A stretch of 64,000 bases of DNA from Thermodesulfobacteriota bacterium (GTDB lineage: Bacteria > Desulfobacterota > Desulfobulbia > Desulfobulbales > SURF-16), in assembly GCA_049323655.1 (NCBI GenBank), contig JBMONO010000006.1, positions 18,953 through 82,952 of the forward strand. The letters are read 5' to 3'. Of this stretch, positions 1 through 64,000 are shown piece by piece. The translations under genes were made by a program, and so were the position numbers. The notes below the pieces were generated by a model. It had not been told where the DNA came from. It saw nothing but the letters and a program-made list of their open reading frames with translations, and made no database searches. Within the stretch, counting starts at the first letter, position 1. Each line of letters starts with the position of its first letter.

Positions 1-2
1 GC

Positions 3-164
3 GGCAGTTTACGCGCCCGCCTGGAACGCGAAGGTGCGCCCCTTGCCCTTGCCGACCTGGAAATAGCCGCCATTGCCATCGCCAATGGGTTCACCCTGGT
101 CAGCGGCAATCTCCGTCATTTTGAGCGCATTGCCGAACTGAAAACGGAAAACTGGCTCACCTGA
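3..164 (+). CDS. vapC: PIN-domain toxin, VapC/FitB family, C-terminal fragment (5' end outside window)
   Basis: Frame 3 is open from the window edge to TGA at 162-164. The translation ...RARLEREGAPLALADLEIAAIAIANGFTLVSGNLRHFERIAELKTENWLT is a typical VapC C-terminus. It is absent from the ORF track because it has no start codon. Confidence 0.6.
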   Translation, partial: GSLRARLEREGAPLALADLEIAAIAIANGFTLVSGNLRHFERIAELKTENWLT

Positions 165-169
165 ATCGC

Positions 170-793
170 TCATTGAGTGAAACTTTCGGCCAGCTGGCAG
201 GCCAGCAGCGACCACTTCTCAAACCGCTCCCCCCGCGTCCTGATCTCTTCCCCGCTCCACCATCCCCTGTCGTGCAGGTCCTCGCCATGCGGCCGCAGGC
301 GGACCATCTCACGGTCGATAACGCGGCTGAGATGGACCGCGCCGAGATGGACCTGGCCGACCGGATCGGAGTCATCGTTGATCCAGCCGAGGAAACGGCT
401 CGTCAGCCCGGGAGCGCACACCAGCTCCTCCTGCCGCTCCCGCGCCAAAGCGGCATGATAGGCGCTTGCCGTCAGAACGCCCTCCTCCGCATCAACACTG
501 TTGATGTGGCCGCCGATGCCCAGAGAGAATCTACCGGCCAGCCTCTCCTCCCCCACCCCGCCGCCGCGCTGGTAGACAAAGAACCGATTCGCCCAGCAAA
601 AAAGCTGATAGGGAATGAGCTGCTTGAAGTCGGGGTCATGTTCGGCCACGGAACGGGGCAGAAAATGCTGGGGCAGAGCGAGAAGCGACTCCGGCGCCGG
701 TCCCGCAAAAGCGCCCTGGGGCAACTCCCCCCCGAAGAGGTGGGAAAGATCGCCGCGCAGCAGGCAGAAAACCTCTTCATCGCCGGCCATCAC
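170..793 (-). CDS. Nudix-fold hydrolase-like protein (divergent Nudix box)
   Basis: FFVYQRGGGVGEERLAGRFSLGIGGHI...ALARERQEELV resembles the Nudix beta-strand/GG-h core, and the REx2EE catalytic helix is retained with an enlarged loop. Start is GTG 793 or ATG 790, overlapping the cad1 stop (TGA 790-792), which implies translational coupling. Confidence 0.5.
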   Translation of the reverse strand: MMAGDEEVFCLLRGDLSHLFGGELPQGAFAGPAPESLLALPQHFLPRSVAEHDPDFKQLIPYQLFCWANRFFVYQRGGGVGEERLAGRFSLGIGGHINSVDAEEGVLTASAYHAALARERQEELVCAPGLTSRFLGWINDDSDPVGQVHLGAVHLSRVIDREMVRLRPHGEDLHDRGWWSGEEIRTRGERFEKWSLLACQLAESFTQ

Positions 794-2763
794 TGCTCCC
801 TTGGAAAAAAGTCATCGAGCAGAAGGGCAAAAACCGCATCGTCTATCTCTTTCAGCAGCCTGTCCTTTTCGTCTTTCGGCAGGAAGGCGGCCTTGAAGGA
901 ATTTTTCGCCAGCCGCAGGATTTCCCAACGGGAAAGACCGCCCTCGGTGAGCCGGGCGGCATGGAGATATTCCTCACTCAAGGTGGTGCGGGAGATGCCC
1001 CGGTTGTCGGTGTTCACCGTCACCGTCAGCCCTTTATCGAAATAGGCCTTCAGCGGGTAGACATCTCCCGTTTCATCGCTTCCATCGAAACAGAGGAACC
1101 GGTTGGTCTGCACGTTGGAGGACGGGCACATCTCGATGGCGATGCCGTAATCCCGCACATAGCCCATCATCTTTTCGTTGTTGATCAGCTTGAGGCCGTG
1201 GCCGATGCGCTTGGCGTGGAGCAGGTAAAGGGCCTGCCAGATCCTGTCATCCTCCTCCATCTCCCCGGCATGGATGGTAATATTGATGAAATGGCGGTGC
1301 AGCGGCATGAAACTTTCCTGAAACAGCATGGGATCATTGTCCTTTTCCTGACCGGCCAGATCAAAACCGGTAATGCGGGGGGTGCCGGTCGCGCCGTCCG
1401 GTCTGCCGAAGATGACCGCCGCCGCAACGTGCGCGTCCATGGCCGCCTTCTCCTTGTGGCGGGTGGCCATGATCAGAAAGTTGACATGAAAGCCTGCATT
1501 CGCCGCCATGAAAGAGCGCGCCTCATCAAGCAGGGTTTCGATGACGTGGAGGATGGACAGCCCCGCCCTGGTGTAGTTGTCCGGCGAAAAGCGCACTTCC
1601 AGGAAGCGGACGTTTTCCCGCCGGGATTCTTCCATCAGCCAGCGCAGGGCCAGCCGGAGGGTTCCATCGGTTTGCAGCAGATTTGAACCGCCGAGATCAC
1701 CGCAGGCCATGTACCAGCGGAGACGGTCATCAGGGGCAAGATCATCCGGTTCATGCCAGGAAATTTCGTTGATGCGGGCGCTGGAAAGAGAGTTGACCAG
1801 AACGGCGGTGAGGATGTGTGGCGGCTCGTCACGCCCCTGAAACAGCACATCGAGATTCTGGAGGGGATGGACAACCTGGTTGCCTTTTTTTTCACGCCGC
1901 AGTCGCAGCAGATCAGACCCGGCAAGGACGGCCAGAGGTTTCCCCAGCCTGTGCTCCAGAGCGGTTCTGATGGCCTTGCAGCTCTCGGCGGTTATACAGC
2001 ACTCTTCGAGCAGCTTTGCCGCCAATTCCTTCAACAACACTGCATCAAAGGCGCCGCCAAGGTGACAGTGCAGGTCGGCCTTGGGTAAGCGCCGCAGCCA
2101 GGCCAGCTCCTCATCGCTCTGCGCCGGCTCGACGCCGAGCCGTTCCCGCCGCAGCCGGTCGATGATATTGGCCGGGAGCAGATAGAGGGAACGGAAATTG
2201 TCGCCAAGCTCATCCTTGATGATGCGGGCGCGGCGTTCCTCGGAAAAACGGCGGGCGGAGGTCCAGAGGACATGAAAGGATTCCGAACAAGCACGCTTTT
2301 CCTTGTTGCGGTCGGCGGTGATGGTGAGATAGCCCCGGCAGCCATAGAGCAGCCCGGCCTCGATCAGTCGCTGGGTGACGGGTTTGCGGCCGCCGGAGGA
2401 GATGATGAGATCATCGGCGGCCAGGGATCGCACCGCCTCATAGACAAGCTGCCGCATGGTCTCGTCGTCTTCGCCGCAGGTGATGTCATTACAGGGCAGA
2501 TCAATGGGGTGGAGAGCGGCGGCGAGGCCGGGATAGTCCGTGCCGACAATTTCCCGCAGTTGTGCAAGGGAGTCGACCACCCTTTGCTCTTTCGTGCAGA
2601 TCAGATAAACAGCCACCAGTTCCTGGCCGGCGAAGTTTTTCCGGATGGCGGCGGCCTCCTGCTTATAGCGATACGTCTCCCCCCCGTTGAAAAAATCGAT
2701 AAATTGCAGAATGAGGTCAGGAGAATAGCCAAGCGCGGTGATGAGTTTCAGCGGCCGTTGCAT
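790..2763 (-). CDS. cad1: CARF-domain adenosine deaminase (Cad1-type CRISPR ancillary effector)
   Basis: The N-terminal Rossmann-like CARF part carries LIISSGGRKPVTQRL. The C-terminal adenosine/AMP deaminase motifs are KADLHCHLGG, IHAGE and TVNTDN. 657 aa. Confidence 0.8.
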   Translation of the reverse strand: MQRPLKLITALGYSPDLILQFIDFFNGGETYRYKQEAAAIRKNFAGQELVAVYLICTKEQRVVDSLAQLREIVGTDYPGLAAALHPIDLPCNDITCGEDDETMRQLVYEAVRSLAADDLIISSGGRKPVTQRLIEAGLLYGCRGYLTITADRNKEKRACSESFHVLWTSARRFSEERRARIIKDELGDNFRSLYLLPANIIDRLRRERLGVEPAQSDEELAWLRRLPKADLHCHLGGAFDAVLLKELAAKLLEECCITAESCKAIRTALEHRLGKPLAVLAGSDLLRLRREKKGNQVVHPLQNLDVLFQGRDEPPHILTAVLVNSLSSARINEISWHEPDDLAPDDRLRWYMACGDLGGSNLLQTDGTLRLALRWLMEESRRENVRFLEVRFSPDNYTRAGLSILHVIETLLDEARSFMAANAGFHVNFLIMATRHKEKAAMDAHVAAAVIFGRPDGATGTPRITGFDLAGQEKDNDPMLFQESFMPLHRHFINITIHAGEMEEDDRIWQALYLLHAKRIGHGLKLINNEKMMGYVRDYGIAIEMCPSSNVQTNRFLCFDGSDETGDVYPLKAYFDKGLTVTVNTDNRGISRTTLSEEYLHAARLTEGGLSRWEILRLAKNSFKAAFLPKDEKDRLLKEIDDAVFALLLDDFFPREQ

Positions 2764-2897
2764 GAACGTTCACATCAGGATGCCGTTGTCAAAAAATATA
2801 GTCATTGTCAGGATAGAGTAGCGTAACAATCCGTGTGGGTCAACTGGAAAGCAGCTCTTTCCATATTTTTTTGATGGTTTCGCAAAACTGATGGTTT

Positions 2898-3004
2898 CGT
2901 AAAAAGTCTTTTTTCACCACAGAGCGCACTGAGGACGCAGAGAAAAAATCTTTAATTACAATTAGTTACTTCTGTGCGCTCTGTAATGGAAAAAACTTTT
3001 TTGG
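2898..3004 (+). repeat. MITE-like intergenic repeat, copy A
   Basis: CGTAAAAAGTCTTTTTTCACCACAGAGCGCACTGAGGACGCAGAGAAAA...TTAATTACAATTAGTTA...CTGTGCGCTCTGTAATGGAAAAAACTTTTTTGG. The ends are inverted and the sequence is shared with the other copies. Confidence 0.85.
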
Positions 3005-3037
3005 CAACACCAAAATCCCGTATGCGTTGCACGCCTT

Positions 3038-4156
3038 TCACCACGCCAGCCGGATACGGTCACGGTCGATGCGGATGCCGTAACGGGTCTCGGGCCGCTC
3101 GCCCTGCGAACTGATCTCAAGTTCCGCCACATGGGCCTGGCCGAAGGTGTGCAGGAGGTCTTTACGGATTTTGGATTTGTAGGAATTGAAATTCACCTTG
3201 GAGAGGGAGCTGATACCGGTATCGCTCATCTCGCCAAGCAGGCGACCACCGGGAATACGACCGTAGATCACGGCGATCGCCGGGTTGCCGATGATCGACT
3301 CGGCGGCGAGAAAGCAGTCATGACACCCGGCGCAGGGGTGGGGTCGCGGGCAGTTTTTTTTCTGCTCGGCAAAAAAGGCGTACAGGGCGAGGCGGGCCGG
3401 GTGCAGATCGAGCTCCGTGCCGTTATAGATGAGCTTGCCTTCCGTCAGATTGATGACAAGGATTTTCGGGGCGTCGCGGATGAGCGACTGCAGCAGTTCG
3501 GCCGGCGGCCGGGGCTGATCGAGCATATCCGCGGCCAGCAACGGCCGGATGGAGACAAAAGGGATGGTGATGAGCCGGATTTCCGCATACCGGGTTTCCT
3601 TGATCAGCGGATTACCATTTTCATCCCGCAGGGTGACAGGCACCGAGATGCGAGGCGGGTACCAGAAATCCCGGCAGCTCTCGAACTCCGGTGAAACAAG
3701 GACATGGAGAATGCGGTCCTGAGGCCGGCCGTACAGTTGAGCCGCCAGGGTCAGACAGGAGGTCATCGTCTTTCTGCCGCCGGCCACCAGAAACCACAGG
3801 GCCGTGTCATCCCGCCGGGTAAAATGAAAGGCGAGATCAAGGCAGGTCTGGAGCAGGATTTCATTGTCTTCGGGGGTGATGATGTCCTCCACCTCGACCC
3901 CGGCCGCGGTCTTCAGGGTATGGATGTTACGGATCGAACAATCGAGGGTTGCCGGGTCGATGGCAAAGTCGGCGAGCAGAACGTCGATCCGGCGGCAGTC
4001 CGGATCGAAAAGACCGGTCAGCAGCTTTTCCTTGCCGCGCCGGGTGGTGATCATGTGGACGGCGTGGACCCGGCGGCCCTCGTGCAACAGGGCATAAAGG
4101 GTTTCGGTAATGACCTGGGGCGAAAGACCGACAACGGCAAGCAGGATGTTTTTCAT
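3038..4156 (-). CDS. CRISPR-associated CARF protein, NE0113 (TIGR02584-like) family, with a Cys-rich wHTH-like C-terminal half
   Basis: The N-terminus MKNILLAVVGLSPQVITETLYAL and LVAGGRKTMTSCL are the signature I associate with the Cas_NE0113 family. The C-terminal half has LHPARLALYAFFA and CPRPHPCAGCHDC. There is an ATGA overlap with the upstream cas6-like gene (4153-4156). Confidence 0.7.
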   Translation of the reverse strand: MKNILLAVVGLSPQVITETLYALLHEGRRVHAVHMITTRRGKEKLLTGLFDPDCRRIDVLLADFAIDPATLDCSIRNIHTLKTAAGVEVEDIITPEDNEILLQTCLDLAFHFTRRDDTALWFLVAGGRKTMTSCLTLAAQLYGRPQDRILHVLVSPEFESCRDFWYPPRISVPVTLRDENGNPLIKETRYAEIRLITIPFVSIRPLLAADMLDQPRPPAELLQSLIRDAPKILVINLTEGKLIYNGTELDLHPARLALYAFFAEQKKNCPRPHPCAGCHDCFLAAESIIGNPAIAVIYGRIPGGRLLGEMSDTGISSLSKVNFNSYKSKIRKDLLHTFGQAHVAELEISSQGERPETRYGIRIDRDRIRLAW

Positions 4157-5133
4157 GGCGTTTTCGAGACCGTCACGCTGATGCGGCCCAGCCCGAAGGC
4201 GGTCTGTTTGCCGAGATGCGCGGTTACGCAGTAGTGCAGCAGAGGCAGAAATTCACTGAGATCGCCGCCCTGATAAAGAAGCCGGCCCATTACTCCACCA
4301 AAGAGCATGCTGCTTTTCTGGCGATTACTGTAACGTTCATAATCGACCCAGCGGCTCTCTGCGGCGACCAGCTGCACGGCGTCGGCGCGGGCGACGATGC
4401 CGCGATAGTCGAGGTTCGGCTCGCCTTCGCCGTAGGCTGCTTCGAGGCTGGCGACCCGACGCAGGGCGGCCCGGATGACGACATGAAATGGCAGCCGTTC
4501 CTGCAGACCGTTGTCATGCTTGAGCCGCAGCGGGGTCAGGCAGGAAAGGGCGAGCATGTCATTATCCTCCGCCGCGACCGGGGCCAGGTCGAGCCGCGGC
4601 ATGGCGGCCGGCGACCGGAGAACGCCTTCGGCAAAGACAAGGTCATCGCCGAGCCGCACCGATTCCAGCAGAAAACGGCCCGGCTCGCGGTTTCTCTTGC
4701 CGAGCCCCTCCCGGCCCGCCTCCTGAACCGCATAAACGACATGGGGCAGATAGTCGTTGGCCCGGCCGAACAGCAAAAGGCTGAAGCAAAATGAATCTCC
4801 TTTGCCGTAAAACCGCTTTTCCTCATCCGGCGGCATCAGGACATAGGGATGGGGGCGATGGGCGATGCGGGGCCGACCGGACCGCTCCCCTTCCGGCTCG
4901 CTGGTCTCGAAAAAAAAGGCATACGGGCAGCTGACGACGAGCAGGCAGTCCTTGCAATCCTGCCGCCGCAGCGCACAACTGATCCGCCGCAGTGCATGAC
5001 CGATCCCGCCCCGCAGGGTTGACCCCTTGAAAACCGGCAGAACGGCGTCCGTTTCAAACCGGCAGAAAAATGTATAGCGTCCCGCTCGCATGGCACCTTC
5101 CGTTTTTTCAGAAAACATTGAGAGCTTATCCAC
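4153..5133 (-). CDS. cas6: Cas6-like RAMP endoribonuclease (Cys-rich pfam10040-type)
   Basis: VLPVFKGSTLRGGIGHAL, Cys cluster CALRRQDCKDCLLVVSCPY, RPHPYVL, and a C-terminal glycine-rich loop HLGKQTAFGLGRI typical of Cas6. Confidence 0.6.
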   Translation of the reverse strand: MDKLSMFSEKTEGAMRAGRYTFFCRFETDAVLPVFKGSTLRGGIGHALRRISCALRRQDCKDCLLVVSCPYAFFFETSEPEGERSGRPRIAHRPHPYVLMPPDEEKRFYGKGDSFCFSLLLFGRANDYLPHVVYAVQEAGREGLGKRNREPGRFLLESVRLGDDLVFAEGVLRSPAAMPRLDLAPVAAEDNDMLALSCLTPLRLKHDNGLQERLPFHVVIRAALRRVASLEAAYGEGEPNLDYRGIVARADAVQLVAAESRWVDYERYSNRQKSSMLFGGVMGRLLYQGGDLSEFLPLLHYCVTAHLGKQTAFGLGRISVTVSKTP

Positions 5134-5152
5134 AAATAAATCTTGATAAAAT

Positions 5153-5267
5153 CGTAAAAGGTCTTTTTTACCACAGAGATCACAGAGAAAATATTTAAAT
5201 TACAGCTAGTTACCTCTTAGAACTATGTAGACTCTGTGGTTGATTTTCTGTTTTTACCCAACCATCA
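5153..5267 (+). repeat. MITE-like intergenic repeat, copy B (diverged)
   Basis: CGTAAAAGGTCTTTTTTACCACAGAGATCACAGAGAAAATATTTAAATTACAGCTAGTTA...GACTCTGTGGTTGATTTTCTGTTTTTACCCAACCATCA. Confidence 0.75.
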
Positions 5268-5458
5268 ATCTTTTGTGCTTGCATCCGGCTTTTGGCCGCA
5301 ATGCCGCACCGTACCAGCGGTTTTTGCGGAAATCACGCCCTGCAACATTGCCTGAACCGCAGCCCCGCCGCCTGACAAAATCATTTTTATCGTCATAGCA
5401 GAAATCCTGACGCAAATCAACCCCCTGCCCTATATCCGGACTGGGCTGTTTTCCCGCC

Positions 5459-5487
5459 TTGACAGGGAAGAAATTTGAAATTATCAC
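5459..5487 (+). promoter_or_regulatory. Candidate sigma70-type promoter for the hsp20 pair
   Basis: TTGACA (5459-5464), a 17-nt spacer, then TATCAC (5482-5487), about 45 nt upstream of the hsp20 start. Confidence 0.4.
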
Positions 5488-5531
5488 TTTTTATCATGCC
5501 GGTTATCCCTGCACATCACGGCAAAGGAGAG

Positions 5532-5981
5532 ATGACCATGTTCAGAAAGCTGAGCGAGATCGACCGAATATTCGGCACCATGGATCTTTTCAAAAACCAG
5601 ATGAACCGTTTCCTCGACGAGCTTGACAGCGGCCGGGCCCATTTCAACCAGGGCAGCGGTCGGCCCCGCACCAACTTCTTCGACGCCGGCAACATTCTCT
5701 ATGTCTACCGTGAAATGTCCGGAGTGCCGGAGGAGGATCTCAGCATCAGGCTGCACAACAATCTCCTCACCATCGCCGGGCAACGCCGACTCACCCTGCC
5801 GGAAGGCTACACCGTGCTGCGTCAGGAGCGAAACGACACCGCCTTTTCCCGCAGCTTCACCCTGCCGGTGGAGATCGATCCGGAGCAGACCACGGCCCAC
5901 CTGAAAAACGGCATTCTCACCGTCAAACTGGTCAAGGCGCAGGTGGCGGAACCGAAAAAGATCGTGGTCCGGGCGGCATAG
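5532..5981 (+). CDS. Hsp20/alpha-crystallin small heat-shock protein
   Basis: Alpha-crystallin domain: NILYVYREMSGVPEEDLSIRLHNNLLTIAGQRR...FSRSFTLP...AHLKNGILTVKL. AAGGAG at 5524-5529, so the start is ATG 5532 or 5538; the track ORF start at 5475 is probably too early. Confidence 0.85.
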   Translation: MTMFRKLSEIDRIFGTMDLFKNQMNRFLDELDSGRAHFNQGSGRPRTNFFDAGNILYVYREMSGVPEEDLSIRLHNNLLTIAGQRRLTLPEGYTVLRQERNDTAFSRSFTLPVEIDPEQTTAHLKNGILTVKLVKAQVAEPKKIVVRAA

Positions 5982-5987
5982 GAGGGG

Positions 5988-6371
5988 ATGATGGCAGAGC
6001 AGAGAGAAAAGACGGCAGCGAGTGCCGAGAAAAGGATTGAGGAAGGCCGGAGCGAGAGTCCGGATGTCGATATCTATGTCAGTGACGAAGAAATTCTGCT
6101 GGTCGCCGATCTGCCTGGCGTGAACCGGAACAATCTCACCATCACCCTGGAAAACGACACCCTGACCATCGAGGCAAAGTCCGTCGTCGAATTTATCGGC
6201 AGCCCGCAGCGCCGGGAATTTGACCAGGCGGAGTACCGCCGGGTCTTCACCCTGCCCAAGGGTCTCGACCGTGAAAAATGCACGGCCGACTTGAAACTCG
6301 GGGTACTCACCCTGCGGTTGCCGCGAGCAGGGGCCGGTAAACCCTGCCGGATTGCAGTCACGGGTGAATAA
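5988..6371 (+). CDS. Hsp20/alpha-crystallin small heat-shock protein (second copy)
   Basis: DIYVSDEEILLVADLPGVNRNNLTITLENDTLTIEAK...FTLPKGLDREKCTADLKLGVLTLRLP. GGAGGGG RBS precedes the ATG. Confidence 0.85.
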   Translation: MMAEQREKTAASAEKRIEEGRSESPDVDIYVSDEEILLVADLPGVNRNNLTITLENDTLTIEAKSVVEFIGSPQRREFDQAEYRRVFTLPKGLDREKCTADLKLGVLTLRLPRAGAGKPCRIAVTGE

Positions 6372-6562
6372 TTCCAGTTTGCCTTTTCAAGCCGGCGCCT
6401 TCGCCGCTTTGCTGCTGTCGGCCGCGCTGCGCGGCTCCTCGCCGTACTCATGTACGGTCTCGTCGCTGCTCGCTGGACTTTACACCCCGGCAAAGGTTTT
6501 TTTGCGGGACACCCCGCATGCTTCCTGGAATGTCGATTGAAAGCAATTCAGCGCAACCACCG

Positions 6563-7696
6563 TTACTCGTCCTCTTCCGCCGCCCCACTCTCCGGGGATT
6601 GCTCGTTCTCCTCGTCGATCTTGCGCAGTCCGTCCATCAGCAGTTTCATGAACGGGGCAATGGGCGGGGCTCCCATCTCTTCCAGCGACAGCGACGAGGT
6701 AAAGGTGAACCGCCCCTTCTGCTCCTTGAGAATGGCATAAATGGCCTCCGGACCGTCGAGCTCCCTGAAATTTGCCCGCACCACCTCGCCTTCGCTGAAC
6801 ACCACGGTTGCCTTGCCGCTGTCGAGATATAACTCCAGCACCCCGGTCTTGACGTTTTCATTGAGCATTTGAAAGATCTCCGACGGGGTAATCTCCAGTA
6901 ACTGCCCGGCAAAGGCCAGGGACTCACGCTCTGACTGGCTGACATTTGTTGCCGATAAGCGCTGGACCAGCAGGCGGGTAAAGGCCATCTGCAAAAAGGG
7001 ATGCCGGATGAGGATGTGACTCAGGTCCTTGCCGCTCAGCATAAGGACCTTGACAGGCTCCTCCGCCTTGATGGTGGCGCAGACCGGCTTACCGCTGAAC
7101 AGGCTCATCTCGCCGAAAATCTCGCCGCGGCTGAGTACGGCGATGGTCTTGCCGTTCTCGTCAAGCACAGCCACCCGGCCGGCTACGATGAAGTAAAGAT
7201 GACGGCCCGGATGGCCGCGATGGAGAATGACCTTTCCGGCCGGAAAGGTCTCCATGGTGAGGCAGGAAAAGATATCTTTGAGACTGCCCTCTTCCAGGGT
7301 GCGGAAAAAGGAGAAGGTGTTCATCATACTGAAGAGCGAGCCCATTTTGCGTGACTGCTCCCGGTTTTCCACCGCCGCCAGCATGCGCATCTGTGGGGTA
7401 TAGAATTTCGTTTCCTGAACATGGACAAACTTGATCAGCCCGGTGCAACCGCTGCAGTTGAACTCTTTTTTCGGTTTTTTCCCTTCCTGAGGTTTGGCGC
7501 CTGGCCCTGTATCGGCGGCGGCCTCCATCTTTTCGACGACGATCTCGGTGATTTCACGGGCGAGAAAGAGACAGGCCGGTTTGCCCGGCGGCGGTTGCAG
7601 GGCAACGCCGGACAGGCTGAATTCCTCTCCCTCCTCGTAGAGAGGGCAATCCTTGGCGTCAATGATCTTGAATTGCGCTTCCAGCAGGTTTCCCAT
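6563..7696 (-). CDS. Cyclic-nucleotide-binding domain protein with a DUF4388-like C-terminal domain
   Basis: cNMP-binding fold: FPAGKVILHRGHPGRHLYFIVAGRVAVL...GEIFGEMSLFSGKPVCATIKA. The C-terminal part ITPSEIFQMLNENVKTGVLELY...GEVVRA is DUF4388-like. Confidence 0.65.
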   Translation of the reverse strand: MGNLLEAQFKIIDAKDCPLYEEGEEFSLSGVALQPPPGKPACLFLAREITEIVVEKMEAAADTGPGAKPQEGKKPKKEFNCSGCTGLIKFVHVQETKFYTPQMRMLAAVENREQSRKMGSLFSMMNTFSFFRTLEEGSLKDIFSCLTMETFPAGKVILHRGHPGRHLYFIVAGRVAVLDENGKTIAVLSRGEIFGEMSLFSGKPVCATIKAEEPVKVLMLSGKDLSHILIRHPFLQMAFTRLLVQRLSATNVSQSERESLAFAGQLLEITPSEIFQMLNENVKTGVLELYLDSGKATVVFSEGEVVRANFRELDGPEAIYAILKEQKGRFTFTSSLSLEEMGAPPIAPFMKLLMDGLRKIDEENEQSPESGAAEEDE

Positions 7697-7760
7697 GATT
7701 GTCGCGTTTCTTCCGTCAAATCGGGTTGGCAGCGGTTCGGCGCGCCCGGCCTGTCACCAC

Positions 7761-8642
7761 TTATCGCATCAGGGCGACAATGGTGGCAAGCGCATAACAG
7801 AAAAGCCAGCCGCAGGCGAACAGCCGGGCCCGGCGCCCCCAAGGGCGTTGTTCATCGAGAAAGGCCAATGCCGCCAGCAACAGCAGCGGCACCATGACGC
7901 CGGCCCAGAACGGGTGCATATAGCGCAGCAATTCCTGCAGGCCGAGAAAAAACCAGGGGCCGGCAATATGAAAGACCCCGAGCTGCATCGGTTCCATCGG
8001 GGCCTGCCACCAGAGAGCGATCACCAGCATGAGAACGAGCAGTCCGCCGTGCTCCGTCACCCGCACCCGGTAGCGGCGCAGATGGTCCCAGGCGAAGATC
8101 AGCCACAGCACCGCCAGACCGATGACATGGTTGGCGTACACCCGCTGCAATCCCTCCTGGCTGATGGCAAAGAGCAGGGAATTTATTGTCTCGCCGATAA
8201 AGGGGATGGCCAGACAGATGTTTTCCGCGATCAATCCGGCCGCCTCGCCGGTTGCGTCGCCCCGCAGCACATACCCGGTAAAGAGCAGCAGCACGGCAAG
8301 CGGCATGGTGACGATGAGCCAGAGCCATCTGCGCCGGGACAGGCGGCGCTCCCTTCCCCATAGAATAGCAAGAAGATGGACGATTGACAGAAGAAAAAAG
8401 GCCTGGCTCGAATAAAAATGCAGAGAACGCCAGAATGCCCCGAAAGGAATGAGCAGATCCAGGGAGGCGGCCGAATAAAAGGGGTGCTCGGCATCATACT
8501 GCCAGGCCAAAACAATGCCGGAGAAGACCGAGACGTAGAGGGCGATAAGGCTTTTCCCACCCCAGCCGGTGTCGAGAAAGCGCTCTTTGAGCCGCACGGC
8601 CGCCTCAGAGGGAGACGATATATCCGGATTTTTGCGGATCAC
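7761..8642 (-). CDS. Cytochrome b (bc-complex type) membrane subunit
   Basis: Multi-TM protein with RSLHFYSSQAFFLLSIVHLL, a cytochrome b N-terminal-domain-like heme-ligand helix. GTG start overlaps the end of the Rieske gene. Confidence 0.65.
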   Translation of the reverse strand: MIRKNPDISSPSEAAVRLKERFLDTGWGGKSLIALYVSVFSGIVLAWQYDAEHPFYSAASLDLLIPFGAFWRSLHFYSSQAFFLLSIVHLLAILWGRERRLSRRRWLWLIVTMPLAVLLLFTGYVLRGDATGEAAGLIAENICLAIPFIGETINSLLFAISQEGLQRVYANHVIGLAVLWLIFAWDHLRRYRVRVTEHGGLLVLMLVIALWWQAPMEPMQLGVFHIAGPWFFLGLQELLRYMHPFWAGVMVPLLLLAALAFLDEQRPWGRRARLFACGWLFCYALATIVALMR

Positions 8643-9015
8643 TCAATTTTTCCACCGGGAAAAGGGGCAGGTTTTTCGTGGCCGGCCCGTCAACCCGTTC
8701 GCCTTTCGGGGTGAATCGGCTCTGGTGACAGGGACAGATGAGCTGATGCTCCTTTTCACTGTAGTTGAGCCGGCAGCCAAGATGGGTGCAGGTCCGGGAA
8801 ACCGCCCATGCCTGCTTGTCGTCACGGAACAGGGCAAATTCCGGATCGAGATAGACATCGCCGGGGTTCATCAGCTTTTCAACCCGGACCAGGCGCGGCT
8901 TTTTCGGGACAGTAAAGCCGACAAAACGCAGCAGCGGATAACAGAGGACAGCCAGGGCGGCCAGCCGGATCCAGTCCCATCCCCTGCGCAGAAATCCCCG
9001 GCGCTGCTCGTCCAT
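8605..9015 (-). CDS. Rieske [2Fe-2S] protein with Tat-type signal anchor
   Basis: CTHLGCRL...CPCHQSRF Rieske boxes. N-terminal RRGFLRRG twin-arginine-like motif followed by a hydrophobic helix. Confidence 0.85.
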   Translation of the reverse strand: MDEQRRGFLRRGWDWIRLAALAVLCYPLLRFVGFTVPKKPRLVRVEKLMNPGDVYLDPEFALFRDDKQAWAVSRTCTHLGCRLNYSEKEHQLICPCHQSRFTPKGERVDGPATKNLPLFPVEKLSDPQKSGYIVSL

Positions 9016-9024
9016 GGCCGGATC

Positions 9025-11217
9025 TTACCCCAGCCGCCGCAGCGGCACGGGACGAACGAAGTTAACCCGCATGCCACGCACGCCGCTGAGCGGATCCTCC
9101 TTGCTGCGGGTCATCAGACCGGTATCGGAGACGCCCCGGCCAAAGGCGGCATGGAGATGGGCGGAGCGACAACCGAAGCCGTGGACCAGGTAGACGCAAT
9201 CGGGCCGGATGCCCGGTGTCACCTTGACCCGAATCTGCTGCAGCGACCTGATTTTGTCCTGATTCTCAAGCAGTACCGCCTCACCGTTTTCAATGCCGAG
9301 CTGAGCCGCCACCGTGTCGTTCAGCCACAATTCGTTTTCCCCCATTTCATGCAGCAACCAGGGATTATTGATGGTGGCGGTCAGGGTATGGACCGGGCTG
9401 CGGCCGGAAAGCAGACGGAAGAACCCGGCGGGCGGCGGCGGGGTCTCCTCGTAGCCGGGCAGCGGGTCCCACCCATTGGCCATGAACTCTGCGGAAAAAA
9501 GGGCGATTTTGCCGTCAGCGGTCGGGAAAGGTCTTGCCGTTCCGGCTACAGGCCCGGTGCTGTCCGGCGATGGATTCGACGTCTGATTGAGGGTCATTAC
9601 CCCTCCGGCGGCGCGCAGCTCTTCGAGACTGAGGTTGACCGCGCCAAGCTGACCATCAAGAAAGGTCCGGCCGTCGCTGAAGGAGAAGGAGTGGGGCCGC
9701 TCCAGCCGGTCAGCCAGTTCCTTGACGATCTGATAGGGTTCCCGGGCCTCGAAACGGGGAGCAATGGCGGGAAAGCCGGCAGCGACCAGGGGCGTGTCTT
9801 CCGCCGTCCCGGTTTCCAGGACGTCATAGCGTTCGAGAAAGGTCGCCTCCGGCAGAATGATATCGGCATAGAGGGCGGTTTCGCCGGGCAACACGTCACA
9901 GCAGAAGACAAAATCGGCCCGCTTGAAGGCATCCACCGTCTTGAAGGGCGAGGAATGGTTCTGGAAAGGGTTCTGCCCCCAGCACCCCACCATCCGGATC
10001 GAGCCACCCAAAATCCCGTTCATCAGCCGGGAAAAGGAAGAGCTTCCCTCCCCCTTGATCCGGGAAAACTGGGCAACAGCGTCAGGCAGAGTCAAGGTGG
10101 ATGGCCGTTGCAGGGCGCCGGGCCGGTCAACGGCGCCGAGCAGCGCCATGAGCAGGGTCTGGGCCCGCACCCGCTGCACATCGTTGCCGTACCAGCTCAG
10201 ATGGCCACCCGGATGAATGATGACCGCCGGGGCGGCGGCAGCCATCAGTTCGGCGGTGCGGATGATTTCCTCTGCGGTCAGACCGGTGATCTCCGCCACC
10301 CGCTGGACCGGATAATTACGCAGGTGCGCGGTGAGTTCCGCAAATCCGGTACAGTGAGCCTCCACCCATCCTTTGTCGTAAAGGCCCTGGAAGACGAGAT
10401 GGTGCATCCAGCCGAGCAGCAGGGCGGTATCAGTGCCGGGGGTGATGGACAGATGGTGACCGGCCTTGGCGGCAATGGCGGAAAAGCGGGGATCGACAAC
10501 GATCAGCTCCGCCCCGCGCTGCCGGGCGGCCAGCAGCCGCCGCAGCTCCGGCACCTGGACGTTCTCGCCGAAATGGCTGCCAAGCAGGACGATGCACCGG
10601 CTCTCCCGGTAGTCGAGGCGAGGCGGATCGCCGGGCTCAAATCCGAAGGTAGCCCGACAGGCCTGATTGCGAATGGCGTCGCAGTGGCTGACCGCCGCAT
10701 CGTGGATCTGAGTGATGCCGCAGTCGGAAAAGAGCTTTTTGATGAAAAAGGAGGAAGGTCCGCCGGTAAAAAGAGCGATGCTCTCCGGGCCGCTCCGGGT
10801 GAGATTTTCCGTCAGCTTGCCGGCGATGGCGGCAAGCGCCTCCTCCCAGCTGATTCGTTTCCACTTGCCGTCACCCCGTTCGCCGACCCGCCGCAGAGGG
10901 TACTTGAGGCGGTCCGGATCATCGACCAGCCGCACCGCTGCCTGGCCGCGGGCGCAGAGGGCGCTGCCGTTGAGGGGGCTCTGGTCGTTGCCCTCCACCT
11001 TGCTCACCCGCTCGCCATCCACCGTTGCCAGCACATGGCAGCGGGCCCGGCACATGGCGCAGAGCGAAGGGACACGGGTCGGCGGGGTGGGCTGCGAAAC
11101 CGGCATCGCGACCGGGGCCTGGGCAAAGGCCGGAGCGGAGCCGACGGGCAACGACAAGGAGAGAAGACCGAGGCCCGAGCCCTGCAGAAAGGTACGGCGG
11201 GAAATACGGTTTAACAT
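9025..11217 (-). CDS. Tat-exported molybdopterin oxidoreductase catalytic subunit (Psr/Phs/Ttr-like MopB family)
   Basis: Tat signal SRRTFLQGSGLGLLSLSLPVGSAPAFA. N-terminal FeS motif CAMCRARCHV...GNDQSPLNGSALCARG. 730 aa with MopB-like blocks throughout. Confidence 0.8.
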   Translation of the reverse strand: MLNRISRRTFLQGSGLGLLSLSLPVGSAPAFAQAPVAMPVSQPTPPTRVPSLCAMCRARCHVLATVDGERVSKVEGNDQSPLNGSALCARGQAAVRLVDDPDRLKYPLRRVGERGDGKWKRISWEEALAAIAGKLTENLTRSGPESIALFTGGPSSFFIKKLFSDCGITQIHDAAVSHCDAIRNQACRATFGFEPGDPPRLDYRESRCIVLLGSHFGENVQVPELRRLLAARQRGAELIVVDPRFSAIAAKAGHHLSITPGTDTALLLGWMHHLVFQGLYDKGWVEAHCTGFAELTAHLRNYPVQRVAEITGLTAEEIIRTAELMAAAAPAVIIHPGGHLSWYGNDVQRVRAQTLLMALLGAVDRPGALQRPSTLTLPDAVAQFSRIKGEGSSSFSRLMNGILGGSIRMVGCWGQNPFQNHSSPFKTVDAFKRADFVFCCDVLPGETALYADIILPEATFLERYDVLETGTAEDTPLVAAGFPAIAPRFEAREPYQIVKELADRLERPHSFSFSDGRTFLDGQLGAVNLSLEELRAAGGVMTLNQTSNPSPDSTGPVAGTARPFPTADGKIALFSAEFMANGWDPLPGYEETPPPPAGFFRLLSGRSPVHTLTATINNPWLLHEMGENELWLNDTVAAQLGIENGEAVLLENQDKIRSLQQIRVKVTPGIRPDCVYLVHGFGCRSAHLHAAFGRGVSDTGLMTRSKEDPLSGVRGMRVNFVRPVPLRRLG

Positions 11218-11280
11218 AAGGACACCTGCGGCTTGCGGATTACTTTGTCCACGGCGACGCCCAGGCGGGCGCCGTCGCTC

Positions 11281-11808
11281 TCATTCCCGCGTCATGAAGC
11301 ACTGACGCAGCTTTTCGCAGACATGATCCGGCACCAGTCCGCTGACATCGCCGCCATGGCGGGCCGCTTCCTTGATGATGCTCGAACTGATGTAAATCCA
11401 GCGGAAGCCGGTCATGAGAAAGACCGTTTCCACCTCCCGCTCGATGCGGCGGTTCATCAGGGCGAGCTGAAACTCGTAATCAAAGTCGGAAACCGCCCGC
11501 AGGCCGCGGACGATGGCCCGGGCTCCCTTGGTGTAGGCGTAATCGACAAGTAATCCCTTCACCGCCTCCACTTCGATTCGTTTCTCATTCTCCGGAAAAC
11601 AGGCGCGGATCATCGCCATCCGCTCCTCCAGGGGAAAAAGCGGCTTTTTCGCGGCATTGACGGCAATGGCCACCACCACCTTGTCAAAAAGATGGAGAGC
11701 GCGCTGGATGATATCAAGATGACCCATGGTGATGGGATCAAAGGTGCCGGGATAGACGGCTATGGACTCTTTGACATCCGGCGCCACAAAGGGGGTGTAG
11801 TCGCTCAC
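11281..11808 (-). CDS. coaD: Phosphopantetheine adenylyltransferase
   Basis: AVYPGTFDPITMGHLDIIQRA and SSSIIKE motifs, 175 aa. Confidence 0.9.
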   Translation of the reverse strand: MSDYTPFVAPDVKESIAVYPGTFDPITMGHLDIIQRALHLFDKVVVAIAVNAAKKPLFPLEERMAMIRACFPENEKRIEVEAVKGLLVDYAYTKGARAIVRGLRAVSDFDYEFQLALMNRRIEREVETVFLMTGFRWIYISSSIIKEAARHGGDVSGLVPDHVCEKLRQCFMTRE

Positions 11809-12392
11809 GCTTTCTCCTCTCTCGCTTCATCGCCCGTCTCATAGAACCAGAAACCGGCCTCGCCGTATGAACGGCGATCATACAGATGCAACCCGCCGCA
11901 CCGTTCAGGGAGGCTGTCTCCGGCCCGGGCTTCGGCCACGACAACGCCGTCGTCGGCAACCAATCCGGCCGCTGCCACTTCGGCAACCATGGATGCGGCA
12001 AAGGCCATTCGGTATGGCGGATCGATGAAGACCAGGGTGAAGCCATCGGCAGGAAGAAGGTCCCGGACACAAAAAAGGCCTCTGGTCAAATCCCGCTGGA
12101 TGACGACGGATTTATCCCGGAAGCCGCAGGCGTCGATGTTTTTCCACAGCAGGGCAACGGCGGCCGGACTCCGGTCGACAAAAAGACAGGATTGGGCCCC
12201 GCGACTCAAGGCCTCAAGACCCATGGCGCCGGTGCCGGCAAAGAGATCAAGCACCCGCGCTCCCGCCGCCGCCCCTGCCAGGATGCTGAAGATCGCCTCC
12301 CGCGCCCGATCCGAGGTCGGCCGGATGTCGCCCTTGCCGCTGCCGGGGGAAAAAAGGCGACGCCCCCTGACCGTTCCACTGATGATGCGCAT
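11805..12392 (-). CDS. rsmD: 16S rRNA (guanine966-N2)-methyltransferase
   Basis: MRIISGTVRGRRL...RPTSDRAREAIFSIL...LDLFAGTGAMGLEALSRGA...FIDPPY. 4-nt overlap with coaD. Confidence 0.85.
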   Translation of the reverse strand: MRIISGTVRGRRLFSPGSGKGDIRPTSDRAREAIFSILAGAAAGARVLDLFAGTGAMGLEALSRGAQSCLFVDRSPAAVALLWKNIDACGFRDKSVVIQRDLTRGLFCVRDLLPADGFTLVFIDPPYRMAFAASMVAEVAAAGLVADDGVVVAEARAGDSLPERCGGLHLYDRRSYGEAGFWFYETGDEAREEKA

Positions 12393-12441
12393 GGCAATCC
12401 AAGCGGCGGCAGCCGGGCCGGGCCTGCCGCCGCGTCATCGA

Positions 12442-13470
12442 TCAGGAAATGTATTTATCGATCAACACCTCGGCGATCTGCACCGCATTCAGGGCAGCAC
12501 CCTTGAGGATATTGTCCGACACGACCCACATATTGATGCCGTTGGCAATGGACTCGTCCTCGCGGATCCGACCAACCAGGGTCTCGAATTTCCCCTGACA
12601 ATCGAGGGCGAGCGGATACTGGCTGAGCTGGGGATTGTCCACCAGTTTCACCCCCGGCGCATCGGCCAGCAGCTCCTTGACCCGGGCGGCGGAGATCTTT
12701 TCCTTTGTTTCGATGTTGACCGCTTCGGAATGGCCGTAAAAGACCGGCACCCGAACGGTGGTGGCGGTGACGCCGATGGCGGGGTCGTCGAAGATCTTGC
12801 GCGTCTCGTTGACCATCTTCATCTCTTCCTTGGTGTAGCCATTGTCGAGGAAGCTGTCGATATGGGGCAGACAGTTGAAGAGGATCTGGTGCGGATAGAC
12901 GTTTTTCTCGATTTTCGCGCCCGCGGCCCAGGCCCTGGCCTGATTCTGCAGCTCCTCGATGGCCTTGGCGCCGGTGCCGGACACCGCCTGATAGGTGGAA
13001 ACGACGATGCGTTTGATGCCGACTGCGTCGCGGATCGGCTTTAAGGCCACCAGCATCTGGATGGTGGAACAGTTGGGGTTGGCGATGATGCCCCGTTTCG
13101 TGTACTGAGCGATGGCATCAGGGTTGACCTCAGGCACGACCAGGGGAATATCGGGCTCCATGCGGAAGGCGCTGGAATTGTCCACCACCACCGCGCCGGC
13201 AGCGGCCGCCGCCGGGGCAAATTCCAGGGAGCGGGAGCCGCCGGCGGAAAAGAGCGCCACATCGATGCCGGTAAAGGCGTTCTTGTCGAGGAGCTGAACC
13301 GGGATCTCCTTGCCTTTGAAGACCAGTTTTTTACCGACGGAACGCTCCGAGGCGAGCAGCCTCAGTTCCCTGACCGGGAAATTTCTCCGTTCCAGCACAT
13401 CGAGCATGGCGCCGCCAACCGCACCGGTGGCGCCGGCCACCGCAACATTGTATCCTTCTGTTCTCCTCAT
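12442..13470 (-). CDS. asd: Aspartate-semialdehyde dehydrogenase
   Basis: VAVAGATGAVG, NPNCSTIQM (active-site Cys), 342 aa. Confidence 0.9.
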   Translation of the reverse strand: MRRTEGYNVAVAGATGAVGGAMLDVLERRNFPVRELRLLASERSVGKKLVFKGKEIPVQLLDKNAFTGIDVALFSAGGSRSLEFAPAAAAAGAVVVDNSSAFRMEPDIPLVVPEVNPDAIAQYTKRGIIANPNCSTIQMLVALKPIRDAVGIKRIVVSTYQAVSGTGAKAIEELQNQARAWAAGAKIEKNVYPHQILFNCLPHIDSFLDNGYTKEEMKMVNETRKIFDDPAIGVTATTVRVPVFYGHSEAVNIETKEKISAARVKELLADAPGVKLVDNPQLSQYPLALDCQGKFETLVGRIREDESIANGINMWVVSDNILKGAALNAVQIAEVLIDKYIS

Positions 13471-13473
13471 GGA

Positions 13474-15030
13474 TCAACCTTTCTCTTTCCTTTCTGTTTT
13501 CAGATAAACCAGACGGTTCAGTGCATTTAAATAGGCCTTGGCCGCGGCGGTGATGATATCCGGGTCCGCGCCCTGACCTATGACAATTTTTCCCTCATCC
13601 TCGATGCGCACCATCACCTCGCCCTGGGCATCGGTGCCGCCGGTGATGGAGCTGACAGCAAAGTACAGCAGCTTGCTCGTCGTTCCGGTCAGCCGGGCGA
13701 TGGTGCGAAAGGCGCTGTCGATCGGGCCGACGCCGATGGCGGCGTCCTGCACCTCCCGGCCATGGACCAGCAGTTTTACCGCCGCGGTCGGCATGGTCTT
13801 GTTGCCGCTCATGGCGCCGAGCGAGACGAGCTGGTAGGTCTCAGGGATACGGACGATCTCGTCGAGGAGGATGGCCTCAAGATCCTCGTCGAACATCTCC
13901 TTCTTGACGTCGGCGATCTCTTTGAAACGGTGAAAGACCCGATTCAGTTCATCATCGGTGAGGTTGTCGTAACCCAACGATTTTACCCGCTCCCGCAGGG
14001 CATGGCGGCCGGAATGTTTACCCAGCACGAGATTGCCTGAGGTGAGCCCGATATCACAGGGATTCATGATCTCGTAGGTGGTGCGCTCTTTCAGGACGCC
14101 GTCCTGATGGATGCCGGACTCGTGGGCAAAGGCGTTGGCGCCGACGATGGCCTTGTTGGGCTGAACGATCATGCCGGTGATGGCGCTGACCATGCGGCTT
14201 GTCGAGTGGATATGCTCGGTGACGATGTCGGTGCGGGCGTTGACCCGGTCAGACCGGGTGCGCAGCGCCATGACCACCTCCTCCATGGCGGTGTTGCCGG
14301 CTCGCTCGCCGATACCATTGATGGTGCATTCCACCTGCCGCGCCCCGGCATTGATGGCGGCCAGAGAATTGGCGACCGCCAGTCCGAGGTCATTGTGACA
14401 GTGGACGCTGATCATGGCACGGTCGATATTAGGAATATGCTCTATCAGATATCGAATCTTGGCGGCGAACTCATCCGGCAGTGCGTATCCGGTGGTGTCG
14501 GGAAAGTTGAGCACCCGGGCCCCGGCATCGATCACCGCGGCAAAGACCTGGCAGACAAAATCGAGATCGCTGCGCGAGGCGTCCTCGGCGGAAAACTCGA
14601 CATTGCCGGTATACTTCGCCGCATGGCGCACCGATTTCACCGCCAGCTCCAGCATCTGCTCCCGGCTCATACGCAGTTTGTGCTTGAGATGGATGTCCGA
14701 GGTGGCGAGAAAGGTGTGGATTCGCGGATTTTCTCCTTTTTTCAGGGCCTCCCAGGCGGTATCGATATCCTTCTGATTGCAGCGGGCCAGCGCCGCAATC
14801 TGGGCCCCGCGGATATTGTCGGCGATATTCTTGACACAGTCGAAATCTCCGCCCGAGGCCACCGGAAAGCCGGCCTCGATGACATCGACCTGCAGTTTCA
14901 CGAGCTGCTGGGCCAGGCGGAACTTTTCCTGCATGTTCATGGTGGCGCCGGGGGACTGTTCCCCGTCGCGCAGGGTGGTGTCAAAGATAAAAACCTTGTT
15001 CTTGTCGATGCTGCCGTCAGCTGCCATCAT
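13474..15030 (-). CDS. leuA: 2-isopropylmalate synthase
   Basis: IFDTTLRDGEQSPGATM, HCHNDLGLAVANSLAA, C-terminal LeuA dimerisation region, 518 aa. Confidence 0.92.
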   Translation of the reverse strand: MMAADGSIDKNKVFIFDTTLRDGEQSPGATMNMQEKFRLAQQLVKLQVDVIEAGFPVASGGDFDCVKNIADNIRGAQIAALARCNQKDIDTAWEALKKGENPRIHTFLATSDIHLKHKLRMSREQMLELAVKSVRHAAKYTGNVEFSAEDASRSDLDFVCQVFAAVIDAGARVLNFPDTTGYALPDEFAAKIRYLIEHIPNIDRAMISVHCHNDLGLAVANSLAAINAGARQVECTINGIGERAGNTAMEEVVMALRTRSDRVNARTDIVTEHIHSTSRMVSAITGMIVQPNKAIVGANAFAHESGIHQDGVLKERTTYEIMNPCDIGLTSGNLVLGKHSGRHALRERVKSLGYDNLTDDELNRVFHRFKEIADVKKEMFDEDLEAILLDEIVRIPETYQLVSLGAMSGNKTMPTAAVKLLVHGREVQDAAIGVGPIDSAFRTIARLTGTTSKLLYFAVSSITGGTDAQGEVMVRIEDEGKIVIGQGADPDIITAAAKAYLNALNRLVYLKTERKEKG

Positions 15031-15319
15031 ATATGTTTCCTCCGTTCAGCGGTCGGCAACCACCGGCCGCCGTTTGAATGATGTCCATGCACTCACTGTC
15101 CCATTCTCCTTCCGTTCCAAGAACCCCCGCAAGGGGTCCGCGTAGAGCCAGAAAAAAATCGGCCGGAAAAAGGGAGACCAGTTGCATGCAACGATCATTC
15201 ACAACAGGAAAATGTGTGGAATAAGCCATGAAGGCACCTGTTTTTTTACGAGCGGATAACAAATACATCACATCAAACTACCGTGACCGGCGCCAACAAC
15301 GCACCCCAACCTGCGCCCC

Positions 15320-15964
15320 TCAGGAAAGATAGCCGAGAATCGTTTCTCCGGCCTTGACTTTCTGGCCGATCCGCACCTCGATCTGAGTCTTCTGCGGCAG
15401 GTAGAGATCGACTCTGGAGCCGAAACGAATCAGGCCGAATCGCTGGCCGCGTCGGAGAAAATCACCCTTCTCCGCCCAGCAGACCACCCGGCGGGCAATA
15501 AGACCGGCCACCTGCACCACGGCAAAACGACAGCCGGGCTCGGTTTTCATGATCAGCGCGCCATATTCGTTTTCCAGGGCGCCTCGCTCCGTGTTGGCGG
15601 AATAAAAGCGACCCGGCGAATAACAAACCGATTCCACCTTTCCGGGAAAAGGGCTGCGGTTGACATGAACATTGAAAATGTTCATGAAGATGCTGATCTT
15701 GTAAACGTGCTCATTGACAAAGCGATCGTCAAATACCGATTCCACGGCAATCACCTTGCCGTCCGCCGGGGCCACCAGCGCATCCTCCGCCTCCGGGGTA
15801 ATCCGTTCCGGATCACGGAAAAAATAGAGGATAAAAACGGTGAGCCCCATGGCGGCAAAGGCGGCCGTATCATAGTTCAGCAGCGCAAGGATGACGGCGA
15901 CAAATGCGGCGATGCCGATGAACGGGTAGCCTTCCCTGGCCACTGGGATCTGTGCTTCTTTCAT
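15320..15964 (-). CDS. psd: Phosphatidylserine decarboxylase (short Asd/archaetidylserine-type proenzyme)
   Basis: VNEHVYKISIFMNIFNVHVNRSPFPG...GQRFGLIRFGSRVDLYLP (GS cleavage site). I use ATG 15964 (MKEAQIP...). The track ORF start at 16222 reads through repeat copy C. Confidence 0.8.
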   Translation of the reverse strand: MKEAQIPVAREGYPFIGIAAFVAVILALLNYDTAAFAAMGLTVFILYFFRDPERITPEAEDALVAPADGKVIAVESVFDDRFVNEHVYKISIFMNIFNVHVNRSPFPGKVESVCYSPGRFYSANTERGALENEYGALIMKTEPGCRFAVVQVAGLIARRVVCWAEKGDFLRRGQRFGLIRFGSRVDLYLPQKTQIEVRIGQKVKAGETILGYLS

Positions 15965-16029
15965 CGTTCCTGCTTCCGGGGCGATGCCGGTGGTCTGGAT
16001 TTGCTGCTGCTGTTGCTGTTTTATAAAAT

Positions 16030-16136
16030 CGTAAAAAACCGTTTCCCCACTGAGAGGAGAGAGGACACTGAGAAAATATATTGAATTACAATTAGCTATC
16101 TCCGTGATCTCTCTGTGCTCTGCGGTCGATTTCCAG
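16030..16136 (+). repeat. MITE-like intergenic repeat, copy C (diverged)
   Basis: CGTAAAAAACCGTTTCCCCACTGAGAGGAGAGAGGACACTGAGAAAATATATTGAATTACAATTAGCTATCTCCGTGATCTCTCTGTGCTCTGCGGTCGATTTCC. Confidence 0.75.
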
Positions 16137-16252
16137 CACTCCTGTTGCCGTTCCCTGACGCAATAAACCGGTACCCGCGGGGATACCGGTTTATTGCCAT
16201 CTGCTGCCGCGAAAACGCTCACCTCTTCCCTCCCCTGCGGGAGGCAGGTGAA

Positions 16253-16738
16253 TCAGTATTTCTTACTGGCCCTGGTCATGGCAATGGTGCCGGTGCGGAC
16301 AATCTCCTGGATGCCGATGGGCCGCAGGATATCAATCATCGCCTGCACCTTGTCGCAGGTGCCGGTCACCTCCACCGCATAACTCTTGGCACTGACATCC
16401 ACCACCCGACCGCGGAAAATATCGCAGATACGGAGAATTTCGGCCCGGGTGGCGGGTTCGGCCTTTACCCGGATGAGCGCCATCTCCCGCTCCACGTATT
16501 CGGATTCGCTGATATCGGTCACCTTGATGACATCAATCAGCTTATGGAGTTGCTTGGTAATCTGCTCGACAATGGCATCGTCGCCGCTGGTCACCAGGGT
16601 GAGACAGGAAACGTCCCGTTCCAGGGTCGGGGCAACGGACAAACTTTCGATATTAAATCCCCGGCCGCTGAACAGCCCGGTCACCCGGGAGAGCACTCCG
16701 GGTTTGTTTTGCAGAAGTACGGATATGGTATGTTTCAT
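16253..16738 (-). CDS. ilvN: Acetolactate synthase small (regulatory) subunit
   Basis: MKHTISVLLQNKPGVLSRVTGLFSGRGFNIESLSV ACT domain, 161 aa. Confidence 0.92.
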   Translation of the reverse strand: MKHTISVLLQNKPGVLSRVTGLFSGRGFNIESLSVAPTLERDVSCLTLVTSGDDAIVEQITKQLHKLIDVIKVTDISESEYVEREMALIRVKAEPATRAEILRICDIFRGRVVDVSAKSYAVEVTGTCDKVQAMIDILRPIGIQEIVRTGTIAMTRASKKY

Positions 16739-16776
16739 GGGAATCGACCTGCCTCTTTATCGCGTAATTGCCGGCC

Positions 16777-18477
16777 TTAGACCAGCAGCATTTCAGTGGT
16801 TGCCTTGCCGGCCGGAACCATGGGAAAGACCCCTTCCTCCCGGTCGATGACAAAATCCATGACAACAAGATTGTTGGTTGCCAGGGCTTCCTTGATCACC
16901 GGTTCCACTTCGCTCGGTTTGGTCGCCCGCAGGCCGACCGCTCCGTAAGCCCTGGCCAGGGCGACAAAATCCGGGGCAACATCAAGCGGGGTGGCCGAGT
17001 ATTTCCTGTTGTAGAACAGCTCCTGCCATTGCCGGACCATGCCGAGGAAATTGTTATTCAGAATGGCGATTTTGACCGGCAGTTTATACTGCATGGCCGT
17101 GGCCATTTCCTGAATATTCATCTGGATGCTGCCGTCGCCGGCAATGTCGATGACGGTGCGGTCCGGGGCTGCCATCTGGGCGCCGATCGCCGCCGGGAAA
17201 CCGTAGCCCATGACGCCGAGACCGCCGGAGGTCATAAAGGCCCGGGGATGATTGAAGTGATAAAACTGGGCAGCCCACATCTGGTTCTGCCCTACCTCGG
17301 TGGTGATGATGGCGTTGCCGCCGGTCAGTTCATGCAGCTTCTGAACGACAAACTGGGGCTTGATGACGTCCGGCTTCTCGACATAACCCAGCGGATGAGC
17401 CTTCTGCCACTCTTTGATCTGCTGCAACCACGGCTGGTGTTTGGCCTTTTCCGCCTCCTGGTTGAAATCGGCGCTGCGGCCGAACCAGCTATTCATGCTG
17501 GTCAGGGCATGCTTGCAGTCGGCAACGATGGGGATATGAACCTTGACGTTCTTGCTGATCGAAGTCGGGTCAATATCGATGTGGATAATCTTCGCATGCG
17601 GGGCAAAGGCATCGACTCGACCGGTGACCCTGTCGTCAAAGCGGGCGCCCACCGCAATAAGCAGATCGCAGTTGGCCACCGCCATGTTGGCGTAATAGGT
17701 GCCGTGCATACCGAGCATTCCCATGGAGAGCGGGTCGGTGCCGGGAAAGCCGCCGAGTCCCATCAGGGTCATGGTGACCGGGATATCGAGCTTGCGGGCC
17801 AGTTCGGTCAACTCCTCGTGCGCATTGGACAGGATAACGCCGCCACCGGCATAGAGGACCGGTCTTTTTGCCTGCATAATCGCCTGGCATGCCTTTTCGA
17901 TCTGGCCGGGATGCGGCTCGTAGGTTGGCCGGTAAGTGCGCATCCGGACCTCTTCCGGCTCCGGAAAGGTGATGCGCGAGGCAAGCACGTCCTTGGGCAG
18001 ATCGATGAGCACCGGGCCGGGACGACCACTGCGGGCGATATGGAAGGCCTCGCGGATGGTGGCAACCAGATCGCGGGCGTTCTTGACCAGATAGTTGTGT
18101 TTCGTGCAGGGACGGGTGATGCCGACGATATCGACCTCCTGAAAGGCATCGTTGCCGATCAGAGCGGTGGGCACCTGACCGGTTAAGACAACGATGGGGA
18201 TCGAATCCATGTAGGCGGAAGCAATACCGGTAACCGTATTGGTGGCGCCGGGACCGGAGGTCACCAGGGCAACCCCGACATCGCCGGTGACCCGGGCGTA
18301 GGCATCGGCGGCGTGGACCGCGGCCTGCTCGTGACGGACCAGGACATGGGTCAATTTTTCGTTTGCCAGGATTTCATCATAAAGATCGATGACCGCGCCT
18401 CCGGGAAATCCAAAGATCGTGTTCACCTTCTGTTCTTCCAAGCATTTCAGTACTGCCTGTGCGCCTGTCATTTTCAT
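16777..18477 (-). CDS. ilvB: Acetolactate synthase large (catalytic) subunit
   Basis: [29 protein letters not shown]..., ThDP motif [15 protein letters not shown]...[11 protein letters not shown]. Start taken at ATG 18477/18471 rather than the track start at 18591. Confidence 0.92.
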
Positions 18478-18627
18478 AAAATCTACCTGCTGTTTTAAGT
18501 ATAAAAATAATCGGTGGAATCGGGAACCGCGAACATTTCGGCGAATGCACCGGAACGGCTGAGAACGGGTCGGCAGAAAAAGAGACATCATCCCTGCGGG
18601 ATTACCCGGATATTTAAGCAGAAGGTA

Positions 18628-18655
18628 ACTATAGCCCCTGCCCGTGAATTGTCAA
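18628..18655 (-). promoter_or_regulatory. Candidate sigma70 promoter for ilvBN
   Basis: On the minus strand: TTGACA (18655-18650), a 16-nt spacer, TATAGT (18633-18628), about 150 nt upstream of the ilvB start. Confidence 0.45.
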
Positions 18656-18762
18656 GTCTGTTCCTCCTCTTTTAAACGAAATCATGGCCGCAGGCAAACA
18701 AAATAAGAACAATTCTCATCTGCTGAAAATTTCTCTTCCGGGCAAGCCCCGGCAAACAGCGT

Positions 18763-19593
18763 TCATTCGAGAAATAAAGAGGTTTTCGACAGGGGAAGAA
18801 TCCCCGCCGCCATCCCGCGCCGCATGAACTCCCGGATCGCCGCTTCCCCTTCTTCGCCAAGATCACGTGAGAAATCGGTAACATAGAGACTGATATGGCT
18901 TGCCACCACCCCGTCATCCAGCACCCGAGCATACTGCCTTACATAGTCGCGACTGGCCAGGGGATCGGCAAAGGCCTGCGCCACGCTGCCGGCGATACAA
19001 CGCTCCACCGCCGCCAGGGTCTCGCGGCCCAGTGTCCGACGGGCCGCAATGCCGCCCAGCGGAATGGGATGGCCGGTGGTTTCCTCCCACCAGCGGCCGA
19101 GATCAAGCAGGGCGACAAGTCCGTGATCGGCATAGGTAAAACGGCTTTCGTGGATGATGATCCCGCAATCGACGTCGCCGCGGCTGACCGCCGGCATAAT
19201 GCGCTCAAAGGACATGGGGAGCAACCGGTAATCCGCCTGGGAAAAGAGTTGCAGGAGCATGGCGGCGGTGGTGTACCGTCCCGGGATGGCGATGGTTCGT
19301 CCGGTGAGATCATCAGCGGCAAAGGGGCTGCGCGCCACCAGCAGCGGACCGCAACCGCGGCCAAGAGCGGCACCGGCGCGAAGCAGCACATAATCTGCCA
19401 GGACATGGCCAAGGGCATGAAAGGAGAGCTTGGTGACATCGAGACGAGCGGCCAGCGCCCATTCATTCAAGGTCTCGACATCAGCCAGCAGCGGCGGATC
19501 AAAAGGCGGACAGCAGGGAGCGGCCCGGCGATTCACCAGGGCATGAAAGATGAACGTATCATTGGGACAGGGAGAAAATCCGAGACTCAGCAT
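18763..19593 (-). CDS. mqnD: 1,4-dihydroxy-6-naphthoate synthase (futalosine pathway)
   Basis: MLSLGFSPCPNDTFIFHALV... is an MqnD-type N-terminus. 276 aa, adjacent to mqnB. Confidence 0.8.
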   Translation of the reverse strand: MLSLGFSPCPNDTFIFHALVNRRAAPCCPPFDPPLLADVETLNEWALAARLDVTKLSFHALGHVLADYVLLRAGAALGRGCGPLLVARSPFAADDLTGRTIAIPGRYTTAAMLLQLFSQADYRLLPMSFERIMPAVSRGDVDCGIIIHESRFTYADHGLVALLDLGRWWEETTGHPIPLGGIAARRTLGRETLAAVERCIAGSVAQAFADPLASRDYVRQYARVLDDGVVASHISLYVTDFSRDLGEEGEAAIREFMRRGMAAGILPLSKTSLFLE

Positions 19594-19611
19594 GACCGCC
19601 GCCGAACCCGT

Positions 19612-20277
19612 TTATCGATGGGACAGCGCCACATCGGAAAGTCCCCGCACCAGCCGGGCAACGGCGTCGCCCCCGGCTTCACAGGCATCCCGAAGACGCC
19701 AGGCGGCAGGATCACGGTCCTCCACCATGTTGCTGACGCAGCGCACTTCCACCATATCCACCCCGAAACCGAGACAGACCCTGGCAAGGGCGGCGCCCTC
19801 CATGTTTTCGCAGATAGCGTTGCAGGAATTGCGGAGATAGGCGCCCCGCCTGGCTGTTCCGCTGGCGCAGTTTACCGTGACAAAGGTCCCGCTGCCGCAG
19901 GGCAGATGCTCCAGTTCAAGGATCCGGCGCGACTCGGCAAAGAGCTGGTTGTCCAGAGAAAACTCCCGGTTAATCCTCATGGTTTCCCCTGACAGGGCTT
20001 CGATCCACTCGCCGTGACAGATGCCGAAATCGGCAAGAATCTCCCGCCGGGCCAGCCCGATATCGAGAAGATCAAGCCCGCCGCCGGGATAGGCGCCGGC
20101 GACCCCGACATTGACCACTGCGGCGACATCCTGATGAAGAGCAAGATAGCGGGTCAGGGCAAAGGCGGCCTCCACCGGCCCGACCCCGGTGACGAGGAAG
20201 GCGACATTGCGGGCCGCAGCCAGATTTTTCCTGGCCGGTTCAAGCTCGAACTCGGTGGCGGCGACAACGAGAAACAT
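19612..20277 (-). CDS. mqnB: Futalosine hydrolase (nucleosidase family)
   Basis: MFLVVAATEFELEP...LVTGVGPVEAA...ENMEGAA, PNP/MTAN-fold motifs, 221 aa. Confidence 0.75.
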   Translation of the reverse strand: MFLVVAATEFELEPARKNLAAARNVAFLVTGVGPVEAAFALTRYLALHQDVAAVVNVGVAGAYPGGGLDLLDIGLARREILADFGICHGEWIEALSGETMRINREFSLDNQLFAESRRILELEHLPCGSGTFVTVNCASGTARRGAYLRNSCNAICENMEGAALARVCLGFGVDMVEVRCVSNMVEDRDPAAWRLRDACEAGGDAVARLVRGLSDVALSHR

Positions 20278-20283
20278 GACGAA

Positions 20284-20682
20284 TCAGAAAAGATGGCGGA
20301 CAAGGGGGCTGCCGGCGAAATCGGTCCGAATTCGCTCCTTGACCCGGTTATCCTTGTCGAGGATGATTACTTTCGGACTAAAGGTCTTCAGCTCGGTTTC
20401 GGAAAACAGGGCATAGCTGACAATAATTATGAGATCGCCGACCTGTCCCTTGCGGGCCGCCGCGCCGTTGAGGCCGATAACGCCGGAACCGGGCTCCCCC
20501 TCGATGGCGTAAGTATCGAAGCGGTCGCCGCTGTAAATGTTATAGACCTTGATCTTTTCAAAGGGATAGAGCCCCGCCTCCTCCATCAGCAACCTGTCGA
20601 TGGTCAGGCTCCCCTCGTACATCAGATCGGCCTGGGTGACCGTGGCCTTGTGCAGCTTTGATTTGAGCATGTAGCGCAGCAT
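20284..20682 (-). CDS. panD: Aspartate 1-decarboxylase
   Basis: MLRYMLKSKLHKATVTQADLMYEGSLTID (pyruvoyl GS site). Start taken at the MLRYML Met. Confidence 0.9.
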   Translation of the reverse strand: MLRYMLKSKLHKATVTQADLMYEGSLTIDRLLMEEAGLYPFEKIKVYNIYSGDRFDTYAIEGEPGSGVIGLNGAAARKGQVGDLIIIVSYALFSETELKTFSPKVIILDKDNRVKERIRTDFAGSPLVRHLF

Positions 20683-20727
20683 ATATTCACCTCGGCCCAT
20701 GCGGGCCAGTCATATGACGAAAGAACC

Positions 20728-21573
20728 TCACCCGACGAGCAGGGTATTGTCGATCAGCCGGGTCCGACCAATTCGCACTGCCAGGGCAAGGAGTGATTTT
20801 TCGGAGATGACGGCCGAGGGCGCCAGCGTGTCGGCGTCAACGATCTCCACATAATCGATGTCGTCCGCCCCTGCCCTCCGCAGCTCAGCAACCACCGTCT
20901 CGCGCAGCCGGATCGGATCCTGCTCGCCGGCCGCGACCTGTTCCCGGGCCAGCCGCAGGGAACGGGAAAGGGAGAGGGCGCGGATGCGCTCTTCCGGGGA
21001 AAGATAGGCATTGCGGGAACTCATGGCCAGCCCGTCCGCCTCCCGGACAATGGGGAGGGAAACGATGGAAACAGGCATGTTGAGATCGGCCACCATTTTT
21101 CTGATCACCGCGAGCTGCTGAAAGTCCTTTTCCCCGAAAATGGCGCAATCGGGCTGCACCATGTTGAAGAGTTTGGTCACCACGGTGGTGACCCCGGCAA
21201 AATGACCGGGCCGCGAAGCGCCGCACAGGGTCGCAGTCAGAGAGTCCACCTCGACCCGGGTGGCAAAGCCTGCAGGATAAACGTCCTCGACCGCAGGGAC
21301 AAAGAGGACGGCGACCCCCGCCTTTTCGGCCAGATCACGGTCCCGCTCAAAGGCGCGGGGATAGCGGGCGAGATCCTCGTTGGGACCAAACTGGATGGGA
21401 TTGACAAAGAGGGAGACCACCACCTGATCGGCCACTTCTTTACCGCGGCGCATCAGGCCCAGATGACCGTCATGGAAAAAACCCATGGTCGGCACGAGAG
21501 CAAGCGTCCTAGCCGCCTCACGCGCCCTTTTCGACCAGGAGTGCATCTCCCGCGGCGAACGGATAATCTCCAT
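20728..21573 (-). CDS. panC: Pantoate-beta-alanine ligase
   Basis: LVPTMGFFHDGHLGLMR, FGEKDFQQL, 281 aa. Confidence 0.92.
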   Translation of the reverse strand: MEIIRSPREMHSWSKRAREAARTLALVPTMGFFHDGHLGLMRRGKEVADQVVVSLFVNPIQFGPNEDLARYPRAFERDRDLAEKAGVAVLFVPAVEDVYPAGFATRVEVDSLTATLCGASRPGHFAGVTTVVTKLFNMVQPDCAIFGEKDFQQLAVIRKMVADLNMPVSIVSLPIVREADGLAMSSRNAYLSPEERIRALSLSRSLRLAREQVAAGEQDPIRLRETVVAELRRAGADDIDYVEIVDADTLAPSAVISEKSLLALAVRIGRTRLIDNTLLVG

Positions 21574-21580
21574 GGCCGAC

Positions 21581-22261
21581 TCACATGGCGGCCAGCTTGG
21601 CCGTCACCCACTCCTGCATGGCGGGATCAAGGTCGGCCATCGCCTTGATCGCCTCGTAGCTGGCCCGGGCCTTGCCGCTGTCACCGCTCACCTCGTGCAT
21701 CCTCGCCCCGCCAAGGTGTCCGAGCAAGGCAAAACCGCTGATCCCCTGCAATGCGGTGTAATGGGTCAGGGCCTCATCATGTTTGCCATCAAATTCACAG
21801 GCCTGGGCGAGATCGAGCAACAGCAGCGGATAGATATGATCCTTGCCGTCGACTGTCGTCAGAAGCGCGGCCAGCGCCTCCCGCGCCTTACCGTATTCCT
21901 TGTTCTCCATCAGTTCATGGGCCAGGGCGACCTTGCCCCACAGGGCGGCGTCGCTGCGCGGATATTCTGCCAGCAGCCGGTTCAGTTCGGTCCGCCGCTC
22001 TTCCGGCTTCTCCAGCTTGAGCGCCTGAGCCAGCATGGAGGTGGAATCATTGCGCTGCTTTGTGCTGTAATAGTCGTAGCCGGACCAGGCAATGGTCAGT
22101 ACCAGCACTGCCATCAGGCCATTCTGGAGCAGACGGGCATTGTCGCGAATGAACTGGCGCAGCCGGGGCGGCAGATTGAGTTCATCGAGCAGGGTGCGTT
22201 TCGCCTGGGTCACCTCTTCGACGTGCAGCTTCAAAAAGGGGCTTTTCTGTTCTTCCGTCAT
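21581..22261 (-). CDS. Membrane-anchored TPR protein (YfgM-like)
   Basis: Single N-terminal TM (LMAVLVLTIAWSGY) followed by TPR-like helices. 226 aa. Confidence 0.5.
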   Translation of the reverse strand: MTEEQKSPFLKLHVEEVTQAKRTLLDELNLPPRLRQFIRDNARLLQNGLMAVLVLTIAWSGYDYYSTKQRNDSTSMLAQALKLEKPEERRTELNRLLAEYPRSDAALWGKVALAHELMENKEYGKAREALAALLTTVDGKDHIYPLLLLDLAQACEFDGKHDEALTHYTALQGISGFALLGHLGGARMHEVSGDSGKARASYEAIKAMADLDPAMQEWVTAKLAAM

Positions 22262-22436
22262 CTCCGAATCCTTTTGCAGATCATGTTATTCCGGCTGCGG
22301 AACCGGCGCTTTTTCCCGGCCCGGCCTTTTTTTGTTTGAAAGTGGGCGCAGCAGCCTCTATGATGACTGAGCCCTGCTGCCGGTTCAGGACACCGACCCG
22401 GACAACCGCTGATCGCCACACCAATGAACACTTGTC

Positions 22437-22605
22437 GGAATCGTAAAAGCCACGATTCCGACGGGCGGTGTATTGTCGCTCGTTGTTTTCTCGTTCCCGC
22501 CTGCCATGGTTTGCGGTTTTTTGCGAGACCATCAACATTTCAGCAGGGGGACGATTCAGTTTCTTTTTCCAAGCTGGATAATTACAAATCAGTTACTCTA
22601 CTAGC
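22437..22605. repeat. Decayed or rearranged remnants of the MITE-like repeat
   Basis: The pieces AATCGTAAAAGCC, TTTTGCGAGACCATCAAC and ATAATTACAAATCAGTTACTCT match the left end, right end and core of the repeat, but out of order. Confidence 0.3.
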
Positions 22606-22672
22606 CGGAAGAAAAAAAATCAACGCAACACTTTGTCCCATCCCGGCAAACAGCAAAAAGAGCCCGTTTCCC

Positions 22673-24016
22673 ATGCCTCTCTCCCCTTATGCAACCACCG
22701 TGCAGACCGTCGGCGAACTGACCCGCTCCATCCGCGGTCTCCTGGAAACGGAATTTTCCTTTGTCACCGTGTCCGGGGAGATATCGAACCTCAAACGCCC
22801 CTTTTCCGGCCATCTTTACTTCACCTTAAAGGACAGCGAGGCGCAGATCCGGGTCGTGCTCTTCAAGCCCCAGCAGCGCTACCTCGCCGCCCCGCTCCAG
22901 GACGGCATCCAGGTTATCTGCCGGGGCAGGGTATCGGTTTACGAACCACGGGGCGAATATCAGATCATTGCCGACTTCGTTGACAGCATGGGAACCGGCG
23001 CCCTGCAGATCGCCTTCGACGCCCTCAAAAAAAAACTGGCAGCCGAAGGGCTGTTCGACCTTGCCCGCAAACGGCGGTTGCCCTTTCTGCCGGAACGGAT
23101 CTTTCTCGTCACCTCCCCCGGCGGCGCCGCCCTCCACGATTTCCTGCGCATTGCCGCCGGTCGCTTTCCCGGGGTTCCCATCCGTATCTATCCGGTGCGG
23201 GTGCAGGGCGAGGGGGCGGGAACGGAGATCACCCAGACCATTGCTACGGTCAATCGCCGTGAGGAAGAAGGGGTCATCGTTCTTTGCCGGGGCGGCGGCT
23301 CCCTTGAAGATCTCTGGGCCTTTAACGAGGAAACGGTGGCCCGGGCCATCTTCGCCTCACGCCTGCCGGTGGTGTCCGCCATCGGCCACGAGGTGGATGT
23401 CACCATTGCCGATTTCGTCGCCGACCATCGCTCTCCCACCCCGACCGCAGCGGCAAAGGACGTGCTGCCGGACCGCGACGCCCTTCGCGAACTGGTGGAC
23501 AACCGGCAAAAACGGCTGCGCCGCGCCCTGCTGGCAAAAATGGAGCAGCTGCGCCGACGGCTCGCCTTTGCCCGCCAGGCCCTGGGCGATCCGTCCAGCA
23601 GGCTTGCCCATCACCGTCTGTGGCTCGACAACATCCAGCTTTCCATGGTCGCGGCCATGGCCACCATTTTTCATGCGCGACAGGCCGAGCTGCTCGATCT
23701 GGAAAAACGACTGGCCCGCCACAACCCGGCGGCATACCTGGCTGACCGGCGCCGCGCCCTGGATAAAGAAACGAACCGGCTTGTCCAGCTCGTCGACCTG
23801 CTGCTGGAACGCAAGGGTCGGGAACTGGAAAAGACGGCGGCCCTGCTGCATGCGGTGAGTCCGCTCGCCGTGCTGGACCGCGGTTACGCCATTGTCAGCC
23901 GCGAGGAGGACGAAACGATCCTCCGCCGTGCCGACCAGGCCGCAGAGGGCGACCTGCTTCGCATCCGGCTGCGGCACGGCACCCTGCGCAGCCGGGTGGT
24001 GGGAGAGGCGTCATGA
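22673..24016 (+). CDS. xseA: Exodeoxyribonuclease VII large subunit
   Basis: TVGELTRSIRGLLETEFSFVTVSGEISNLKRPFSGHLYFTLKD (OB fold), GGGSLEDLWAFN. Start ATG 22673; the track start at 22424 is too early. Confidence 0.9.
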   Translation: MPLSPYATTVQTVGELTRSIRGLLETEFSFVTVSGEISNLKRPFSGHLYFTLKDSEAQIRVVLFKPQQRYLAAPLQDGIQVICRGRVSVYEPRGEYQIIADFVDSMGTGALQIAFDALKKKLAAEGLFDLARKRRLPFLPERIFLVTSPGGAALHDFLRIAAGRFPGVPIRIYPVRVQGEGAGTEITQTIATVNRREEEGVIVLCRGGGSLEDLWAFNEETVARAIFASRLPVVSAIGHEVDVTIADFVADHRSPTPTAAAKDVLPDRDALRELVDNRQKRLRRALLAKMEQLRRRLAFARQALGDPSSRLAHHRLWLDNIQLSMVAAMATIFHARQAELLDLEKRLARHNPAAYLADRRRALDKETNRLVQLVDLLLERKGRELEKTAALLHAVSPLAVLDRGYAIVSREEDETILRRADQAAEGDLLRIRLRHGTLRSRVVGEAS

Positions 24017-24059
24017 AGGGATCCGCGGTGGGCCGCCATTGGCAAGGAGACGACTGCCT

Positions 24060-25835
24060 GTGAAGAGTCCGGCAAAACGAGCCGGGATCTCCTTTCTCCA
24101 GGCCGTCTCCATGCTCACCCCCTTTTTTCGCCTCTACTGGCCCCGGCTGGCCGCGGGGCTCGTTGCCCTGCTGCTGGTGGACTTTCTCCAGCTCCTCATC
24201 CCCCGCTTTATCAAACGGGCAGTTGACGCCCTGGCCGAGGGAACAGCCAGCGACAGTCTGCTGCTCGCCTGCGCCGGCCTCATTCTTCTCCCCGCCGCCG
24301 GCATTGCCGTCTGCCGTTTTCTCTGGCGCTCCCTGGTTCTCGGTTTTTCAAGGCTGGTGGAGCGGGATCTGCGGGACCGGCTGCTGACCCACATCCTCAC
24401 CCAGGACAGCGCCTTTTTCCAGCGCCATCCGACCGGCGCCATCATGGCGCTTTCCGGCAACGATCTCACTGCGGTCCAGCTCGCCTGCGGCATGGGGCTC
24501 GTTGCCGCGGTGGACGCGGTGGTCATGACGGGAGCGGCGCTTTGCTTCATGGCCTATATCAGTCCCCTGCTCACCCTGATCGCCGTCGCCCCCATGCCGG
24601 TTCTCGCCCTCTCCACCCGGCTGCTCTCCGGCCTGCTGCACAGACGGTTCGAGAAGGTGCAGGAGCTCTTTGCCTCCCTGACGACCTTCGCCGGCACAGC
24701 CCTCCACAACATCCATCTGATCAAGGCCTATACCCAGGAAGAGAACCAGACACAGCATTTCGACCAGTTGGGAAGAAGGTACGTTACCGGCAACCTCAAG
24801 GTGGCAACAATCCAGGGCACCCTGCAGCCGCTCTCCGGCCTGGTGGCCAACAGCTGCCTGCTCCTCGTTCTTTTCTTCGGCGGCCGGCTCGCCATCGGCG
24901 AGGTCATCACGGTGGGCGATTTCGTCGCCTTCATCTCCTATCTCTTCATGCTCACCTGGCCGATGATGGCCATCGGCTGGGTGGTCAACCTCTTCCAGCG
25001 CGGCGCGACCTCCCTGGGCCGTTTGCAGGAGGTCTTCGCCGCAAAACCGCTGCTCGCCGATCCCGTCGGGTCGGCGCACCCGCTGCCACCGCCCCGCCGC
25101 CTCATCCTGGACCGCCTCACCTTCAGCTATCCCGGCCAGCAGCACCCTGCCCTCATTGACATCAACCTGACTCTCAGTGAGGGCATTGTCGGCCTGGTGG
25201 GCAAGACCGGTTCCGGCAAAAGCACCCTCTGCCATATTCTCGCCCGCCTCTATCCGGTGGCGGACCACAGCTATCTGCTCGACGGCCGCGACGTCAACGA
25301 TCTTGCCCTTGCCGCGGTGCGCGGCGCCGTGGCTTATGTCCCGCAGCAGACCATCCTCTTTTCCGAGACCATTGCCTTCAACATCGCCCTGGGCCGACCG
25401 GATGCCGGCATGAAGGAGATCGAAGCGGCGGCCCGGACCGCCGCCATCCACGACGAGATCATGGCAATGACGGACGGCTACCAGTCACGTATCGGTGAAC
25501 GCGGGGTGAAACTCTCCGGCGGCCAACGCCAGCGCATCGCCCTGGCCCGGGCGCTGCTCCTTGATCGGCCGATTATCATCATCGATGACGGCCTGTCGGC
25601 GGTGGACATGGAAACCGAACATGCCATCATCGCCGGTATCGCCGCCATGTTACGCGGCAAGATCTGCCTCATTGTCTCCCATCGGGTGGCGCCGCTTGCC
25701 GATGCCGGGGAGATCCTGGTCATGGAACAGGGACGAATCGCGGCCCGGGGAACCCACCACGCCCTGCTGGCGGACAACGATTTTTACCGGACCATCTATC
25801 GGCATCAGACGGTTGCCGAGGGGGAGACCAACTGA
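24060..25835 (+). CDS. ABC exporter, fused permease/ATPase (heterodimer partner 1)
   Basis: Six-TM exporter domain, then Walker A GKTGSGKST, signature LSGGQRQR and Walker B IIIIDD. Start is GTG 24060 (AAGGAGA RBS upstream) or ATG 24111. Confidence 0.85.
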   Translation: MKSPAKRAGISFLQAVSMLTPFFRLYWPRLAAGLVALLLVDFLQLLIPRFIKRAVDALAEGTASDSLLLACAGLILLPAAGIAVCRFLWRSLVLGFSRLVERDLRDRLLTHILTQDSAFFQRHPTGAIMALSGNDLTAVQLACGMGLVAAVDAVVMTGAALCFMAYISPLLTLIAVAPMPVLALSTRLLSGLLHRRFEKVQELFASLTTFAGTALHNIHLIKAYTQEENQTQHFDQLGRRYVTGNLKVATIQGTLQPLSGLVANSCLLLVLFFGGRLAIGEVITVGDFVAFISYLFMLTWPMMAIGWVVNLFQRGATSLGRLQEVFAAKPLLADPVGSAHPLPPPRRLILDRLTFSYPGQQHPALIDINLTLSEGIVGLVGKTGSGKSTLCHILARLYPVADHSYLLDGRDVNDLALAAVRGAVAYVPQQTILFSETIAFNIALGRPDAGMKEIEAAARTAAIHDEIMAMTDGYQSRIGERGVKLSGGQRQRIALARALLLDRPIIIIDDGLSAVDMETEHAIIAGIAAMLRGKICLIVSHRVAPLADAGEILVMEQGRIAARGTHHALLADNDFYRTIYRHQTVAEGETN

Positions 25836-25836
25836 C

Positions 25837-27678
25837 ATGCGGTACGGGTTCGGTTATTTCGAGGAGGATCAGCTCGGCCGCTTCGCCGACACCGGCATCT
25901 GGCGGCGCATCATCGCCTATTCCCGGCCCTACCTGCTAAAAATGATTGCCGCGGTGCTGCTCTCCCTTGTCGTCATCGGCGCCGGCCTGGCCCTGCCCTA
26001 CATGGTGCGGCTCGGCATCGACCGCTTTATCGTCACCACCGACCTTGCCCCTGCGCTGCGCATTGATGGCCTGGCCCGTCTCGCCATCCTCTTTGTCGGC
26101 GTCATCCTCGGCGGTTTTGCCGCCAATTTCAGCCAGGTCTTCCTCCTGGAGTGGATCGGCCAGGCCATCATGCACCGCCTGCGCCAGCAGCTCTTCCGCC
26201 ACCTGCTCGATCTCGATCTCGCCTTCTTCAACAACAATCCCGCCGGCAAACTGGTGACACGGCTGACCAACGACATCCAGAATATGCACGAGATGTTCAC
26301 CTCGGTCATCGTCACCCTCTTCAACGACTTTATCCAGTTGGCCGGCATCATGGCCATCCTTTACTGGATGAACTGGCGGCTCGCCCTCATCCTCACCCTG
26401 CTGGTGCCGTTCATCATCGGCAACACCCTCTGGTTCAGCCGGCTTGCCCGCGACGTTTTCCGGGTCATCCGCACCCGGCTTGCCCGGATCAACGCCTTTC
26501 TGCAGGAATCGCTCAGCGGGATCGCGGTGCTCCAGCTCTTCCTGCGGGAAAAAGACACGCGGGAAAAATTCGTCGAGCTGAACCAGGCGTATCTGGAGAA
26601 AAATCTCCATCAGATCAGACTGTTTGCCATCTTCATGCCGGCCATCGAGCTCTTTTCCGCCATCGCCCTTGCCGCCATCATCTGGTACGGCGGCGGCAGC
26701 GTCATCCGCGAGCAGATGACGCTCGGCGAACTTTCGGCCTTTATCGCCTACATGCGCCTCTTTTTCCAGCCGATCCGCGAGCTTTCCCAGAAATACTCCA
26801 TCGTTCAATCAGCCATGGCATCGGCGGAACGGATCTTCGAATTGCTCGACACCACACCAAACCTCCCGGCCGGGACGGTCCGGACAAAGACGCCGGGCGA
26901 CGCCGGCCGGGTGGAATTCCGCCATGTCTCCTTTTCCTACGCTCCGGGCGCTCCCGTCCTGCACAATCTTTCCTTCGTTGTCCCGCCAGGAACAACGCTG
27001 GCCATTGTCGGCGCCACCGGCTCGGGCAAATCGACCATCGTCCAGCTGCTGGAACGTTTCTATGATCCCGACAACGGGGAGATCCTTCTTGACGGTCGTA
27101 ACCTGCGCGAGCTTGACAGCCGCTGGCTGCGGGGCAGAATTGGTCTCGTCATGCAGGAGGTATTCATCATCCCCGGCACCATCAGGGACAATGTCCTCCT
27201 CGGCCGGGAACTGACGGAGGAACAAGTGGCGACGATCACCCGCCAGGCCCAGCTCACCGGGCTTATCAGCCGGTTGCCGGACGGCCTCGCCACCCTGATC
27301 GGCGAGGGCGGCATGGACCTTTCCGCCGGCGAAAAACAGCTGCTTGCCTTTGCCCGGGTGCTGGTCCGCGATCCGGAGGTGCTGATTCTGGACGAGGCCA
27401 CCGCCAGCGTTGATTCGGAAACGGAGATGCGCATCGACCAGGCCATTGCCTCGACGCTCGCCGGCCGCACCAGCATCGTCATCGCCCATCGACTCTCCAC
27501 CATCCGACGAGCCGACACCATCCTCGTCATGGAACAGGGCCGCATCAGGGAGCAGGGCCGCCACGAAGAACTGCTGGCCAGGGGAGGCCTCTACCGCCGC
27601 CTCCACGACCTGCAGCTCTCCGGCAACGGAGACAACACCAAGATAAAGGACCCTTTCAGACAAAAAACAGGGTCCTGA
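25837..27678 (+). CDS. ABC exporter, fused permease/ATPase (heterodimer partner 2)
   Basis: Starts 1 nt after the partner's stop. Walker A GATGSGKST, signature LSAGEKQL, Walker B LILDEA. Confidence 0.88.
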   Translation: MRYGFGYFEEDQLGRFADTGIWRRIIAYSRPYLLKMIAAVLLSLVVIGAGLALPYMVRLGIDRFIVTTDLAPALRIDGLARLAILFVGVILGGFAANFSQVFLLEWIGQAIMHRLRQQLFRHLLDLDLAFFNNNPAGKLVTRLTNDIQNMHEMFTSVIVTLFNDFIQLAGIMAILYWMNWRLALILTLLVPFIIGNTLWFSRLARDVFRVIRTRLARINAFLQESLSGIAVLQLFLREKDTREKFVELNQAYLEKNLHQIRLFAIFMPAIELFSAIALAAIIWYGGGSVIREQMTLGELSAFIAYMRLFFQPIRELSQKYSIVQSAMASAERIFELLDTTPNLPAGTVRTKTPGDAGRVEFRHVSFSYAPGAPVLHNLSFVVPPGTTLAIVGATGSGKSTIVQLLERFYDPDNGEILLDGRNLRELDSRWLRGRIGLVMQEVFIIPGTIRDNVLLGRELTEEQVATITRQAQLTGLISRLPDGLATLIGEGGMDLSAGEKQLLAFARVLVRDPEVLILDEATASVDSETEMRIDQAIASTLAGRTSIVIAHRLSTIRRADTILVMEQGRIREQGRHEELLARGGLYRRLHDLQLSGNGDNTKIKDPFRQKTGS

Positions 27679-27806
27679 AGCAAATCGAACGCAATCCGAA
27701 CCCAGACCGAACACTTTCCATCCATCATAAGATGGAACCGAACATCGGCCTTGCGCGCCATCCCTTTTCCCATAATCTTCCATCAACATCTTTAACCCTG
27801 GTTCCG

Positions 27807-28493
27807 ATGACACAGACAAAAGACGTGCGCCCTGATTGTCTCCTCACTGCTTTGCTTTCTCTTCAGCTTCTGCTGTTGGCCGTTACTCCGGCGATTTCGG
27901 GCTCGGAAATCTACCGCTACACCGAACAGCACGGGGTAATGACGACCTTTTTTGACTGGCAGCTCCACCACAGCGATGACGATACCGTCACCATCATTTC
28001 CAGAGGCGACAGGACCCATTATATCAATGTCTGCGAACAAAACGGGGCAACAATCTCATGGCGCATGCAGGGGAAGGATACCGACATCTCGGCCCGGAGG
28101 GAGGACAACACCCTTTTCATCGCCGGAAGCGATGCCGGCAAGGCTATTGACAGAAAAATCATTCTTGATGATCTGCCGTGGTTCCAGCCCCTTTCTTACT
28201 CTCTGAGACATTTGCTGGCACGCGGCAATGGAGAAAAACAGCGATTCTGGATGATCCGGCCCGACACACTCAAACCCCAGAAATTTCAGGCCACCAGGGA
28301 TGAAATGAAAGAAATCACCATTGGCAACGACACCTTTGCCGCCACCAGGGTGACGATCAGACCGGACGGCATGCTTGCCGGTCTCTGGCAGGCATCGTAC
28401 TGGTTCCGCGCCGCCGACGGTCTTTTTTTACGCTACGAAGGGATACATGGTCTACCAGGCACGGCCAAAACAATTATCACCCTTATCCCCTGA
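27807..28493 (+). CDS. Exported hypothetical protein
   Basis: Signal-like N-terminus MTQTKDVRPDCLLTALLSLQLLLLAVTPAISG. No recognisable catalytic motif. Start uncertain (the track gives 27732). Confidence 0.45.
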   Translation: MTQTKDVRPDCLLTALLSLQLLLLAVTPAISGSEIYRYTEQHGVMTTFFDWQLHHSDDDTVTIISRGDRTHYINVCEQNGATISWRMQGKDTDISARREDNTLFIAGSDAGKAIDRKIILDDLPWFQPLSYSLRHLLARGNGEKQRFWMIRPDTLKPQKFQATRDEMKEITIGNDTFAATRVTIRPDGMLAGLWQASYWFRAADGLFLRYEGIHGLPGTAKTIITLIP

Positions 28494-29556
28494 CTTTTTC
28501 TTTTTGGATATTGTCAGCGGCCATCTCGCTATCCCGGCTAACGACAGGAGCCCTGCGGATCGCTGGAACAAAGAGATTGTTAAAAAATTGCGACGTACAT
28601 TTCCGCCATGAATAGTTCTCGGCAAAAACGCGGCACTGAGCGCCGTCAAGGCGTAACGCTCCCGCTACCGCCTTGCCCAGATCCTCATCGAGACAGCCGG
28701 TCACTCCGGAACGGATGATGTTGCGCGGCCCGCTGACCGGATAGGCGGCAACGGGCACGCCGCAGGCCAGGGCCTCAAGAATAACAAGACCGAACGTGTC
28801 GGTGCGGCTGGGAAAAACAAAGACATCGGCAGCCGCCATATAGCGCGCCAGCTCCACTCCTTTTTTGTAACCGGGGAAGCGGACATCCGGGTATTTTTTG
28901 CGCATTTCCGCCAGGGCCGGACCATCACCAACAACATACTTCGTTCCTGTCAGATCGAGCCGCAAAAAATCCTCGATGTTTTTTTCCACCGCCACCCTGC
29001 CGACAAAAAGGGAAATCGGCCGCGGGTCAGCCAGAAAATCTTTGGGTCGTGGCTGGAAAATTTCCGTATCCACCCCACGCGACCAAAGGACAAGATTGGC
29101 AAATCCGCGACCGGTCAGTTCATCTCGTAAATCCTCCGTTGCCACCATGGTCCGTTTTGCCGCGGAATGAAAACGGCGCATGAGGGCATATGACAGGGCC
29201 AGGGGCAACGGTACCCTCAACCTGACATATTCCGGAAAACGGGTATGGTAGGAGGTGGTGAAGCGCAGCCCGCGCTTCCGGCAATAGCGGCGCGCCGACC
29301 AGCCCAGCATCCCCTCGGTGGCGATATGGATCGCATCCGGCTGAAAGGAATCGAGGATCTCCCGTATCCGCCGGCCCGGAAACAGGGAGAGACGGATCTC
29401 CGGATAGGTTGGACAGGGGATGGTTTTGAACATCCAGGGATTGATTACCGTCACCTCGTGACCGGCCTCGCCGAGCATGGCAACGGTGCGGGTCAAGGTG
29501 GTCACCACCCCGTTAACCTGTGGGTGCCAGGCGTCCGTTACGACAGCAATCCGCAT
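28483..29556 (-). CDS. Glycosyltransferase family 4/GT-B
   Basis: MRIAVVTDAWHPQVNGVVTT..., later EPFGLV-like TDTFGLVILEALACGVPV. Confidence 0.8.
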   Translation of the reverse strand: MRIAVVTDAWHPQVNGVVTTLTRTVAMLGEAGHEVTVINPWMFKTIPCPTYPEIRLSLFPGRRIREILDSFQPDAIHIATEGMLGWSARRYCRKRGLRFTTSYHTRFPEYVRLRVPLPLALSYALMRRFHSAAKRTMVATEDLRDELTGRGFANLVLWSRGVDTEIFQPRPKDFLADPRPISLFVGRVAVEKNIEDFLRLDLTGTKYVVGDGPALAEMRKKYPDVRFPGYKKGVELARYMAAADVFVFPSRTDTFGLVILEALACGVPVAAYPVSGPRNIIRSGVTGCLDEDLGKAVAGALRLDGAQCRVFAENYSWRKCTSQFFNNLFVPAIRRAPVVSRDSEMAADNIQKEKVRG

Positions 29557-30325
29557 ACTTTTTCTCCTCCACCCCGGCCAGGGCATGGTTATCCGTCCAG
29601 GTGATAAGCGACAGCCGACCGTCCATATTTTCGGTCAGGGCCGTGCAACTCTCCACCCAATCGCCGATATTGTTGTAAGTTATGTTATCCATCCGCTTGA
29701 TGGCGGCATGATGAATATGACCGCAGATCAGACCGTCCACCTGACGGCGGCTGGCCTCGTGCATGACCACCTCCTCAAAGCGCCCCATGAAATTGACGGC
29801 CTGCTTGACCTTGTGTTTGAGAAAGGCGGACAAAGACCAGTAGGACAGGCCCATCCGCCTGCGTAGCCGACTCAGCCAGCCGCTCACCGAAAGGAGAATC
29901 TCGTAAGCAAAACTGCCCAGCTCGGCAAGCCACTTGTTATGCTGGACAACGGGATCGAATTCATCCCCGTGAGTGACGAGAAAACGACGGCCATCAACGG
30001 TTTCGTGGATGACCTCCTCGGCGATCAGCACGCCGCGCAGGGTCTGACCGGCAAATTTGCGCATCACCTCGTCATGATTGCCGGGGATATAGATCACCCT
30101 GGTGCCGGCGCGGACCTTGCGCAGGATGGCGCGGGCGATACGGTTGTTGATCCGCGGCCAGTAAACCTTTTTCTGCAATTTCCAGAAGTCGATGATGTCA
30201 CCGACAAGGTAGAGATAATCGGAATCCGTATGGTGGAGAAACTCAAGCAGATAGGCGCTGTTGACGTTTTTTGAGCCGAGATGCAGATCTGAAATCCAGA
30301 TTGAACGGAAATACATCGATTTCAT
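29513..30325 (-). CDS. LpxH-family metallophosphoesterase (UDP-2,3-diacylglucosamine diphosphatase-like)
   Basis: WISDLHLG, LYLVGDIIDFW, GNHDE, VTHGDEFD, GHIHHA. GGAGG lies just upstream of ATG 30325. Confidence 0.75.
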   Translation of the reverse strand: MKSMYFRSIWISDLHLGSKNVNSAYLLEFLHHTDSDYLYLVGDIIDFWKLQKKVYWPRINNRIARAILRKVRAGTRVIYIPGNHDEVMRKFAGQTLRGVLIAEEVIHETVDGRRFLVTHGDEFDPVVQHNKWLAELGSFAYEILLSVSGWLSRLRRRMGLSYWSLSAFLKHKVKQAVNFMGRFEEVVMHEASRRQVDGLICGHIHHAAIKRMDNITYNNIGDWVESCTALTENMDGRLSLITWTDNHALAGVEEKKYADCCRNGRLAPTG

Positions 30326-30664
30326 ACCACCTCCTGATAGTCCTGGGTTGGCAGCCACGGATCCTGCATGGGAATGAAGAATCATTCATGATCCTGTCTC
30401 TTTCCTTATAAACAGGCTCGTATTCAATCGATGTTAGGGTTTTCTTATTTTTTCGTTGGCGAATATGAGGATTCGATCAGCAATGGCAAAATGGTGCTGG
30501 AATGATCACCCAGCAATGAAACTGGACGCAATTTTAAAAACAATGAAACGTATTTCTAAAAATGGGTGGTTATGCTTGAAAAGCAAATACAAAAAAAAGG
30601 AGTGACAATCTGATCTTCGATCACCGCCCAGCCATGTTAGGGCAAAACATCATGAGGCAAAACA

Positions 30665-30838
30665 ATGAATGAAAAAATATTAAATGATTTCAAAAAGTTG
30701 CAGAGAAAACTGATTGTTCAGCAGGAATACATCAAAAAACTCGAAATCCTGTTGCGCGACCAGGAGCAGAGCTGTCAGGAGGCCCTGGCCGAGGTGAAAC
30801 GGCAGTACAGCAAGCTCCTGGCCGAGAGTCCGGCATGA
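30665..30838 (+). CDS. Small coiled-coil protein (57 aa), hypothetical
   Basis: MNEKILNDFKKLQRKLIVQQEYIKKLEILLRDQEQSCQEALAEVKRQYSKLLAESPA. GAGG lies 7 nt upstream. Below the 60-aa cutoff of the ORF track. Confidence 0.35.
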   Translation: MNEKILNDFKKLQRKLIVQQEYIKKLEILLRDQEQSCQEALAEVKRQYSKLLAESPA

Positions 30839-30843
30839 AAAAC

Positions 30844-31035
30844 TCATTGGCGGCCGGACTCTTTTGCCTGCTGGCAAAAATAGATCATCCAGCATTGCCA
30901 CGGCAGGGTGGAAACCGTGCATTCCCCCGGACACTGAAAATCCTTTTCGCGGATCGGGCAGAGTCCGCATTTCGCCCGGCAGATGTATTTGGCCGCCTTC
31001 TCGAGGGCTGCGTGCAGCGTCTGGTCGTCTTTCAT
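30844..31035 (-). CDS. Small cysteine-rich protein (63 aa, 7 Cys), hypothetical
   Basis: MKDDQTLHAALEKAAKYICRAKCGLCPIREKDFQCPGEC... Third-position GC is clearly higher than for the overlapping plus-strand ORF 30835-31059. GGGGGA RBS upstream. Confidence 0.5.
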   Translation of the reverse strand: MKDDQTLHAALEKAAKYICRAKCGLCPIREKDFQCPGECTVSTLPWQCWMIYFCQQAKESGRQ

Positions 31036-31183
31036 GGCATTTTTCCCCCTGTGTTATGACGACATAATGCATGGGAATTTTAAACATTTTATTAAAAACC
31101 CATTACAAATGCATTACCAGCCCCTCTCCGATTCCATCGGGATAGCGGCTTTCCGCCAGAACCTCAGCCAATGGAGAAAAAAA

Positions 31184-31564
31184 ATGAACACCACCCCGCA
31201 TCTCGTTCATCTGCAATCATACCGGTCTGATCTGCTGCGCCGGCAGAAAGAATATCAGACAGCCATTTTTTCCGAGGAAAGCAAGATGATCGTCGGCGCC
31301 GGCATGGAAGACGGCGACCGCTCCACCAGAGAACACCTGAATCACATGAGCCTTCTCCAGCTTGATTCGATCAGCCGGACGATCAACACCATTGACCGGG
31401 CGCTGCAAATGATCGAGGCCGGCACTTACGGTATCTGCAGTGCATGCGACGAGGACATCGACGAACAGCGATTGCGTTCGCTGCCCTTTGCCACCCTCTG
31501 TTTGGATTGCCAAAAAAAAGCGGACATCGCCGGACGGCAGGCAAGGGAAAAATGCGCGGCGTAA
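31184..31564 (+). CDS. DksA/TraR-family C4 zinc-finger protein
   Basis: GTYGICSACDEDIDEQRLRSLPFATLCLDCQ. GGAGA RBS. Start ATG 31184; the track start at 30983 is too early. Confidence 0.75.
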   Translation: MNTTPHLVHLQSYRSDLLRRQKEYQTAIFSEESKMIVGAGMEDGDRSTREHLNHMSLLQLDSISRTINTIDRALQMIEAGTYGICSACDEDIDEQRLRSLPFATLCLDCQKKADIAGRQAREKCAA

Positions 31565-31612
31565 AGGAGTTTGCCGCACAAAAGTACTTTTTACGGATTC
31601 ACCACAGATGAA

Positions 31613-31740
31613 GGTCTCGTAAAAAGTGAAAATTAACCACAGAGACCGCAGAGTACACCGAGACAACTAATTGTAATTATACATATTTTTTTCTGTGCTC
31701 TCCGTACACTCTGTGGTGAAAATAGATTTTTTACGGGTTT
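31613..31740 (-). repeat. MITE-like intergenic repeat, copy D (inverted orientation), with an extra end fragment at about 31583-31612
   Basis: GGTCTCGTAAAAAGTGAAAATTAACCACAGAGACCGCAGAG...AACTAATTGTAATTA...CTCTGTGGTGAAAATAGATTTTTTACGGGTTT. Confidence 0.85.
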
Positions 31741-31764
31741 GTCACAGATAACAAGGAGAAAAAA

Positions 31765-31947
31765 ATGACTGTTGAGGAAATACGGAAAAAGGCAAGGGAA
31801 CTCGGCATTAAAACGGCCAATCTGAAAAAAGCCGATCTGATCCGCGCCATCCAGCACGCGGAAGGTTTTACAAGCTGCTTTGGCCGGGACGCTTCGGCCT
31901 GCGACCAGGCAAGCTGCTGCTGGCGTCGGGAATGCCTCCGTCAGTAA
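31765..31947 (+). CDS. Small SAP/Rho-N-like domain protein with a Cys-rich tail
   Basis: MTVEEIRKKARELGIKTANLKKADLIRAIQHAEG (helix-extended-helix SAP-like), then CFGRDASACDQASCCWRREC. AAGGAG RBS. Confidence 0.6.
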   Translation: MTVEEIRKKARELGIKTANLKKADLIRAIQHAEGFTSCFGRDASACDQASCCWRRECLRQ

Positions 31948-32264
31948 CCTGATCCGGCGCCAACAGCGCTGCCATGGATCACATCATGGATGGTGCTCCG
32001 GAAATAGCGGACATGGACGTCATCGAGGCGGAGATAGGAGCTGCCCTCATAACCCCTGGCCAGATCACGGATGGTGCGGCAGACGAGAATGGAGAGATAG
32101 TCCGTAATGCGGGCCTGCCGCTTCATCTCCAGAAGAATTTCCTCGTACAGGGGCCGGATGACCTCCTCCGGCCTCTCCATCTCGATGCAGAGCAGCCGGA
32201 TGGCGGTGCTGTGCTGCTTGCGTTCGGCATCGTTCGCGTAGAGGGGGATCTCCGCCTGGCCCAT
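31941..32264 (-). CDS. Hypothetical protein (possibly DUF3562-like)
   Basis: EEILLEMKRQARITDYLSILVCRTIRDL resembles what I recall of DUF3562. AGGAGA lies 9 nt upstream of ATG 32264; the track start at 32306 is a TTG. Confidence 0.35.
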   Translation of the reverse strand: MGQAEIPLYANDAERKQHSTAIRLLCIEMERPEEVIRPLYEEILLEMKRQARITDYLSILVCRTIRDLARGYEGSSYLRLDDVHVRYFRSTIHDVIHGSAVGAGSGY

Positions 32265-32314
32265 GAATTCATTCTCCTGCCGTAGCTCATGCATCTGAAC
32301 AAACAATGATGCAC

Positions 32315-32442
32315 TGAAAAAAGTCTTTTTCTTGCCACTGGACGCACAAAGAAAACAGACACAATATCTGAAAGTACAGAAAATTATCTTTGTGCGCTTC
32401 GTGGTCTCTGTGGTTGATTTTCAGTTTGCCAAACGCCATCAC
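32315..32442 (+). repeat. MITE-like intergenic repeat, copy E (diverged left half)
   Basis: ...GAAAAAAGTCTTTTTCTTGCCACTGGACGCACAAAG...TCTTTGTGCGCTTCGTGGTCTCTGTGGTTGATTTTCAGTTTGCCAAACGCCATCAC. Confidence 0.7.
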
Positions 32443-32463
32443 CCGTCACCTCGCCAACAATCT

Positions 32464-33714
32464 TCAGGTCAGCGAAAGCAGCACCGGCAACAGCAGCTCG
32501 GCGTCGATAAAAGGCGCGCTCCGCTCGCTGACCAGCTGGCAGTCGATCACGCCGATACCTCTTTTTGCAAGATAGCCGCTGTCCAGCCCGCCGGGATATT
32601 GCCCCTTTTCCCTGTCCACCAGCACCAGATCAACGATGTCGCTGGGCGCAATGCCGGCCCGGTCCCGGCTGCCATATTCCACCAGTTTCCGCACCTGATC
32701 GGTCACGTCGAGGCCGCAACATTCCGGATCGTGGCCGGTATTGGGGACAAAGACCTTCGGCACCTGTCGTCCGGCGATGGCCGAACCGACACCGCGGGGC
32801 AGAAGATTGGCGAGGATACTGGAATAAAAACTGCCCATGGGATAACAGATGAGATCCGCCGCGCTGATCAGGTTTCTCATCTTCTCCCGGATCGGCACCT
32901 CAACCTCTCTTGCGACGTCGGGATCGCCGCTCAGATAGATCCGTTCGATCCGTTGCAGCAAAGGGGGGTATTCCTTGCCGGTTATCTTGTGCTGGCCGAT
33001 GACGGTGCTGCCGTCGGCCAGTTCGGCGGCCAGATGGAGATAACGGTTGACAATGGGCCGGACAATCCCTCTGGCCTGGACCAGCCGGGAAAAGATATAG
33101 ATGACCGGATCGGGATGCCGCCGGTTTTCCAGATAGCCGGCAGTCAGAATAAGGTTGCCGACACTGGCGCCGCGCAGATCAAAATAGGCGGGCATGCGTT
33201 GCTGAAAGGAGAAAAGATGATTGCGGATGATGCGACGGGTGGGGTGATGAATTTGTTTTACCAGTGGATGGACTCCCTGCACCATCTCACGAAATTCTGC
33301 CGCCAGGACCGCCTCATCGGCCTCCTTGGCAAAACGGTAGGCAAAGAGCTCGTAAATCTCCGGATTACCAAGCAGGGTCTGGTCGGCAAGGTCCATGAGC
33401 CGCGCCCGCAGATCGCCGATGGACAGCATCTGAAAGGCGCGGCGCAGCACCGCCGAACTGCCGCCTGAATCAAAGGCGGTGATGATATGGATGGAGTTGT
33501 GGGTATAGTTTTTCAGCAGCCGGCTCAGGCCGCGCAACGCGCTGCCACCGCTGAAAAAGAGGAGACGCGGGCCAAGCTCCGGGGCCTTCACGTAGCGAGC
33601 GAGTTTGATTCGATCCGGGATGACGATACGGCGTTGGACAGTCAGGGAGATTTCCACCGATTTTTCCATGCCCATCACCTCGACAGGGTCCGGCAACCAG
33701 TGCGACGCCATCAT
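32464..33714 (-). CDS. CofD/YvcK-family protein (GAK-system CofD-like)
   Basis: LLFFSGGSALRGLSRLL...IITAFDSGGSSAVLRRAF...IGDLRARL matches the CofD/YvcK nucleotide-binding motifs. ATGA overlap with the upstream kinase gene (33711-33714). Confidence 0.7.
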   Translation of the reverse strand: MMASHWLPDPVEVMGMEKSVEISLTVQRRIVIPDRIKLARYVKAPELGPRLLFFSGGSALRGLSRLLKNYTHNSIHIITAFDSGGSSAVLRRAFQMLSIGDLRARLMDLADQTLLGNPEIYELFAYRFAKEADEAVLAAEFREMVQGVHPLVKQIHHPTRRIIRNHLFSFQQRMPAYFDLRGASVGNLILTAGYLENRRHPDPVIYIFSRLVQARGIVRPIVNRYLHLAAELADGSTVIGQHKITGKEYPPLLQRIERIYLSGDPDVAREVEVPIREKMRNLISAADLICYPMGSFYSSILANLLPRGVGSAIAGRQVPKVFVPNTGHDPECCGLDVTDQVRKLVEYGSRDRAGIAPSDIVDLVLVDREKGQYPGGLDSGYLAKRGIGVIDCQLVSERSAPFIDAELLLPVLLSLT

Positions 33715-34796
33715 TGCTGCCCGAAAAATTCCAGACAGGCTCCGGTTGCGGCGGCAAAGTCCACCCCGCCGCTGATTTCAAGCACCGTAATGTCGGAGAG
33801 CATGGCCAGGTAATTCGCCGGTGAATGATCGAGCACCCCGTCTGTCTCCTCCGGCAGAAAAAAAAGACCGGTTGACTTCATGAAGGCGGGCAGCAGATCC
33901 TGCCGGGCGGCGAGATCAACCCGTTGCACCACGGATTTTCCTTTGTCCCGCCGCCAGTTGAGGATCACCAGGCCCCGCATCGGGGCGGAGAGGGCAAAAC
34001 GGTCGGCGCCGAAGGCCTCATTGATGAAGACGTCGTATTTGTGTTCGAGCTCCCACAGCTCCTCGGTCGGCAGAGCGGCGAAACGCCTTCTTTCATGGAG
34101 CGGGATGACCCGTTGCAGATCCGCGTTATGGAGGGCGGTGCCGGGATTGATCCGCGGCAGCTTGGCCACCCCGAACATGGTGGTCTGGTCTGTCTCCTTT
34201 TTCACCAGCAACCGGTCATTGCTGACAAAATGCGCGCCGCTGCTCATCAGATGCAGGGCCAGGGTCGATTTTCCCATGCCGGAGAAGCCGGCCAGGGCAA
34301 GCCCCTGTCCGGCCAGGGTGACCCCGGCGGCATGGCCGAGCAGGTAGCCCTGATGCAGCTTCCAGGCGATAAAACGGCTGTTGATGAAATTGACAATCTG
34401 ATTTGGGTTGGCGCAGCAGGGCCCCACCGCCAGATGATCCTCGCCGCCGAAGAGAAAGACCATGCCGGTCAGCCGTTTGCGCACCACCCGGCCGTCCGCA
34501 AGATCAAGATACTCCTCCTTGATCTTGGTCTTGCCCGGATCAGGCTCCTTGATGACGAATGTTTCGCGAAAATGCGGTTCCGGCGCCTCATGCACCGTGA
34601 TCCTGATCATCGCCTTTTCCTCGTCCCGGACAACAAAGGGACGGAAATAATGTTCGAGATCAGCGATGAGCTTTGCCGCATTACAGCGCACCTCGATGGA
34701 GCAGCCGGCAAAAAGCAGTCGGATAACATGGCCGGTGGGGTAGCGATGACGGAACTCGCGGACCATCTCGTGACGGTTCAGTGGTGAGTGCTTCAT
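33711..34796 (-). CDS. HprK-related P-loop kinase (type B-like)
   Basis: HAAGVTLAGQGLALAGFSGMGKSTLALHLMSSGAHFVSNDRLLV resembles the HPr kinase/phosphorylase C-terminal P-loop region. ATGA overlap with the ATP-grasp gene (34793-34796). Confidence 0.65.
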   Translation of the reverse strand: MKHSPLNRHEMVREFRHRYPTGHVIRLLFAGCSIEVRCNAAKLIADLEHYFRPFVVRDEEKAMIRITVHEAPEPHFRETFVIKEPDPGKTKIKEEYLDLADGRVVRKRLTGMVFLFGGEDHLAVGPCCANPNQIVNFINSRFIAWKLHQGYLLGHAAGVTLAGQGLALAGFSGMGKSTLALHLMSSGAHFVSNDRLLVKKETDQTTMFGVAKLPRINPGTALHNADLQRVIPLHERRRFAALPTEELWELEHKYDVFINEAFGADRFALSAPMRGLVILNWRRDKGKSVVQRVDLAARQDLLPAFMKSTGLFFLPEETDGVLDHSPANYLAMLSDITVLEISGGVDFAAATGACLEFFGQQ

Positions 34797-35668
34797 TTCT
34801 CCACCCTCCGCCGGACATACTCGACATAGAGCCCGGCCGCATCGATATTGCGCGCCTCGAGAATACCCCGGAAGCCGCCAAAGGCGGAGACCTCGAACAC
34901 CATCGGACCGTCGCTGGTCTCCACCACGTCAACACAGGTAAAGTCGAGCCCGAACGGCGCCTGGGCCCGATAAGCCAGCTCGATGATCTCCGGTCCCGGA
35001 TCAACGGCCTCATACCTGCCGCCGGAGGCGGTGGTGGTATTCCAGGCATCATCCTGCTGGCAGCGGGCATAGGTCGTCATGTACTCGCCGCCGAGAAAAA
35101 CGACGCCGAGATCCCGACCGTTGAGATCGATTTTTTTCTGGATGTACATAATCTTGTTTTTCGCCTTGTATTCCTCGATGACACCCCTGGCGTTGTCCTC
35201 GGCCCGCAGGACAAACATACCGCGCGCCTTGGAGGTGTAGAGCGGCTTGAACACGGCCTCGCCATATTCCCGCACCGCCCGCAGGGCGCTGTCGACGTTT
35301 TCGGTGATGGTCAGGGGCGGCATGGGGATGTTGTTGACCTGCAGGGTAATGGTGCAGGACAGCCGGTCGAGCACCCGCATGATCCGCAGGGGATCGGAAA
35401 AGATCGGCATGCCACGGTCGGCAAGATAGCGCAGGATCTCCAGCCGGTCCATCAGGTCCGGTGAGTAACGGGAGCCGATCTTTTTGATGATGAGGGCGTC
35501 CAGGGCATTGAGTTCGAGACCGTTGCTCGTCACCCGGCCGCTGGGCAGATCGAGACAGATGCGATCCGGTTCGATGAAAATTCTTTCCCCGGTCATCCGG
35601 CCCACCGTATCGGCCAGCAGCTCCGACGACCAGCCGTTTTTTATTCCTATTACTCCTATTCTCGGCAT
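34793..35668 (-). CDS. RimK-like ATP-grasp ligase (GAK-system ATP-grasp)
   Basis: VFKPLYTSKARGM, IMYIQKKIDLNGRDLGVVFLGGEY, NTTTASGG, VDVVETSDGPMVFEVSAFGGF. Start ATG 35668 (MPRIGVIG); alternatives are 35683/35686. Confidence 0.7.
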   Translation of the reverse strand: MPRIGVIGIKNGWSSELLADTVGRMTGERIFIEPDRICLDLPSGRVTSNGLELNALDALIIKKIGSRYSPDLMDRLEILRYLADRGMPIFSDPLRIMRVLDRLSCTITLQVNNIPMPPLTITENVDSALRAVREYGEAVFKPLYTSKARGMFVLRAEDNARGVIEEYKAKNKIMYIQKKIDLNGRDLGVVFLGGEYMTTYARCQQDDAWNTTTASGGRYEAVDPGPEIIELAYRAQAPFGLDFTCVDVVETSDGPMVFEVSAFGGFRGILEARNIDAAGLYVEYVRRRVEK

Positions 35669-35690
35669 GAGTTTGTCCTTCATCATTTAT

Positions 35691-35804
35691 GATGATTTCG
35701 TAAAAGCTGAAAATCTGCCACAGAGACCACAGATGTAACTAATCATAATTAAAGATGTTTTCTATGTCCTCAGTGCGCTCTGTGGTGAAAAAAGACTTTT
35801 TCCG
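35691..35804 (-). repeat. MITE-like intergenic repeat, copy F (inverted orientation), inside the GAK-type operon
   Basis: GATGATTTCGTAAAAGCTGAAAATCTGCCACAGAGACCACAG...CTCAGTGCGCTCTGTGGTGAAAAAAGACTTTTTCCG. Confidence 0.85.
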
Positions 35805-35898
35805 ATTGTATCTTTCATGTACGGTTTTTCTGATCCGCTCCCTATACCTGTCGTGCAGGACATAAGGCCGGGCCGGACCGTCTCTTTCGTGCCAGGCA

Positions 35899-37545
35899 TC
35901 AGTAATACATGATGGCGGTTGGCAGCCGGAAACGCGTCCAGTCGGTGCCTTCGTGGGCCAGCACCTTTTCCAGCAGGAAATGGGCGCGCAAAAACATCTC
36001 GCGGGCAAACTTGGTATTGAGTTCAAAACGGGTCGAGGTGTAGAAGGAGCGGGCCAGAGCGAGGGCCATCCGCGCCTCGAAGGTGGCGTCTTCCTTTTCC
36101 CGGGCAAACTCCTCCGCCATTTCATACATCTTCTTGATCGTCCAGTTGAGCCGGTCGCGCAGCTGCAGCTTGAAGGCGGGCTGGCGGAAATTGGAGATAA
36201 TAAAGACCGAGACATCCTGGACATAGTCGGCATAGCGGGAGCGGTGCAGATCGATGAAATGAATGCGCTCCTTTATTGAGTTATAAAAAATATTGTTGAC
36301 GTTGAAATCGCCATGGATAAAGACGGTAAAGGGCGCCGGCAGCTCCTCCTCGATGAGCAGGCACTTGTCGAGGATCTGTTCAGTGGCATCGATCCGTCGC
36401 TGACCGATGTTCTGCTCCACCCGGTAGAACTCGGGATGGACCTGCAGAACGCTCTCCAGACGGCTCAAAATCTGCTCGACATAGTCGATCTTTCTCGCCC
36501 CCGGCCGCAGGGTGTGATTCCAGACCTCCCGCACCGTGGTCAGCAGCCGGATACAGGCGGCGCTCAACTCCTCGCGGTCGGAGGAGAGAATGACCTCCTC
36601 GTAGGTGCAGCAGGGAATGTATTCGAGCAGCAGGGAGGAGGTGTCGCCGGATTCCTGATAACTGAAAATCTTCGGCACCAGACCGGGAAAAATCTCCGTC
36701 CAGATCTCGATATTTTTCTTTTCGGCCCGGATCTTGTCACGGTTGCCTTCCTTGAAGATGCTGCTGGTGGACTGAGGGAGGAAATGCTCGCCCTGCTCGT
36801 GCTGGAGCTTGCGGATCCGGCAGCCGGATCGGCTGCCGAGAATGGAGGAAAAATCGACCTCGGACAGGGTGCCTCGATAGCCGCTCAAAGTCAGTGACTC
36901 CTCCAGGGCCTGAAACTGATCGATCTTGATCTTTTCCCCGAGGATGGCGAGCAGCAGGGCCTCGCCGATATTGAGCAGGGAATCGCCGATTCGCTCCAGA
37001 TAGCGAAAAATGAAAAGCACGGTGACCAGATCGCCGATATGCCTGCCCTCCCGCATTTCCTCCATGATCTTGACGAAATTTTCCTTGTAATAGGCGTCGA
37101 TCTGATGCTCGGAACGGCAGATCTGCAGGGAGGCGGCCAGATCGCTCTTCTTGAAGGCCGGAATGATTTTCGGCAAAAACTTCTGGATTTCGCTGAGGAT
37201 GATCCGGTAATTGAAGTTCTGGACAAAGGCGACATCGCTGAGATAGCCGACCTGACGGGCAATGTTGACGCAGAAATCGGCGATGCGTTCCAGATTAACG
37301 GCGATGATATGGACCGCGTGAATGGAATCTGTTTCTTTCTTGCTGAGCGGGCTGCCGGCGGTCAGGATATCAAAGCACCACTTCTCGATGATGGTTTTCA
37401 GATTATCGATATAATCATCCTTGCAGATGATTTTCTGCAGATCCTCCTTGTCCCCGGCGGCCAGAAAATCGCTGATGGCATCAACCTGTTTGTCAACCTC
37501 CAGCACCAGGAAATTGAAATTTTCCTCCAGCCCGCGACACAGCAT
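35899..37545 (-). CDS. PhoU-domain / aminoglycoside-phosphotransferase-like kinase fusion protein
   Basis: Two PhoU repeats (NLERIADFCVNIARQV; YLERIGDSLLNIGEALL) sit in the N-terminal half. The C-terminal APH/choline-kinase-like motifs are FIHGDFNVNNIFY and FIDLHRSRYADYVQD. 548 aa. Confidence 0.65.
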   Translation of the reverse strand: MLCRGLEENFNFLVLEVDKQVDAISDFLAAGDKEDLQKIICKDDYIDNLKTIIEKWCFDILTAGSPLSKKETDSIHAVHIIAVNLERIADFCVNIARQVGYLSDVAFVQNFNYRIILSEIQKFLPKIIPAFKKSDLAASLQICRSEHQIDAYYKENFVKIMEEMREGRHIGDLVTVLFIFRYLERIGDSLLNIGEALLLAILGEKIKIDQFQALEESLTLSGYRGTLSEVDFSSILGSRSGCRIRKLQHEQGEHFLPQSTSSIFKEGNRDKIRAEKKNIEIWTEIFPGLVPKIFSYQESGDTSSLLLEYIPCCTYEEVILSSDREELSAACIRLLTTVREVWNHTLRPGARKIDYVEQILSRLESVLQVHPEFYRVEQNIGQRRIDATEQILDKCLLIEEELPAPFTVFIHGDFNVNNIFYNSIKERIHFIDLHRSRYADYVQDVSVFIISNFRQPAFKLQLRDRLNWTIKKMYEMAEEFAREKEDATFEARMALALARSFYTSTRFELNTKFAREMFLRAHFLLEKVLAHEGTDWTRFRLPTAIMYY

Positions 37546-37558
37546 ATCCCCCCCGACC

Positions 37559-37828
37559 TCAGTTCGAAATGGTCATGGGGGTTGCGGAATCACACTTTTT
37601 ATCCTTGCTTTCCACCCATGATATCTTGATGTTGAGTTTATTCATCCCGTCTTTTTTCTTGGCCCGCACCGTGAATTTCATCAGGTCGTCAAGCCGCATG
37701 GAGATCTCGTCGCCATTCGACCTGAGGGTGATCGTCCCCTTTTCAATGGAATCGACCAGCGATTCCAGGTAGGTGCGGATTGTTCCGGCATCCTGCAATG
37801 ATTCGTAATTAAATTTCTGATTCGACAT
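37559..37828 (-). CDS. Small amphi-Trp-domain protein
   Basis: MSNQKFNYESLQDAGTIRTYLESLVDSIEKGTITL...KFTVRAKKKDGMNKLNIKISWVESK. GGAGAGAGGA RBS upstream of ATG 37828. Paralogous to 48557-48835 and 48902-49372. Confidence 0.6.
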   Translation of the reverse strand: MSNQKFNYESLQDAGTIRTYLESLVDSIEKGTITLRSNGDEISMRLDDLMKFTVRAKKKDGMNKLNIKISWVESKDKKCDSATPMTISN

Positions 37829-37868
37829 GGTTCCTCTCTCCTGTAGCCTGTCATGATTCCTTGTCACT

Positions 37869-39038
37869 TCAGCCATTCAGACGTGCCGCGTACTCATCAA
37901 TGATGTTGCCTCTGTCCATCTCGGCGACGATCAGTTTTTTCCGGATGGCCAGATCGTCCCAGACCGGCTGCACCCCGATCTCCCGGGCCATCTTCTGCTC
38001 ATCCTGTTCGTCCGCCGGTTTGACCTTTTCCCCCATGTGAGTGTCATCGCCGGTGAAAACCAGAAGTCGCCGGGCAGACGGGCCAAGATGCCTGTTGCGG
38101 TTGATCACCGTGGTGATGAGAAAATCGGTGAACTCCCGGGACTGCGGATTCCACACCTCGTAGCCGTCAACATCGTATTCGGCCAGGAGAATCGGCCAGA
38201 ACTGTTCAGGATGGGGAATGACGATGCCGCCGCCGAGGGAGCGCGCCTCCTCGATGATCTCCGAGGTGCGGTAAAAAAAGGCCGGAGAAAAATCCTTTTT
38301 CACCTCCAGCTTCACCGCCCGCAGAAAGGTCTGGGCCCGGTTGATAAAGGTGTTGCCGTACTCCTCCCGCAGGGTATTGAAAAAATCCCGCAACAGCTTG
38401 TTCTTGACGTTATCCTGGGGAATGGCGTCGAGATTTTCCTCAAGCAGGGTGTTGACCTTGGCCGTATGGATGCGGACGAATTCAATCAGCTGCTCGTCGG
38501 CCCCGGTTTCGGCGGCCGCCTTCTCCAGCCGCTCCGCCACCGGCCGGATGATGGTGTGAATAAAATCAAAAAGCTGGGAGGCCCGGTATTTGCGGGTATG
38601 TTCGAGGGCGGCCCGCAACACCGAGGCATTGGCCAGGGCGGCGGTGCGGAAATGGAGCAGCAGCTGCACCTTGCGGTTAAAGCCGCGGGAATAACAGTCC
38701 ACCTCGACCCCGCTGTAGTCGCCGTAACTCATCAGCACATTGTGCTGGGTGGGAATGATCAGCGATTTTTTCCTGTTGGGAAAGGTGGCGCAGATCCGCT
38801 GCTCGATGAGTTCCATCGGCACATATTCCGGATGCCAGTGGACGGCCAGCACCTCCTGCTGCCGCGGCAGGATAAGGGCCGGCGTCGTTACCAGATCAAT
38901 CTGCTCACCGGTCAGCTCAATGGAAACGACGTGAAAAAACCGTTCCCGATCCTTTTCCGTCACCTCTTCGGTCAGGCCGTCCCAGACCGGGACGGCCTCA
39001 TTTTCCGGCGATTTTTTTTTCACGAGTTTCATGGGCAT
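37869..39038 (-). CDS. Conserved hypothetical protein with PHP-like metal-phosphoesterase motifs
   Basis: AVHWHPEY (HxH), GGIVIPHPEQF, EVWNPQS and FTGDDTHMG resemble PHP motifs split by a helical insert. 389 aa. Confidence 0.35.
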   Translation of the reverse strand: MPMKLVKKKSPENEAVPVWDGLTEEVTEKDRERFFHVVSIELTGEQIDLVTTPALILPRQQEVLAVHWHPEYVPMELIEQRICATFPNRKKSLIIPTQHNVLMSYGDYSGVEVDCYSRGFNRKVQLLLHFRTAALANASVLRAALEHTRKYRASQLFDFIHTIIRPVAERLEKAAAETGADEQLIEFVRIHTAKVNTLLEENLDAIPQDNVKNKLLRDFFNTLREEYGNTFINRAQTFLRAVKLEVKKDFSPAFFYRTSEIIEEARSLGGGIVIPHPEQFWPILLAEYDVDGYEVWNPQSREFTDFLITTVINRNRHLGPSARRLLVFTGDDTHMGEKVKPADEQDEQKMAREIGVQPVWDDLAIRKKLIVAEMDRGNIIDEYAARLNG

Positions 39039-39050
39039 CTGCTCGTCGTT

Positions 39051-39593
39051 TCATTTGTAGCGGGCATGACACTCCTTCTTCATCCCGCGCAGGACGGCAT
39101 ACTGGGCGTTGACCGCCGCATAATCACCGGTGGCATAAAGCCGGCCAAACTCTTCGCTGGCCGCGCTGTAAGCCGGATAACAGTCGTCACCATAACCTGG
39201 ATAGCCGACCATCAGCGCCGAATCGGCAAGAAAATTCTTTACCATGGCGGGTTCGGGCAATCTGCCCTCCGCCAGCATCGCGCCCATGGCCTTGAAGTTG
39301 CGGTCCATCCGTTTCTTGAAGGAAGTATACTTGCTCTGTTCAGCCCCTGCCTGGTCTGCATCAGGGCCATCGGCGCCGTCATCCGCCCCGTGCTTGATCT
39401 TGATCTTGAACTGAATAAACTCCCCCCGCCTTTTGAGGCCGATCTTCAATTTCTGGAATTCATCCAGACTGATATCAAGATCCTGCAAGGGTGAGCCGTT
39501 ATTGCGCTCGATGGCATCTGCCATCGAGCGCAGGAAAGCGGCGGCCTCTATGACGGAAAACATTCTTTCCAGTTTGTGTGCCCGACCGGTCAT
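39051..39593 (-). CDS. amphi-Trp-like N-domain protein with an XXXCH-type C-terminus (GAK-system XXXCH protein-like)
   Basis: The N-half (AAAFLRSMADAIERNNGSPL...EFIQFKIKIKH) parallels the amphi-Trp proteins. The C-terminus is ...AVLRGMKKECHARYK. GGAG lies 6 nt upstream of ATG 39593 (track start 39635). Confidence 0.55.
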   Translation of the reverse strand: MTGRAHKLERMFSVIEAAAFLRSMADAIERNNGSPLQDLDISLDEFQKLKIGLKRRGEFIQFKIKIKHGADDGADGPDADQAGAEQSKYTSFKKRMDRNFKAMGAMLAEGRLPEPAMVKNFLADSALMVGYPGYGDDCYPAYSAASEEFGRLYATGDYAAVNAQYAVLRGMKKECHARYK

Positions 39594-39836
39594 ATTTACT
39601 CCGTGACAATTCTGATTGTAAGAAAAACGCACCATTCCGCTGTGCGAAGACTTTCAATTACAATACACCAAAAATAGCCCGGTGATTGTTAGATTCAGGT
39701 TAATTTTCCGTTAGCGTTTCATCCCGCCAGAACGGCCTGGAATCCGATCCGCACTGATAAAAAATTAACACAATCCTCACCAGATCCCGACACAGGGGAG
39801 ATAAAGTGGGAATGCACCCACACCACACGGAGGATA

Positions 39837-42233
39837 ATGTGCATGGACCATGCAATCTTTGCCCGCCAGAACAGCGCGGATGCACCGGCGCCGACCCTCG
39901 ACGACTGCCTCGCCCTGCTGGCAATCGACCCCGCCGATGTCAGACAGCTGCCCTTCATCCGGGGTGATGTCACCGCCGGCACGGAAAATGAGCTGCAGGT
40001 GGCGGTGGCGGGGAACAGAAACGAGGTCGACCTGCCGCTCACCATCGAGGCCTCAAGCTACTACGCCAACATCTTCCGCCGGGCCAAATCCGGGGACATG
40101 TCGTGGCAGACCGGCCGCAACCTTGACCGGTATCTCACCGAAAACAGGGACAATATCTGGGAAAATTCCTGGGTGCGTTTTCCCTATCACCGGCTGAACG
40201 ACACGGCGCGCGCCGTGCTGCATGACGACCTGCGGGCCGACAAAAGCACGACAAACGGCAGTCTGCGCAATGACAGCTCGCAATTTTTCTTCCATGCCAA
40301 GGGCGAGCCCTGGCTGCGAATACCGGTGAGCTACCTGCTCAAACTCGCCCTGGCCGATCTGCTGGGTGAAAGCGTTGCCCTGGGCGAAGGCCTGCTGGTC
40401 GCCGGGCGCCGGCTCATGGATCACTTTCTCAACGACAACACCTCGCCGGAGACCACTTCCTTTTACGTCGTTGCCGGCAGAAACAGCGCAACCATCGGCA
40501 ACGGCGTGGCCCGGGAAACGGCGAAACGCTACCTGTTCAGCCAGTTGCTGCTTTCCTACGCCAACCGGAAATTCGGCATCGAGGAACACGGCCAGCAGGC
40601 CCTGCTCTTCTTCTCCCCTCATCCGCCCATCCGGCAGCGCCAGCTCAATGCCGCCATCTCCGACTCCTTCTACCGTGAACTGTTCATGAGCCCCTGCCTG
40701 TCCGGCTGGGACAACGGCGAGGAAAAACATCGGTACATGGCGCTCTGCCATCAGGTGCTGAGCCGCAGTCATATGAACGCGGTCATGAAGCTGCGCGAGG
40801 CCGGCATCGTCACCACCAATCTCGTCGTCCTCCCCCACACCTCCAACATCAGCCTGGCCAACAACGGCACCCATGTCAGCCTGGGCAGCAGAAAACTGAC
40901 CGGGCTCATGCAGGATCCGGGATCCGGCTTTACCGCGGCCCATGAAAAATATCTCGGCGATCTGGGGGCCAAGATCATGGAGCACTTTCTGCCGCTCTTT
41001 GTCGGCACTTACTCCGCCGCCCCCTATCGCCTGGCCTTCGAGGATTTCCACCCGGAAACGGCGCTCGGCTTTCTGCCCCACCAGCTCGATTACACCCATT
41101 TGCGCATGTTCTGGCGACGCTGGAAAAAAAAGGCACGCAACCGCCTCTGCGGTCATGCCCTCACCCCCTTCGGCCCTTTGCGTGTCGATACCTTGCTGCG
41201 TCGAATTTTTCGCCTGCATGGCGATTTTCTGCCGGATTTTCGTCTGATGGATTATCCGGTCTCCCTGCTTTCCACCCAGACCAACTGCTGCCAGAACGGC
41301 CTGCTCGGCAACGATGAGCGGCTCAAGGAGGACCTCGACTCTCTTGGGGTTTTTGACAAACGGATGGCTCTTTATCAGCTCATCCGGCTGCGCCAGCATC
41401 GGGTCATGGGCTTCACCGGCTTTGAGGCGCGCTTCTACTCGCTCTTTTCGGGCTTTGCCGATGATCTCGGCCAGGCCGCGGATCTGCAGATGCTGCTCAC
41501 CGCCCTGACCTACAAACTCATTGTCCGCGATCGCCTCGACCATAACCGCATCCCCGGCATTCCCTTTGTTGAAAGCGAACGCCGTCAGATCCTCTTTGCC
41601 GCCGCCGTCGGGCTGCCCACCTTTTTCGTCCGCCGCGACACGACCAACGCACTGCTGCTCCGCATCCTCCGCCTGACCGAAAACGTGCGGCCCAGCCGCC
41701 GTTATCCCGGTTATCTTCGGGTTTCTATCCGGGAATACCTGCTCGCTCTGCTGCGTTTCATCCAAGCAGAGGGAGCGGATCTGATCGATCTGCTGGCCAT
41801 GCAGGAAACCCTTGCCGATCTCGACAACCGGCTGCGCCATCCCGACCAGGGGGTCTGCGGCCGGTTGGTGCGGGCCATCACCGGCTCCTCTTCGCCGGCG
41901 CGGGAGGCCCCCTTCACCATGGCCGCCCATGATTTCAACGTCGCGGCGGAAGGCTATTACCGCAGGGATCTGCGTCTGGCGCAGATAAAAGAGGCATGGG
42001 ACATTTTCGCAGCCGATGTGCGCGCCATGGCCGATGGCATCACGTTGCTTCCTCTGGAATACCGCACCCTGCTCTATGAACTCACCAATGACAAGGATCC
42101 GGACCGCTTTCTCCGCCAGTGCGCTGACGAGCTGAGCGCAGAGTCGCTCCCGCTCTCCCGGACAACCACCCTCCTTCGCCTCCTGCTGCTCAGTGTCGCC
42201 ACTGACGCCAAAAGAGAGGCAAGCGGAACGTAA
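39837..42233 (+). CDS. Large conserved hypothetical protein (798 aa), no domain recognised
   Basis: Ordinary soluble-protein composition, GGAGG RBS, start ATG 39837 or 39843. Notable block: HTSNISLANNGTHVSLGS. The 753-aa antisense ORF has low-complexity G/A/R composition and is rejected. Confidence 0.6.
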   Translation: MCMDHAIFARQNSADAPAPTLDDCLALLAIDPADVRQLPFIRGDVTAGTENELQVAVAGNRNEVDLPLTIEASSYYANIFRRAKSGDMSWQTGRNLDRYLTENRDNIWENSWVRFPYHRLNDTARAVLHDDLRADKSTTNGSLRNDSSQFFFHAKGEPWLRIPVSYLLKLALADLLGESVALGEGLLVAGRRLMDHFLNDNTSPETTSFYVVAGRNSATIGNGVARETAKRYLFSQLLLSYANRKFGIEEHGQQALLFFSPHPPIRQRQLNAAISDSFYRELFMSPCLSGWDNGEEKHRYMALCHQVLSRSHMNAVMKLREAGIVTTNLVVLPHTSNISLANNGTHVSLGSRKLTGLMQDPGSGFTAAHEKYLGDLGAKIMEHFLPLFVGTYSAAPYRLAFEDFHPETALGFLPHQLDYTHLRMFWRRWKKKARNRLCGHALTPFGPLRVDTLLRRIFRLHGDFLPDFRLMDYPVSLLSTQTNCCQNGLLGNDERLKEDLDSLGVFDKRMALYQLIRLRQHRVMGFTGFEARFYSLFSGFADDLGQAADLQMLLTALTYKLIVRDRLDHNRIPGIPFVESERRQILFAAAVGLPTFFVRRDTTNALLLRILRLTENVRPSRRYPGYLRVSIREYLLALLRFIQAEGADLIDLLAMQETLADLDNRLRHPDQGVCGRLVRAITGSSSPAREAPFTMAAHDFNVAAEGYYRRDLRLAQIKEAWDIFAADVRAMADGITLLPLEYRTLLYELTNDKDPDRFLRQCADELSAESLPLSRTTTLLRLLLLSVATDAKREASGT

Positions 42234-42243
42234 GGGAGAAACA

Positions 42244-43245
42244 ATGCACCAGTATATTGAACGAACCAACCGACAGGTCATCACCGAGGAGCTGTTCGGG
42301 GACAGAATCATCACCTTTCTCTATTCCCGGGGCCGGGAAAAGGCGCCCACCCTCTTTCGCCTGGCCACCGGCGCCCGGATGTCGAGTCTGCTCGGTTATC
42401 TGAACTTTGACCTGCCGCTGGCCCGCACCATCATCGGCAACCGCCGTTTTCTCCTGAAAAACGGCGTCCGGGCCGAGGAATGCCTGATCCCGCCGGAGGG
42501 ATTGACCACGCCGCGGGCGATCTTTGAACGCAAGATTCGCTACTGGAAATACCGGCCCATGCCGGAGGAGGATGACGCCATTGTCTCACCGGCCGACGCC
42601 CGCATGCTCTGCGGTTCGCTCGACGAGGAGAGTCTCTTCTTTCTCAAGGGAAATTTTTTCCGTTATGAAGAGCTGCTGGGAACGGCGAAAAGGATCTGGC
42701 TCAGCGCCTTTCGCCAGGGCGATTGCGCCATTTTCCGGCTGACCCCGGACAAATATCATTACAACCATCTGCCGGTCAGCGGTTATATAGTGGATTTCTA
42801 CGAAATAAGCGGCGCCTACCACTCCTGCAACCCCGGCGCGGTGGTGGAAATGGTCACCCCTTACTCCACCAACAAACGGGTGGTGACCATTATCCAGACC
42901 GATGTGCCGGGCGGCAGCCGGGTCGGCCTGGTCGCCTTTATCGAGGTGGTGGCCATGATGATCGGCGAGGTCGTCCAGTGTTACAGCGACGCCATCGGCT
43001 ACGAAAACCCGGTGGCCATGGAGTCAGGCCTGTTTGTCAAAAAAGGACAGCCGAAAAGCCTGTTCCGGCCGGGCAGCAGCACCGACATCGTTCTCTTTCA
43101 GAAAGGCCGGATGACCTTTGCCGAGGATCTTGTCGCCCAGATGCGGCGTCGCGATGTCATGAGCCGCTTCACCATGGGTTTCGGCGGTCAGTTGGCCGAG
43201 GTCGAGGTTCAGGTCCGCTCCCTGATCGGCAGAAAAAATTCCTAA
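42244..43245 (+). CDS. Phosphatidylserine-decarboxylase-family (pyruvoyl-dependent) protein, long form
   Basis: IVSPADARM, FRLTPDKYHYNHLPVSG and LFRPGSSTDIVLF (GSS self-cleavage site) are PSD hallmarks. AGGGAG RBS upstream of ATG 42244. Confidence 0.7.
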   Translation: MHQYIERTNRQVITEELFGDRIITFLYSRGREKAPTLFRLATGARMSSLLGYLNFDLPLARTIIGNRRFLLKNGVRAEECLIPPEGLTTPRAIFERKIRYWKYRPMPEEDDAIVSPADARMLCGSLDEESLFFLKGNFFRYEELLGTAKRIWLSAFRQGDCAIFRLTPDKYHYNHLPVSGYIVDFYEISGAYHSCNPGAVVEMVTPYSTNKRVVTIIQTDVPGGSRVGLVAFIEVVAMMIGEVVQCYSDAIGYENPVAMESGLFVKKGQPKSLFRPGSSTDIVLFQKGRMTFAEDLVAQMRRRDVMSRFTMGFGGQLAEVEVQVRSLIGRKNS

Positions 43246-43252
43246 TAAAGAC

Positions 43253-43382
43253 AAACCCGTAAAAAGTCTTTTTTCACCACAGAGCGCACCGAGGACACAG
43301 AGAAAACATATTTAGATACAATTAGTTATCTCCGTGCACCCTGCGGTCTCCGTGGTTAATTTTCAGTTTTCACGAAATCATC
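43253..43382 (+). repeat. MITE-like intergenic repeat, copy G, between the PSD-like and Lgt-like genes
   Basis: AAACCCGTAAAAAGTCTTTTTTCACCACAGAGCGCACCGAGGACACAGAGAAAACATATTTAGATACAATTAGTTATCTCCGTGCACCCTGCGGTCTCCGTGGTTAATTTTCAGTTTTCACGAAATCATC. Confidence 0.9.
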
Positions 43383-43399
43383 AAAAAAAGGTGATCATC

Positions 43400-44458
43400 A
43401 TGACAAACGGCCTTTTTCTCTCCCTGCTCTTTTGCACCTTCGCCCCGCTGCTTTTTCTGGCCTGCCGGGTACTGCCCGGTGAAAAATGGCAGATCGCCGC
43501 CGCCATCCCCACCCGCAAAGAGATGATGGACGGTCAGTGCCGCTGGCGCGGCTGCAACCTCACATTTTACGGTATCCTGCTCGCCACCGGCGGCTGCCTC
43601 GGCGTCCTGGTCTTTGCCTTTCTTCTCGCCGCGGCCGGCCATGCCGGAACCACCATCATTTTCCTCAGCGGCGTCATCCTCTTTTTTTCCGTCATTGCCG
43701 CAAAAGTCATCGCACGAGTCGTGGAAAAGAAAAAGAACACGCTGACCGTGGCCGGCGCTGCGACAACCGGCCTCTTTCTGGCCCCGCTTGCCGTATTCCT
43801 CCACAACCGCTTTCTTGTCAGTGGCAGCGATCCAATCCTGCTCATGCCGGTGATGGCGGCACTCTCCACCGGTTATCTCATCGGCGAAGGGACAGGCAGG
43901 CTGGCCTGTCTCAGTTTCGGCTGCTGTTACGGCAAACCGCTGGCAACAACGGGAAAATGGATGCAACGGTTGCTTACCCCCATTGCCTGCACCTATCAGG
44001 GCGAGACCAAAAAAATCTCCTATGCCTCGGGCTTAAGCGGAGTGCCGGTGGTGCCGGTGCAGGCGCTGACCTCGTTTTTCTTTGTCGTCACCGGTCTTGT
44101 CGGCATCCATCTCTATCTGAACGGTCGTTCCGCCTCTGCCTTTGGCCTGACCGCCATTTTTGCCATGACATGGCGGCTGCTGTCGGAACGATGGCGAGCC
44201 GACTATCGGGGCCAGAGCCGGTTCAGTGCCTACCAGATCATGGGCCTCATCAACATCGTTTTCATTCTCTTTCTCCTGCTGATTCTTCCGGCAACGCCGG
44301 TGAAAACCCTTCGCTTCCAGGAAGGGCTGGCCGCCCTGTGGACCCCCTGGACCCTGCTCTCTTTCCAGGGGTTGTGGCTTGCCCTCTTTCTGCGAACCGG
44401 TCTGAGCCGGGTCACCGGCTCAACCATCTCGTTTCATGTCAGGCACGAAGAAATCTGA
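43400..44458 (+). CDS. Lgt-family (prolipoprotein diacylglyceryl transferase-like) polytopic membrane protein
   Basis: Multi-TM protein. GRLACLSFGCCYGKPL parallels the Lgt GR(L/I)GNF..G...G(R/K)P motif, and VPVVPVQALTS parallels hPtQLYE. Start ATG 43400; the track start at 43334 lies inside repeat G. Confidence 0.55.
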   Translation: MTNGLFLSLLFCTFAPLLFLACRVLPGEKWQIAAAIPTRKEMMDGQCRWRGCNLTFYGILLATGGCLGVLVFAFLLAAAGHAGTTIIFLSGVILFFSVIAAKVIARVVEKKKNTLTVAGAATTGLFLAPLAVFLHNRFLVSGSDPILLMPVMAALSTGYLIGEGTGRLACLSFGCCYGKPLATTGKWMQRLLTPIACTYQGETKKISYASGLSGVPVVPVQALTSFFFVVTGLVGIHLYLNGRSASAFGLTAIFAMTWRLLSERWRADYRGQSRFSAYQIMGLINIVFILFLLLILPATPVKTLRFQEGLAALWTPWTLLSFQGLWLALFLRTGLSRVTGSTISFHVRHEEI

Positions 44459-44473
44459 TAAAAAGCGCCTGCC

Positions 44474-44604
44474 AAACCCGTAAGATTTTTTTTTTCGCCA
44501 CAGAGCGCGCTGAGAGCGCAGAGAAAAAATCTTTAATACAATCAGTTATCTGTGGGTGTTCTGCGGTCTCTGCGGGTAATTTTCAGTTTTCACGAGACCA
44601 TCAC
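44474..44604 (+). repeat. MITE-like intergenic repeat, copy H
   Basis: AAACCCGTAAGATTTTTTTTTTCGCCACAGAGCGCGCTGAGAGCGCAGAGAAAAAATCTTTAATACAATCAGTTATCTGTGGGTGTTCTGCGGTCTCTGCGGGTAATTTTCAGTTTTCACGAGACCATCAC. Confidence 0.9.
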
Positions 44605-46559
44605 GCTTCGAGGAGATGCCTGTCAACCGCCAGACGGCAGGTTCCCTTTTCCAGGCAGCCCAGGCAGGCGTTTTCAACAAGCGTGAGGGGAGAGCGGCGG
44701 CTGTTGCCCATCCAGGCAATAGCGAATCTGCTGTGGAGATTGCCCTTGGCCGTCCTTTTCAGAATGGCGATGGAGCGGGAGACGTCTTCCATTGTATAGA
44801 GACGCGGACCGGCCTCGATCAGCAGTACCGCAGCGCTCAGACTGAGCAGGCCGAAGCGTTTTTTTTCACCATTGCGATCAGTTGCCAGGATAAACCCCTG
44901 CTCCCGCTCTCCATGGTCATAGAGAGTCGCGATAGCGTGATTGAATTTGTCGATAATCTCTTCCACCTCTGAACAGAGTCGCGCCATTGCCCCCTTGGCA
45001 AGCACAGCGCCGGCGAAAAAATCATCGCCGCCGAGATGGCCGGCAAAATTCTCCTTGTCTGTGGCAAAAAAAGAATTTTTCAGGAGATCGGCAAACATAA
45101 GAATGGCACGATCGCCCCGGCGAAAGCCGTAATGATCATTAAAGGGCTTGAAATCGTTAAAATCGAAATAAATCAGCCCGTATCCGGTGGCCACGTCCGT
45201 GTAAGCCCTGGTCAGATAATCGACGATCTGGCTGTTGCCTGGCATTTTTGACAGAGGATTCTGCTCCCGGGCAAGGGACAAATTTTTTTCATGAAGTATC
45301 TTTATGATGGCCGCGCTGGTCAGGAAGCCAACGTAACGCCCATCACTGGTCAGGATAATACCTTCCGGATCACGGGTCAGGGAAAACACCTCCAGCAGCT
45401 TTTCAATGGAGCGGGTCTTTTCCATGACCGGGCAGAACGAGACGAAATTCTGGACGTTTTTGCACAGGCTCTTGTTCAGCAGCAGGTTGCGGCCGTATTG
45501 CGTGTAGACATAATCCTTGAGAAATTTTTCCCGGATGATACCGAGCGGTTCACCGCCCGGATTCAAGAGAGGAAAGAACGTCCGCTCCTTGTTCTGACGG
45601 AACTTTTTCAGAACGATCTCCAAGCCGTCCCGGGTATACTGATCAGGTTCCAGGACCACCGGCGGGATGTATTCGATATTGGCGGCGAGAATCTTTTCAT
45701 CACTGTTATCGGCGCGTCTGTCCTTGCGGCCGAGCACGGCGATTTCCTCATAGACAAATCGGATATCCGACAAAATGACGGTCGGCTTCTGGATGAGATA
45801 ACCCTGGACATAATCACAGCCGATTTCCTTGCAGGCGAAATACTCCCGTTCCGTTTCCACCCCTTCGGCGATCACCATACTGCCCAGGATATGGGCAAGA
45901 TCAACCACCTTGGCGACAAAAAGCTTCTTTTTGGCGTCGGTGGCAATGTCATTGATGAAAAAGCGATCGATCTTGACGAAATTCGGCTCCGCGTAGTAGA
46001 GCAGTTGCAGACCGGAAAATCCGGAGCCGAAATCGTCGATGGCGACTTTCAACTGAGACGTCCGCCGTTTCCGGCAGTAGCCGCAAAATGCCTCATAATC
46101 GTCAATGGGCTGCTGTTCCGAAATTTCCAGACAGATCATGCCCGGTTCCACACCACAGGCAGACACCAACCCGGAGAAATTTTCACACAATTCGTCGGGG
46201 TTGGCCAGAATGCGGTTATCGAGATTGAGAAAGAGAATAATCCGCCCATTCTGCGGCAGGAGCAGATATTTGCGGACCGCCTTTTCCCGGAGCAGGAGCT
46301 CGAAAAAGGCAAGCTCACCGTCGCGATAGGCAGCATCGAACATCTCGCCGATCGTGGAGAAACCGGCGGCGGCCCAGTTGCGAACCAGGGCCTCACAGCC
46401 GAGACAGACCCCGGTGTGGATATTGACGATGGGTTGAAAGGCATAGTCAAGCTTCTCAACGATGGCCCGCCAATCGACCCCGCCACTGGGATATGACGTC
46501 TGCCGGCAAAAAGCATGATCGTCACCTGCAAGAATCGCCTCCCCAACAATCAGTGCCAT
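44601..46559 (-). CDS. EAL - CBS pair - GGDEF-like (GGDDF) c-di-GMP signalling protein
   Basis: EAL domain: FQPIVNIHTGVCLGCEALVR, VAIDDFGSGFSG. GGDEF domain: DFNDFKPFNDHYGFRRGDRAIL and HLGGDDFF. The stop codon lies in the end of repeat H. Confidence 0.8.
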   Translation of the reverse strand: MALIVGEAILAGDDHAFCRQTSYPSGGVDWRAIVEKLDYAFQPIVNIHTGVCLGCEALVRNWAAAGFSTIGEMFDAAYRDGELAFFELLLREKAVRKYLLLPQNGRIILFLNLDNRILANPDELCENFSGLVSACGVEPGMICLEISEQQPIDDYEAFCGYCRKRRTSQLKVAIDDFGSGFSGLQLLYYAEPNFVKIDRFFINDIATDAKKKLFVAKVVDLAHILGSMVIAEGVETEREYFACKEIGCDYVQGYLIQKPTVILSDIRFVYEEIAVLGRKDRRADNSDEKILAANIEYIPPVVLEPDQYTRDGLEIVLKKFRQNKERTFFPLLNPGGEPLGIIREKFLKDYVYTQYGRNLLLNKSLCKNVQNFVSFCPVMEKTRSIEKLLEVFSLTRDPEGIILTSDGRYVGFLTSAAIIKILHEKNLSLAREQNPLSKMPGNSQIVDYLTRAYTDVATGYGLIYFDFNDFKPFNDHYGFRRGDRAILMFADLLKNSFFATDKENFAGHLGGDDFFAGAVLAKGAMARLCSEVEEIIDKFNHAIATLYDHGEREQGFILATDRNGEKKRFGLLSLSAAVLLIEAGPRLYTMEDVSRSIAILKRTAKGNLHSRFAIAWMGNSRRSPLTLVENACLGCLEKGTCRLAVDRHLLEA

Positions 46560-46580
46560 CCCGTCGTCCCCCGATACCGA

Positions 46581-48425
46581 TTAATTGACCGGCACATAAC
46601 CTGCGCCAAGCAGATGCAGTCTGGCCCTGGAAAAATCAAGCAGCGCCGTTAACTCACCGGCGATTTCCCCGGAACGATTCCGGACAGTGCCGGAAAGATC
46701 AAGGCCGCTGCTTGCCGCGTCATTGACCAGGGCAATGTCGGCCGAGACATCCCGGGTGTCGGCCGCCGTCTGATCCGTCAGCTCCGAGATCCTTCCAGCC
46801 AGATTTTCCTGGGTCCGGACCGCGGCGCTGATGATTGTCGTCACCTCGGTCAGATGATGAACCAGTTGCTCGATACTGCCAAGGTTGCCGCTCGTGGTGG
46901 CGGCTGCCTGTTCGATTGCCGCGATTTTCGCCATCACCGAGGCGGTGGCCTTTTCCGTTTCCTGGGAGAGTACCTTCACCTCTGAGGCGACAACGGCAAA
47001 GCCCTTGCCCGCCGCTCCGGCCCGCACCGCCTCGATGGTGGCGTTCAGGGCCAGCAGCTTTGTCTGTTCGGCAATGGAACGAACGATTTCGATGATACCG
47101 TGGATCTCCCTGGTCGCCTGCCCGAACCGTTCGAGATCCTGGCGCGACTTACGGGTTCCGTCGATCATGGTGTCAATAATGCCGGACTGGGCGCCGATCT
47201 GCCTGGTGATGTCGGCAACGGCAACCAGCATCTGCCGGGACGAGGAGGAAACCGTCTCGGTGTTGGCTGCGGTATGCTCCGCGATGCGCGCCACCCGTGC
47301 CGCCTGTTGCCTGGTGGTCGAGGCGGCCTGGTGCTGATTGCCGGCCAGGGAAACCAGTTCCTGGGCCATGCCTTCCACCCTGGCGACGACCGCCGAGGTC
47401 TGCTGCACCAGCTCATTGATAATACCTTCCTGATACTGCCGGCGCTGCTCGGCCTCCTGCTTGACAAGCTGTTTGGCCTGTTCCTCCTGGCGCAGCCTGT
47501 TCAGGGTCTCCTTGAAGTTACCAATGGCGCCGGCCAGAATACCGATCTGATCGGAACGACCGCCATAGGGCACATCCGGGAAATGGCCGGCGCGAATCCG
47601 ATCAATGATGGTGGTGAGGGTCAACAGCGGCTTTTCGACGATGACACGGATCAGAAAAGACAAGACAATGAGATTGCTGATAACCGCGCAGAGGCTGATG
47701 AACAGATTCATCCGGTTCTGCCGTGTCCGCAGCTCATCGAGCTGCGCCTCGGCAGCGGCAATATGCTCCTGTTGCCGGAGAATCCCGGTGCGGGTCTGTT
47801 CCGCCTGCAGAGCCTCATCGGCCAGCAGCGCCCGTAAGGAAGAGATCTTGTCCTGAAACTGTTGCAGACTGCCGGCCGATGCCTGCTGCTGGTCGATGAT
47901 TTCGGTAACCACGGCTGCGTCGGCCGACGGATTGCCGCTGGTGAAACGGGTACGGGAAACGGTGCCGGTGAAGGTGTTGTCCGGGGAGAAGACGCCATGG
48001 GCAACGACAATGGCGTTGCCCTCGACGAGGGCGACAACCTTGCCATTGCCCAGGTCACGCCGCTGCTGGCGGGAATAGAGTGCGGCGTACTGTTCCCGGT
48101 TTTCGATTTTCTCCTCCCCGCTGATCGGGAAACGGGATTTGAGTTCGGTCAGGATCCGATCGGCGTGATCCTCCTGAAAAAAATCACCCAGCCCGAGATA
48201 GCGTTCCTGCAGACTGAAAATCATTTGGCGCTGGCTGTCGTTCAACTGCGCGTAGATAGTGAGCAGCTCGCCGGTCGCATTCTCGATCTTCCCTTGACCA
48301 TATCGATTGGCCAGGAGGATGGCGCCGATAAAGACATTGGTAACAATGGCCACCCCGACCAGAATCTTCATGCCGACGGAAATACGCCGATCACCCTTTC
48401 GCCACTTTGCCAGTACCGTCGCCAT
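46581..48425 (-). CDS. Methyl-accepting chemotaxis protein
   Basis: N-terminal TM, periplasmic region, second TM, HAMP, then the conserved MCP signalling hairpin ([38 protein letters not shown]). Confidence 0.88.
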
Positions 48426-48556
48426 ACATCCTCCATCCTGTCAGGCTTCCTCGCAAGAAAAACCACTCTTGCAACAGGGTAGTGGACAATCATCAGGAAA
48501 ACATTACGGGCTGGTTAAATCTCTGTTCATCGAGGCCGAAGGCCACAGCAGGGGGT

Positions 48557-48835
48557 TCACATCCTGGCATTGGCGCCGGGCCGGATCTTCAGGGAATCAC
48601 TGTCTTCAGCCGGTTCCCGCTCCCAGGCCAGCTCAAGGGTAATCCGGTTTTTGTCCCTGCTCTGCTTGACTTCAATCTCCAGTTTCACCTCGGTCGGAAT
48701 ACGCATCATGACCGCATCGTTGCCGCATTCAACCATGACCTGGCCGGTTTTCATGCCGGCAGCGATATTTTCCAGAAACGTGACGACTTCAGTGGTTGCC
48801 AACATTTTTTTGGCCGAGATCTTATTGCTGCTCAT
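48557..48835 (-). CDS. Small amphi-Trp-domain protein
   Basis: TTEVVTFLENIAAGMKTGQVMVE...EVKLEIEVKQSRDKNRITLELAWERE. AAGGAG RBS. Confidence 0.6.
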   Translation of the reverse strand: MSSNKISAKKMLATTEVVTFLENIAAGMKTGQVMVECGNDAVMMRIPTEVKLEIEVKQSRDKNRITLELAWEREPAEDSDSLKIRPGANARM

Positions 48836-48901
48836 GCTGTTGCTCCTTTCGCAAAAGACGCCATGCGGCGACCACCGTCCGCATGGCGTCGCAGAAAAAC
48901 A

Positions 48902-49372
48902 TCATTTGTGCGCTGCCGGCGTGTCCTTGCCCTTTGCCTTGGCATCGTCCCTGGCCGCTCCCTTGTCATCAGCCTTGGCCGCCTCCTTCACCTCGGGCGT
49001 CTTTTCCGGGACATCACATTTTTTCGCGGCCGGGGCCGCCTCCTGTTTCTCTTCACCCCCTTCGCTCGTGCCGCAGGGCTGCCCCGGCGGCACGAGTCGC
49101 GCCTCCGGCACCCGGGAGGAGATTTTCAGCTTCGCCTCCTCGGAAAGCGGTTCCTCTTTCCAGGACAGCTCGATACTCACCTTCTGCTTGCCCTTTTTGA
49201 TCGCCGCCTCGACCTCGACCTCGACATACTCGCCAGGGGTGAGACAGATGCACTCCTCACCCTTTTCAATGCAGATCGTCTTTTCCCGGTAGCTTTTGGC
49301 CAGCTCATCAAGCAGCGTAGCGGCGGCGGCAAAGTCCAGTGTTCCCTCGATCGCCAATTTCTCTTTTGTCAT
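48902..49372 (-). CDS. amphi-Trp-domain protein with a K/A/E/P-rich low-complexity tail
   Basis: FAAAATLLDELAKSYREKTICIE...EVEVEAAIKKGKQKVSIELSWKEE, then a charged tail. GGGAGG RBS upstream of ATG 49372 (track start 49393). Confidence 0.6.
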   Translation of the reverse strand: MTKEKLAIEGTLDFAAAATLLDELAKSYREKTICIEKGEECICLTPGEYVEVEVEAAIKKGKQKVSIELSWKEEPLSEEAKLKISSRVPEARLVPPGQPCGTSEGGEEKQEAAPAAKKCDVPEKTPEVKEAAKADDKGAARDDAKAKGKDTPAAHK

Positions 49373-49451
49373 GCCCTTTTCCTCCCTGTTCATTTTTTTA
49401 GTTTATTGAATCCCTTACCCTGTTATCCCGGATCAGGTCCTCCTCATCCGC

Positions 49452-49712
49452 TCACTGATCGTCCGGCTCGTCGTCATCACTGTCGGGCGCGCCGACAAAC
49501 AGGGGATTTTCATCATCAAGCCCCAGTTCGGCGAATTTCTTTTCCGCCTTTTTCAGAAACTTCTCCAGCGCCTTGTCAATGACGGTGTCAACATCGAGCT
49601 TTTTATTGAGAAAGCGCGCCTTCTCTTTTGCCCGCTCGAGCCTGTTTGCCAGCTCAATATCAACATTGAAAATAACGCGCTTATACTCTTTATCCTCTTT
49701 AAAGATTCCCAT
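49452..49712 (-). CDS. Small hypothetical protein, possibly ribbon-helix-helix-like, with an acidic tail
   Basis: KRVIFNVDIELANRLERAKEKA has a strand-helix pattern. C-terminal DSDDDEPDDQ. First gene downstream of a very AT-rich region. Confidence 0.4.
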   Translation of the reverse strand: MGIFKEDKEYKRVIFNVDIELANRLERAKEKARFLNKKLDVDTVIDKALEKFLKKAEKKFAELGLDDENPLFVGAPDSDDDEPDDQ

Positions 49713-49779
49713 TTTTTCCTGTAAAATTGAATAGTAATAATATTTAAAAAATAAATTTTTCGTACAATTTATGTACAGA

Positions 49780-49808
49780 ATTATAACAATTTTTTAAATA
49801 TTGAAAAT
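49780..49808 (-). promoter_or_regulatory. Candidate extended -10 promoter for the RHH-like/amphi-Trp genes
   Basis: The minus strand reads TGTTATAAT (TATAAT at 49785-49780, preceded by TGT) with a weak -35 TTTTCA/ATTTTC. It sits in a roughly 120-bp highly AT-rich tract, about 65 nt upstream of ATG 49712. Confidence 0.35.
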
Positions 49809-49906
49809 ATTTTTTTACAGAAAAAAAACGATCACCACAAAACGCGAAACCGAAGCACGGAGCCATCCCCGTGCTTCGGTCAGCAGCTGTTCCAGGTCAG
49901 CAGCAA

Positions 49907-51724
49907 TTATCTGCTGTTTTTGTCATGTCCCACCTTCTTGCCGGGCAGATCCTTTCCGGCAACCACCTTGACATAGATCGGATTGGAGTAGAACCAGAGA
50001 TCGGCATAGGCCTCGGCCACCTCATCAAGTTTGCTGGTGGTGCCGATGGCTATCCCGTCAAAGAGATGAGCCTGGAGAACGGCAGGATCCATGCCGGCAT
50101 AGAGGTTGTCGTTTGCCTCGGTGTCCGGCAGGGGATTGCCGTTTTCATCGGTCTCCAGGGGGACATTGGCCGGCAGGTTGGTGCCGCGCAGTCGGAAATA
50201 CATATCCTTGTCGGCCTTGACATGATAGACAAAGGTCATGTAACCGTCTTCGTCGCAGTCGGTCCGCTCGAAGGTCGCGACCACGGCGGTGGTGGGATTG
50301 ACCGCCACGGTGTAGGCCGGATCGGTGGGCTCGACCATGCCGGTCACCTCGCCGGCGATGAGATCAACATGATGAAGTTCCGGCATGGAGAGCGGCTGGG
50401 TGACGCCGATCTGGGCCAGGGAGGGATTATCCATGTCAAGCGGGCAGTTGTTGGGGGTTACCGGATCATGCACCTTGATCTTGATGGTGACCATGTCGCC
50501 CTCGGCAACGGTCAGGGTCTGGCCCATGACAGCCGAGTTGTTTTTACTTTTGGCGGTAAACTGCAAATCGTCGATCAGATCGCCCATGACATGCCAGCTG
50601 TTGCCGGAACGCAGGCCACGGACCACGGCCCCCTCCCGGTTTGCATCGGTGGTGTCGATGAAGGTGTAGTTCTTCTGATATTCGCCGGGCCAGAAATCGC
50701 TGCCGCCGACGCTCCAGTGGGCATGAAAGTCGGAGCTGGCAAAATTCCACCAGTTGCGGCCCTCGCCGAGGAGGGCGTCCCACAGACCGCCGACCTGGGC
50801 GCTGTACCAGCCGTTGCCGCCATAAGTGCCGCCGCCGCTGGCGGTGCGCTCGAAGCCGCGGTCCGCCTGGGTCTGATGCCCCGGCGCGCCCTCGTAGCCG
50901 AACGCCACCTCCGGGCCGGCATTGTTGTAATCACGGAAATGCTCGATGTTGTAGCCGCCGCCGCTTGTTGCAGTCCAGATATTGTCGCGCTCAATATGAG
51001 CAAAGACGATATAGCCCTCATCGATGCGACCCTCGCCCAGCTGTTCCTGCATCCAGGCAACACCGGCCACCGAGTCGGCATGCTGCTCCGGCGGAGTTTT
51101 GGCGGTGGAGCTGACCGAAGTCGCATTCTGGACAAAATTGGTCCGTCCATTCTGCTTGACCAGGGTGCCGAAGGGAGTTCCCTCGCCCTCGCGACTCATG
51201 TCCACGTCAGAGGCGTCGAACATGAATTCAAAGGCGCTGATGGCGCCGGCATCCTCGGCGACAATGGCGGTGGAGCAGTGCTCATGACCGGGGACATTCC
51301 ACTCGAAACCGTTCAGCACCGTCCTGTCCGGGTAATTAGCCCGGGTGGCGAGGATGTCAGGGTAAACGAAATCACGCAGGCTCTGCCAGCGCCACATGAC
51401 CTGATGACCGCCGGAGAGGGCATACCAGCTGGCCGGATCGATCGGGTTGACCGGATAAACGGTGATATCATCCCAGTACTTGCCGTTGCCGTCCCGGTTC
51501 CGCGATCCGCCATGTTCGGAGTTGGCCCACCAGGCGAGCCCGTAATTGGCGTTTTGCTCCATCACCCGGAAAAACGGATTGGAGCCGTCGGTATAGTAGG
51601 TGTGCTGATGAAAATCGCCGGGCAGATAGGCCCCGGCAGGCTGCCTGGCCTCACCACCCTGCACCATGACCAGGGGCAAGGCGAGGGTGGCTGTTACCGC
51701 AAGTGCTCTCAGTGACTTTTTCAT
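49907..51724 (-). CDS. Secreted PHP-domain metallophosphoesterase-like protein
   Basis: Signal peptide MKKSLRALAVTATLALPLVMVQGGEA. PHP motifs GDFHQHTYYTDGS, NSEHGG, GFEWNVPGHEH. AGGAG RBS upstream of ATG 51724; the track start at 51904 reads into repeat I. Confidence 0.55.
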   Translation of the reverse strand: MKKSLRALAVTATLALPLVMVQGGEARQPAGAYLPGDFHQHTYYTDGSNPFFRVMEQNANYGLAWWANSEHGGSRNRDGNGKYWDDITVYPVNPIDPASWYALSGGHQVMWRWQSLRDFVYPDILATRANYPDRTVLNGFEWNVPGHEHCSTAIVAEDAGAISAFEFMFDASDVDMSREGEGTPFGTLVKQNGRTNFVQNATSVSSTAKTPPEQHADSVAGVAWMQEQLGEGRIDEGYIVFAHIERDNIWTATSGGGYNIEHFRDYNNAGPEVAFGYEGAPGHQTQADRGFERTASGGGTYGGNGWYSAQVGGLWDALLGEGRNWWNFASSDFHAHWSVGGSDFWPGEYQKNYTFIDTTDANREGAVVRGLRSGNSWHVMGDLIDDLQFTAKSKNNSAVMGQTLTVAEGDMVTIKIKVHDPVTPNNCPLDMDNPSLAQIGVTQPLSMPELHHVDLIAGEVTGMVEPTDPAYTVAVNPTTAVVATFERTDCDEDGYMTFVYHVKADKDMYFRLRGTNLPANVPLETDENGNPLPDTEANDNLYAGMDPAVLQAHLFDGIAIGTTSKLDEVAEAYADLWFYSNPIYVKVVAGKDLPGKKVGHDKNSR

Positions 51725-51867
51725 TTTTTCGCTCCTTTTTTTTGCTGTATGTTTTATATGACAATGAAAAACAATCGCCCCACTGGCGTCCACATTTTGA
51801 ACGAAAGCGAACCGATGTCGCATTTCCAGCAGCACACGGCCACTTTGTTCCCAGCTAAAGCAATGAC

Positions 51868-51997
51868 AAACCCGTAAAAAGTCTTTTTTCACCACAGAGC
51901 GCACTGAGAACGCAGAGAAAACATATTTAATTACAATTAGTTATCTCTGTGCGCTCTGTGGTCTCTGTGGTTAATTTTCACTTTATTACGAGACCAT
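51868..51997 (+). repeat. MITE-like intergenic repeat, copy I (best-preserved copy)
   Basis: AAACCCGTAAAAAGTCTTTTTTCACCACAGAGCGCACTGAGAACGCAGAGAAAACATATTTAATTACAATTAGTTATCTCTGTGCGCTCTGTGGTCTCTGTGGTTAATTTTCACTTTATTACGAGACCAT. The arms pair at 17 of 18 positions. Confidence 0.92.
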
Positions 51998-52356
51998 AAA
52001 GCAATAAATACCCGGCAAATATGAGGATGGGATCAGAATGACGACAGTTTTCCGTATGGAAATTATGAGGATCTCATTTACAGAGCACAAAAAAAGGACA
52101 GGCAATCCAACCCTCGACAAAACAAGAAGAAAAGTATGCAACAAAAAGCTAACGGAAACAAAACAGACAACAAATACTGACACGGTAAAGTGAAATCACT
52201 GAAGGACGCCATTGACCACGTTCGGGCTTCCCTTCACGCATGATCCCTCCAATCGGCCGGGACGATGATCCCCACCAGAGCATCTTTCATCGTCCCGGCC
52301 ACCCCCCATCCCGAAGGTTATCGCCCTCCCGGGCAGGCCGGCAGACAAGGAGTCGC

Positions 52357-53688
52357 ATGTCGAAAAGAAAAAAGATCTTCATCCTCGACACCAACGTCAT
52401 CCTCCACGATTCATCTTGCATCAACCAGTTTCAGGAACACGACATCATGATCCCCATCACCGTTCTTGAGGAGCTCGACCACTTCAAGAAGGGCAATCAG
52501 TCCGTCAACTACCATGCCCGGCAGTTTGCCAGATCACTGGACGAATTGAGCGGTGACAAGCTCTTCAACGGCGGCATCCGCATCGGCCCCAGCCGGGGAA
52601 AAATCTCCGTCCGCCTTGAACGGGAGATTCACCCCGACATCCGCGCCAACTTCCATTCCGCCAAGGCGGATCACCACATCATCAATATCGCCTACCACGA
52701 GGCGCGTGACAACGACTGCCGGCAGGTGATCCTGGTGACCAAGGACGTCAACATGCGGATGAAGGCCAAGGCGGTGGGTCTGCTGGCCCAGGACTACACG
52801 ACGGACCATATCAAGGATATCTCTTCCCTGTATGCCGGCTACCGGTTGGTGGAAAACGTGGCGGACACCGTAATTAACAGGCTGCATGCCGGTGACGAGG
52901 AAAGGGTGACGGCAGAGGAGATTGCGAGCGACTTAACGCCGCTCAACAATGAATATTTGATACTGCGCAACGGCAGAAAATCGGCACTCGCCTTCAGAGA
53001 TGGAGAAACGGGACTGATTCGACGGATCGAACGGCAGGAGGGCTACGGCATCCAGCCGCGCAACGCGGAACAGAGTTTTGCCTTGCACGCCCTGCAGCAT
53101 GCCGCGGTGCCGCTCGTCACTATCTCCGGCAAGGCGGGCACCGGCAAAACCCTGCTCGCCCTGGCGGCGGCTCTCGAAAAAAGGCGGCAGTACCGGCAGA
53201 TTCTGCTCGCCCGACCGGTGGTGCCGCTCAGCAACAAGGACATCGGCTACCTGCCCGGCGACATCCATTCGAAGCTCAAACCTTACATGCAGCCGCTGCA
53301 CGACAACCTCGGCGTCATTCGCAACCAGTTCGCCGAGGGCAGTGACCGGGCCGGCACCATCCACAAGATGCTGGAGAATGAAAAACTGATCATCGAACCG
53401 CTCGCCTATATCCGCGGCCGCAGCCTGGTCGGCATCTACCTCATCGTCGACGAGGCGCAGAACCTCACCCCGCATGAGGCGAAAACCATCATCACCCGGG
53501 CCGGTGAAGGGACGAAGATCGTCTTCACCGGCGACATCTTCCAGATCGACCACCCCTACCTCGATAGTCTGTCAAACGGCCTCAGCCACCTGATCGACAA
53601 AATGCAGGGCCACCGGCTTTATGCCCACATCAATCTGCAAAAAGGCGAACGGTCGGAACTGGCGGAGCTGGCCAGCAATCTCCTGTAA
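52357..53688 (+). CDS. PIN + PhoH-like ATPase protein (YlaK-type)
   Basis: PIN N-terminus KIFILDTNVILHD...ITVLEELD. PhoH P-loop ISGKAGTGKTLLALAAAL, IVDEAQN. AAGGAG RBS upstream of ATG 52357. Confidence 0.85.
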   Translation: MSKRKKIFILDTNVILHDSSCINQFQEHDIMIPITVLEELDHFKKGNQSVNYHARQFARSLDELSGDKLFNGGIRIGPSRGKISVRLEREIHPDIRANFHSAKADHHIINIAYHEARDNDCRQVILVTKDVNMRMKAKAVGLLAQDYTTDHIKDISSLYAGYRLVENVADTVINRLHAGDEERVTAEEIASDLTPLNNEYLILRNGRKSALAFRDGETGLIRRIERQEGYGIQPRNAEQSFALHALQHAAVPLVTISGKAGTGKTLLALAAALEKRRQYRQILLARPVVPLSNKDIGYLPGDIHSKLKPYMQPLHDNLGVIRNQFAEGSDRAGTIHKMLENEKLIIEPLAYIRGRSLVGIYLIVDEAQNLTPHEAKTIITRAGEGTKIVFTGDIFQIDHPYLDSLSNGLSHLIDKMQGHRLYAHINLQKGERSELAELASNLL

Positions 53689-53735
53689 CCCCGACCGTCC
53701 CGTCCCGACGCAAAGAGGGCGAGAACGAATGAAAC

Positions 53736-55580
53736 TCACCTTTGCACTACCGGCAGGAGAATGGAAAAGGTTGATCCCTCGCCCTCGCGGCTCTCCACCG
53801 CCACCTCGCCGTCGTGAGCCTGGACGATATGCTTGACGATGGCAAGCCCCAGGCCGGTGCCACCCAGTTTGCGGCTGCGTGCCTTGTCGCTGCGGTAAAA
53901 GCGCTCGAAAAGTCGCGGCAGATGCTGCCTGGCGATGCCGACGCCGAAATCACGCACACTGATGACGATCCTTTTCCCGCCCCTGACATCCTCCTGCTCC
54001 GCCGCCCGGACGAGAACCTCGCTGTTTGCCTCGCTGTACTTGATGGCGTTGACCACCAGATTGACAACAGCCTGTTCAAGCAAGGTCTCGTTGACCCTGG
54101 CCTGGAGATGTTCCGGACAGGACAGGGCAATATGGATATTCTTTTCCGCCGCCTTCATCCGGCAGGTCAGCACCGCCTCTTCGAGCACCGGATAAAGCAT
54201 CTGTTTTTTCAGCACCACCTCATGGTCTTCCGACTGTTTTTCAATCCGGGACAGGGCGAGCAGATCCTCGATAATGGCATAAAGCAGATCACTCTGCTTA
54301 AGAACGATCCGCAAAAAGGAAACCGCCTCCTCCCGCTTGTCGATCGCCCCGTCAAGCAGGGTCTCGACATAGCCCTTGATCGAGGTGATGGGTGTTTTCA
54401 GCTCGTGGGAGACGTTGGCGACAAAATCACGACGAACATTCTCGAGCCGCCGCAGCCGGGTGACGTCGTTCAAGACGACCAGCACGCCGATGTTGCGGCC
54501 GCCGTCATAAAGGGGAACGCCGTTGGTCTGCAGATAGCGTTCCTGCTGCCCTTCCTGGGCGGTTATTTCTCCCTGCAGGGGTAACAGCGTTGTGAGAATT
54601 TCCCGAATCTGCCGCTGCAGGTCAACGTTGCGGATCACCTCCTGAATCGTCTTGCCGCCAACTTCACGCGGATCGACGGCGAATACCGCGGCCGCCGCCT
54701 GATTCATCCTGATCACCCGCTCTTCCGTGTCGCAGGCGATGACCCCTTCGGCCATGCCGGCAAAAAGAGTCTCCAGTTCGTTGCGCTGGCGGCTGATCGT
54801 CCTGATCCGCTCATTAAGCTGACCGGCCATCCGCTCCATGGCGTCGGCCAGGGCGGTCACCTCAAGCGAGGCTGCTTCCTTGTTCCGCAGGGACATGCCC
54901 CGGCTGAAATCACCCATGGAAAACCGTTCGGCGCTCTGCCTGATCTCCTCAAGCGGCCTGCTGATCCGGCGGGAGACCAGCAGGGTGATCAAAGCGGCGA
55001 CCAGCACAACAACGATGGCGCCCAGGCCGATCCTGATCTGCACGTCTCTGAGCGTCTCGCTGATGGCGGTGACCGGAATCGCCACCCGCAGGACACCGGC
55101 GACCCGGACGCCGGCCTCGGCGCGCGGGCCGGGATGCACCTCCTGGCCGGGCAGGGGAATCGCAACATAGAGCATGGTCTGTTGCAGCGTTTTACTGAAA
55201 CGGAGAGCACTGCCAATGCCCCCGTCATAAGCGGTCAAAATCTCGGGTCGGCTGCCGTGCGGCTCCATCACCGCAGGGTTTTCATCAGAGTCGGCGACCA
55301 CGGCGCCGGCGGGGTCGATGACGGTGATCCGGGTCCGCGCCTCACGACCGGATTTGCGGATAAAGTCACGCAATTCGGCAAGCCGGCCGGCAGCCAGCAA
55401 ATCGGCGCTCCGCTCCCGCACCAGATAGGCCCGGGCCTGCAAACCGGCGGTCATCTGCTGATAATAGAAATCCCGCAAAGCCGAGGTGCCGTACCAGGTG
55501 ACCGCGAGCATGGCTGCCAGGGTAATAACGAGGTTTGCCGGAAAAATCTGCCAGATCAGCTTTTTATGACGGTAGTGCAT
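53736..55580 (-). CDS. phoR: Phosphate-regulon-type sensor histidine kinase (TM-HAMP-PAS-HisKA-HATPase)
   Basis: H-box FVANVSHELKTPITSIKGY, N/G boxes NAIKYS, DFGVGI, GGTGLGLAIV. Located next to phoB/phoU/pst. Confidence 0.7.
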   Translation of the reverse strand: MHYRHKKLIWQIFPANLVITLAAMLAVTWYGTSALRDFYYQQMTAGLQARAYLVRERSADLLAAGRLAELRDFIRKSGREARTRITVIDPAGAVVADSDENPAVMEPHGSRPEILTAYDGGIGSALRFSKTLQQTMLYVAIPLPGQEVHPGPRAEAGVRVAGVLRVAIPVTAISETLRDVQIRIGLGAIVVVLVAALITLLVSRRISRPLEEIRQSAERFSMGDFSRGMSLRNKEAASLEVTALADAMERMAGQLNERIRTISRQRNELETLFAGMAEGVIACDTEERVIRMNQAAAAVFAVDPREVGGKTIQEVIRNVDLQRQIREILTTLLPLQGEITAQEGQQERYLQTNGVPLYDGGRNIGVLVVLNDVTRLRRLENVRRDFVANVSHELKTPITSIKGYVETLLDGAIDKREEAVSFLRIVLKQSDLLYAIIEDLLALSRIEKQSEDHEVVLKKQMLYPVLEEAVLTCRMKAAEKNIHIALSCPEHLQARVNETLLEQAVVNLVVNAIKYSEANSEVLVRAAEQEDVRGGKRIVISVRDFGVGIARQHLPRLFERFYRSDKARSRKLGGTGLGLAIVKHIVQAHDGEVAVESREGEGSTFSILLPVVQR

Positions 55581-55589
55581 GGAATCTCC

Positions 55590-56288
55590 TCATTCCTTGA
55601 AGCGGTAACCGACCCCGCGCACCGTTTCGATACAACTGCCCGCCTCCCCCATCTTTTTGCGCAACCCGAAGATCTGTACGTCAATGGCTCGGGGAGTGAC
55701 GAGAAAATCATAGCCGCGCACCGCATCGATGATCTGCTGGCGGGAAAAAACCCAACCTGGCTTGCCGGCGAGCAGATGAAGGATGCCGAATTCGGTCATG
55801 GTCAGTTGCAGCACCTGACCGTTCAACCTGACCTCATGCCGGCCGGGATGGATCTCCAGCCCCTGGAGAACGATACTGCCGCTCTTTTTCTCAACATGGG
55901 TTTCCGCCTGCTCAGCCCGCCGACGCAGCAGGGCCTTGATCCGGGCAATGAGCACCTTGGGACTGAACGGTTTTGTCACATAATCATCAGCCCCGACCTC
56001 AAGCCCGGCCACCACGTCGTCCTCCTCGCCCTTGGCGGTCAGCATCAGGACGGGAATAACCCGCAACTGCTCGCTTTTCTTGATGGCCCGACAGACTTCG
56101 ATGCCGCTGACACCGGGCAGCATCAGATCGAGCAGCACGCAATCCACCGCATTCACCTTCAGCTTGTCCATCCCCTCCTCGCCGGTATCGGCGCAGATCA
56201 CATGAAAACCGGCCTTGATGAGATTGTAACTGACCAGCTGCTGGATATCCTCGTCGTCCTCAACGATCAGAATCGTGGCCCTGCCCAT
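55590..56288 (-). CDS. phoB: OmpR-family response regulator, PhoB-like
   Basis: ATILIVEDDEDI...LLDLMLPG...LTAKG receiver domain and a winged-helix C-terminus (IETVRGVGYRF). Start ATG 56288 with a GGAGA RBS. Confidence 0.75.
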   Translation of the reverse strand: MGRATILIVEDDEDIQQLVSYNLIKAGFHVICADTGEEGMDKLKVNAVDCVLLDLMLPGVSGIEVCRAIKKSEQLRVIPVLMLTAKGEEDDVVAGLEVGADDYVTKPFSPKVLIARIKALLRRRAEQAETHVEKKSGSIVLQGLEIHPGRHEVRLNGQVLQLTMTEFGILHLLAGKPGWVFSRQQIIDAVRGYDFLVTPRAIDVQIFGLRKKMGEAGSCIETVRGVGYRFKE

Positions 56289-56424
56289 ACCGTCTCCTGC
56301 ATCATTTTTTGCATGTGCCAATCCCCTTTTCCAGTTGAGTCTTTTCTGCAAAACGAAGGAGCTTGCCCCCTTTTCTTCCCTTACTATGCAGATTTTTCTT
56401 TTCCCGCAAGACGATTTGCGAATC

Positions 56425-56457
56425 GTAACGCAATCTTAACATTCTCTTAACTGAAGC
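56425..56457. promoter_or_regulatory. Candidate Pho-box-like triple direct repeat (11-bp period) in the phoB / phoU-pst divergent region
   Basis: GTAACGCAATC TTAACATTCTC TTAACTGAAGC: (G/T)TAAC repeats at 56425, 56436 and 56447, one helical turn apart, as expected for tandem PhoB/OmpR-family dimer sites. Confidence 0.35.
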
Positions 56458-56579
56458 CAAATTTTTGTCTCGTAGGATGGGCAAATGTGATAGTTTGAAA
56501 GAAAAATCAACCGACCTGCCACGCGTGATCTCAATACCGGCAGAAAAGGGAACGCCATCAACTATCACCCGGAAAGGAG

Positions 56580-57248
56580 ATGCTTTTCATGGCTGTGCAT
56601 CACACATTTCATCGAGAACTGGAAAAACTGAACCAGAAGCTGTTGTCCATGGGCGCTCTGGTGGAGGAGCGGGTCCGCATGGCGGTCACCGTCATTGAAA
56701 CCCATGACGAGGAGATGATCCAGAAGATCATCCGCTCCGATTACGAAATCGACGACATGGAAGTTGAGATCGAGGAGGAGTGCCTGAAAATCCTCGCCCT
56801 CCATCAACCGGTGGCCAGTGACCTGCGCTTTCTCATCACCGTCATCAAGATCAACAATGAAATAGAGCGAATCGGCGACATGGCGGTCAATATCGCCAAA
56901 CGGGTCGAGGGGATCGTCCAGAGCAGCAGCTCCCTCAAGAGCGGCTTCGACTACGGCGAGATGTCGGAGCATGTCATCACCATGCTGAAAATGAGCCTTG
57001 ACGCCCTGGTGCACCGCGACGCCTCCCTGGCCCGCAAGATCTTCTTTATCGACGACGAGGTCGACGCGCTCCGCAACCAGGCCTATGACACGGTCATCAA
57101 GCTGCTCGGCAAGTTTCCCGAGCATCCGGCCTGCATGATCAACAACTTCCTCCTCGCCCGTCATCTTGAAAGGATCGCCGACCGGGCCACCAACATTGCC
57201 GAAGAGGTGATCTACCTCGTTGAAGGCGAAATCGTCAGGTTTCGGTGA
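56580..57248 (+). CDS. phoU: Phosphate signalling complex protein PhoU
   Basis: FHRELEKLNQKLLSMGALVEERV..., two PhoU repeats (EIERIGDMAVNIAK; HLERIADRATNIAE). The start may be ATG 56589, which has better spacing from AAGGAG. Confidence 0.9.
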   Translation: MLFMAVHHTFHRELEKLNQKLLSMGALVEERVRMAVTVIETHDEEMIQKIIRSDYEIDDMEVEIEEECLKILALHQPVASDLRFLITVIKINNEIERIGDMAVNIAKRVEGIVQSSSSLKSGFDYGEMSEHVITMLKMSLDALVHRDASLARKIFFIDDEVDALRNQAYDTVIKLLGKFPEHPACMINNFLLARHLERIADRATNIAEEVIYLVEGEIVRFR

Positions 57249-57262
57249 TGGGAGGAGGTCAC

Positions 57263-58651
57263 ATGAGCGCTTCATATCTCTTTGCAACCATCCTGCTGCT
57301 GGCAGCGACCTCCTATTATTTCGCCCGCTCCCGCGCCTTTGCCGTCGCCAGCCAATGCGGCGGAGTCAGGGCGCTTCATTCCCTGCCAGGTCACTACGGC
57401 ATGCTCACCGCGCTGTGGTGCGCCCTGCCGGCCCTGCTGATCTTCACGGTCTGGCAGATGGCCGAATCAGCGGTCATCACCGCGCTCGTCACCGCCCAGC
57501 TGCCGGCGGAAATCGCCGCCCTGCCGCAGAGTCGCCTTGGCCTTGTCATCAACGACATCAAAAACACCGTTGCCGGCAACATCGTTGCCGGCGACCCGGC
57601 CCCTTATGTGCTGCAGGCCGCTGACCATTACCGCTCCCTGCAGACCATTTCCGACCGGGCCCTGGCCGGGGTCCTCCTCGCCTGTATGCTGGCGGCCGGC
57701 AGCCTTGCCTACCTGAAGATCAGCCCGACCCTGCGCGCCCGCAACAAGGTGGAAAAGGTCTTCCGCCTTCTGCTTTTGCTCTGCGCCGCCTTTGCCATCC
57801 TCATCACGGTGGGCATCATCCTTTCAGTGCTGTTCGAGGCAATCCGCTTTTTCAAGGTCATCCCGGTTCACGAATTTCTCTTCGGCCTGCAATGGAGCCC
57901 GCAGACCGCCATCCGCAGCGACCAGATCGGTTCGGCGGGCGCCTTCGGGGCTATCCCGGTTTTTGCCGGCACCGCCCTGATCGCTCTGATCGCCATGATC
58001 GTCGCCGTTCCCATCGGCCTCATGTCCGCTATTTATCTCTCCGAGTATGCCAGCAACCGCACCCGTTCAGCGGTCAAGCCGCTGCTCGAAATCCTGGCCG
58101 GCATCCCCACCGTGGTCTACGGCTTTTTCGCAGCACTCACCGTCGCCCCGTTTCTCCGGGACACCGGTTCCCTTTTCAATCTCTCCATCTCCTCGGAAAG
58201 CGCCCTGGCCGCCGGGGTGGTGATGGGCATCATGATCATCCCCTTTGTCTCGTCTCTTTCCGATGACGTTATCCACGCCGTGCCCCAAGCCATGCGCGAT
58301 GGTTCGCTCGCCCTTGGCGCGACCAGATCGGAGACGATCAAACAGGTCGTCATTCCGGCCGCCCTGCCCGGCATTGTCGGCAGCATCCTGCTCGCCGTTT
58401 CCAGGGCCATCGGCGAAACGATGATCGTCGTCATGGCCGCCGGCCTCTCCGCCAATCTCACCGCCAACCCCTTTCAGGCGGTCACCACCGTTACCGTCCA
58501 GATCGTCACCCTGCTGGTCGGCGATCAGGAATTCGACAGTCCGAAGACCCTGGCCGCCTTTGCCCTGGGCCTGCTTCTTTTCGTTTTTACCCTGCTGCTC
58601 AACATCATCGCCCTCTATGTGGTGCGAACCTACCGGGAACAATACGAATAG
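57263..58651 (+). CDS. pstC: Phosphate ABC transporter permease PstC (long form)
   Basis: Polytopic protein. EAA-loop region LALGATRSETIKQVVIPAALPGI. GGAGG RBS upstream of ATG 57263. Confidence 0.85.
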   Translation: MSASYLFATILLLAATSYYFARSRAFAVASQCGGVRALHSLPGHYGMLTALWCALPALLIFTVWQMAESAVITALVTAQLPAEIAALPQSRLGLVINDIKNTVAGNIVAGDPAPYVLQAADHYRSLQTISDRALAGVLLACMLAAGSLAYLKISPTLRARNKVEKVFRLLLLLCAAFAILITVGIILSVLFEAIRFFKVIPVHEFLFGLQWSPQTAIRSDQIGSAGAFGAIPVFAGTALIALIAMIVAVPIGLMSAIYLSEYASNRTRSAVKPLLEILAGIPTVVYGFFAALTVAPFLRDTGSLFNLSISSESALAAGVVMGIMIIPFVSSLSDDVIHAVPQAMRDGSLALGATRSETIKQVVIPAALPGIVGSILLAVSRAIGETMIVVMAAGLSANLTANPFQAVTTVTVQIVTLLVGDQEFDSPKTLAAFALGLLLFVFTLLLNIIALYVVRTYREQYE

Positions 58652-58664
58652 AGGGAGAGAAACG

Positions 58665-59939
58665 ATGAAGAACGAACAGCAAAACAGCTCCATGGCCAAG
58701 GTCAATGCCGGTCTGCTCAAACGCTACCGGGCGGAAAAGCGCTTCCGATTTTACGGGATGGCGGCGATTTTCATTTCACTCGTCTTTCTCGCCCTGCTCT
58801 TTGTCTCCATTGTCGGCAGGGGGTATTCCGCCTTCCAGCAAACCTATGTGCAGCTGGACATCTTTTTTAACCCAACCGAATTTGCCGGCGAAAATCTGGC
58901 AACCGCCGATTTTGCGGGGCTGGTCAAAACATCATTACGCGAGAAGTTCCCCGAAGTCACCGACCGGCGCGGCAAAAAAGAGCTCTACGACCTCGTCAGT
59001 TCCGGTGCCGCATTTATCCTCCAGGACATGGTGCAGGATGACCCCTCCCTCATCGGCAACACCAAAGCGGTATGGGTGCCGGTCAACGACGACGTGGACA
59101 TGCTCTACAAAGGCTTTATCGACCGGACGAAGCCAGAGGGAGAACGACGGATCAAGGACAGCCAGCTCGGCTGGCTTGACAAACTGGAACAGGAAGGCCG
59201 GCTGGACAAGAGGTTCAACCGGACTTTCTTCACCGCCGGCGACTCGCGCGAGCCGGAACTTGCCGGCATCTGGGGCGCAACCAGAGGCTCGTTTTACGTA
59301 CTCGTCATCACCCTGCTCCTCTCCTTTCCGGTGGGGGTGGCGGCCGCCGTGTACCTCGAAGAATTCGCCCCGAAAAACCGCTGGATCGATCTCATCGAGG
59401 TCAACATCAACAATCTGGCCGCGGTTCCCTCCATCGTCTTCGGTCTGCTCGGACTCGCCGTTTTCATCAACTTTTTCGGCATGCCGCGCTCAACGCCCCT
59501 GGTGGGCGGACTGGTCATGACCCTGATGACCCTGCCGGTCATCATCATCGCCAGTCGCGCCTCCCTCCAGTCGGTGCCGCCGTCAATCCGCGAGGCGGCC
59601 CTCGGGGTCGGCGCCTCGAAAATGCAGATGGTGGTCCATCATGTCCTGCCCCTTGCCCTGCCCGGCATGCTGACCGGCACCATCATCGGCATGGCCCGCG
59701 CCCTGGGCGAGACCGCCCCTTTGCTGATGATCGGCATGGTCGCCTTTATCGTCGATATTCCCGGCGGTTTCACCGATCCGGCCACCGCCTTACCGGTGCA
59801 GATCTATCTGTGGGCCGACAGCCCGGAACGGGCCTTCACCGAACGGACATCTGCGGCGATCATGGTCCTGCTCGCCTTTCTCATCTGCATGAACGCCGGC
59901 GCAGTCTATCTGCGCAAACGCTTTGAAATCAAATGGTAG
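58665..59939 (+). CDS. pstA: Phosphate ABC transporter permease PstA
   Basis: EAALGVGASKMQMVVHHVLPLALPGMLTG, polytopic. GGGAGAG RBS upstream of ATG 58665. Confidence 0.85.
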   Translation: MKNEQQNSSMAKVNAGLLKRYRAEKRFRFYGMAAIFISLVFLALLFVSIVGRGYSAFQQTYVQLDIFFNPTEFAGENLATADFAGLVKTSLREKFPEVTDRRGKKELYDLVSSGAAFILQDMVQDDPSLIGNTKAVWVPVNDDVDMLYKGFIDRTKPEGERRIKDSQLGWLDKLEQEGRLDKRFNRTFFTAGDSREPELAGIWGATRGSFYVLVITLLLSFPVGVAAAVYLEEFAPKNRWIDLIEVNINNLAAVPSIVFGLLGLAVFINFFGMPRSTPLVGGLVMTLMTLPVIIIASRASLQSVPPSIREAALGVGASKMQMVVHHVLPLALPGMLTGTIIGMARALGETAPLLMIGMVAFIVDIPGGFTDPATALPVQIYLWADSPERAFTERTSAAIMVLLAFLICMNAGAVYLRKRFEIKW

Positions 59940-59975
59940 GTCCCATATTTTCACTTTCCACAAAGGAGAAAACGC

Positions 59976-61025
59976 ATGAAAAGGAAAACATTTGCAGTGG
60001 CAGCGGCATTACTGGCAGGCATTGTCGGCACCTCGACGGTGCAGGCGGCTGGACGCGATTACATCAGCATCGTCGGCTCCTCCACCGTTTACCCCTTTGC
60101 CACGGTGGTGGCGGAGCAGATCGGCAAGACCAGTAATTTCAAAACCCCGAAGATCGAATCCACCGGCACCGGCGGCGGCTTCAAGCTCTTCTGCGCCGGC
60201 GTCGGCGTCCAGCATCCGGACATGACCAATGCTTCCCGGGCGATCAAGAAATCGGAATACGACACCTGCCAGGCCAACGGCGTCAAGAACATCGTCGAGG
60301 TCAAGATCGGCTATGACGGCATCGTCCTCGCCAACTCGAAGAAGAGCGCGCCGATGCAGATCTCCCGCAAGGAGATTTTCCTCGCCCTGGCCAAAGAGGT
60401 GCCGGACCCCAAAGGCGGCGACGCACTGATTGCCAACCCCTATAAGAACTGGAGCGAAATCAACCCGAATCTGCCTAACGTCAAGATCGAGGTCCTTGGC
60501 CCGCCGCCCACCTCCGGCACCCGCGACGCCTTTGTCGAACTGGTCATGGAGGCAGGTGGTGATGAATTCGAGTCCATCAAGGCCATGAAAAAAAGCGACA
60601 AGGACAGACACAAGGCCATCACCCAGAGCGTGCGTGAGGACGGCGCCTTCATCGAGGCCGGTGAAAACGACAACCTCATCGTTCAGAAACTCGAGGCCAA
60701 CCCCAACGCCTTCGGCATCTTCGGTTTCAGCTTCCTAGATCAGAACGCCGACAAGGTGCAGGGAGCCATTGTCGAAGACAACGCCCCGACCTTCGAGAAC
60801 ATCGCGGATGGCAAGTATCCGGTTTCCCGCCCCCTGTTCTTCTATGTGAAGAAGGATCATGTCGGCGTCATTCCCGGCATCGAGGAGTATCTGGCCGAAT
60901 TCACCAGTGAAAAGGCCTGGGGCGAAGAAGGCTATCTCGCCGACAAAGGCATGATCCCCATGCCGGAAGAGGAACGCAAAGCAGTGGCCGGTGACGTCAA
61001 GGCGCTGAAACCCCTCAGCATGTAA
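59976..61025 (+). CDS. pstS: Phosphate-binding periplasmic protein, PstS family
   Basis: Signal peptide MKRKTFAVAAALLAGIVGTSTVQA. IVGSSTVYPF and GPPPTSGTRDAF are phosphate-binding PBP motifs. Confidence 0.85.
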   Translation: MKRKTFAVAAALLAGIVGTSTVQAAGRDYISIVGSSTVYPFATVVAEQIGKTSNFKTPKIESTGTGGGFKLFCAGVGVQHPDMTNASRAIKKSEYDTCQANGVKNIVEVKIGYDGIVLANSKKSAPMQISRKEIFLALAKEVPDPKGGDALIANPYKNWSEINPNLPNVKIEVLGPPPTSGTRDAFVELVMEAGGDEFESIKAMKKSDKDRHKAITQSVREDGAFIEAGENDNLIVQKLEANPNAFGIFGFSFLDQNADKVQGAIVEDNAPTFENIADGKYPVSRPLFFYVKKDHVGVIPGIEEYLAEFTSEKAWGEEGYLADKGMIPMPEEERKAVAGDVKALKPLSM

Positions 61026-61042
61026 GCCGAACACCGCTCATC

Positions 61043-61100
61043 CTGGCGCCGGGGTCTGCCGGAATGGTAACGCCGGCCCCGACGCCAGCTCTTTTTTCTT
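61043..61100 (+). terminator. Rho-independent terminator/attenuator after pstS
   Basis: CTGGCGCCGGGG (61043-61054) pairs with CCCCGACGCCAG (61077-61088) at 11 of 12 positions. An inner GCCGG/CCGGC stem is present, and CTCTTTTTTCTT follows. Confidence 0.6.
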
Positions 61101-61127
61101 CATATTTCATCGCAAGGATCGGGAATC

Positions 61128-61180
61128 ACCCTGTTTTTCTTTGTGTTTTCCCCGGTCTCTGTGGTAGAATTTGCGGAGCA
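61128..61180 (+). repeat. Partial (right-half) copy of the MITE-like repeat
   Basis: TCTTTGTGTTTTCCCCGGTCTCTGTGGTAGAATTTGCGG aligns with the right arm TCTTTGTGCGCTTCGTGGTCTCTGTGGTTGATTTTCAG of copy E. Confidence 0.5.
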
Positions 61181-61188
61181 GCAACAGC

Positions 61189-62073
61189 ATGAACGCGATA
61201 CTTGACATCAGCAGTCACGATCTTTCCGCCATGAGAACCAAGGAGGATGTTTTGTCGCTGGCCCAAGACAAAGCGCTTCACAAAAAACGTGAAACTGTAG
61301 GCAACCCCTTTGTCGAAACCCCCCGCATGACCTGCCGAGAGGTTTTTGTCTACTACGGGGAGAAAATGGCGATCAACAATGTCAGTATCGATATCGCCCA
61401 CAATGAAGTGATTGCCATGATCGGACCGTCCGGCTGCGGCAAATCGACCTTTCTCCGCTGCCTCAACCGCATGAACGACACGGTGGAGGGCTGCCGGGTC
61501 ACCGGTGAAATCCGCCTCGACGACATGGATATCCATGACAAGAGCGTCGATGTCGTTCCCCTGCGCGCCAGAGTCGGCATGGTCTTCCAGAAACCAAACC
61601 CCTTCCCGAAATCCATTTACGACAATATCGCCTACGGCCCGAAAATCCACGGACTGGTCAAAAACAAGGCGGAACTCGACGAGGTGGTGGAAACCTCTCT
61701 GAAAAAGGCCGGCCTCTGGGAAGAGGTGAAAGACCGACTCAGCCAGCCCGGCACCGGGTTGTCCGGCGGCCAGCAGCAGCGTCTCTGTATTGCCCGGGCC
61801 ATTGCCGTCAGTCCGGAGGTTATCCTCATGGACGAACCCTGTTCGGCCCTGGACCCCATCGCCACCGCCAAAGTGGAGGAACTGATCGCCGAATTGCGTG
61901 AACAGTACTCCATCGTCATCGTCACCCACTCCATGCAGCAGGCCGCCCGCGTCTCCCAGCGCACCGCCTATTTCCATCTGGGCGATCTCATCGAGGTCGG
62001 GCCGACGGAGCGTATCTTCACCAATCCCCGCCACCAGCTGACCGAGGATTACATCACCGGCCGTTTCGGCTGA
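61189..62073 (+). CDS. pstB: Phosphate ABC transporter ATP-binding protein PstB
   Basis: [18 protein letters not shown]...[40 protein letters not shown]. The start is uncertain: TTG 61171 (track), ATG 61189, or an internal TTG after AAGGAGG near 61245. Confidence 0.88.
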
Positions 62074-62121
62074 TTGCCTCCCGTCCCGCCTGCCAGTAGC
62101 CGCGAAACGGGAAGCTCCGTC

Positions 62122-62520
62122 CTACAGACGCTCGAGGATGGCCTTGACCGTATTGCCTTCCGCCATGCCGGCGAAATGGGCCATGATCGGCTTCATCGCC
62201 TGCATCTTGTTGCCAAGCTTGCTGAAATCGATATTGGCGGCGATCCAGGTCCTGATCTCCTCCTCGCTTGCCTGACGCGGCAGATAGCTTTCGAGAATCT
62301 GCAAATACTCCGACGGCTCTCCGCCGGTCTGGGCCAGGGTCTCGTTCTCCGCCTTGATCAGCTTGCGGATGACCGCGATCACTTCCGTGTCATCGAGCTC
62401 CTTTTTCGCCTGGCGGCCGAACTCGCCGAGCAGGACACGCAGCGCCGAGGTTCGTGCTTCCGTCTTGGCCTTCATCGATTCCTTTAAATCACTTTTGATC
62501 TTCTCCTGCAGCGACATCAT
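62122..62520 (-). CDS. GatB/YqeY-domain protein
   Basis: MSLQEKIKSDLKESMKAKTEARTSALRVLL... is a typical YqeY N-terminus. Confidence 0.75.
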   Translation of the reverse strand: MMSLQEKIKSDLKESMKAKTEARTSALRVLLGEFGRQAKKELDDTEVIAVIRKLIKAENETLAQTGGEPSEYLQILESYLPRQASEEEIRTWIAANIDFSKLGNKMQAMKPIMAHFAGMAEGNTVKAILERL

Positions 62521-62547
62521 TTTCTCCTTTTCAAGCACGGATAGTTT

Positions 62548-62642
62548 CGTAATAACAAAGATGCAACCACAGAGACGACGGAAGCCGCAGAGAAATTACG
62601 CTGCGCCCTCTGTGCTCTCAGTGGTGAAAATAGACGTTTACC
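62548..62642 (-). repeat. MITE-like intergenic repeat, copy J (inverted orientation, AT-rich core deleted)
   Basis: CGTAATAACAAAGATGCAACCACAGAGACGACGGAAGCCGCAGAGAAATTACGCTGCGCCCTCTGTGCTCTCAGTGGTGAAAATAGACGTTTACC. Confidence 0.65.
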
Positions 62643-62648
62643 CCATCA

Positions 62649-63230
62649 TCACCTCTTATTCATACTCTTTTTTTCCAGCCGAACGTTATCGACAAAAAAA
62701 ACAAGTGGTTTTTCCGGCCGCCGGACAAAAAGGGCAAGACGGCTGACCGCCTCCGGTTGCAGCAGCCGGCCGGTGCCGGAGGTGGTCAGCCCGACAAGAT
62801 CAACGGCAAAGACATTATCGCCCGGCCGGGCGACAAACCGACCATTGGCCCGATCCGCATAGGGCGGATTATCGCGGCGATCGTCGATGCGCCAGGATAG
62901 CCGGATCGGATCGGCGGCAGGATTATGGATATCCACCAGCAGTCGCCCGGCGGCCATCCGCCCCTCCTCAAAAAAACAGGTTAGCCCCGGATATTCGTCG
63001 TTGGGATACAGCTCGACCCGCAGACTGTGCCTGCCCGAGGTAACATGGCGATCATCCTGTTCCAGCAGGGTGCCGCAGCGCCAGCGCAGAAAATCCAGCT
63101 CCCACTGCTGCTCGAAATCAAACAAAGTGCGGACAGCCGCTCTGTCATATCCCTCCGGACGGCAGGAGACAATGACCACCAGCAGGCCGGCGAGCAAAAA
63201 AATCGCCATTAGTGCCAGCAAACGCCTCAT
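62649..63230 (-). CDS. Hypothetical lipoprotein
   Basis: MRRLLALMAIFLLAGLLVVIVSC has a lipobox-like end. The rest looks like a beta-rich domain with no recognised motif. Start taken at ATG 63230 rather than the track start at 63332. Confidence 0.5.
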   Translation of the reverse strand: MRRLLALMAIFLLAGLLVVIVSCRPEGYDRAAVRTLFDFEQQWELDFLRWRCGTLLEQDDRHVTSGRHSLRVELYPNDEYPGLTCFFEEGRMAAGRLLVDIHNPAADPIRLSWRIDDRRDNPPYADRANGRFVARPGDNVFAVDLVGLTTSGTGRLLQPEAVSRLALFVRRPEKPLVFFVDNVRLEKKSMNKR

Positions 63231-64000
63231 CCCCCTTCCTCCACAAAGCGAATGACGGTGATTTCCGGCGGCACCCCGATCCGCACCGGGAAAAAATCCG
63301 AGGTGCCGATACCGCGGTTGACATAGAGCCACCGATGCCGGTTGTCGGTGAAAAGTCCGGCCCGGTACTCGGGATAATCGACCAGCCGAACCCTTTGCCA
63401 GAGAAAATCGGGAATTCGGAGCTGACCGCCATGGGTGTCACCGGCCAGCCAGAGCAAGGGTCGGCCGCCGGCCTCATGTTCCCAGCCGTGGGCAAAATGG
63501 TGCAGAACCAGCAGCGGTGTTTCACGCTCCGCGTCGGGAGTGTCGGGCAAAAGGTTCTTGGCGGGATCGCGCTCATCATCCGGGGAAAAACCGGCAATCG
63601 CCATCATCCGCCCCGCCCCATCGAGATGAATCGTTTGCACCGTATCCTTGAGGAAAACCGGATGGCGCCGCAACGCATGGACATTCCCTTCCGGATGACA
63701 GAACAGACACTGCTGACGGCCCGTCGCCATATCGGAATCGCCGAGCACACAGTACACCCCGAGCGGCGCCTGCAATCCGGTGACATAGTCGATGGCCGGC
63801 CGCGGATCACTGTCCCACTGGGCAAGATCGCCGGTGATGACGATGAGATCGGGGGCAAGCTCTCTGACCCTTGCCGCCAACCGTTTCTCGCGTTTCCCCG
63901 GTCGGGTGATATGGAGATCGGAAAGATGGACGATCGTCGTCTCCCCCCAGGCCCGCCAGAGCCGGTCATCGGCAATGACAGCCTCTTCGACCGTGATCCT
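63227..64000 (-). CDS. Calcineurin-like metallophosphoesterase (5' end runs off the window)
   Basis: The frame stays open upstream of the track start (TTG 63880) to the window edge. It reads ...TTIVHLSDLHITRPG...LIVITGDLAQWD...VLGDSD...LVLHHFAHG...GDTHGG. Confidence 0.75.
   Translation of the reverse strand, partial: RITVEEAVIADDRLWRAWGETTIVHLSDLHITRPGKREKRLAARVRELAPDLIVITGDLAQWDSDPRPAIDYVTGLQAPLGVYCVLGDSDMATGRQQCLFCHPEGNVHALRRHPVFLKDTVQTIHLDGAGRMMAIAGFSPDDERDPAKNLLPDTPDAERETPLLVLHHFAHGWEHEAGGRPLLWLAGDTHGGQLRIPDFLWQRVRLVDYPEYRAGLFTDNRHRWLYVNRGIGTSDFFPVRIGVPPEITVIRFVEEGG

Follow-up and report, generated by a model that had tools for sequence, protein, structure and literature searches.

The window, a 64,000-nucleotide (64 kb) stretch of a genome from an uncultured, sulfate-reducer-type Desulfobulbia/Thermodesulfobacteriota lineage, carries ten copies (A to J, Table 1) of one imperfectly palindromic element, each 59-94% identical to a 133-bp consensus, GACAAACCCG...ACGAGACCATC, that holds no open reading frame. 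From the outside in, the element consists of an end, three 9-mers, an AT-rich core, three inverse 9-mers and a second end, and in this family the arms read TTTT-C-ACCACAGAG-CGCACNGAG-GACACAGAG and CTCTGTGnn-CTCTGYGGT-CTCTGTGGT. A preliminary description of the window had recognised the layout correctly and had placed all ten copies where they are, but it drew them slightly too short. A profile built from the ten copies recovers every one of them (E = 1e-22 to 6e-43); a 25-nt left-arm pattern has 7 matches in the window versus 0.00 expected by chance, and CCACAGAG occurs 15 times versus 1.6 expected. A chance origin of the repeats is excluded. All ten copies are intergenic and both orientations are represented, as had been described. 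Copy G begins 5 nt past the upstream gene's stop codon, with 17 nt left between its end and the next ATG; copy B has divergent Cas6 and Hsp20 genes on either side. The last bases of copy H (ATCA) supply the stop codon of an EAL/GGDEF gene (44601-46559, minus strand).

Table 1. Element copies, their parts and duplications, and related sequences in the window (percentages are identities to the 133-bp consensus).
Feature	Positions	Strand	Description
Copy A	2890-3022	+	70%; right arm and right end decayed beyond ~3008
Solo end before copy A	2873-2888		GATGGTTTCGCAAAAC
Copy B	5145-5266	+	71%; two left units
Copy B duplication	5139-5144 and 5267-5272		AATCTT, 6 bp, perfect
Copy C	16022-16152	+	68%; decayed
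Family-2 element	22430-22559	+	ends GTCGGAATCGTAAAA ... TTTTGCGAGACCATC; no 9-mers
Solo end-like remnant	31583-31609	-	GGTGAATCCGTAAAAAGTACT; adjoins copy D
Copy D	31610-31743	-	87%
Copy D duplication	31604-31609 and 31744-31749		ACAGAT, 6 bp, perfect
Copy E	32308-32440	+	67%; decayed; common to L011
Copy F	35691-35812	-	79%; lacks one right-arm unit; also in L011
Copy G	43250-43382	+	91%
Copy G flanks			AATAAA / AAAAAA, 5/6 match
Copy H	44471-44602	+	85%; convergent genes on either side
Copy I	51865-51999	+	94%; best copy
Copy I, left end	51865-51881
Copy I, T-run	51882-51890
Copy I, three 9-mers	51891-51917
Copy I, AT-rich dyad core	51918-51944
Copy I, three inverse 9-mers	51945-51971
Copy I, T-rich segment	51972-51987
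Copy I, right end	51988-51999
Copy I duplication	51859-51864 and 52000-52005		AGCAAT, 6 bp, perfect
One-arm fragment	61128-61180	-	…GGTCTCTGTGGTAGAA; weak, marginal, E = 0.33
Copy J	62540-62650	-	59%; core deleted

The ends of the element are imperfect terminal inverted repeats of 16-17 bp (GAYRRWCYCGTAAAAA). Their inverted relation, already suspected from the ten copies, is conserved in both arms over 65-70 copies when the left end, GACAAACCCGTAAAAAG, is set against the reverse-complemented right end, GATGGTCTCGTAAAAAC. Most copies are flanked by a 6-bp target-site duplication at an AT-rich palindromic target, cAWNNWTg. The left and right flanks are identical at 0.65-0.85 per position on the diagonal of this 6-bp duplication only, against a background of ~0.25. 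Base frequencies place the edges of the element at G...C: T has a frequency of 0.74 (left) and 0.78 (right) at the last duplicated position, versus 0.92-0.95 for the neighbouring element bases. Perfect duplications flank window copies B, D and I. Copy D is cleanly absent from the orthologous locus (L011) of a ~96%-identical metagenome-assembled genome (MAG), JBMONN01, where exactly one ACAGAT remains; this filled/empty comparison comes from one site, at which slippage excision between the 6-bp repeats would look identical to insertion. Terminal inverted repeats, a 6-bp duplication and a filled/empty site, all hallmarks of transposition, are present.

The element is dispersed well beyond the window. 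In JBMONN01 it occupies at least 38 loci spread over many contigs, and in a related Desulfobulbia MAG, CAZUZJ01, at least 8 loci, and it is not confined to one region; together these two MAGs add at least about 60 full-length copies to the window's ten. Roughly one in six intergenic gaps holds a copy, and, with 82% of the DNA coding, 60 of 66 copies overlap predicted coding sequence by at most 15 nt. Their spacers (34 co-directional, 13 convergent, 15 divergent) resemble all spacers (165, 49 and 44), with no enrichment at 3' ends, and copies between co-directional genes are not biased relative to transcription (20 sense, 14 antisense). The copies range overall from 59 to 96% in identity, and subfamilies are split by the right end (AGACC in 22 copies, ATTCC in 13, and others), as would be expected from successive bursts. 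Conservation over an unbiased set of 22 copies is higher in the outermost 9-mers (0.88-0.89) than in the ends (0.73-0.74), a contrast inflated by subfamily variation in the ends but one that hints that the 9-mers, and not the ends alone, matter after insertion.

We consider it quite probable that the repeats form a high-copy family of MITEs (non-autonomous DNA transposons) of ~133 bp in this lineage. The MITE-like, DNA-level character proposed in the preliminary description is borne out by the ends, the duplication, the filled/empty site and weak covariation. As also described there, the window encodes no transposase: Pfam searches of its ~59 open reading frames returned no transposase, RAYT or integrase. 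No autonomous element that shares the ends turned up in the window or, as far as obvious transposases go, in the related loci examined; the single large indel that was examined is a cargo gene and not an IS, and BLAST of the element ends against plasmids gave chance matches only. A 6-bp duplication combined with GA... ends is not known to fit any single IS family of ISfinder uniquely. We envision that a transposase whose gene lies outside the window, at another place in the genome, would recognise the GAYRRWCYCGTAAAAA repeats and make a 6-bp staggered cut at c/AWNNWT/g, leading to insertion; the type of enzyme and the geometry of the cut are what we infer here. Insertions into genes would be purged, and copies would therefore gather in intergenic spacers until they almost fill them. 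Each insertion would also rebuild the C-AWNNWT-G consensus at both junctions, which would explain the end-to-end pile-up of copies.

The same ends also enclose other interiors. The sequence at 22437-22605, taken previously for a decayed remnant, is actually intact and belongs to a second family, which shares its ends with the 9-mer family, differs in its interior and has ~30 matches in related loci. One orthologous site holds the first family in one genome and the second in the other, and an element of ~215 bp in an IMG/VR contig (L135) combines the same ends with a perfect AAGCAT duplication. The remnant reported at 31583-31612 is a solo end-like sequence that is also kept at the empty site of L011, in the relative without copy D. 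The supposed half copy at 61128-61180 amounts to no more than a weak, marginal fragment of one arm. Because interiors other than the 9-mer hairpin occur with the same ends and 6-bp duplication, the hairpin looks like cargo. Most likely, a pre-existing, pan-bacterial nonamer-array hairpin of three plus three 9-mers became enclosed by the ends, and the 9-mer triplets are probably not the part that the transposase would recognise.

The 9-mer triplet hairpin is specific neither to this element nor to this genome, a point that the preliminary description missed. In the form TTTT-CACCACAGAG-[RRCACNGAG]n...loop...[CTCNGTGYY]n-GGTGAA, we found it in Bacteroides, Gemmatirosa, Nostocales and Pseudoalteromonas, in 60 viral contigs and in MAGs of at least six further phyla (assigned to Betaproteobacteria, Chloroflexota, Planctomycetota, Acidobacteriota, Chlamydiota and Armatimonadota); beside these MAG groups it ranges over Desulfobacterota, Bacteroidota, Gemmatimonadota, Cyanobacteriota and Gammaproteobacteria. 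Between phyla the arms are nearly identical over 25-30 nt and the loops are unrelated. Sibling arrays are built from other 8-9-mers (CGCAAAGAG, CCGCAGAGG, AACGCAGAT, GGAAGCCA). Comparable arrays are already known from Geobacter genome papers: the 'nonanucleotide repeats' of G. bemidjiensis, with consensus TTT[WCCTCTGTGR0-1Y0-1]nGTGAG (PMC2996986 Table S6), and the 'class 2 global regulator binding sites' of G. metallireducens, three tandem TCTCCGTS[Y] on opposite strands (PMC2700814), each at dozens of intergenic sites. At the level of consensus strings, these arrays and the window arms have in common a 9-mer core, CTCTGTG / CTCCGTG, a T-run with GTGA(G/A) at the opposite side, a variable number of units, and pairing on opposite strands at variable distance. 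Unlike the window arrays, which lie inside an element with terminal repeats and duplications, the Geobacter arrays as published are bare, without either. The kind of element is ordinary, a MITE, but the module of nine-base repeats that forms its hairpin core is nearly unchanged in many bacterial phyla, and seemingly nobody has explained it. It may belong to a so far uncharacterised class of intergenic DNA elements that spans phyla, although the case for such a class is less than even. If so, there would be either a very broadly distributed mobilising enzyme or a conserved host factor by which the 9-mers are read, and the sibling arrays would come from the same building process.

Could the hairpin be maintained as RNA, for example as a bidirectional terminator, an mRNA-stabilising 3' hairpin or an sRNA? 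Either strand of the copies folds stably (-29 to -50 kcal/mol, z -3.2 to -6.7; copy I, -45 on the plus and -48 on the minus strand, z about -6.5), the right arm is followed by T-rich tracts, and small terminator-like sub-hairpins are flagged within copies D, G and H. The arm substitutions of copy G, described earlier as not compensatory, are transitions that give A.C mismatches on the plus strand but G.U pairs on the minus strand (-29 versus -50 kcal/mol), so they are not simply non-compensatory. Family-wide, however, base-pair covariation is weak and no better than relatedness predicts: 86.1% of cells are paired versus 85.3% in shuffles, and double changes are few, 19 versus 13.2 +/- 2.6. The consensus arms themselves mismatch at U2 (CGCACAGAG versus ACCGCAGAG), a pairing broken in 33 of the 48 copies. 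Some copies (B, I) are placed between divergent genes, and Rfam 15 gave no match at gathering score in the 64 kb; its sub-threshold matches were confined to miRNA hairpin models of plants and animals, which are generic noise. Weak covariation, the lack of orientation bias and the lack of an Rfam family therefore argue for a DNA-level element, and conservation as RNA appears improbable. The sense/antisense counts and spacer classes likewise speak against an intrinsic terminator or 3' stabiliser. Under the MITE interpretation, the long hairpin potential would exist because of the inverted layout and not as a selected RNA structure.

A different proposal is that the 9-mer arrays are iteron-like sites of a host DNA-binding protein, nucleoid-associated or a global regulator, that the elements are kept for chromosome organisation or regulation, and that mobility is secondary. 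Arrays do recur across phyla with different outer sequences, and their arms may be paired but also single or everted (L036/L049, L073). Strict complementarity between the arms is lacking: in L110 all three units of one arm can carry an identical variant, and arm-to-arm identity at variable positions is only 0.586 versus 0.466 shuffled. Within the window family no segment is kept as well as the outermost units, and the Geobacter papers class equivalent arrays as putative global-regulator sites, their sole suggestion for a binder being a guess of IHF/HU (Aklujkar et al.; PMC2996986, PMC2700814). Against this, the protein is neither known nor implicated, sites that follow one another at a 9-bp period lie on different helix faces, and the core has only a weak IHF-like site (2 mismatches). 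We regard this proposal as rather unlikely; it leaves the ends, duplications and polymorphism of the window family unexplained, and is compatible with the MITE interpretation without replacing it. Far less credible still is a REP/BIME/REPIN-type repeat, moved as a single-stranded hairpin by a domesticated Y1 (RAYT) transposase. High copy number, strictly intergenic placement, a long imperfect palindrome and clustering would fit, but REPs and REPINs insert without target duplication, the GTAG-type 5' tetranucleotide is absent, the unit is ~133 bp and not 20-40 nt, and the window's open reading frames have no Y1_Tnp match. The 6-bp duplication and the absence of a Y1 transposase from the window thus agree with the first impression that this is no named REP/BIME family.

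Among known repeats, the MITE family can be set beside the Correia elements of Neisseria (CREE/NEMIS), non-coding elements of 100-160 bp with terminal inverted repeats and a target-site duplication. Their copies number in the hundreds, lie almost always between genes and near gene ends, and form a long hairpin once transcribed; no transposase is known in the host. They duplicate TA, have 26-bp ends and carry a functional IHF site. The window family is similarly a short, non-coding, intergenic element with inverted ends, a duplication, a hairpin and no known transposase. Unlike the Correia elements, it has a 6-bp AWNNWT duplication, unrelated ends, an interior of 9-mer arrays and a weak IHF-like match only. 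The BIME/RIP and ERIC (IRU) repeats of E. coli are intergenic imperfect palindromes of ~100-130 bp, in high copy and mosaic clusters, for which nucleoid-protein binding has been proposed. They differ from the window family in lacking a target duplication, with REPs mobilised by RAYT, and a search of 5,426 E. coli genomes found no sequence match to the family. The Foldback transposons of Drosophila and other eukaryotes have inverted arms made of short tandem repeats, with a variable central loop and unit number, at kilobase scale. They resemble the window family in architecture only, which implies no relation; in the window family, unlike in Foldback elements, the tandem-repeat arms lie internal to separate terminal repeats.

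All ten of the repeat copies (A to J) listed in the preliminary description are real: a direct-repeat search of the window recovered them as overlapping families, a MAFFT alignment (D, F and J reverse-complemented) gave a mean column identity of 71% over about 140 columns, and a profile built from the ten found each of them again at E = 1e-22 to 6e-43. In fact, a 25-nt left-arm pattern matched 7 times against 0.00 expected and CCACAGAG 15 times against 1.6 expected, counts so far above expectation that chance is excluded for this repeat family, hereafter family 1. The consensus is 133 bp long, and identity to it ranges from 59 to 96% over copies; the window copies, an unbiased sample, stand at 94, 91, 87, 85, 79, 71, 70, 68, 67 and 59%. 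Subfamilies are separated by the right end.

The genes of the window (G+C 53-62%) are ordinary housekeeping genes, and no tRNA was found there. As had been claimed, all ten copies lie between genes, and they often nearly fill the spacer. Over 358 kb, made up of the window and loci of JBMONN01, a MAG about 96% identical to it, 60 of 66 copies overlap a coding sequence by at most 15 nt where 82% of the DNA is coding, both figures resting on a crude GC3-based gene call. The flanking gene pairs are co-directional for 34 copies, convergent for 13 and divergent for 15, and the corresponding numbers for all spacers are 165, 49 and 44. Neighbouring genes take stop codons and promoter-proximal sequence from family-1 copies. 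In copy H, the terminal ATCA (44599-44603) provides the stop codon of an EAL/GGDEF/CBS gene (44601-46559, minus strand): either the insertion remodelled the C-terminus of the protein or the copy sits exactly at the gene end. Copies A and B flank a minus-strand cluster (170-5133; see table) that resembles an accessory module of a type III CRISPR system, in which the A_deaminase protein is presumably a Cad1-like adenosine deaminase; the window shows no CRISPR array. Further along, an operon-like trio on the minus strand (7761-11217) encodes a molybdopterin oxidoreductase (730 aa), a Rieske protein (136 aa) and a cytochrome b (293 aa), and has no relation to the repeats.

Locations of CRISPR-type genes, family-2 elements and nested hairpins (L-numbers are fetched loci)
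Feature	Location	Strand
207-aa protein, no assigned function	window 170-793	-
A_deaminase-domain protein, 657 aa	window 790-2763	-
Cas_NE0113	window 3038-4156	-
Cas6	window 4153-5133	-
Family-2 element	window 22430-22559	
Family-2 element	L060:5385-5500	
Family-2 element	L031:4327-4536	
Nested or concatenated hairpins, intergenic, other organisms	L093:577-803 and 5125-5351	
Same	L100:3560-4040	
Same	L067:1440-1640	
Same	L077:1400-1590	
Same	L068:1610-1650	

Scanned against one genome per species, the left-arm pattern matched at least 63 stretches, at least 38 of them across many contigs of JBMONN01 (Thermodesulfobacteriota) and at least 8 in CAZUZJ01, an uncultured Desulfobulbia. Because L011, a locus of JBMONN01, is 95-96% identical to window 31016-39170, the window must come from a close relative of that organism. 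A profile search of the loci listed by the scan yielded 103 non-redundant matches, 70 of them full length, and many 8-kb loci held two or three copies. Thus, family 1 is dispersed genome-wide and is not the local duplication that the preliminary description had named as the finding that would overturn its reading. With roughly one copy in every 6 kb, the family breaks up short-read assemblies of the lineage; two public Logan contigs of the same strain (window 1-2926) both stop inside copy A. Searches for more orthologous loci found no relatives of the Lgt-like protein encoded between G and H in a metagenome scan, and an exact-protein look-up reached no further than two short contigs from the same strain. 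By BLAST, the full element had no match in plasmids and its ends matched plasmids at chance only, neither element nor ends matched anything in E. coli, and phages gave only marginal 33-nt matches.

What makes family 1 a transposable unit is visible at its borders. The ends are imperfect inverted repeats, the left reading GACAAACCCGTAAAAAG against GATGGTCTCGTAAAAAC, the reverse complement of the right. When the flanks of 65 copies, anchored on CGTAAAA (left) and ACGA (right), were compared at every left against every right position, one diagonal stood out, with identities of 0.69, 0.68, 0.77, 0.65, 0.82 and 0.85 over six positions, against about 0.25 on the others. T closes the duplication in 74% (left) and 78% (right) of flanks and A opens it in 77% and 89%; the element bases G and A next to it are 92-95% conserved. 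These frequencies define an element GAC...ATC and a 6-bp duplication of a palindromic target, c-AWNNWT-g. Three window copies show it without mismatch, B with AATCTT, D with ACAGAT and I with AGCAAT, the last having a 1-nt irregularity at the right end; 5 of 6 bases agree in G. Copy D is missing from L011, where the site reads ...TTCACCACAGAT joined to AACAAGGAG with a single ACAGAT, the expected empty site. Precise excision between the hexamers would give the same picture as insertion; whichever occurred, the hexamer-bounded unit is a mobile or unstable unit. With inverted-repeat ends, a 6-bp duplication and one filled/empty site, the earlier MITE-like interpretation holds.

The same type of ends surrounds other interiors. 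What was previously taken for a decayed copy at 22437-22605 is an undamaged element at 22430-22559 that belongs to a second family, about 115 bp long (family 2), with related ends GTCGGAATCGTAAAA ... TTTTGCGAGACCATC and no 9-mers; its interior opens on a small hairpin of its own, GTCGGAATCGT-AAAAGCC-ACGATTCCGAC. About 30 family-2 matches occur in the fetched related loci, and in at least 8 cases family-1 and family-2 copies abut end to end; each insertion would recreate C-AWNNWT-G at both junctions and so offer new targets. At one orthologous site, CAZUZJ01 has family 2 (L031:4250-4580) and JBMONN01 family 1 (L021:4650-4900), with the right end in common, a difference that could reflect replacement by recombination between elements or by independent insertion. 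A scan of viral contigs with a 16-mer of the end matched at about the chance number, which we estimate at 28, except for one IMG/VR contig (3300031571_000223; L135:4975-5215). The element there, of a third MITE-like family and about 215 bp long, has ends GATGGACTCGTAAAAAC...TTTTTTACGAGACCATC, a perfect 6-bp AAGCAT duplication and an unrelated interior, and might be the remnant of the autonomous element. Since ends and duplication are common to several interiors, it is they that define the transposition system, and the 9-mer hairpin looks like its cargo.

Which enzyme moves these elements is a question for which GAYRRWCYCGTAAAAA plus the 6-bp AWNNWT target is a clean handle. None of the roughly 59 ORFs of the window has a transposase, integrase or Y1/RAYT domain by Pfam, bearing out the earlier remark. 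A 1.3-kb presence/absence difference between the two MAGs (L060:4164-5510 vs L063:3526-3556) was rejected as an autonomous insertion sequence; it holds a 386-aa gene, which by eye we take to be of binding-protein or ion-channel type, and an adjacent family-2 copy. Solo ends were likewise rejected as bounds of an autonomous element, as they adjoin other copies. A resemblance of the ends to those of the IS911/IS3 type (TGA...AAAAACTG) was not adopted because the boundary analysis puts the T/A in the duplication, outside the element.

Could the hairpin be conserved as RNA? Taken singly, the copies form stable folds on either strand (-29 to -50 kcal/mol, z -3.2 to -6.7). Over 48 copies, though, the copy I hairpin has 86.1% of cells paired vs 85.3% in shuffles, and double changes number 19 vs 13.2 +/- 2.6, levels that, by the covariation tool's own caveat, arise from relatedness alone. 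The consensus arms are non-complementary at the middle unit, where 33 of 48 copies break the pair, and RNAalifold gives almost no consensus structure. Copies in co-directional spacers lie 20 sense vs 14 antisense. Rfam, searched at gathering score and at a permissive E-value over the window and 12 loci of other phyla, returned generic hairpin noise only, so a curated RNA identity was rejected. Family 1 is neither an RNA-level nor an orientation-dependent element, in agreement with the DNA-level conservation first proposed. An IHF site in the core was considered and rejected; its best match carries 2 mismatches.

The hairpin itself is spread much more widely than family 1. Among the matches listed, other MAG loci, one each, belong to Chloroflexota, Planctomycetota, Acidobacteriota (Pyrinomonadaceae), Chlamydiota, Bacteroidota, Armatimonadota, Betaproteobacteria and other Desulfobacterota; by our estimate, a pattern with 22 specified bases would match about 0.07 times by chance in 596 Gb. 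These loci have in common the inner module only: a T-run, (C/A)ACCACAGAG, 1-3 further RRCACNGAG units, a loop and inverse units ending CTCTGTGGTGAA. Outer sequences differ, and L015, for example, has an outer inverted repeat of its own. BLAST against plasmid records placed the module in several cultured organisms: in Bacteroides finegoldii at many places (one directly after the nadC stop codon, another after dnaN), in Bacteroides ovatus, Gemmatirosa kalamazoonensis and Pseudoalteromonas, and in Anabaena, Nostoc, Calothrix and Sphaerospermopsis; 60 IMG/VR contigs match a 28-nt degenerate pattern. A possible association of single arrays in viral contigs with 5'-UTRs or start codons was looked for by a crude ORF analysis, in which the AT-rich flanks put stop codons into every frame.

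The loops, 13 to about 230 nt long, have no relation to one another, that of L070 containing an ordinary terminator, and arms are sometimes single or everted (L073, L036/L049). Across 20 independent pairs, arms agree at variable positions at 0.586 vs 0.466 shuffled (p ~0.001), a modest excess. In L110 a single variant is common to the three units of one arm, a sign of within-arm homogenisation. The module is also surrounded by nested arrays of other 8-9-mers (see table): hairpins made of inverted arrays, each of a different short tandem unit (GGAAGCCA, CGCAAAGAG, CCGCAGAGG, AACGCAGAT), surround the CACAGAG hairpin, and in L100 a 149-153-bp composite is present as a tandem triplicate. Among 22 Desulfobulbia copies taken as an unbiased set, conservation is highest in the outermost units (0.88-0.89 vs 0.73-0.75 for ends and loop), though subfamily variation at the ends exaggerates the contrast. 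The distribution of the module suggests a widespread tandem-repeat-armed hairpin with a putative mobility or binding partner. What conserves, moves or binds it is the point of most interest, reaching beyond the window, and one that can be tested in hosts open to culture and genetic manipulation, such as Bacteroides or Geobacter.

In the literature that sequence strings and descriptors could reach, nothing appeared beyond three genome papers by Aklujkar, and array descriptions stand in two papers on Geobacter genomes; two 9-mer units also occur, by coincidence, within a PCR primer for B. fragilis. The class 2 sites of G. metallireducens each carry three tandem TCTCCGTS[Y] units, with a speculative IHF/HU assignment (PMC2700814), and the 'Nonanucleotide repeats' of G. 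bemidjiensis, consensus TTT[WCCTCTGTGR0-1Y0-1]nGTGAG, occupy dozens of intergenic sites (PMC2996986, Table S6), a likeness judged on the published consensus strings. The hairpin core thus connects these scattered, unexplained Geobacter notes with Bacteroides, cyanobacteria and many uncultured phyla. As for the element that carries it here, its target duplications set it apart from REP/REPIN sequences, an identity we therefore rejected. Family 1 is a genuine high-copy MITE family, one more of that kind, and nearest to it in style are the Correia elements of Neisseria.

Follow-up and report, generated by a model that had tools for sequence, protein, structure and literature searches.

The 64,000-nt window analyzed here harbors a seven-gene operon (g1 to g7) that is an ordinary member of the GAK system, a named but functionally uncharted system. 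As a function we tentatively favor a phosphate-gated cassette that would modify its own small amphi-Trp proteins, which would act as substrates or scaffolds. What the analysis shows is to which families the genes belong, their folds and intact catalytic motifs, the conserved gene order and the synteny with pst; the substrates, the reaction order and the output of the cassette are inferred.

Organization and conservation of the operon

An open reading frame check recovered all seven co-directional minus-strand genes of the operon that had been proposed for positions 32464-39593 (Table 1). Its predicted tight junctions were found as gaps of 12 nt (g1-g2), 40 nt (g2-g3) and 13 nt (g3-g4) and, judged by coordinates, as 4-nt overlaps of g5/g6 (34793-34796) and g6/g7 (33711-33714). 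The latter ATGA overlap is possibly not a real junction, as the TIGR04357 model aligns only from residue 48 of g7 and in other loci g7 begins past the end of g6; the true start may thus lie downstream of 33714. The 180-aa start of g1, whose longest reading frame extends to 39635, is backed by homologues, and the start of g3 at 37828 by an alignment of orthologues. The predicted gap of about 230 bp with a repeat copy was located between g4 and g5. It measures 230 nt if g5 starts at Met-7 and 212 nt otherwise, and the repeat family (D3/D4 in the repeat search) occupies about ten intergenic sites within the window. The gap is also long (about 190 nt) in a contig of the same species (L001), but in the next relative (L002) it measures only 18 nt. 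This indicates that the repeat, by which the window's genome departs from the GAK consensus, is a lineage-specific insertion outside the system. All seven proteins are without transmembrane or signal segments. The operon is complete and apparently intact, and its products are soluble and cytoplasmic.

Table 1. Features of the GAK operon in the window.
Feature	Position	Strand	Description
g1	39051-39593	-	XXXCH-domain protein, 180 aa
g2	37869-39038	-	389-aa orphan family, PHP-fold putative trinuclear-metal phosphoesterase
g3	37559-37828	-	GAK-type amphi-Trp protein, 89 aa
g4	35899-37545	-	548 aa, PhoU x2 + APH/choline-kinase/EcKL-type kinase
palindromic intergenic repeat copy	35695..35815	.	~120 nt, in g4-g5 gap
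g5	34793-35686	-	297 aa, GAK ATP-grasp ligase
g6	33711-34796	-	361 aa, HprK-related kinase B
g7	32464-33714	-	416 aa, GAK CofD-like protein

The original prediction had recognized the GAK system. A profile search bore this out, as five of the seven genes far exceed the curated NCBIfam cut-offs of the GAK families: TIGR04355 (HprK-related kinase B) matches g6 with 522 bits (cut-off 200), TIGR04356 (GAK ATP-grasp) g5 with 444 bits (300), TIGR04357 (GAK CofD-like) g7 with 521 bits (340), TIGR04354 (amphi-Trp) g3 with 65 bits (31) and TIGR04358 (XXXCH) g1 with 77 bits (40). All five models of the system are thereby matched by contiguous, co-directional genes in consensus order. The system was defined by neighborhood alone and no function is attached to its name. 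In agreement with the earlier statement that no function is known, a literature search found no paper that mentions the system names or the family accessions.

The same gene order was found in several phyla, in 23 + 5 of the 49 loci that are fully covered, and the seven families are arranged alike, on one strand, in Desulfobacterota, SAR324, Nitrospinota, Zixibacteria and Ignavibacteria. The gene for g3 is present in 47 of the 49 loci, that for g2 also in 47 and that for g4 in all 49. Thus g2 and g4, which have no GAK model and are omitted from the system as named, are as conserved as its named members and belong to the core. The most dispensable members are g7, missing from about 8/49 loci, and g1, which is lacking or escapes detection in about a quarter of loci. 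In 65 of 78 loci the g5 and g6 genes overlap or directly adjoin, and g3 lies directly ahead of g4, separated from it by a median of 7 nt. A 'lite' form with the order HK-g3-g4-(g5)-g6-EAL/GGDEF lacks g2 and g7 and lies amid signaling genes (L045, L052). Relatives of g6 occur in at least 564 species genomes. The motifs quoted in the original prediction (HWHPE, IPHPEQ, GDDTH, HGDFNVNN, GFSGMGKST, FFSGGSAL, FDSGGSS, ...ISWVESK and ...KKECHARYK) are all present and conserved across about 55-77 homologues.

In 15 of 80 related loci, drawn from partly related lineages, co-oriented pstC, pstA, pstB, phoU or phoB genes are located shortly upstream, and the cassette appears to be tied to phosphate handling. 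An mgtE gene follows directly downstream in nine loci, all of related Desulfobacterales lineages, and an EAL-domain protein recurs near GAK.

Properties of the seven proteins

For g4 to g7 the domain calls made earlier from motifs agreed with profile matches and, for g4 and g5, also with PDB matches. The PhoU repeats of g4 span residues of about 6-210 and its APH/choline-kinase/EcKL-type domain about 240-470; Pfam scores are 86 bits for PhoU (in two stretches), 40 bits for EcKL and 37 bits for APH, the PDB matches are PhoU and APH(3'), and ERIxD (PhoU), HGDFNxNN and IDLxRS are conserved. The sequence of g5 clearly places it in the RimK/LysX/MptN carboxylate-amine ligase clade, its closest PDB chains being LysX, ArgX and RimK. 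It also matches CofF, and it scores 153 bits with MptN, 108 with the RimK family and 98 with LysX, all below the cut-offs of these families. In g6, a P-loop kinase, the N-terminal domain (about 140 aa) is specific to the family. The protein contains invariant AGFSGxGKSTLAL (Walker A), SNDR and PRINPGT motifs, belongs to family B, with only 30 bits for TIGR04352 (family A), and weakly matches FomB, a phosphonate-monophosphate kinase (19 bits). g7 matches Pfam CofD with 132 bits and TIGR01826 (YvcK) with 112 bits, below the cut-off of 196, and conserves FFSGGxAL, FDSGGSSA, GQHxxTGKE and CYPxGSFYSS; by sequence it is closer to YvcK/GlmR than to the CofD of F420 synthesis.

The amphi-Trp assignment of g3 was likewise upheld, and the protein also matches Pfam PF20068 with 38 bits. 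Alignment of 33 orthologues revealed F-x-Y-E-S-L-Q-D as a signature, together with an amphipathic hairpin rich in Lys (...VRAKKKDGMNKLNIKISW) and, at the C-terminus, a short strand; on these sequence features the operon's protein is classed as a distinct subfamily. The N-half carries a net charge of -4.6 and the hairpin one of +5.7, so that the protein has a charge dipole. Ser10 is conserved in 57 of 61 sequences, one having Ala instead and another Cys. The last residue is Ser or Thr in 37/61 sequences and, in a second count, in 61% of 64 loci; the last five residues include Ser or Thr in 83% of the 64, whereas 11 of these proteins have neither there, and their loci keep the full enzyme set. 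Among 315 representative clusters, g3 relatives always stand alone, at lengths of about 85-100 aa. Lys/Ala/Pro-rich tails are found on some of the downstream amphi-Trp paralogues. In Dissulfuribacter thermophilus an amphi-Trp protein ranks in the top 20 by protein abundance (PMC13490349).

The earlier designation of g2 as PHP-like held at the level of fold but not of sequence, as no sequence match was obtained in Pfam, NCBIfam or PDB. More than 1600 relatives exist, which among the matches listed are 56-97% identical and all annotated 'hypothetical'. The AF2 model is confident (pLDDT 87), and Foldseek matched it to RNase AM (9etk, E 8e-6) and BAD_1165 (3o0f/3e0f, E 6e-5). In the model, g2 takes the fold of the PHP metal phosphoesterases and comes closest to RNase AM/TrpH. 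The TrpH, RNase AM and Cv1693-BAD_1165 phosphoesterases share with it the PHP barrel, an inserted helical domain (at about residues 139-250 in g2) and HxH...DxH-type ligands after strands, although TM-scores are only 0.4-0.53 at 16-17% identity and g2, unlike these enzymes, matches no PHP sequence model. Invariant residues are H67, H69, E71, H99, E112, D114, H129, H276, E278, N297, D331, D332 and H334.

In g1, a beta-alpha-beta-beta domain that is related to amphi-Trp forms the N-terminus and is joined through an acidic disordered linker to a C-terminal bundle of four helices, which ends ...KKECHARYK (AF2 pLDDT 79 overall, above 90 in the bundle). The proposed amphi-Trp-like character of the N-half is moderately supported: it reaches only 17 bits with TIGR04354, under the cut-off of 31, but aligns with the g3 family in hhalign at 67% probability (E 5e-5). 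The XXXCH domain models as a cytochrome c'-like bundle. Its best Foldseek domain matches are cytochrome c' (TMt 0.62-0.65), PDB matches of the g1 profile are mostly cytochrome c', and the four-helix architecture is shared with class II cytochromes c (cytochrome c', c556) and cytochrome b562. The motif C-H-x-x-Y-[KR], with its invariant near-C-terminal His, aligns with ...C-K-A-C-H-D-A-Y-R of cytochrome c', so that Cys-His corresponds to the CH of CXXCH, and helix 1 carries a near-invariant Met. However, this likeness is statistically marginal (E 0.04-0.6, hhalign 78%) and heme binding is hypothetical. g1 lacks the first Cys of CXXCH, and Ser-His replaces Cys-His in one homologue. Moreover, g1 has no signal peptide and is therefore not exported to the site of c-type heme attachment.

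Resemblance to characterized systems

In the tailoring of lasso peptides (paeninodin, pseudomycoidin), which proceeds with or without a nucleotidyltransferase, an HPr-kinase homologue encoded next to its small ribosomal substrate phosphorylates a C-terminal Ser, and a second enzyme extends the phosphate (PMC8498205). The GAK cassette similarly places a P-loop kinase of the HprK type beside a small candidate substrate, g3, that often ends in Ser or Thr. In contrast to lasso-peptide tailoring, it lacks B/C maturases and an exporter, its candidate substrate is a folded 89-aa protein in which the C-terminal Ser/Thr is not universal, its kinase is of family B instead of A, and the partner is CofD/YvcK-like instead of an NTP-transferase. 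HprK with HPr/Crh and the yvcJ-yvcK-crh genes of Bacillus form a possibly comparable regulatory module of P-loop NTPase or kinase, YvcK-family protein and small phospho-acceptor, whereas the GAK small proteins have other folds and are accompanied by an ATP-grasp enzyme, a PhoU-APH kinase and a PHP esterase.

RimK (with RimA/RimB) and LysX/ArgX with LysW are ATP-grasp systems of the g5 clade that target the C-terminus of a small protein. The EAL-domain protein near GAK adds to this likeness, as its best family match in one locus (L039) is RimA. However, neither g3 nor g1 ends in an acidic tail like that of the RimK and LysX substrates, and lysine or arginine pathway genes are missing from the locus. 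The tail-forming enzymes of F420 and tetrahydrosarcinapterin (CofD, CofF, MptN) also combine a CofD-family transferase with an ATP-grasp of the alpha-L-glutamate-ligase type, but GAK lacks CofC, CofE, CofG and CofH, g7 matches no F420 CofD equivalog, and the cassette further contains two kinases, a PHP esterase and small proteins.

Possible functions of the cassette

In the favored protein-modification reading, g6 and/or g4 would phosphorylate a hydroxyl of g3, with the C-terminal Ser/Thr and Ser10 as candidates. g5, presumably coupled to g6 in translation, would ligate an amino acid to a g3 carboxylate, most likely one of the Glu type. g7 would bind a nucleotide-activated group, so that the phosphate is extended or exchanged as a phosphodiester, and the g2 esterase would take the modification off. 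The PhoU repeats of g4 may tie activity to phosphate status, and a further input, perhaps heme, redox or gas, may come from the cytochrome-c'-like g1 bundle. Characterized HprK-type kinases mostly target Ser in proteins or peptides, and Ser46 of HPr and Crh is established. This precedent supports the reading, as do the small-protein C-termini modified by the nearest solved g5 relatives, the obligatory stand-alone g3 with its conserved surface signature, charge dipole, Ser10 and Ser/Thr ends, the overlapping or adjoining g5 and g6 genes, the 'lite' form among signaling genes and the lack of membrane or signal segments. The modeled fold and intact ligand set of g2 would suit a reversing esterase. 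Gating by phosphate is suggested by the fusion of PhoU repeats with intact ERIxD to the g4 kinase and by the pst synteny, which is however restricted to the minority of loci given above. The g3 proteins without terminal Ser/Thr, the Ala and Cys variants at position 10 and the non-acidic g3 C-termini argue against this reading. Moreover, S-x-x-D is a generic helix-capping box, so that conservation of Ser10 may be structural. MptN, the best non-GAK match of g5, is a small-molecule ligase, the g4 kinase domain is nearer to small-molecule kinases, and known CofD chemistry concerns small molecules only.

These last points favor the main rival, a pathway to a phosphodiester-linked, amino-acid-capped metabolite built from common precursors, which we consider possible and only slightly less probable. 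Both options had been raised in the original prediction, the second as a phosphorylated small molecule assembled on a protein scaffold. Its reaction classes would be those of the F420 tail (CofD + CofF), the sarcinapterin tail (MptN) and cobamide nucleotide-loop assembly: one kinase would form X-P and a second activated X-PP, the CofD-like protein would move phospho-X to an alcohol, the ATP-grasp would add Glu and the PHP esterase would trim phosphate. The amphi-Trp and XXXCH proteins would then serve as scaffolds, chaperones or regulators, and the bundle, which looks like a heme-binding one, might hold a tetrapyrrole substrate. The co-occurrence of a CofD-family protein with an MptN/CofF-like ATP-grasp and the action of g2 fold relatives on nucleotides, pAp and RNA ends are consistent with this, as is the FomB match, albeit a low-scoring one. 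However, the core operon has no CofC-like nucleotidyltransferase, transporter or scaffold-building enzyme, g7 is nearer to YvcK and, like g1, not always present, and the obligatory g3 is left unexplained.

The PhoU fusion and pst synteny would also suit buffering of phosphate, PPi or Mg2+, in which the kinases make a highly phosphorylated storage compound, the ATP-grasp acts as a kinase (compare PPIP5K/ITPK1), Lys-rich amphi-Trp proteins coat or bind the polyanion like phasins and the esterase mobilizes it. This explanation is improbable. The positively charged hairpin, the paralogue tails, the abundance of the Dissulfuribacter amphi-Trp protein and the downstream MgtE agree with it, and repeated phosphorylation of one Ser is possible for HPr-kinase homologues (PMC8498205), but g5 falls outside the inositol-phosphate-kinase clade, MgtE is a neighbor in related lineages only, the Dissulfuribacter protein could be an amphi-Trp of the non-GAK type, and the literature yielded no link of the GAK system to any known granule or compound. 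That the cluster is no functional unit but a chance or merely syntenic juxtaposition is very improbable. The repeat element that divides the operon between g4 and g5 here would fit such a reading, yet the conserved order across phyla, the overlapping or adjoining g5 and g6 genes and the conserved catalytic motifs disfavor it. The GAK system is a widespread, never-studied enzyme cassette of sulfate-reducer-type bacteria.

Operon structure and family membership

All seven minus-strand open reading frames of the original prediction are present, with their coordinates, lengths and motifs, within positions 32464-39635 of the window. In transcription order they encode an XXXCH-domain protein (g1), a PHP-fold orphan (g2), an amphi-Trp protein (g3), a fusion of two PhoU repeats to a kinase domain (g4), a GAK ATP-grasp protein (g5), an HprK-related kinase B (g6) and a GAK CofD-like protein (g7). 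The genes g5/g6 and g6/g7 overlap by 4 nt each, g4 and g5 are separated by 212 nt (230 nt if g5 begins at Met-7) and the remaining junctions measure 12, 40 and 13 nt. The shorter starts chosen for g1 (180 aa) and g3 (89 aa) are backed by homologue alignments. The true start of g7 is uncertain, since the TIGR04357 model aligns only from residue 48. No signal peptide or TM-compatible hydrophobic segment was found in any of the seven proteins, and scans for promoters and terminators over 31800-40000 gave no excess over the shuffled expectation.

The gap between g4 and g5 harbors a copy, approximately 120 nt long, of an intergenic, palindromic, REP/MITE-like repeat of about 60-125 nt, which occurs in both orientations and has the core CACCACAGAGCGCAC...GTGCGCTCTGTGG. 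The window has about ten further intergenic copies, one of them just past g7. The insertion between g4 and g5 is also present in the same-species locus L001; L002, the next closest relative, lacks it and has a gap of 18 nt. This indicates that the repeat is a recent passenger.

Profile searches recovered the five predicted GAK families, all far above their curated cut-offs (see table), and the amphi-Trp and XXXCH proteins are both encoded in the same operon as the GAK enzymes. By family scores and by shared neighbourhood the locus is thus a member of the GAK system, a kind that is itself defined by gene neighbourhood alone. Comparison of nine proteins with the component models of PADLOC-DB matched 0 families, and a known anti-phage defence system was rejected on this basis.

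Distribution, gene order and genomic context

The window derives from a Thermodesulfobacteriota MAG. The same-species contig L001 (JBMONN010000035.1) is 96% identical, and the nearest lineage beyond it is represented by a Desulfobulbaceae MAG with 66% identity. A pattern scan for g6 in one genome per GTDB species detected a relative in at least 564 genomes. The best 80 of these loci were compared for gene order by searching six-frame ORFs with the window proteins; they include Desulfobacterota of many families, SAR324, Nitrospinota, Zixibacteria and Ignavibacteria. As the ORFs of related loci were called naively, each beginning at the first start codon that follows a stop, their starts and some of the gap sizes are approximate. 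Where loci show long 'fused' ORFs, this caller has extended them upstream, and the fusions are not real.

The order g1 to g7 is nearly invariant across related loci. Co-conservation of the families elsewhere, on which the original prediction depended, was borne out: this order occurs in 28 of the 49 loci with fully covered flanks and the rest are near-variants. Chance clustering of the seven genes is excluded for practical purposes. Within the 49 loci g4 was detected in 49, g5 in 48, g2 and g3 in 47 each, g7 in 41 and g1 in 36, the last being under-detected due to its fast divergence. The counts for g2 and g4 match those of the named GAK genes, so both are core members although they lack a GAK-named model, and g1 and g7 are the most dispensable members. 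In 65 of 78 loci the reading frames of g5 and g6 overlap or are directly adjacent; for g3 and g4, the median of the estimated gap is 7 nt. A rare 'lite' form in two loci (L045, L052) consists of a PAS hybrid histidine kinase, g3-g4-(g5)-g6 and then an EAL-CBS-GGDEF protein; neither locus has a gene for the PHP esterase or the CofD-like protein, and L045 apparently lacks the ATP-grasp gene too.

Genes for PstC, PstA, PstB, PhoU and/or a PhoB-like regulator are located up to 10 kb upstream in 15 of the 80 loci, almost always co-stranded with the operon. Several of these loci also contain a gene for a low-molecular-weight phosphatase (LMWP)/ArsC-like protein, as in the arrangement pstC-pstA-pstB-phoU-LMWP-g1...g7 of L019. 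A gene for the Mg transporter family MgtE (387 bits, cut-off 233) directly follows g7 in eight loci of Desulfobacterales/Desulfococcaceae (L018, L020, L021, L022, L036, L038, L041 and L042); in a ninth, L030, it is located upstream and on the other strand. The PstB, PstA, PstC, PhoU and MgtE proteins of GAK neighbourhoods all score above their equivalog cut-offs. The pst context and the PhoU fusion tie the GAK system to phosphate status and do not thereby indicate its product.

Proteins with an EAL-CBS-GGDEF architecture are encoded near GAK genes in five loci, and one of the same architecture occurs in the window. The best NCBIfam match of the EAL domain in L039, far below the cut-off, is RimA, a c-di-GMP phosphodiesterase that regulates the ATP-grasp protein RimK. 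This similarity hints at a possible control of the GAK ATP-grasp protein by c-di-GMP.

Several further genes were observed around the operons. The GAK operons of seven Maridesulfovibrio/Desulfovibrio loci (L007, L008, L010, L012, L015, L017 and L033) are immediately preceded, at about 4.4-5.6 kb, by a gene that matches the 'DVU_1551 family NTP transferase' model in its C-terminal half; this gene could be the source of a nucleotidyl-transfer step or reflect plain genus-level synteny. A DUF3562 small protein gene adjoins g7 downstream in the window and is found near GAK genes in three other loci. Beyond it are an ORF for a 60-aa Rho_N/SAP-like protein and a DksA/TraR zinc-finger gene. Divergent from the GAK operon, a gene for a 798-aa protein without matches in Pfam, NCBIfam or PADLOC overlaps a phosphatidylserine-decarboxylase-family gene. 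Relatives of the 798-aa protein are encoded within 10 kb of GAK genes in two Nitrospinota genomes, L054 and L049, in which g1 and g7 were not detectable; in L054 a decarboxylase gene lies beside the relative.

Features of the window and of related loci (L numbers), with scores where available
Feature	Locus	Position	Strand	Model	Score (bits)	Curated cut-off (bits)
g6, HprK-related kinase B	window			TIGR04355	522	200
g5, GAK ATP-grasp	window			TIGR04356	444	300
g7, GAK CofD-like	window			TIGR04357	521.5	340
g3, amphi-Trp	window			TIGR04354	64.8	31
g1, XXXCH	window			TIGR04358	77.4	40
Type B amphi-Trp genes, tandem	window	48557-48835, 48902-49393	(-)	TIGR04354	55 and 57	
Unannotated 86-aa ORF	window	49452-49712	(-)			
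EAL-CBS-GGDEF protein	window	44601-46559	(-)			
EAL-CBS-GGDEF protein	L039	3678-5579				
EAL-CBS-GGDEF protein	L072	3656-5548				
EAL-CBS-GGDEF protein	L045	11153-13093				
EAL-CBS-GGDEF protein	L052	11099-13072				
EAL-CBS-GGDEF protein	L024	1271-2470				
'Lite' form	L045	5950-11095				
'Lite' form	L052	5147-13072				
DUF3562 protein	window	31941-32306	(-)			
DUF3562 protein	L002	13508-13810				
DUF3562 protein	L005	4160-4495				
DUF3562 protein	L059	12374-12613				
Rho_N/SAP-like ORF	window	31765-31947	(+)			
DksA/TraR zinc-finger gene	window	30983-31564	(+)			
798-aa protein	window	39837-42233	(+)			
Phosphatidylserine-decarboxylase family	window	42193-43245	(+)			
798-aa protein relative and decarboxylase gene	L054	14245-17704				
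798-aa protein relative	L049	4638-5633				
XXXCH homologue, Zixibacteria	L051	5395-5946				
Repeat copy, g4-g5 gap	window	35695-35815				
Repeat copy, past g7	window	32305-32441				
Other repeat copies	window	2887-3009, 5200-5267, 16017-16153, 31618-31735, 43247-43383, 44479-44603, 51862-51998, 62597-62643				

Enzymes and small proteins

The enzymes were compared with characterised families. According to Pfam/NCBIfam profiles and PDB matches, g4 consists of two PhoU repeats fused to an APH/EcKL-type kinase domain. The Pfam PhoU domain scores 86 bits over two stretches with conserved NLERIxD and YLERIGD motifs. Due to the fusion with a kinase, the protein stays below the cut-off of the PhoU model TIGR02135 (88 bits, cut-off 130); g4 carries a PhoU domain and is not the PhoU protein. 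Its C-terminal domain exceeds the gathering thresholds of both APH (37.4 bits, threshold 23.2) and EcKL (40.1 bits, threshold 22). The motifs HGDFNxNN and IDLxRS, kept across 69 homologues, fit the HxDxxxxN catalytic loop and the downstream metal-binding Asp. The ATP-grasp protein g5 contains the Pfam RimK ATP-grasp domain (49.5 bits) and falls below the cut-offs for MptN (153 vs 350), the RimK family (108 vs 143), LysX (98 vs 276) and CofF (20 vs 300). The kinase g6 keeps the P-loop (Walker A) and the SNDR catalytic region and is likewise below the HPr kinase/phosphorylase cut-offs (TIGR00679, 31 vs 240; PF07475, 30.9 vs 33.3). For g7, the CofD superfamily domain of Pfam was found (132 bits), the F420 CofD equivalog was not matched in the NCBIfam search, and YvcK (GlmR; TIGR01826) scored 112 bits against a cut-off of 196. 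Catalytic signatures are conserved among 55-77 homologues per enzyme (Walker A/SNDR of g6, the HGDFNxNN and IDLxRS motifs of g4 and its PhoU motif ERIxD, the motifs of the ATP-grasp protein and the Gly-rich motifs of g7). Every operon enzyme falls short of the equivalog cut-offs for the characterised families HprK/P, FomB, RimK, LysX, MptN, CofF, YvcK and PhoU. Thus, their substrates cannot be transferred by annotation.

The g2 protein has more than 1600 relatives; the matches listed, which share 56-97% identity, are without exception annotated as 'hypothetical' and carry no Pfam domain. No PHP sequence model in Pfam or NCBIfam matched g2, and searches of PDB sequences with the single sequence and with a profile gave nothing relevant. 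An AF2 model from 30 sequences (pLDDT 87, pTM 0.84) gave two significant Foldseek matches only, Vibrio RNase AM/TrpH (E 8e-6) and the Bifidobacterium PHP phosphoesterase BAD_1165 (E 6e-5), both with a probability of 1.00 and modest TM-scores of 0.4-0.53. The invariant residues H67-x-H69, H99, E112/D114, H129, H276/E278, N297 and D331-D332-x-H334 directly follow predicted strands, as do the metal ligands of PHP proteins (HxH ... DxH), and a helical insert spans approximately residues 139-250. The fold matches and the ligand placement support the earlier designation as a PHP-like esterase, and the model supports assignment of g2 to a new, divergent PHP family of putative phosphoesterases.

The AF2 model of g1 (14 sequences, pLDDT 79) begins with a beta-alpha-beta-beta domain, continues with an acidic linker that is disordered and ends in a four-helix bundle (residues 79-179, pLDDT above 90). 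The N-terminal domain is a distant relative of amphi-Trp (hhalign 67%, E 5e-5; TIGR04354 only 17 bits). The best domain-level Foldseek matches of the bundle were cytochromes c' (TMt 0.62-0.65, rmsd ~3.6 Å), followed by b562 fusions, a small cytochrome c of Kuenenia and HPt proteins, all with weak E-values. A profile of 35 XXXCH sequences, searched against all PDB sequences, retrieved cytochromes c' of several species almost exclusively (E 0.04-0.6), together with b562, and aligned ...kkeCHkryk of XXXCH with ...CKACHDAYK of cytochrome c'. In hhalign this profile matched Alcaligenes cytochrome c' with 78% probability (E 1.8e-5) and cytochrome b562 with only 5%. The Alcaligenes sequence used agrees with the stretches printed in the PDB profile alignment. 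These statistics are each marginal and mutually consistent. Only the second Cys of the CXXCH heme-attachment motif is present, and g1 has no hydrophobic N-terminal segment as an export signal (KD19 maximum 0.07 over the first 15 window starts). The XXXCH domain thus resembles a class II cytochrome c minus the first cysteine and the export signal, and we hypothesize that it may bind heme. Possible distal or axial partners are two Met residues, one near-invariant in helix 1 and one invariant in helix 2. An HPt phosphotransfer domain was considered and is less consistent with the data than cytochrome c', as the matches are weaker and the invariant His is C-terminal and not in helix 2. The XXXCH homologue of a Zixibacteria locus (L051) ends with ...SISHNKYK, where Ser-His replaces the otherwise invariant Cys-His.

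Orthologues of g3 share F-x-Y-E-S-L-Q-D-x-x-[ST]-I at a strand-helix junction, a Lys-rich amphipathic hairpin (VKAKKKxxxxKLSIKISWK) with an invariant Trp, and a short terminal strand h-x-h-x. The net charge is -4.6 in the N-half and +5.7 in the hairpin. Ser10 is present in 57 of 61 distinct sequences. The C-terminal residue is Ser or Thr in 39 of 64 proteins, and 53 of 64 have Ser/Thr within the last five residues. A C-terminal Ser/Thr was rejected as a universal kinase target, since the other 11 lack Ser/Thr in the last five residues although their systems are complete. An exhaustive HMMER search of 1.84 billion representatives yielded 315 clusters of the g3 family, nearly all stand-alone proteins of ~85-100 aa; no fusion of amphi-Trp to an enzyme (Rosetta-stone evidence) occurred among them. 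Against the PDB, the amphi-Trp profile gave only weak matches to fatty-acid-binding proteins (E 0.04-0.5), which were judged meaningless. Many GAK loci carry, after g7, a gene for a 'type B' amphi-Trp protein. The strands of this form are acidic (VEVEVEAKxKKxKxKxSLELSWK), the ESLQD signature is missing, and there is often a tail that is acidic or rich in Lys/Ala/Pro. The window contains two such genes in tandem, the longer encoding an Ala/Lys/Glu-rich tail; an unannotated 86-aa ORF precedes the pair, and an MCP gene is adjacent. The 20 most abundant proteins of Dissulfuribacter thermophilus include an amphi-Trp protein (PMC13490349). This row of a proteome table is the sole mention of amphi-Trp, and the sole experimental trace of the GAK system, in the searchable open-access literature.

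Possible functions of the GAK system

The reading that we tentatively favour, while rating it short of probable, is that GAK is a protein-directed modification cassette. The HprK-type kinase, the PhoU-gated APH-type kinase, the RimK-like ligase and the CofD-like transferase would act on the small amphi-Trp protein, which would receive a phosphate-linked, amino-acid-capped group. The PHP esterase might erase this modification and make it reversible, and the XXXCH protein, as a putative cytoplasmic single-cysteine cytochrome-c'-like heme protein, could provide a redox or gas input. Characterised HprK-type kinases act mostly on Ser of proteins or peptides, including the C-terminal Ser of lasso precursors, where the phosphate is extended by a second enzyme (PMC8498205). 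A protein-directed modification is favoured because of these precedents, and because the relatives closest to g5 among solved structures act on small proteins at their C-termini. It is further favoured by g3, which is obligatory, small and stand-alone, has a conserved surface signature and directly precedes the PhoU-kinase gene, by the translational coupling of g5 and g6, by the 'lite' form among signalling genes and by the reversibility that a PHP esterase would give. Counting against it, a universal acceptor residue is absent, the C-termini of g3 are non-acidic, S-x-x-D may be a mere helix cap, and g4, g5 and g7 have small-molecule relatives.

These relatives fit the main rival, a pathway for a small molecule or cofactor tail with CofD-like and CofF/MptN-like chemistry and the small proteins as scaffolds or sensors, which we regard as somewhat unlikely. 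A role in phosphate storage is improbable: the synteny with pst and MgtE genes and the polycationic hairpin of g3 speak for it, but g5 clearly belongs to the carboxylate-amine ligases. Synthesis of the glucose-pentakis(diphosphate) granule compound of Desulfovibrio gigas by GAK is retained only as a low-weight rival. A literature search on this link gave nothing relevant, and a paper on D. alaskensis fitness under phosphate limitation contained no identifiable GAK gene. As for the favoured protein modification in its full form, without characterised precedent, with a phosphate-linked, amino-acid-capped amphi-Trp protein and a redox or gas input from a heme-binding XXXCH protein, the whole linking the phosphate status of anaerobes, for example sulfate reducers, to their redox state, we consider it quite unlikely that all of these parts hold together.

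The statement that no characterisation of GAK has been published held for the searchable open-access literature on the system names, TIGR04354-58 and PF20068. Hundreds of species of environmentally dominant anaerobes carry the system, with seven genes in fixed order. An understanding of it could bring to light a protein modification or cofactor tail of a new type, PHP esterases of a new family, a relative of cytochrome c' that resides in the cytoplasm and a new branch of bacterial phosphate homeostasis, the latter in view of the PhoU fusion and the pst synteny.

Follow-up and report, generated by a model that had tools for sequence, protein, structure and literature searches.

Several pathways are known in which phospholipids are replaced under Pho control, namely those of the PlcP/Agt glycolipids, DGTS (BtaA/BtaB), the ornithine lipids (OlsBA/OlsF) and SQDG, and the three-gene module (trio) described here appears to share this logic; in Geobacterales loci, Agt-like GT4 and phospholipase C genes adjoin it. 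The trio enzymes, however, have no homology to PlcP/Agt, BtaA/BtaB, OlsBA/OlsF or the SQDG enzymes. To our knowledge, none of these pathways uses the chemistry predicted here, in which an Lgt-type enzyme forms a thioether, an ATP-dependent ligase forms an amide and a pyruvoyl enzyme decarboxylates, and we know of no other described phosphate-starvation lipid whose synthesis calls for exactly this set of amide ligation, decarboxylation of an alpha-amino acid and transfer of diacylglyceryl to a thiol.

A lipid of suitable composition has been described in Desulfobacterota. In phosphate-starved Desulfatibacillum alkenivorans, phospholipids are replaced by BACys ('butyramide cysteine glycerol') lipids, which are specific to phosphate limitation and give the head-group fragment C7H13O3N2S+ at m/z 205.064 (Ding et al. 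2024, PNAS, PMC11181052). They share their cores (DAG, AEG and DEG) with the PE/PG pool, and glucuronosyl lipids appear alongside them; the published structure, drawn as N-butyramide cysteine, rests on MS2 only and is tentative, and that report names no genes for BACys (PMC11181052). No use of the term elsewhere was found in the literature searched.

The window, i.e. the whole analysed stretch of 64,000 nucleotides, contains the trio beside a GAK operon; ORF calls and family matches indicate that the three ORFs of the original prediction are real, lie on the + strand and diverge from that operon. The features are as follows:

39837-42233, + strand: U798, an uncharacterised cytoplasmic protein of 798 aa (possibly 796 aa), ORF call
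42244-43245, + strand: PSD-like, a predicted pyruvoyl-dependent decarboxylase of 333 aa, paralogous to the housekeeping PSD
43247-43383, no strand: interspersed repeat copy between PSD-like and LGT-like
43400-44458, + strand: LGT-like, a predicted integral membrane transferase of 352 aa with nine predicted TM helices, distantly paralogous to Lgt
39051-39635, - strand: XXXCH-domain gene (TIGR04358, 77 bits), first gene of the divergent GAK operon, outside the trio
32464-39635, - strand: GAK operon, complete, neighbour of the trio
39688-39713, - strand: putative triple TAAC-N7 Pho box facing GAK/XXXCH, top PWM match of the window
39752-39783, + strand: Pho-box-like element facing U798, TGAT-N7-TAAC-N7-TCAC, half-sites 11 bp apart
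15320-16222: short housekeeping PSD, the second PSD in the window (Pfam 163 bits)
52240-62073, no strand: core Pho regulon genes (PhoH-like, PhoR-like kinase, PhoB-like regulator, PstC, PstA, PstS-family, PstB)

A U798 homologue with 99% identity starts two codons downstream and is 796 aa long. The PSD-like ORF opens at GTG 42193, and its conserved start is ATG 42244 (MHQYIER), 10 nt past the U798 stop; the LGT-like ORF opens at GTG 43334, and its true start is ATG 43400, giving the same length as P0270, so that the membrane protein predicted earlier exists, but has 352 aa and not 353. The divergent gap between U798 and XXXCH is 201 bp when counted from the XXXCH ATG at 39635 and 243 bp with an XXXCH start at 39593. 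The quoted motifs (FRPGSSTD, GRLACLSFGCCYGKPL, PVQALTS and NNGTHVSLGS) were all found and are invariant or nearly invariant within their families. The repeat copy reported between the second and third genes was located as listed above; the repeats of this kind (families D1-D5) are intergenic, about 125-135 nt long, and have internal inverted arms. The copy at 43247-43383 is probably a lineage-specific insertion and includes a weak terminator-like hairpin at 43341-43355; the median PSD-LGT gap in other loci is 100 nt. As a counter-point to the trio as a unit at this locus, the hairpin-bearing repeat parts PSD-like from LGT-like.

Searches of Pfam, NCBIfam and PDB sequences yielded no match for U798, in line with the original description of a protein that could not be placed by motif, and its more than 2900 homologues (50-66% identity) are all annotated 'hypothetical'; the family is compact, with 865 clusters at 50% identity, many of which are fragments. 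What that description missed is the fold. The AlphaFold 2 model (pLDDT 86, pTM 0.91) suggests a glutamate-cysteine ligase / glutamine-synthetase fold and a predicted role in amide-bond formation, since the top eight Foldseek matches in PDB comprise only the glutamine-synthetase-like carboxylate-amine ligases GshA, GshF, PafA and YbdK, matches that are weak by E-value (3e-3 to 7e-2; TM 0.3-0.5). The residues invariant in the family are GTE50xE52, E109, NGTH346xS and FE530xR532. The first strand, GxExE (GTE50NE52), is comparable to GshA E27/E29, the strand NGTH346xS resembles GshA SGVH150YNFS, and the ExR strand is present in U798 as well; the NNGTHVSLGS block, rightly singled out earlier as the most conserved-looking part of the protein, corresponds to the metal-binding His strand of GshA. 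Unlike these ligases, U798 carries a large insertion and a helical domain at its C terminus and exceeds them in length by some 300 residues; no sequence or profile method linked it to GCL or to the other ligases.

PSD-like shares with Psd and the PSD-family enzyme PsiD the PS_Dcarbxylase domain (Pfam, 127 bits), the GS(S/T) self-cleavage site and the Asp/His residues; its catalytic Asp, His and Gly-Ser-Ser are all kept. It aligns with E. coli PSD through PAD and YHxxH, and the motifs SPAD, RLTPDKYHYNH and PGSSTD are at least 95% conserved among 64 family members. The alignment with NF001941 covers residues 18-329, the full-length architecture of membrane PSDs, and the long N-terminal region is that of clostridial-type PSDs. 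In contrast to Psd, it reaches about one third of the equivalog cut-off score (NCBIfam PRK00723, 137 bits vs 371), shares a fixed operon with the genes for a ligase and an Lgt-like enzyme, and is predicted to act not on PS but on a head group of the gamma-glutamyl or S-glyceryl-cysteine kind. The earlier view of a second, processing-competent pyruvoyl enzyme additional to a housekeeping short psd holds.

The Lgt resemblance of the membrane protein is real: Pfam LGT scores 29.9 bits (cut-off 24.9), and the AlphaFold 2 model (pLDDT 91.9) has E. coli Lgt (phosphatidylglycerol:prolipoprotein diacylglyceryl transferase, PDB 5AZB) as its sole confident Foldseek match (E 3.6e-3, prob 1.0, TMt 0.53), with a common membrane fold. 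The equivalents of Lgt Y26, R143, G154, R239, E243 and R246 are retained, including the lipid-phosphate-binding arginines R143 and R239; this points to a phosphoglycerolipid as donor and to transfer chemistry like that of Lgt. On the other hand, identity to Lgt is 16%, the relationship is not detected by phmmer, hmmsearch or tblastn, and V, C, C and T/A stand in place of Lgt H103, N146, E151 and Y235; N146 is essential in E. coli Lgt, and the chemistry may differ from that of Lgt since N146, H103 and E151 are missing. LGT-like also has three invariant cysteines, an additional N-terminal TM helix and an inverted charge bias (K+R on the two membrane faces 17.1 vs 1.7, in 57/57 members). By this positive-inside bias its active site is predicted to lie on the cytoplasmic face, beside the two soluble enzymes, and its acceptor would be a small molecule or the head group of a lipid and not an exported lipoprotein.

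The trio is a conserved module of anaerobic bacteria, co-inherited across phyla. Its order is kept in 60-66 of the 69 informative related loci, an arrangement beyond chance, and is shared among Desulfobulbales, Geobacterales, Syntrophales, Desulfobacterales, Brocadia and SAR324. PSD-like lies immediately 3' of U798 in 66/69 loci and LGT-like immediately 3' of PSD-like in 60/69; a GT4 gene and an unknown gene are inserted between the latter two in a further four. At least 581 species genomes encode U798. Two Syntrophales loci (L071 and L079) have U798 with neither PSD-like nor LGT-like within 10 kb. The GAK operon (here CofD-like, HprK-related kinase B, ATP-grasp, PhoU-kinase, amphi-Trp, a 389-aa protein and XXXCH, with the families other than XXXCH all exceeding their cut-offs too) occurs within 10 kb in only 5/80 related loci (6/81 with the window included); the trio is therefore no part of GAK, and the functional tie proposed earlier failed this linkage test, the trio being almost always intact.

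Phosphate starvation appears to induce the trio through PhoB. Genes pstSCAB/phoU lie within 10 kb in 28/80 loci (22/54 among loci of at least 15 kb), and Pho context extends to 48/80 loci when PhoR-like, PhoB-like and PsiE genes are counted too; Zn-phospholipase C, PHP-GT4 glycosyltransferase, alpha/beta hydrolase and PsiE are other neighbours. In the window, PstC, PstA and PstB exceed curated cut-offs. With a Pho-box PWM trained on pstS promoters only, the regions upstream of U798 far outscore 892 control upstreams (Mann-Whitney p = 1.3e-11), and the sites cluster at -78 to -111 on the coding strand; overall, putative boxes are placed 74-111 nt ahead of U798. The element facing U798 in the window lies 54-85 nt ahead of the ATG, has PWM scores of 14.9 and 12.3, which place 2nd and 8th among all window positions, and is 14/20 identical to ATCTAACACGACCCTGACAG, an element that L004, L007, L009 and L013 carry at -97 relative to U798. 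TAAC-N7-TAAC occurs four times (0.13 expected), forming two triple arrays, one at 39688-39713 and the other in the pst promoter (56426-56451); the same triple array precedes XXXCH in L006. The two best PWM matches in the window are both inside the U798/GAK gap, where Pho-box-like arrays point both ways, in agreement with the shared control region proposed originally. By context and Pho boxes, the whole module appears to sit in the Pho regulon, a point absent from the original prediction. Of the Pho boxes at this locus, the strongest points towards the GAK operon and a weaker one towards U798.

The general idea of lipid head-group chemistry stands, and we give about an even chance to the trio making a phosphorus-free, S- and N-containing membrane lipid and being the BACys pathway. 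The analysis shows that the trio is conserved, lies in a Pho context with Pho boxes, and has the folds and kept catalytic residues described above; the substrates, product, order of steps and identity with BACys are what we infer. Upon phosphate starvation, the module, apparently under PhoB control, would turn phospholipid into a phosphorus-free glycerolipid. U798, as an ATP-dependent ligase, would make a gamma-glutamyl-cysteine-type amide; PSD-like would remove the alpha-carboxyl beside the free alpha-amine, as in the conversion of PS to PE, leaving a 4-aminobutanoyl in place of the gamma-glutamyl part, or may alternatively act on S-diacylglyceryl-cysteine ahead of ligation. LGT-like would transfer a diacyl- or alkyl-glyceryl from phosphatidylglycerol to the cysteine thiol on the cytoplasmic face, forming a thioether and freeing glycerol phosphate, whose phosphate could be reused. 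The predicted product is S-(diradylglyceryl)-N-(4-aminobutanoyl)cysteine, with the head group C7H14N2O3S. Gamma-Glu-Cys (C8H14N2O5S) minus CO2 gives this formula, and the S-linked cation C7H13N2O3S+, i.e. decarboxylated gamma-Glu-Cys less the thiol hydrogen, is the composition of the BACys head group; the published N-butyramide cysteine is an isomer of the predicted product. A tie to phosphate limitation and occurrence in Desulfobacterota are common to BACys and the predicted trio product. D. alkenivorans is absent among the 240 U798 homologues listed (of more than 2900). BACys is a lipid lacking assigned genes and the trio a set of genes linked to it by composition; if the link is true, the trio would supply the genes for a lipid reported without them.

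Lipid remodelling in phosphate starvation with another product is somewhat unlikely. A PS-like lipid might be decarboxylated and its new amine amidated in an ATP-dependent step, giving an N-aminoacyl-PE-type or S-diacylglyceryl-cysteamine-type lipid, or head groups of phospholipids may be recycled; the Pho context and the three enzyme classes fit equally well, and gamma-glutamyl-(S-diacylglyceryl)cysteamine has the elemental composition of the predicted product, but a phosphorus-containing product would spare no phosphate, and BACys would then agree in composition only by chance. It seems improbable that the trio makes a soluble thiol of low molecular weight or a dipeptide (decarboxylated gamma-Glu-Cys, for instance), with LGT-like as an exporter, anchor or unrelated partner: the GCL fold of U798 would suit this, as would the ability of PSD-family enzymes, one of whose PsiD-like chains appears in the PDB matches, to take free amino acids, whereas LGT-like is fixed in the operon (60-64/69 loci) and keeps the lipid-phosphate-binding arginines, PSD-like has the architecture of membrane PSDs, and the neighbours include lipid enzymes (PLC, GT4, Aas-like acyltransferase).

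Lipidation of a protein cysteine by LGT-like, e.g., that of XXXCH, as proposed originally, with the trio as a GAK accessory, is very improbable. The divergent layout with its two-way Pho boxes would agree with it, and GAK adjoins in several lineages and arrangements (window/L001/L002, L006, L071/L079 and L078), next to U798 alone in L071 and L079; however, the trio is intact in the 75/80 loci with no GAK within 10 kb, LGT-like being mostly found without an XXXCH gene, the transferase lacks N146, H103 and E151 and faces the cytoplasm by charge bias, and the XXXCH Cys is C-terminal, with no lipobox. Trio and GAK are both Pho-regulon modules, which accounts for their co-location. That PSD-like is just a spare PSD and LGT-like the housekeeping Lgt, ordinary duplicates beside an unrelated hypothetical gene, is barely credible: public annotation does call them phosphatidylserine decarboxylase and prolipoprotein diacylglyceryl transferase, but both fall far under the NCBIfam equivalog cut-offs (137 vs 371 for PSD-like, 22 vs 334 for LGT-like), the window already has its housekeeping PSD (15320-16222), the three genes are inherited together in several phyla, tblastn with E. 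coli Lgt misses LGT-like, and in Brocadia (L031) LGT-like coexists with a canonical lgt (31% identity, E 1e-29).

The trio consists of three co-directional ORFs, named here U798, PSD-like and LGT-like:

39837–42233, plus strand, U798 (798 aa)
42244–43245, plus strand, PSD-like decarboxylase
43400–44458, plus strand, LGT-like membrane protein (352 aa)

All factual elements of the original prediction were confirmed, with small corrections to the start codons. The PSD-like start is ATG 42244, which is conserved in the family and lies 10 nt 3' of the U798 stop codon; the conserved ATG 43400 is the LGT-like start, and the resulting 352-aa protein equals in length the database entry P0270, to which it is 100% identical. 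Long antisense ORFs opposite the trio (e.g., 40053–42314, minus strand, 753 aa) were rejected as artefacts of the GC-rich sequence. Homologues of U798 number more than 2900, all of them labelled 'hypothetical', with 50–66% identity between orders, and are encoded in at least 581 species-level genomes. Eighty related loci were fetched, relatives of the window genes were located with tblastn, and all ORFs were clustered. Of the 69 loci whose downstream sequence was long enough, the PSD-like gene is immediately 3' of U798 in 66, and the LGT-like gene is immediately 3' of PSD-like in 60; in four Trichlorobacter/Geobacter loci, a PHP-GT4 glycosyltransferase gene and an unknown gene are located between PSD-like and LGT-like. 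Desulfococcus multivorans and Desulfonema ishimotonii, which belong to the same order as Desulfatibacillum alkenivorans, carry the trio. Further cultured carriers are Trichlorobacter lovleyi, Pelobacter propionicus, Thiovibrio frasassiensis and Citrifermentans bremense, whereas Desulfovibrio alaskensis G20 is trio-free. The trio is widespread and lacks annotation, and no description of it came up in the searchable literature; looking there for Lgt homologues, for GAK or for this combination of enzymes gave no relevant paper.

The PSD-like protein contains a Pfam PS_Dcarbxylase domain (127 bits), and its best NCBIfam equivalog, NF001941, reached 137 bits where the cut-off is 371, which does not place it among the enzymes converting PS to PE. 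Its alignment with E. coli PSD takes in the catalytic Asp of the PAD motif and the catalytic His of YHxxH, and it possesses the GS(S/T) self-processing site; in 64 family members, conservation of the motifs SPAD, RLTPDKYHYNH and PGSSTD is 95% or higher. The conservation of these catalytic and self-processing residues predicts an active, self-processing pyruvoyl decarboxylase. A separate, short housekeeping PSD is encoded in the window at 15320–16222. By the mechanism of the PSD family, the substrate must contain a free alpha-amino acid moiety, and the substrate of the PSD-like protein is predicted, by analogy, to hold one.

Sequence searches with U798 revealed no Pfam or NCBIfam match, and the Pfam result was still empty at E = 10 over 18 family members; neither phmmer nor the family profile found any similar sequence in the PDB, hhalign showed no significant match to E. 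coli GshA, and when 1.84 billion cluster representatives were searched with a profile, the best 150 matches all belonged to the U798 family and included no distant relative. AlphaFold2 modelling with 92 homologues yielded a structure with pLDDT 86 and pTM 0.91, and a Foldseek search of the PDB revealed the similarity that the sequence and profile methods could not see: the top eight matches are glutamate-cysteine ligases (3nzt, 2d32, 1v4g), bifunctional GshF (3ln6, 3ln7), the Pup ligase PafA (4bjr) and YbdK (1tt4). The Foldseek probabilities are 0.85–1.0, yet the E-values are a mere 3e-3 to 7e-2. The predicted structure shares the catalytic-domain fold of glutamine-synthetase-like carboxylate-amine ligases (GCL, YbdK, PafA), a weak indication, since it comes from one method and the E-values are poor. 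The residues E50, E52, E109, H346, E530 and R532 are invariant, and all are located on predicted strands. Matched by eye, GTE50NE52 of U798 resembles E27/E29 of GshA, and NGTH346xS resembles SGVH150YNFS; FE530xR532 and E109 are also invariant, and the pattern of invariant residues on strands is typical of this ligase superfamily. With moderate confidence, U798 is predicted to represent a new family of ATP-dependent carboxylate-amine ligases, which would give a fold and a testable reaction to more than 2900 highly conserved 'hypothetical' proteins.

The LGT-like protein matches Pfam LGT (PF01790) with 29.9 bits, above the cut-off of 24.9, over profile positions 9–239 of 240, and most of its homologues carry a precomputed PF01790 match. 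Its only NCBIfam match, NF000778, scored 22 bits against a cut-off of 334 and does not indicate orthology to housekeeping Lgt. Searches of the PDB by sequence (phmmer and family profile) did not recover Lgt (5AZB), hhalign aligned only the segment containing R239 and E243 of Lgt, and a tblastn search with E. coli Lgt found the canonical lgt in one Brocadia locus but missed the LGT-like genes. In a structural comparison of the model (pLDDT 91.9), the top Foldseek match was 5azb (E 3.6e-3, probability 1.00, TMt 0.53), with runners-up at probabilities of 0.21 or less, which makes E. coli Lgt the sole confident structural match. The residues Y26, H103, R143, N146, E151, G154, R239 and E243 are reported to be catalytic or essential in Lgt (Pailler 2012, Mao 2016). 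The LGT-like protein keeps the equivalents Y58, R168, G179, R260 and E264, and also R267, and the counterparts of Lgt Y26, R143, G154, R239, E243 and R246 are invariant in the family; H103 is replaced by V, N146 by C171, E151 by C176 and Y235 by T/A, so the Lgt set is incomplete, and the loss of residues important in Lgt is a weakness of the lipid proposal set out below. The family also has three invariant cysteines and an extra N-terminal helix. On the active-site side, K+R residues average 17.1, against 1.7 on the other side, in all 57 sequences compared, and the charge bias of E. coli Lgt is the opposite. By the positive-inside rule, the active site would thus face the cytoplasm, not the periplasm, on the same side as the two soluble partners. 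The locus from Candidatus Brocadia (L031) contains, about 3 kb from the trio, a canonical gene:

L031, 6130–6957, minus strand, lgt, 31% identical to E. coli Lgt

The presence of this gene beside the trio shows that LGT-like is an additional paralogue; it is predicted to work like an Lgt and stands outside the housekeeping Lgt group.

The ORF clusters of the related loci indicate that the recurrent neighbours of the trio are phosphate-starvation genes. PstB, PstC/A, PstS and PhoU score above curated cut-offs; other neighbours are PhoB-like and PhoR-like two-component genes, PsiE, Zn-dependent phospholipase C, PHP-GT4, an alpha/beta hydrolase and DUF2062. Genes for pst/phoU lie within 10 kb of the trio in 28 of the 80 loci, and in 48 once PhoR, PhoB and PsiE are added. 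The pho genes of the window are located 8–18 kb downstream of the trio:

52240–53688, PIN-PhoH
53736–55580, minus strand, PhoR-like kinase
55590–56351, minus strand, PhoB-like regulator
57245–62073, plus strand, PstC, PstA, PstS-family protein and PstB

Together with the GAK operon and the trio, this core block (52240–62073) makes the region at 32–62 kb resemble a 'Pho island'. Eight Geobacterales loci (L024, L025, L028, L044, L046, L067, L068, L076) have a larger set of lipid-remodelling genes around the trio, comprising a PHP-domain/GT4 fusion (817 aa), Zn-dependent phospholipase C, DUF2062, a DUF3108-like protein, PsiE and an unknown secreted protein of 732 aa; the GT4 gene of Trichlorobacter is inserted between PSD-like and LGT-like. 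In Desulfococcus multivorans (CP019913.2), another lipid-turnover enzyme is encoded nearby, convergent to the trio:

L084, 14700–17591, minus strand, Aas-like gene (963 aa; AMP-binding, PP-binding and acyltransferase domains)

A Gibbs sampler applied to the regions upstream of pstS in the related loci revealed two forms of the Pho box, one resembling CTGTCATCATATTGTAACAT, in Syntrophales and Geobacterales, and one resembling CTAATAAAATTCTAACAA, in Desulfobulbales. A PWM built from the pstS sites was used to compare 77 upstream regions of U798 with 892 control upstream regions, genuine pho genes included; the U798 regions far outscored the controls (Mann-Whitney p = 1.3e-11), and their best sites are on the coding strand, clustered at −78 to −111. 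The top two PWM matches in the 64-kb window are both inside the 200-bp gap between U798 and XXXCH, the first gene of the divergent GAK operon. The window contains four occurrences of TAAC-N7-TAAC (0.13 expected), which form exactly two triple arrays, listed here with the element facing U798:

56426–56451, triple TAAC array in the phoB/pst intergenic region
39688–39713, minus strand, triple TAAC array facing the GAK operon
39752–39783, U798-facing element TGAT-N7-TAAC-N7-TCAC, weaker than the GAK-facing array

The element at 39752–39783 shows 14/20 identity to the −97 element upstream of U798 in loci of the Desulfurivibrio group. The stronger box facing GAK in this genome is a weakness of the reading of the trio as Pho-regulated; that reading is carried by a Pho box at promoter distance and by the genomic association with pst/pho genes. 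A scan of the intergenic region found no sigma-70 promoter, which is compatible with PhoB-dependent promoters and is not evidence for them; the literature searched contained no expression data on induction of the trio by phosphate limitation through PhoB.

The original prediction suggested a tie between the trio and the neighbouring, typical GAK operon (minus strand; CofD-like, HprK-related kinase B, ATP-grasp, PhoU-APH kinase, amphi-Trp, a 389-aa gene and XXXCH), with lipidation of the XXXCH cysteine as one speculative link. Besides the window, GAK genes (the TIGR04354–04358 neighbourhood) lie within 10 kb of U798 in only 5 of the 80 related loci, in varying arrangements: divergent in L001/L002 and in L071/L079, convergent in L006 and co-directional in L078. 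Given this low co-occurrence, GAK was rejected as a functional partner, and by the refuting condition that the original prediction itself set, the trio is not a GAK accessory. Lipidation of XXXCH did not gain support either, and the idea of lipid head-group chemistry is the part of that interpretation that holds. Two Syntrophales loci have U798 divergent from an adjoining GAK operon and close to pst/phoR genes, but neither PSD-like nor LGT-like was found within 10 kb of U798, a weakness of the overall proposal; this layout is the sole pattern that hints at a U798–GAK link apart from the trio:

L071, 10001–12085, U798
L079, 10001–12076, U798

GAK has Pho boxes of its own in other loci:

L006, 21818–21843, minus strand, triple TAAC-N7 array upstream of XXXCH, like the window array and the pst promoter
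L078, 14512–14526, plus strand, TAAC-N7-TAAC before GAK genes (SAR324 locus)

The array in L006 is present although GAK is not divergent from U798 there. These boxes and the PhoU domain of the GAK kinase suggest that GAK is itself a phosphate-starvation system, which would put this enigmatic system into the Pho regulon. On the simplest reading, GAK and the trio are separate Pho-regulon modules, sometimes adjacent, that share in this genome a divergent control region of PhoB type.

Replacement of phospholipids by phosphorus-free lipids is a major adaptation to scarce phosphate, and the lipids described from anaerobes under such scarcity are mainly glycolipids and ornithine lipids. The trio probably constitutes a Pho-regulated module for lipid or head-group remodelling. 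U798 would make an amide bond, as its structural archetype makes gamma-Glu-Cys; the PSD-like enzyme would decarboxylate an alpha-amino acid moiety; and the LGT-like enzyme would move a phospholipid-derived diacylglyceryl group onto a thiol. From these three chemistries and the phosphate-starvation control, a phosphorus-free thioether aminolipid was predicted before the relevant lipidomics study was found. In that study (Ding et al. 2024, PMC11181052), the sulfate reducer Desulfatibacillum alkenivorans, when limited for phosphate, has almost no PE, PG and cardiolipin left; their place is taken by glucuronosyl lipids and by a new sulfur-containing aminolipid class named 'N-butyramide cysteine glycerol' (BACys). 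According to that study, the BACys head-group fragment is C7H13O3N2S+ (m/z 205.064), the cores are those of the phospholipids (diacyl, acyl/ether and diether), the structure is tentative and no genes were proposed (PMC11181052); no second paper mentioning BACys lipids was found in the literature searched. By our own arithmetic, gamma-Glu-Cys (C8H14N2O5S) minus CO2 is C7H14N2O3S, and the S-linked cation C7H13N2O3S+ has a mass of 205.064, equal to the reported fragment. Two isomers fit the enzymes; removal of the glutamyl alpha-carboxyl would give 4-aminobutanoyl-cysteine, nearest to the published 'butyramide + cysteine', and prior decarboxylation of S-diacylglyceryl-cysteine would give gamma-glutamyl-cysteamine. 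In the proposed pathway, the glyceryl moiety would be drawn from existing PG, which would explain the cores common to BACys and phospholipids, and the glycerol phosphate released would explain the phosphate economy; the co-occurring GT4 glycosyltransferases would account for the glucuronosyl lipids. A protein search seeded with a Desulfonema homologue found D. ishimotonii and Desulfococcus, with no Desulfatibacillum among the top 120 matches. That the trio is the missing BACys-type pathway is a link that we infer and to which we give close to an even chance; the trio is a precise, testable gene candidate for this recently discovered lipid class.

To our knowledge, the Lgt fold has so far been associated with protein lipidation only. 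If the proposal is true, this fold was recruited to bulk lipid synthesis, with an Lgt-type enzyme of inverted topology making a bulk membrane lipid by moving the diradylglyceryl group of PG to a small-molecule thiol at the cytoplasmic face, and with a new GCL-fold ligase family and a PSD paralogue jointly constructing the head group. The tentative lipid structure would then be refined to a thioether-linked 4-aminobutanoyl-cysteine. Anaerobes of at least 580 species, from Desulfobacterota, Geobacterales, Syntrophales, anammox Brocadia and SAR324, would have the pathway, and the trio would provide a gene marker for a 'sulfur and nitrogen for phosphorus' strategy in sediments, aquifers and anammox reactors.

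One copy of a roughly 130-nt interspersed repeat lies between PSD-like and LGT-like and another 3' of LGT-like; copies in the window are located at 2887, 5200, 16017, 31618, 32305, 35758, 43247, 44479, 51862, 61135 and 62597. They resemble a MITE or REP element, being intergenic and about 60–135 nt each and having inverted arms inside (CACCACAGAGCGCAC...GTGCGCTCTGTGGT). Each of the two copies flanking LGT-like has a weak terminator-like hairpin (43341–43355 and 44560–44576), and a repeat with such a hairpin inside the operon is a weakness of the reading of the three genes as one unit.

Several other genes of the window are located near the trio, the GAK operon or the pho genes:

28483–29586, minus strand, GT4 glycosyltransferase (367 aa), about 3 kb past the far end of the GAK operon (32464)
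44601–46559, minus strand, EAL-GGDEF protein (652 aa; ORF cluster c5)
48557–48835 and 48902–49393, minus strand, two further amphi-Trp proteins outside the GAK operon
49907–51904, minus strand, 665-aa protein, divergent from phoH, with a weak match to CehA/McbA metallohydrolase (PHP-like)

The extra amphi-Trp genes adjoin an MCP gene (46581–48425). The 665-aa PHP-like protein may be a phosphate-scavenging phosphoesterase, and the GT4 protein could be an Agt-type glycolipid synthase. The EAL-GGDEF gene recurs beside the trio in 21 of the 80 loci, upstream or downstream, a hint that c-di-GMP may be linked to the response to phosphate starvation.
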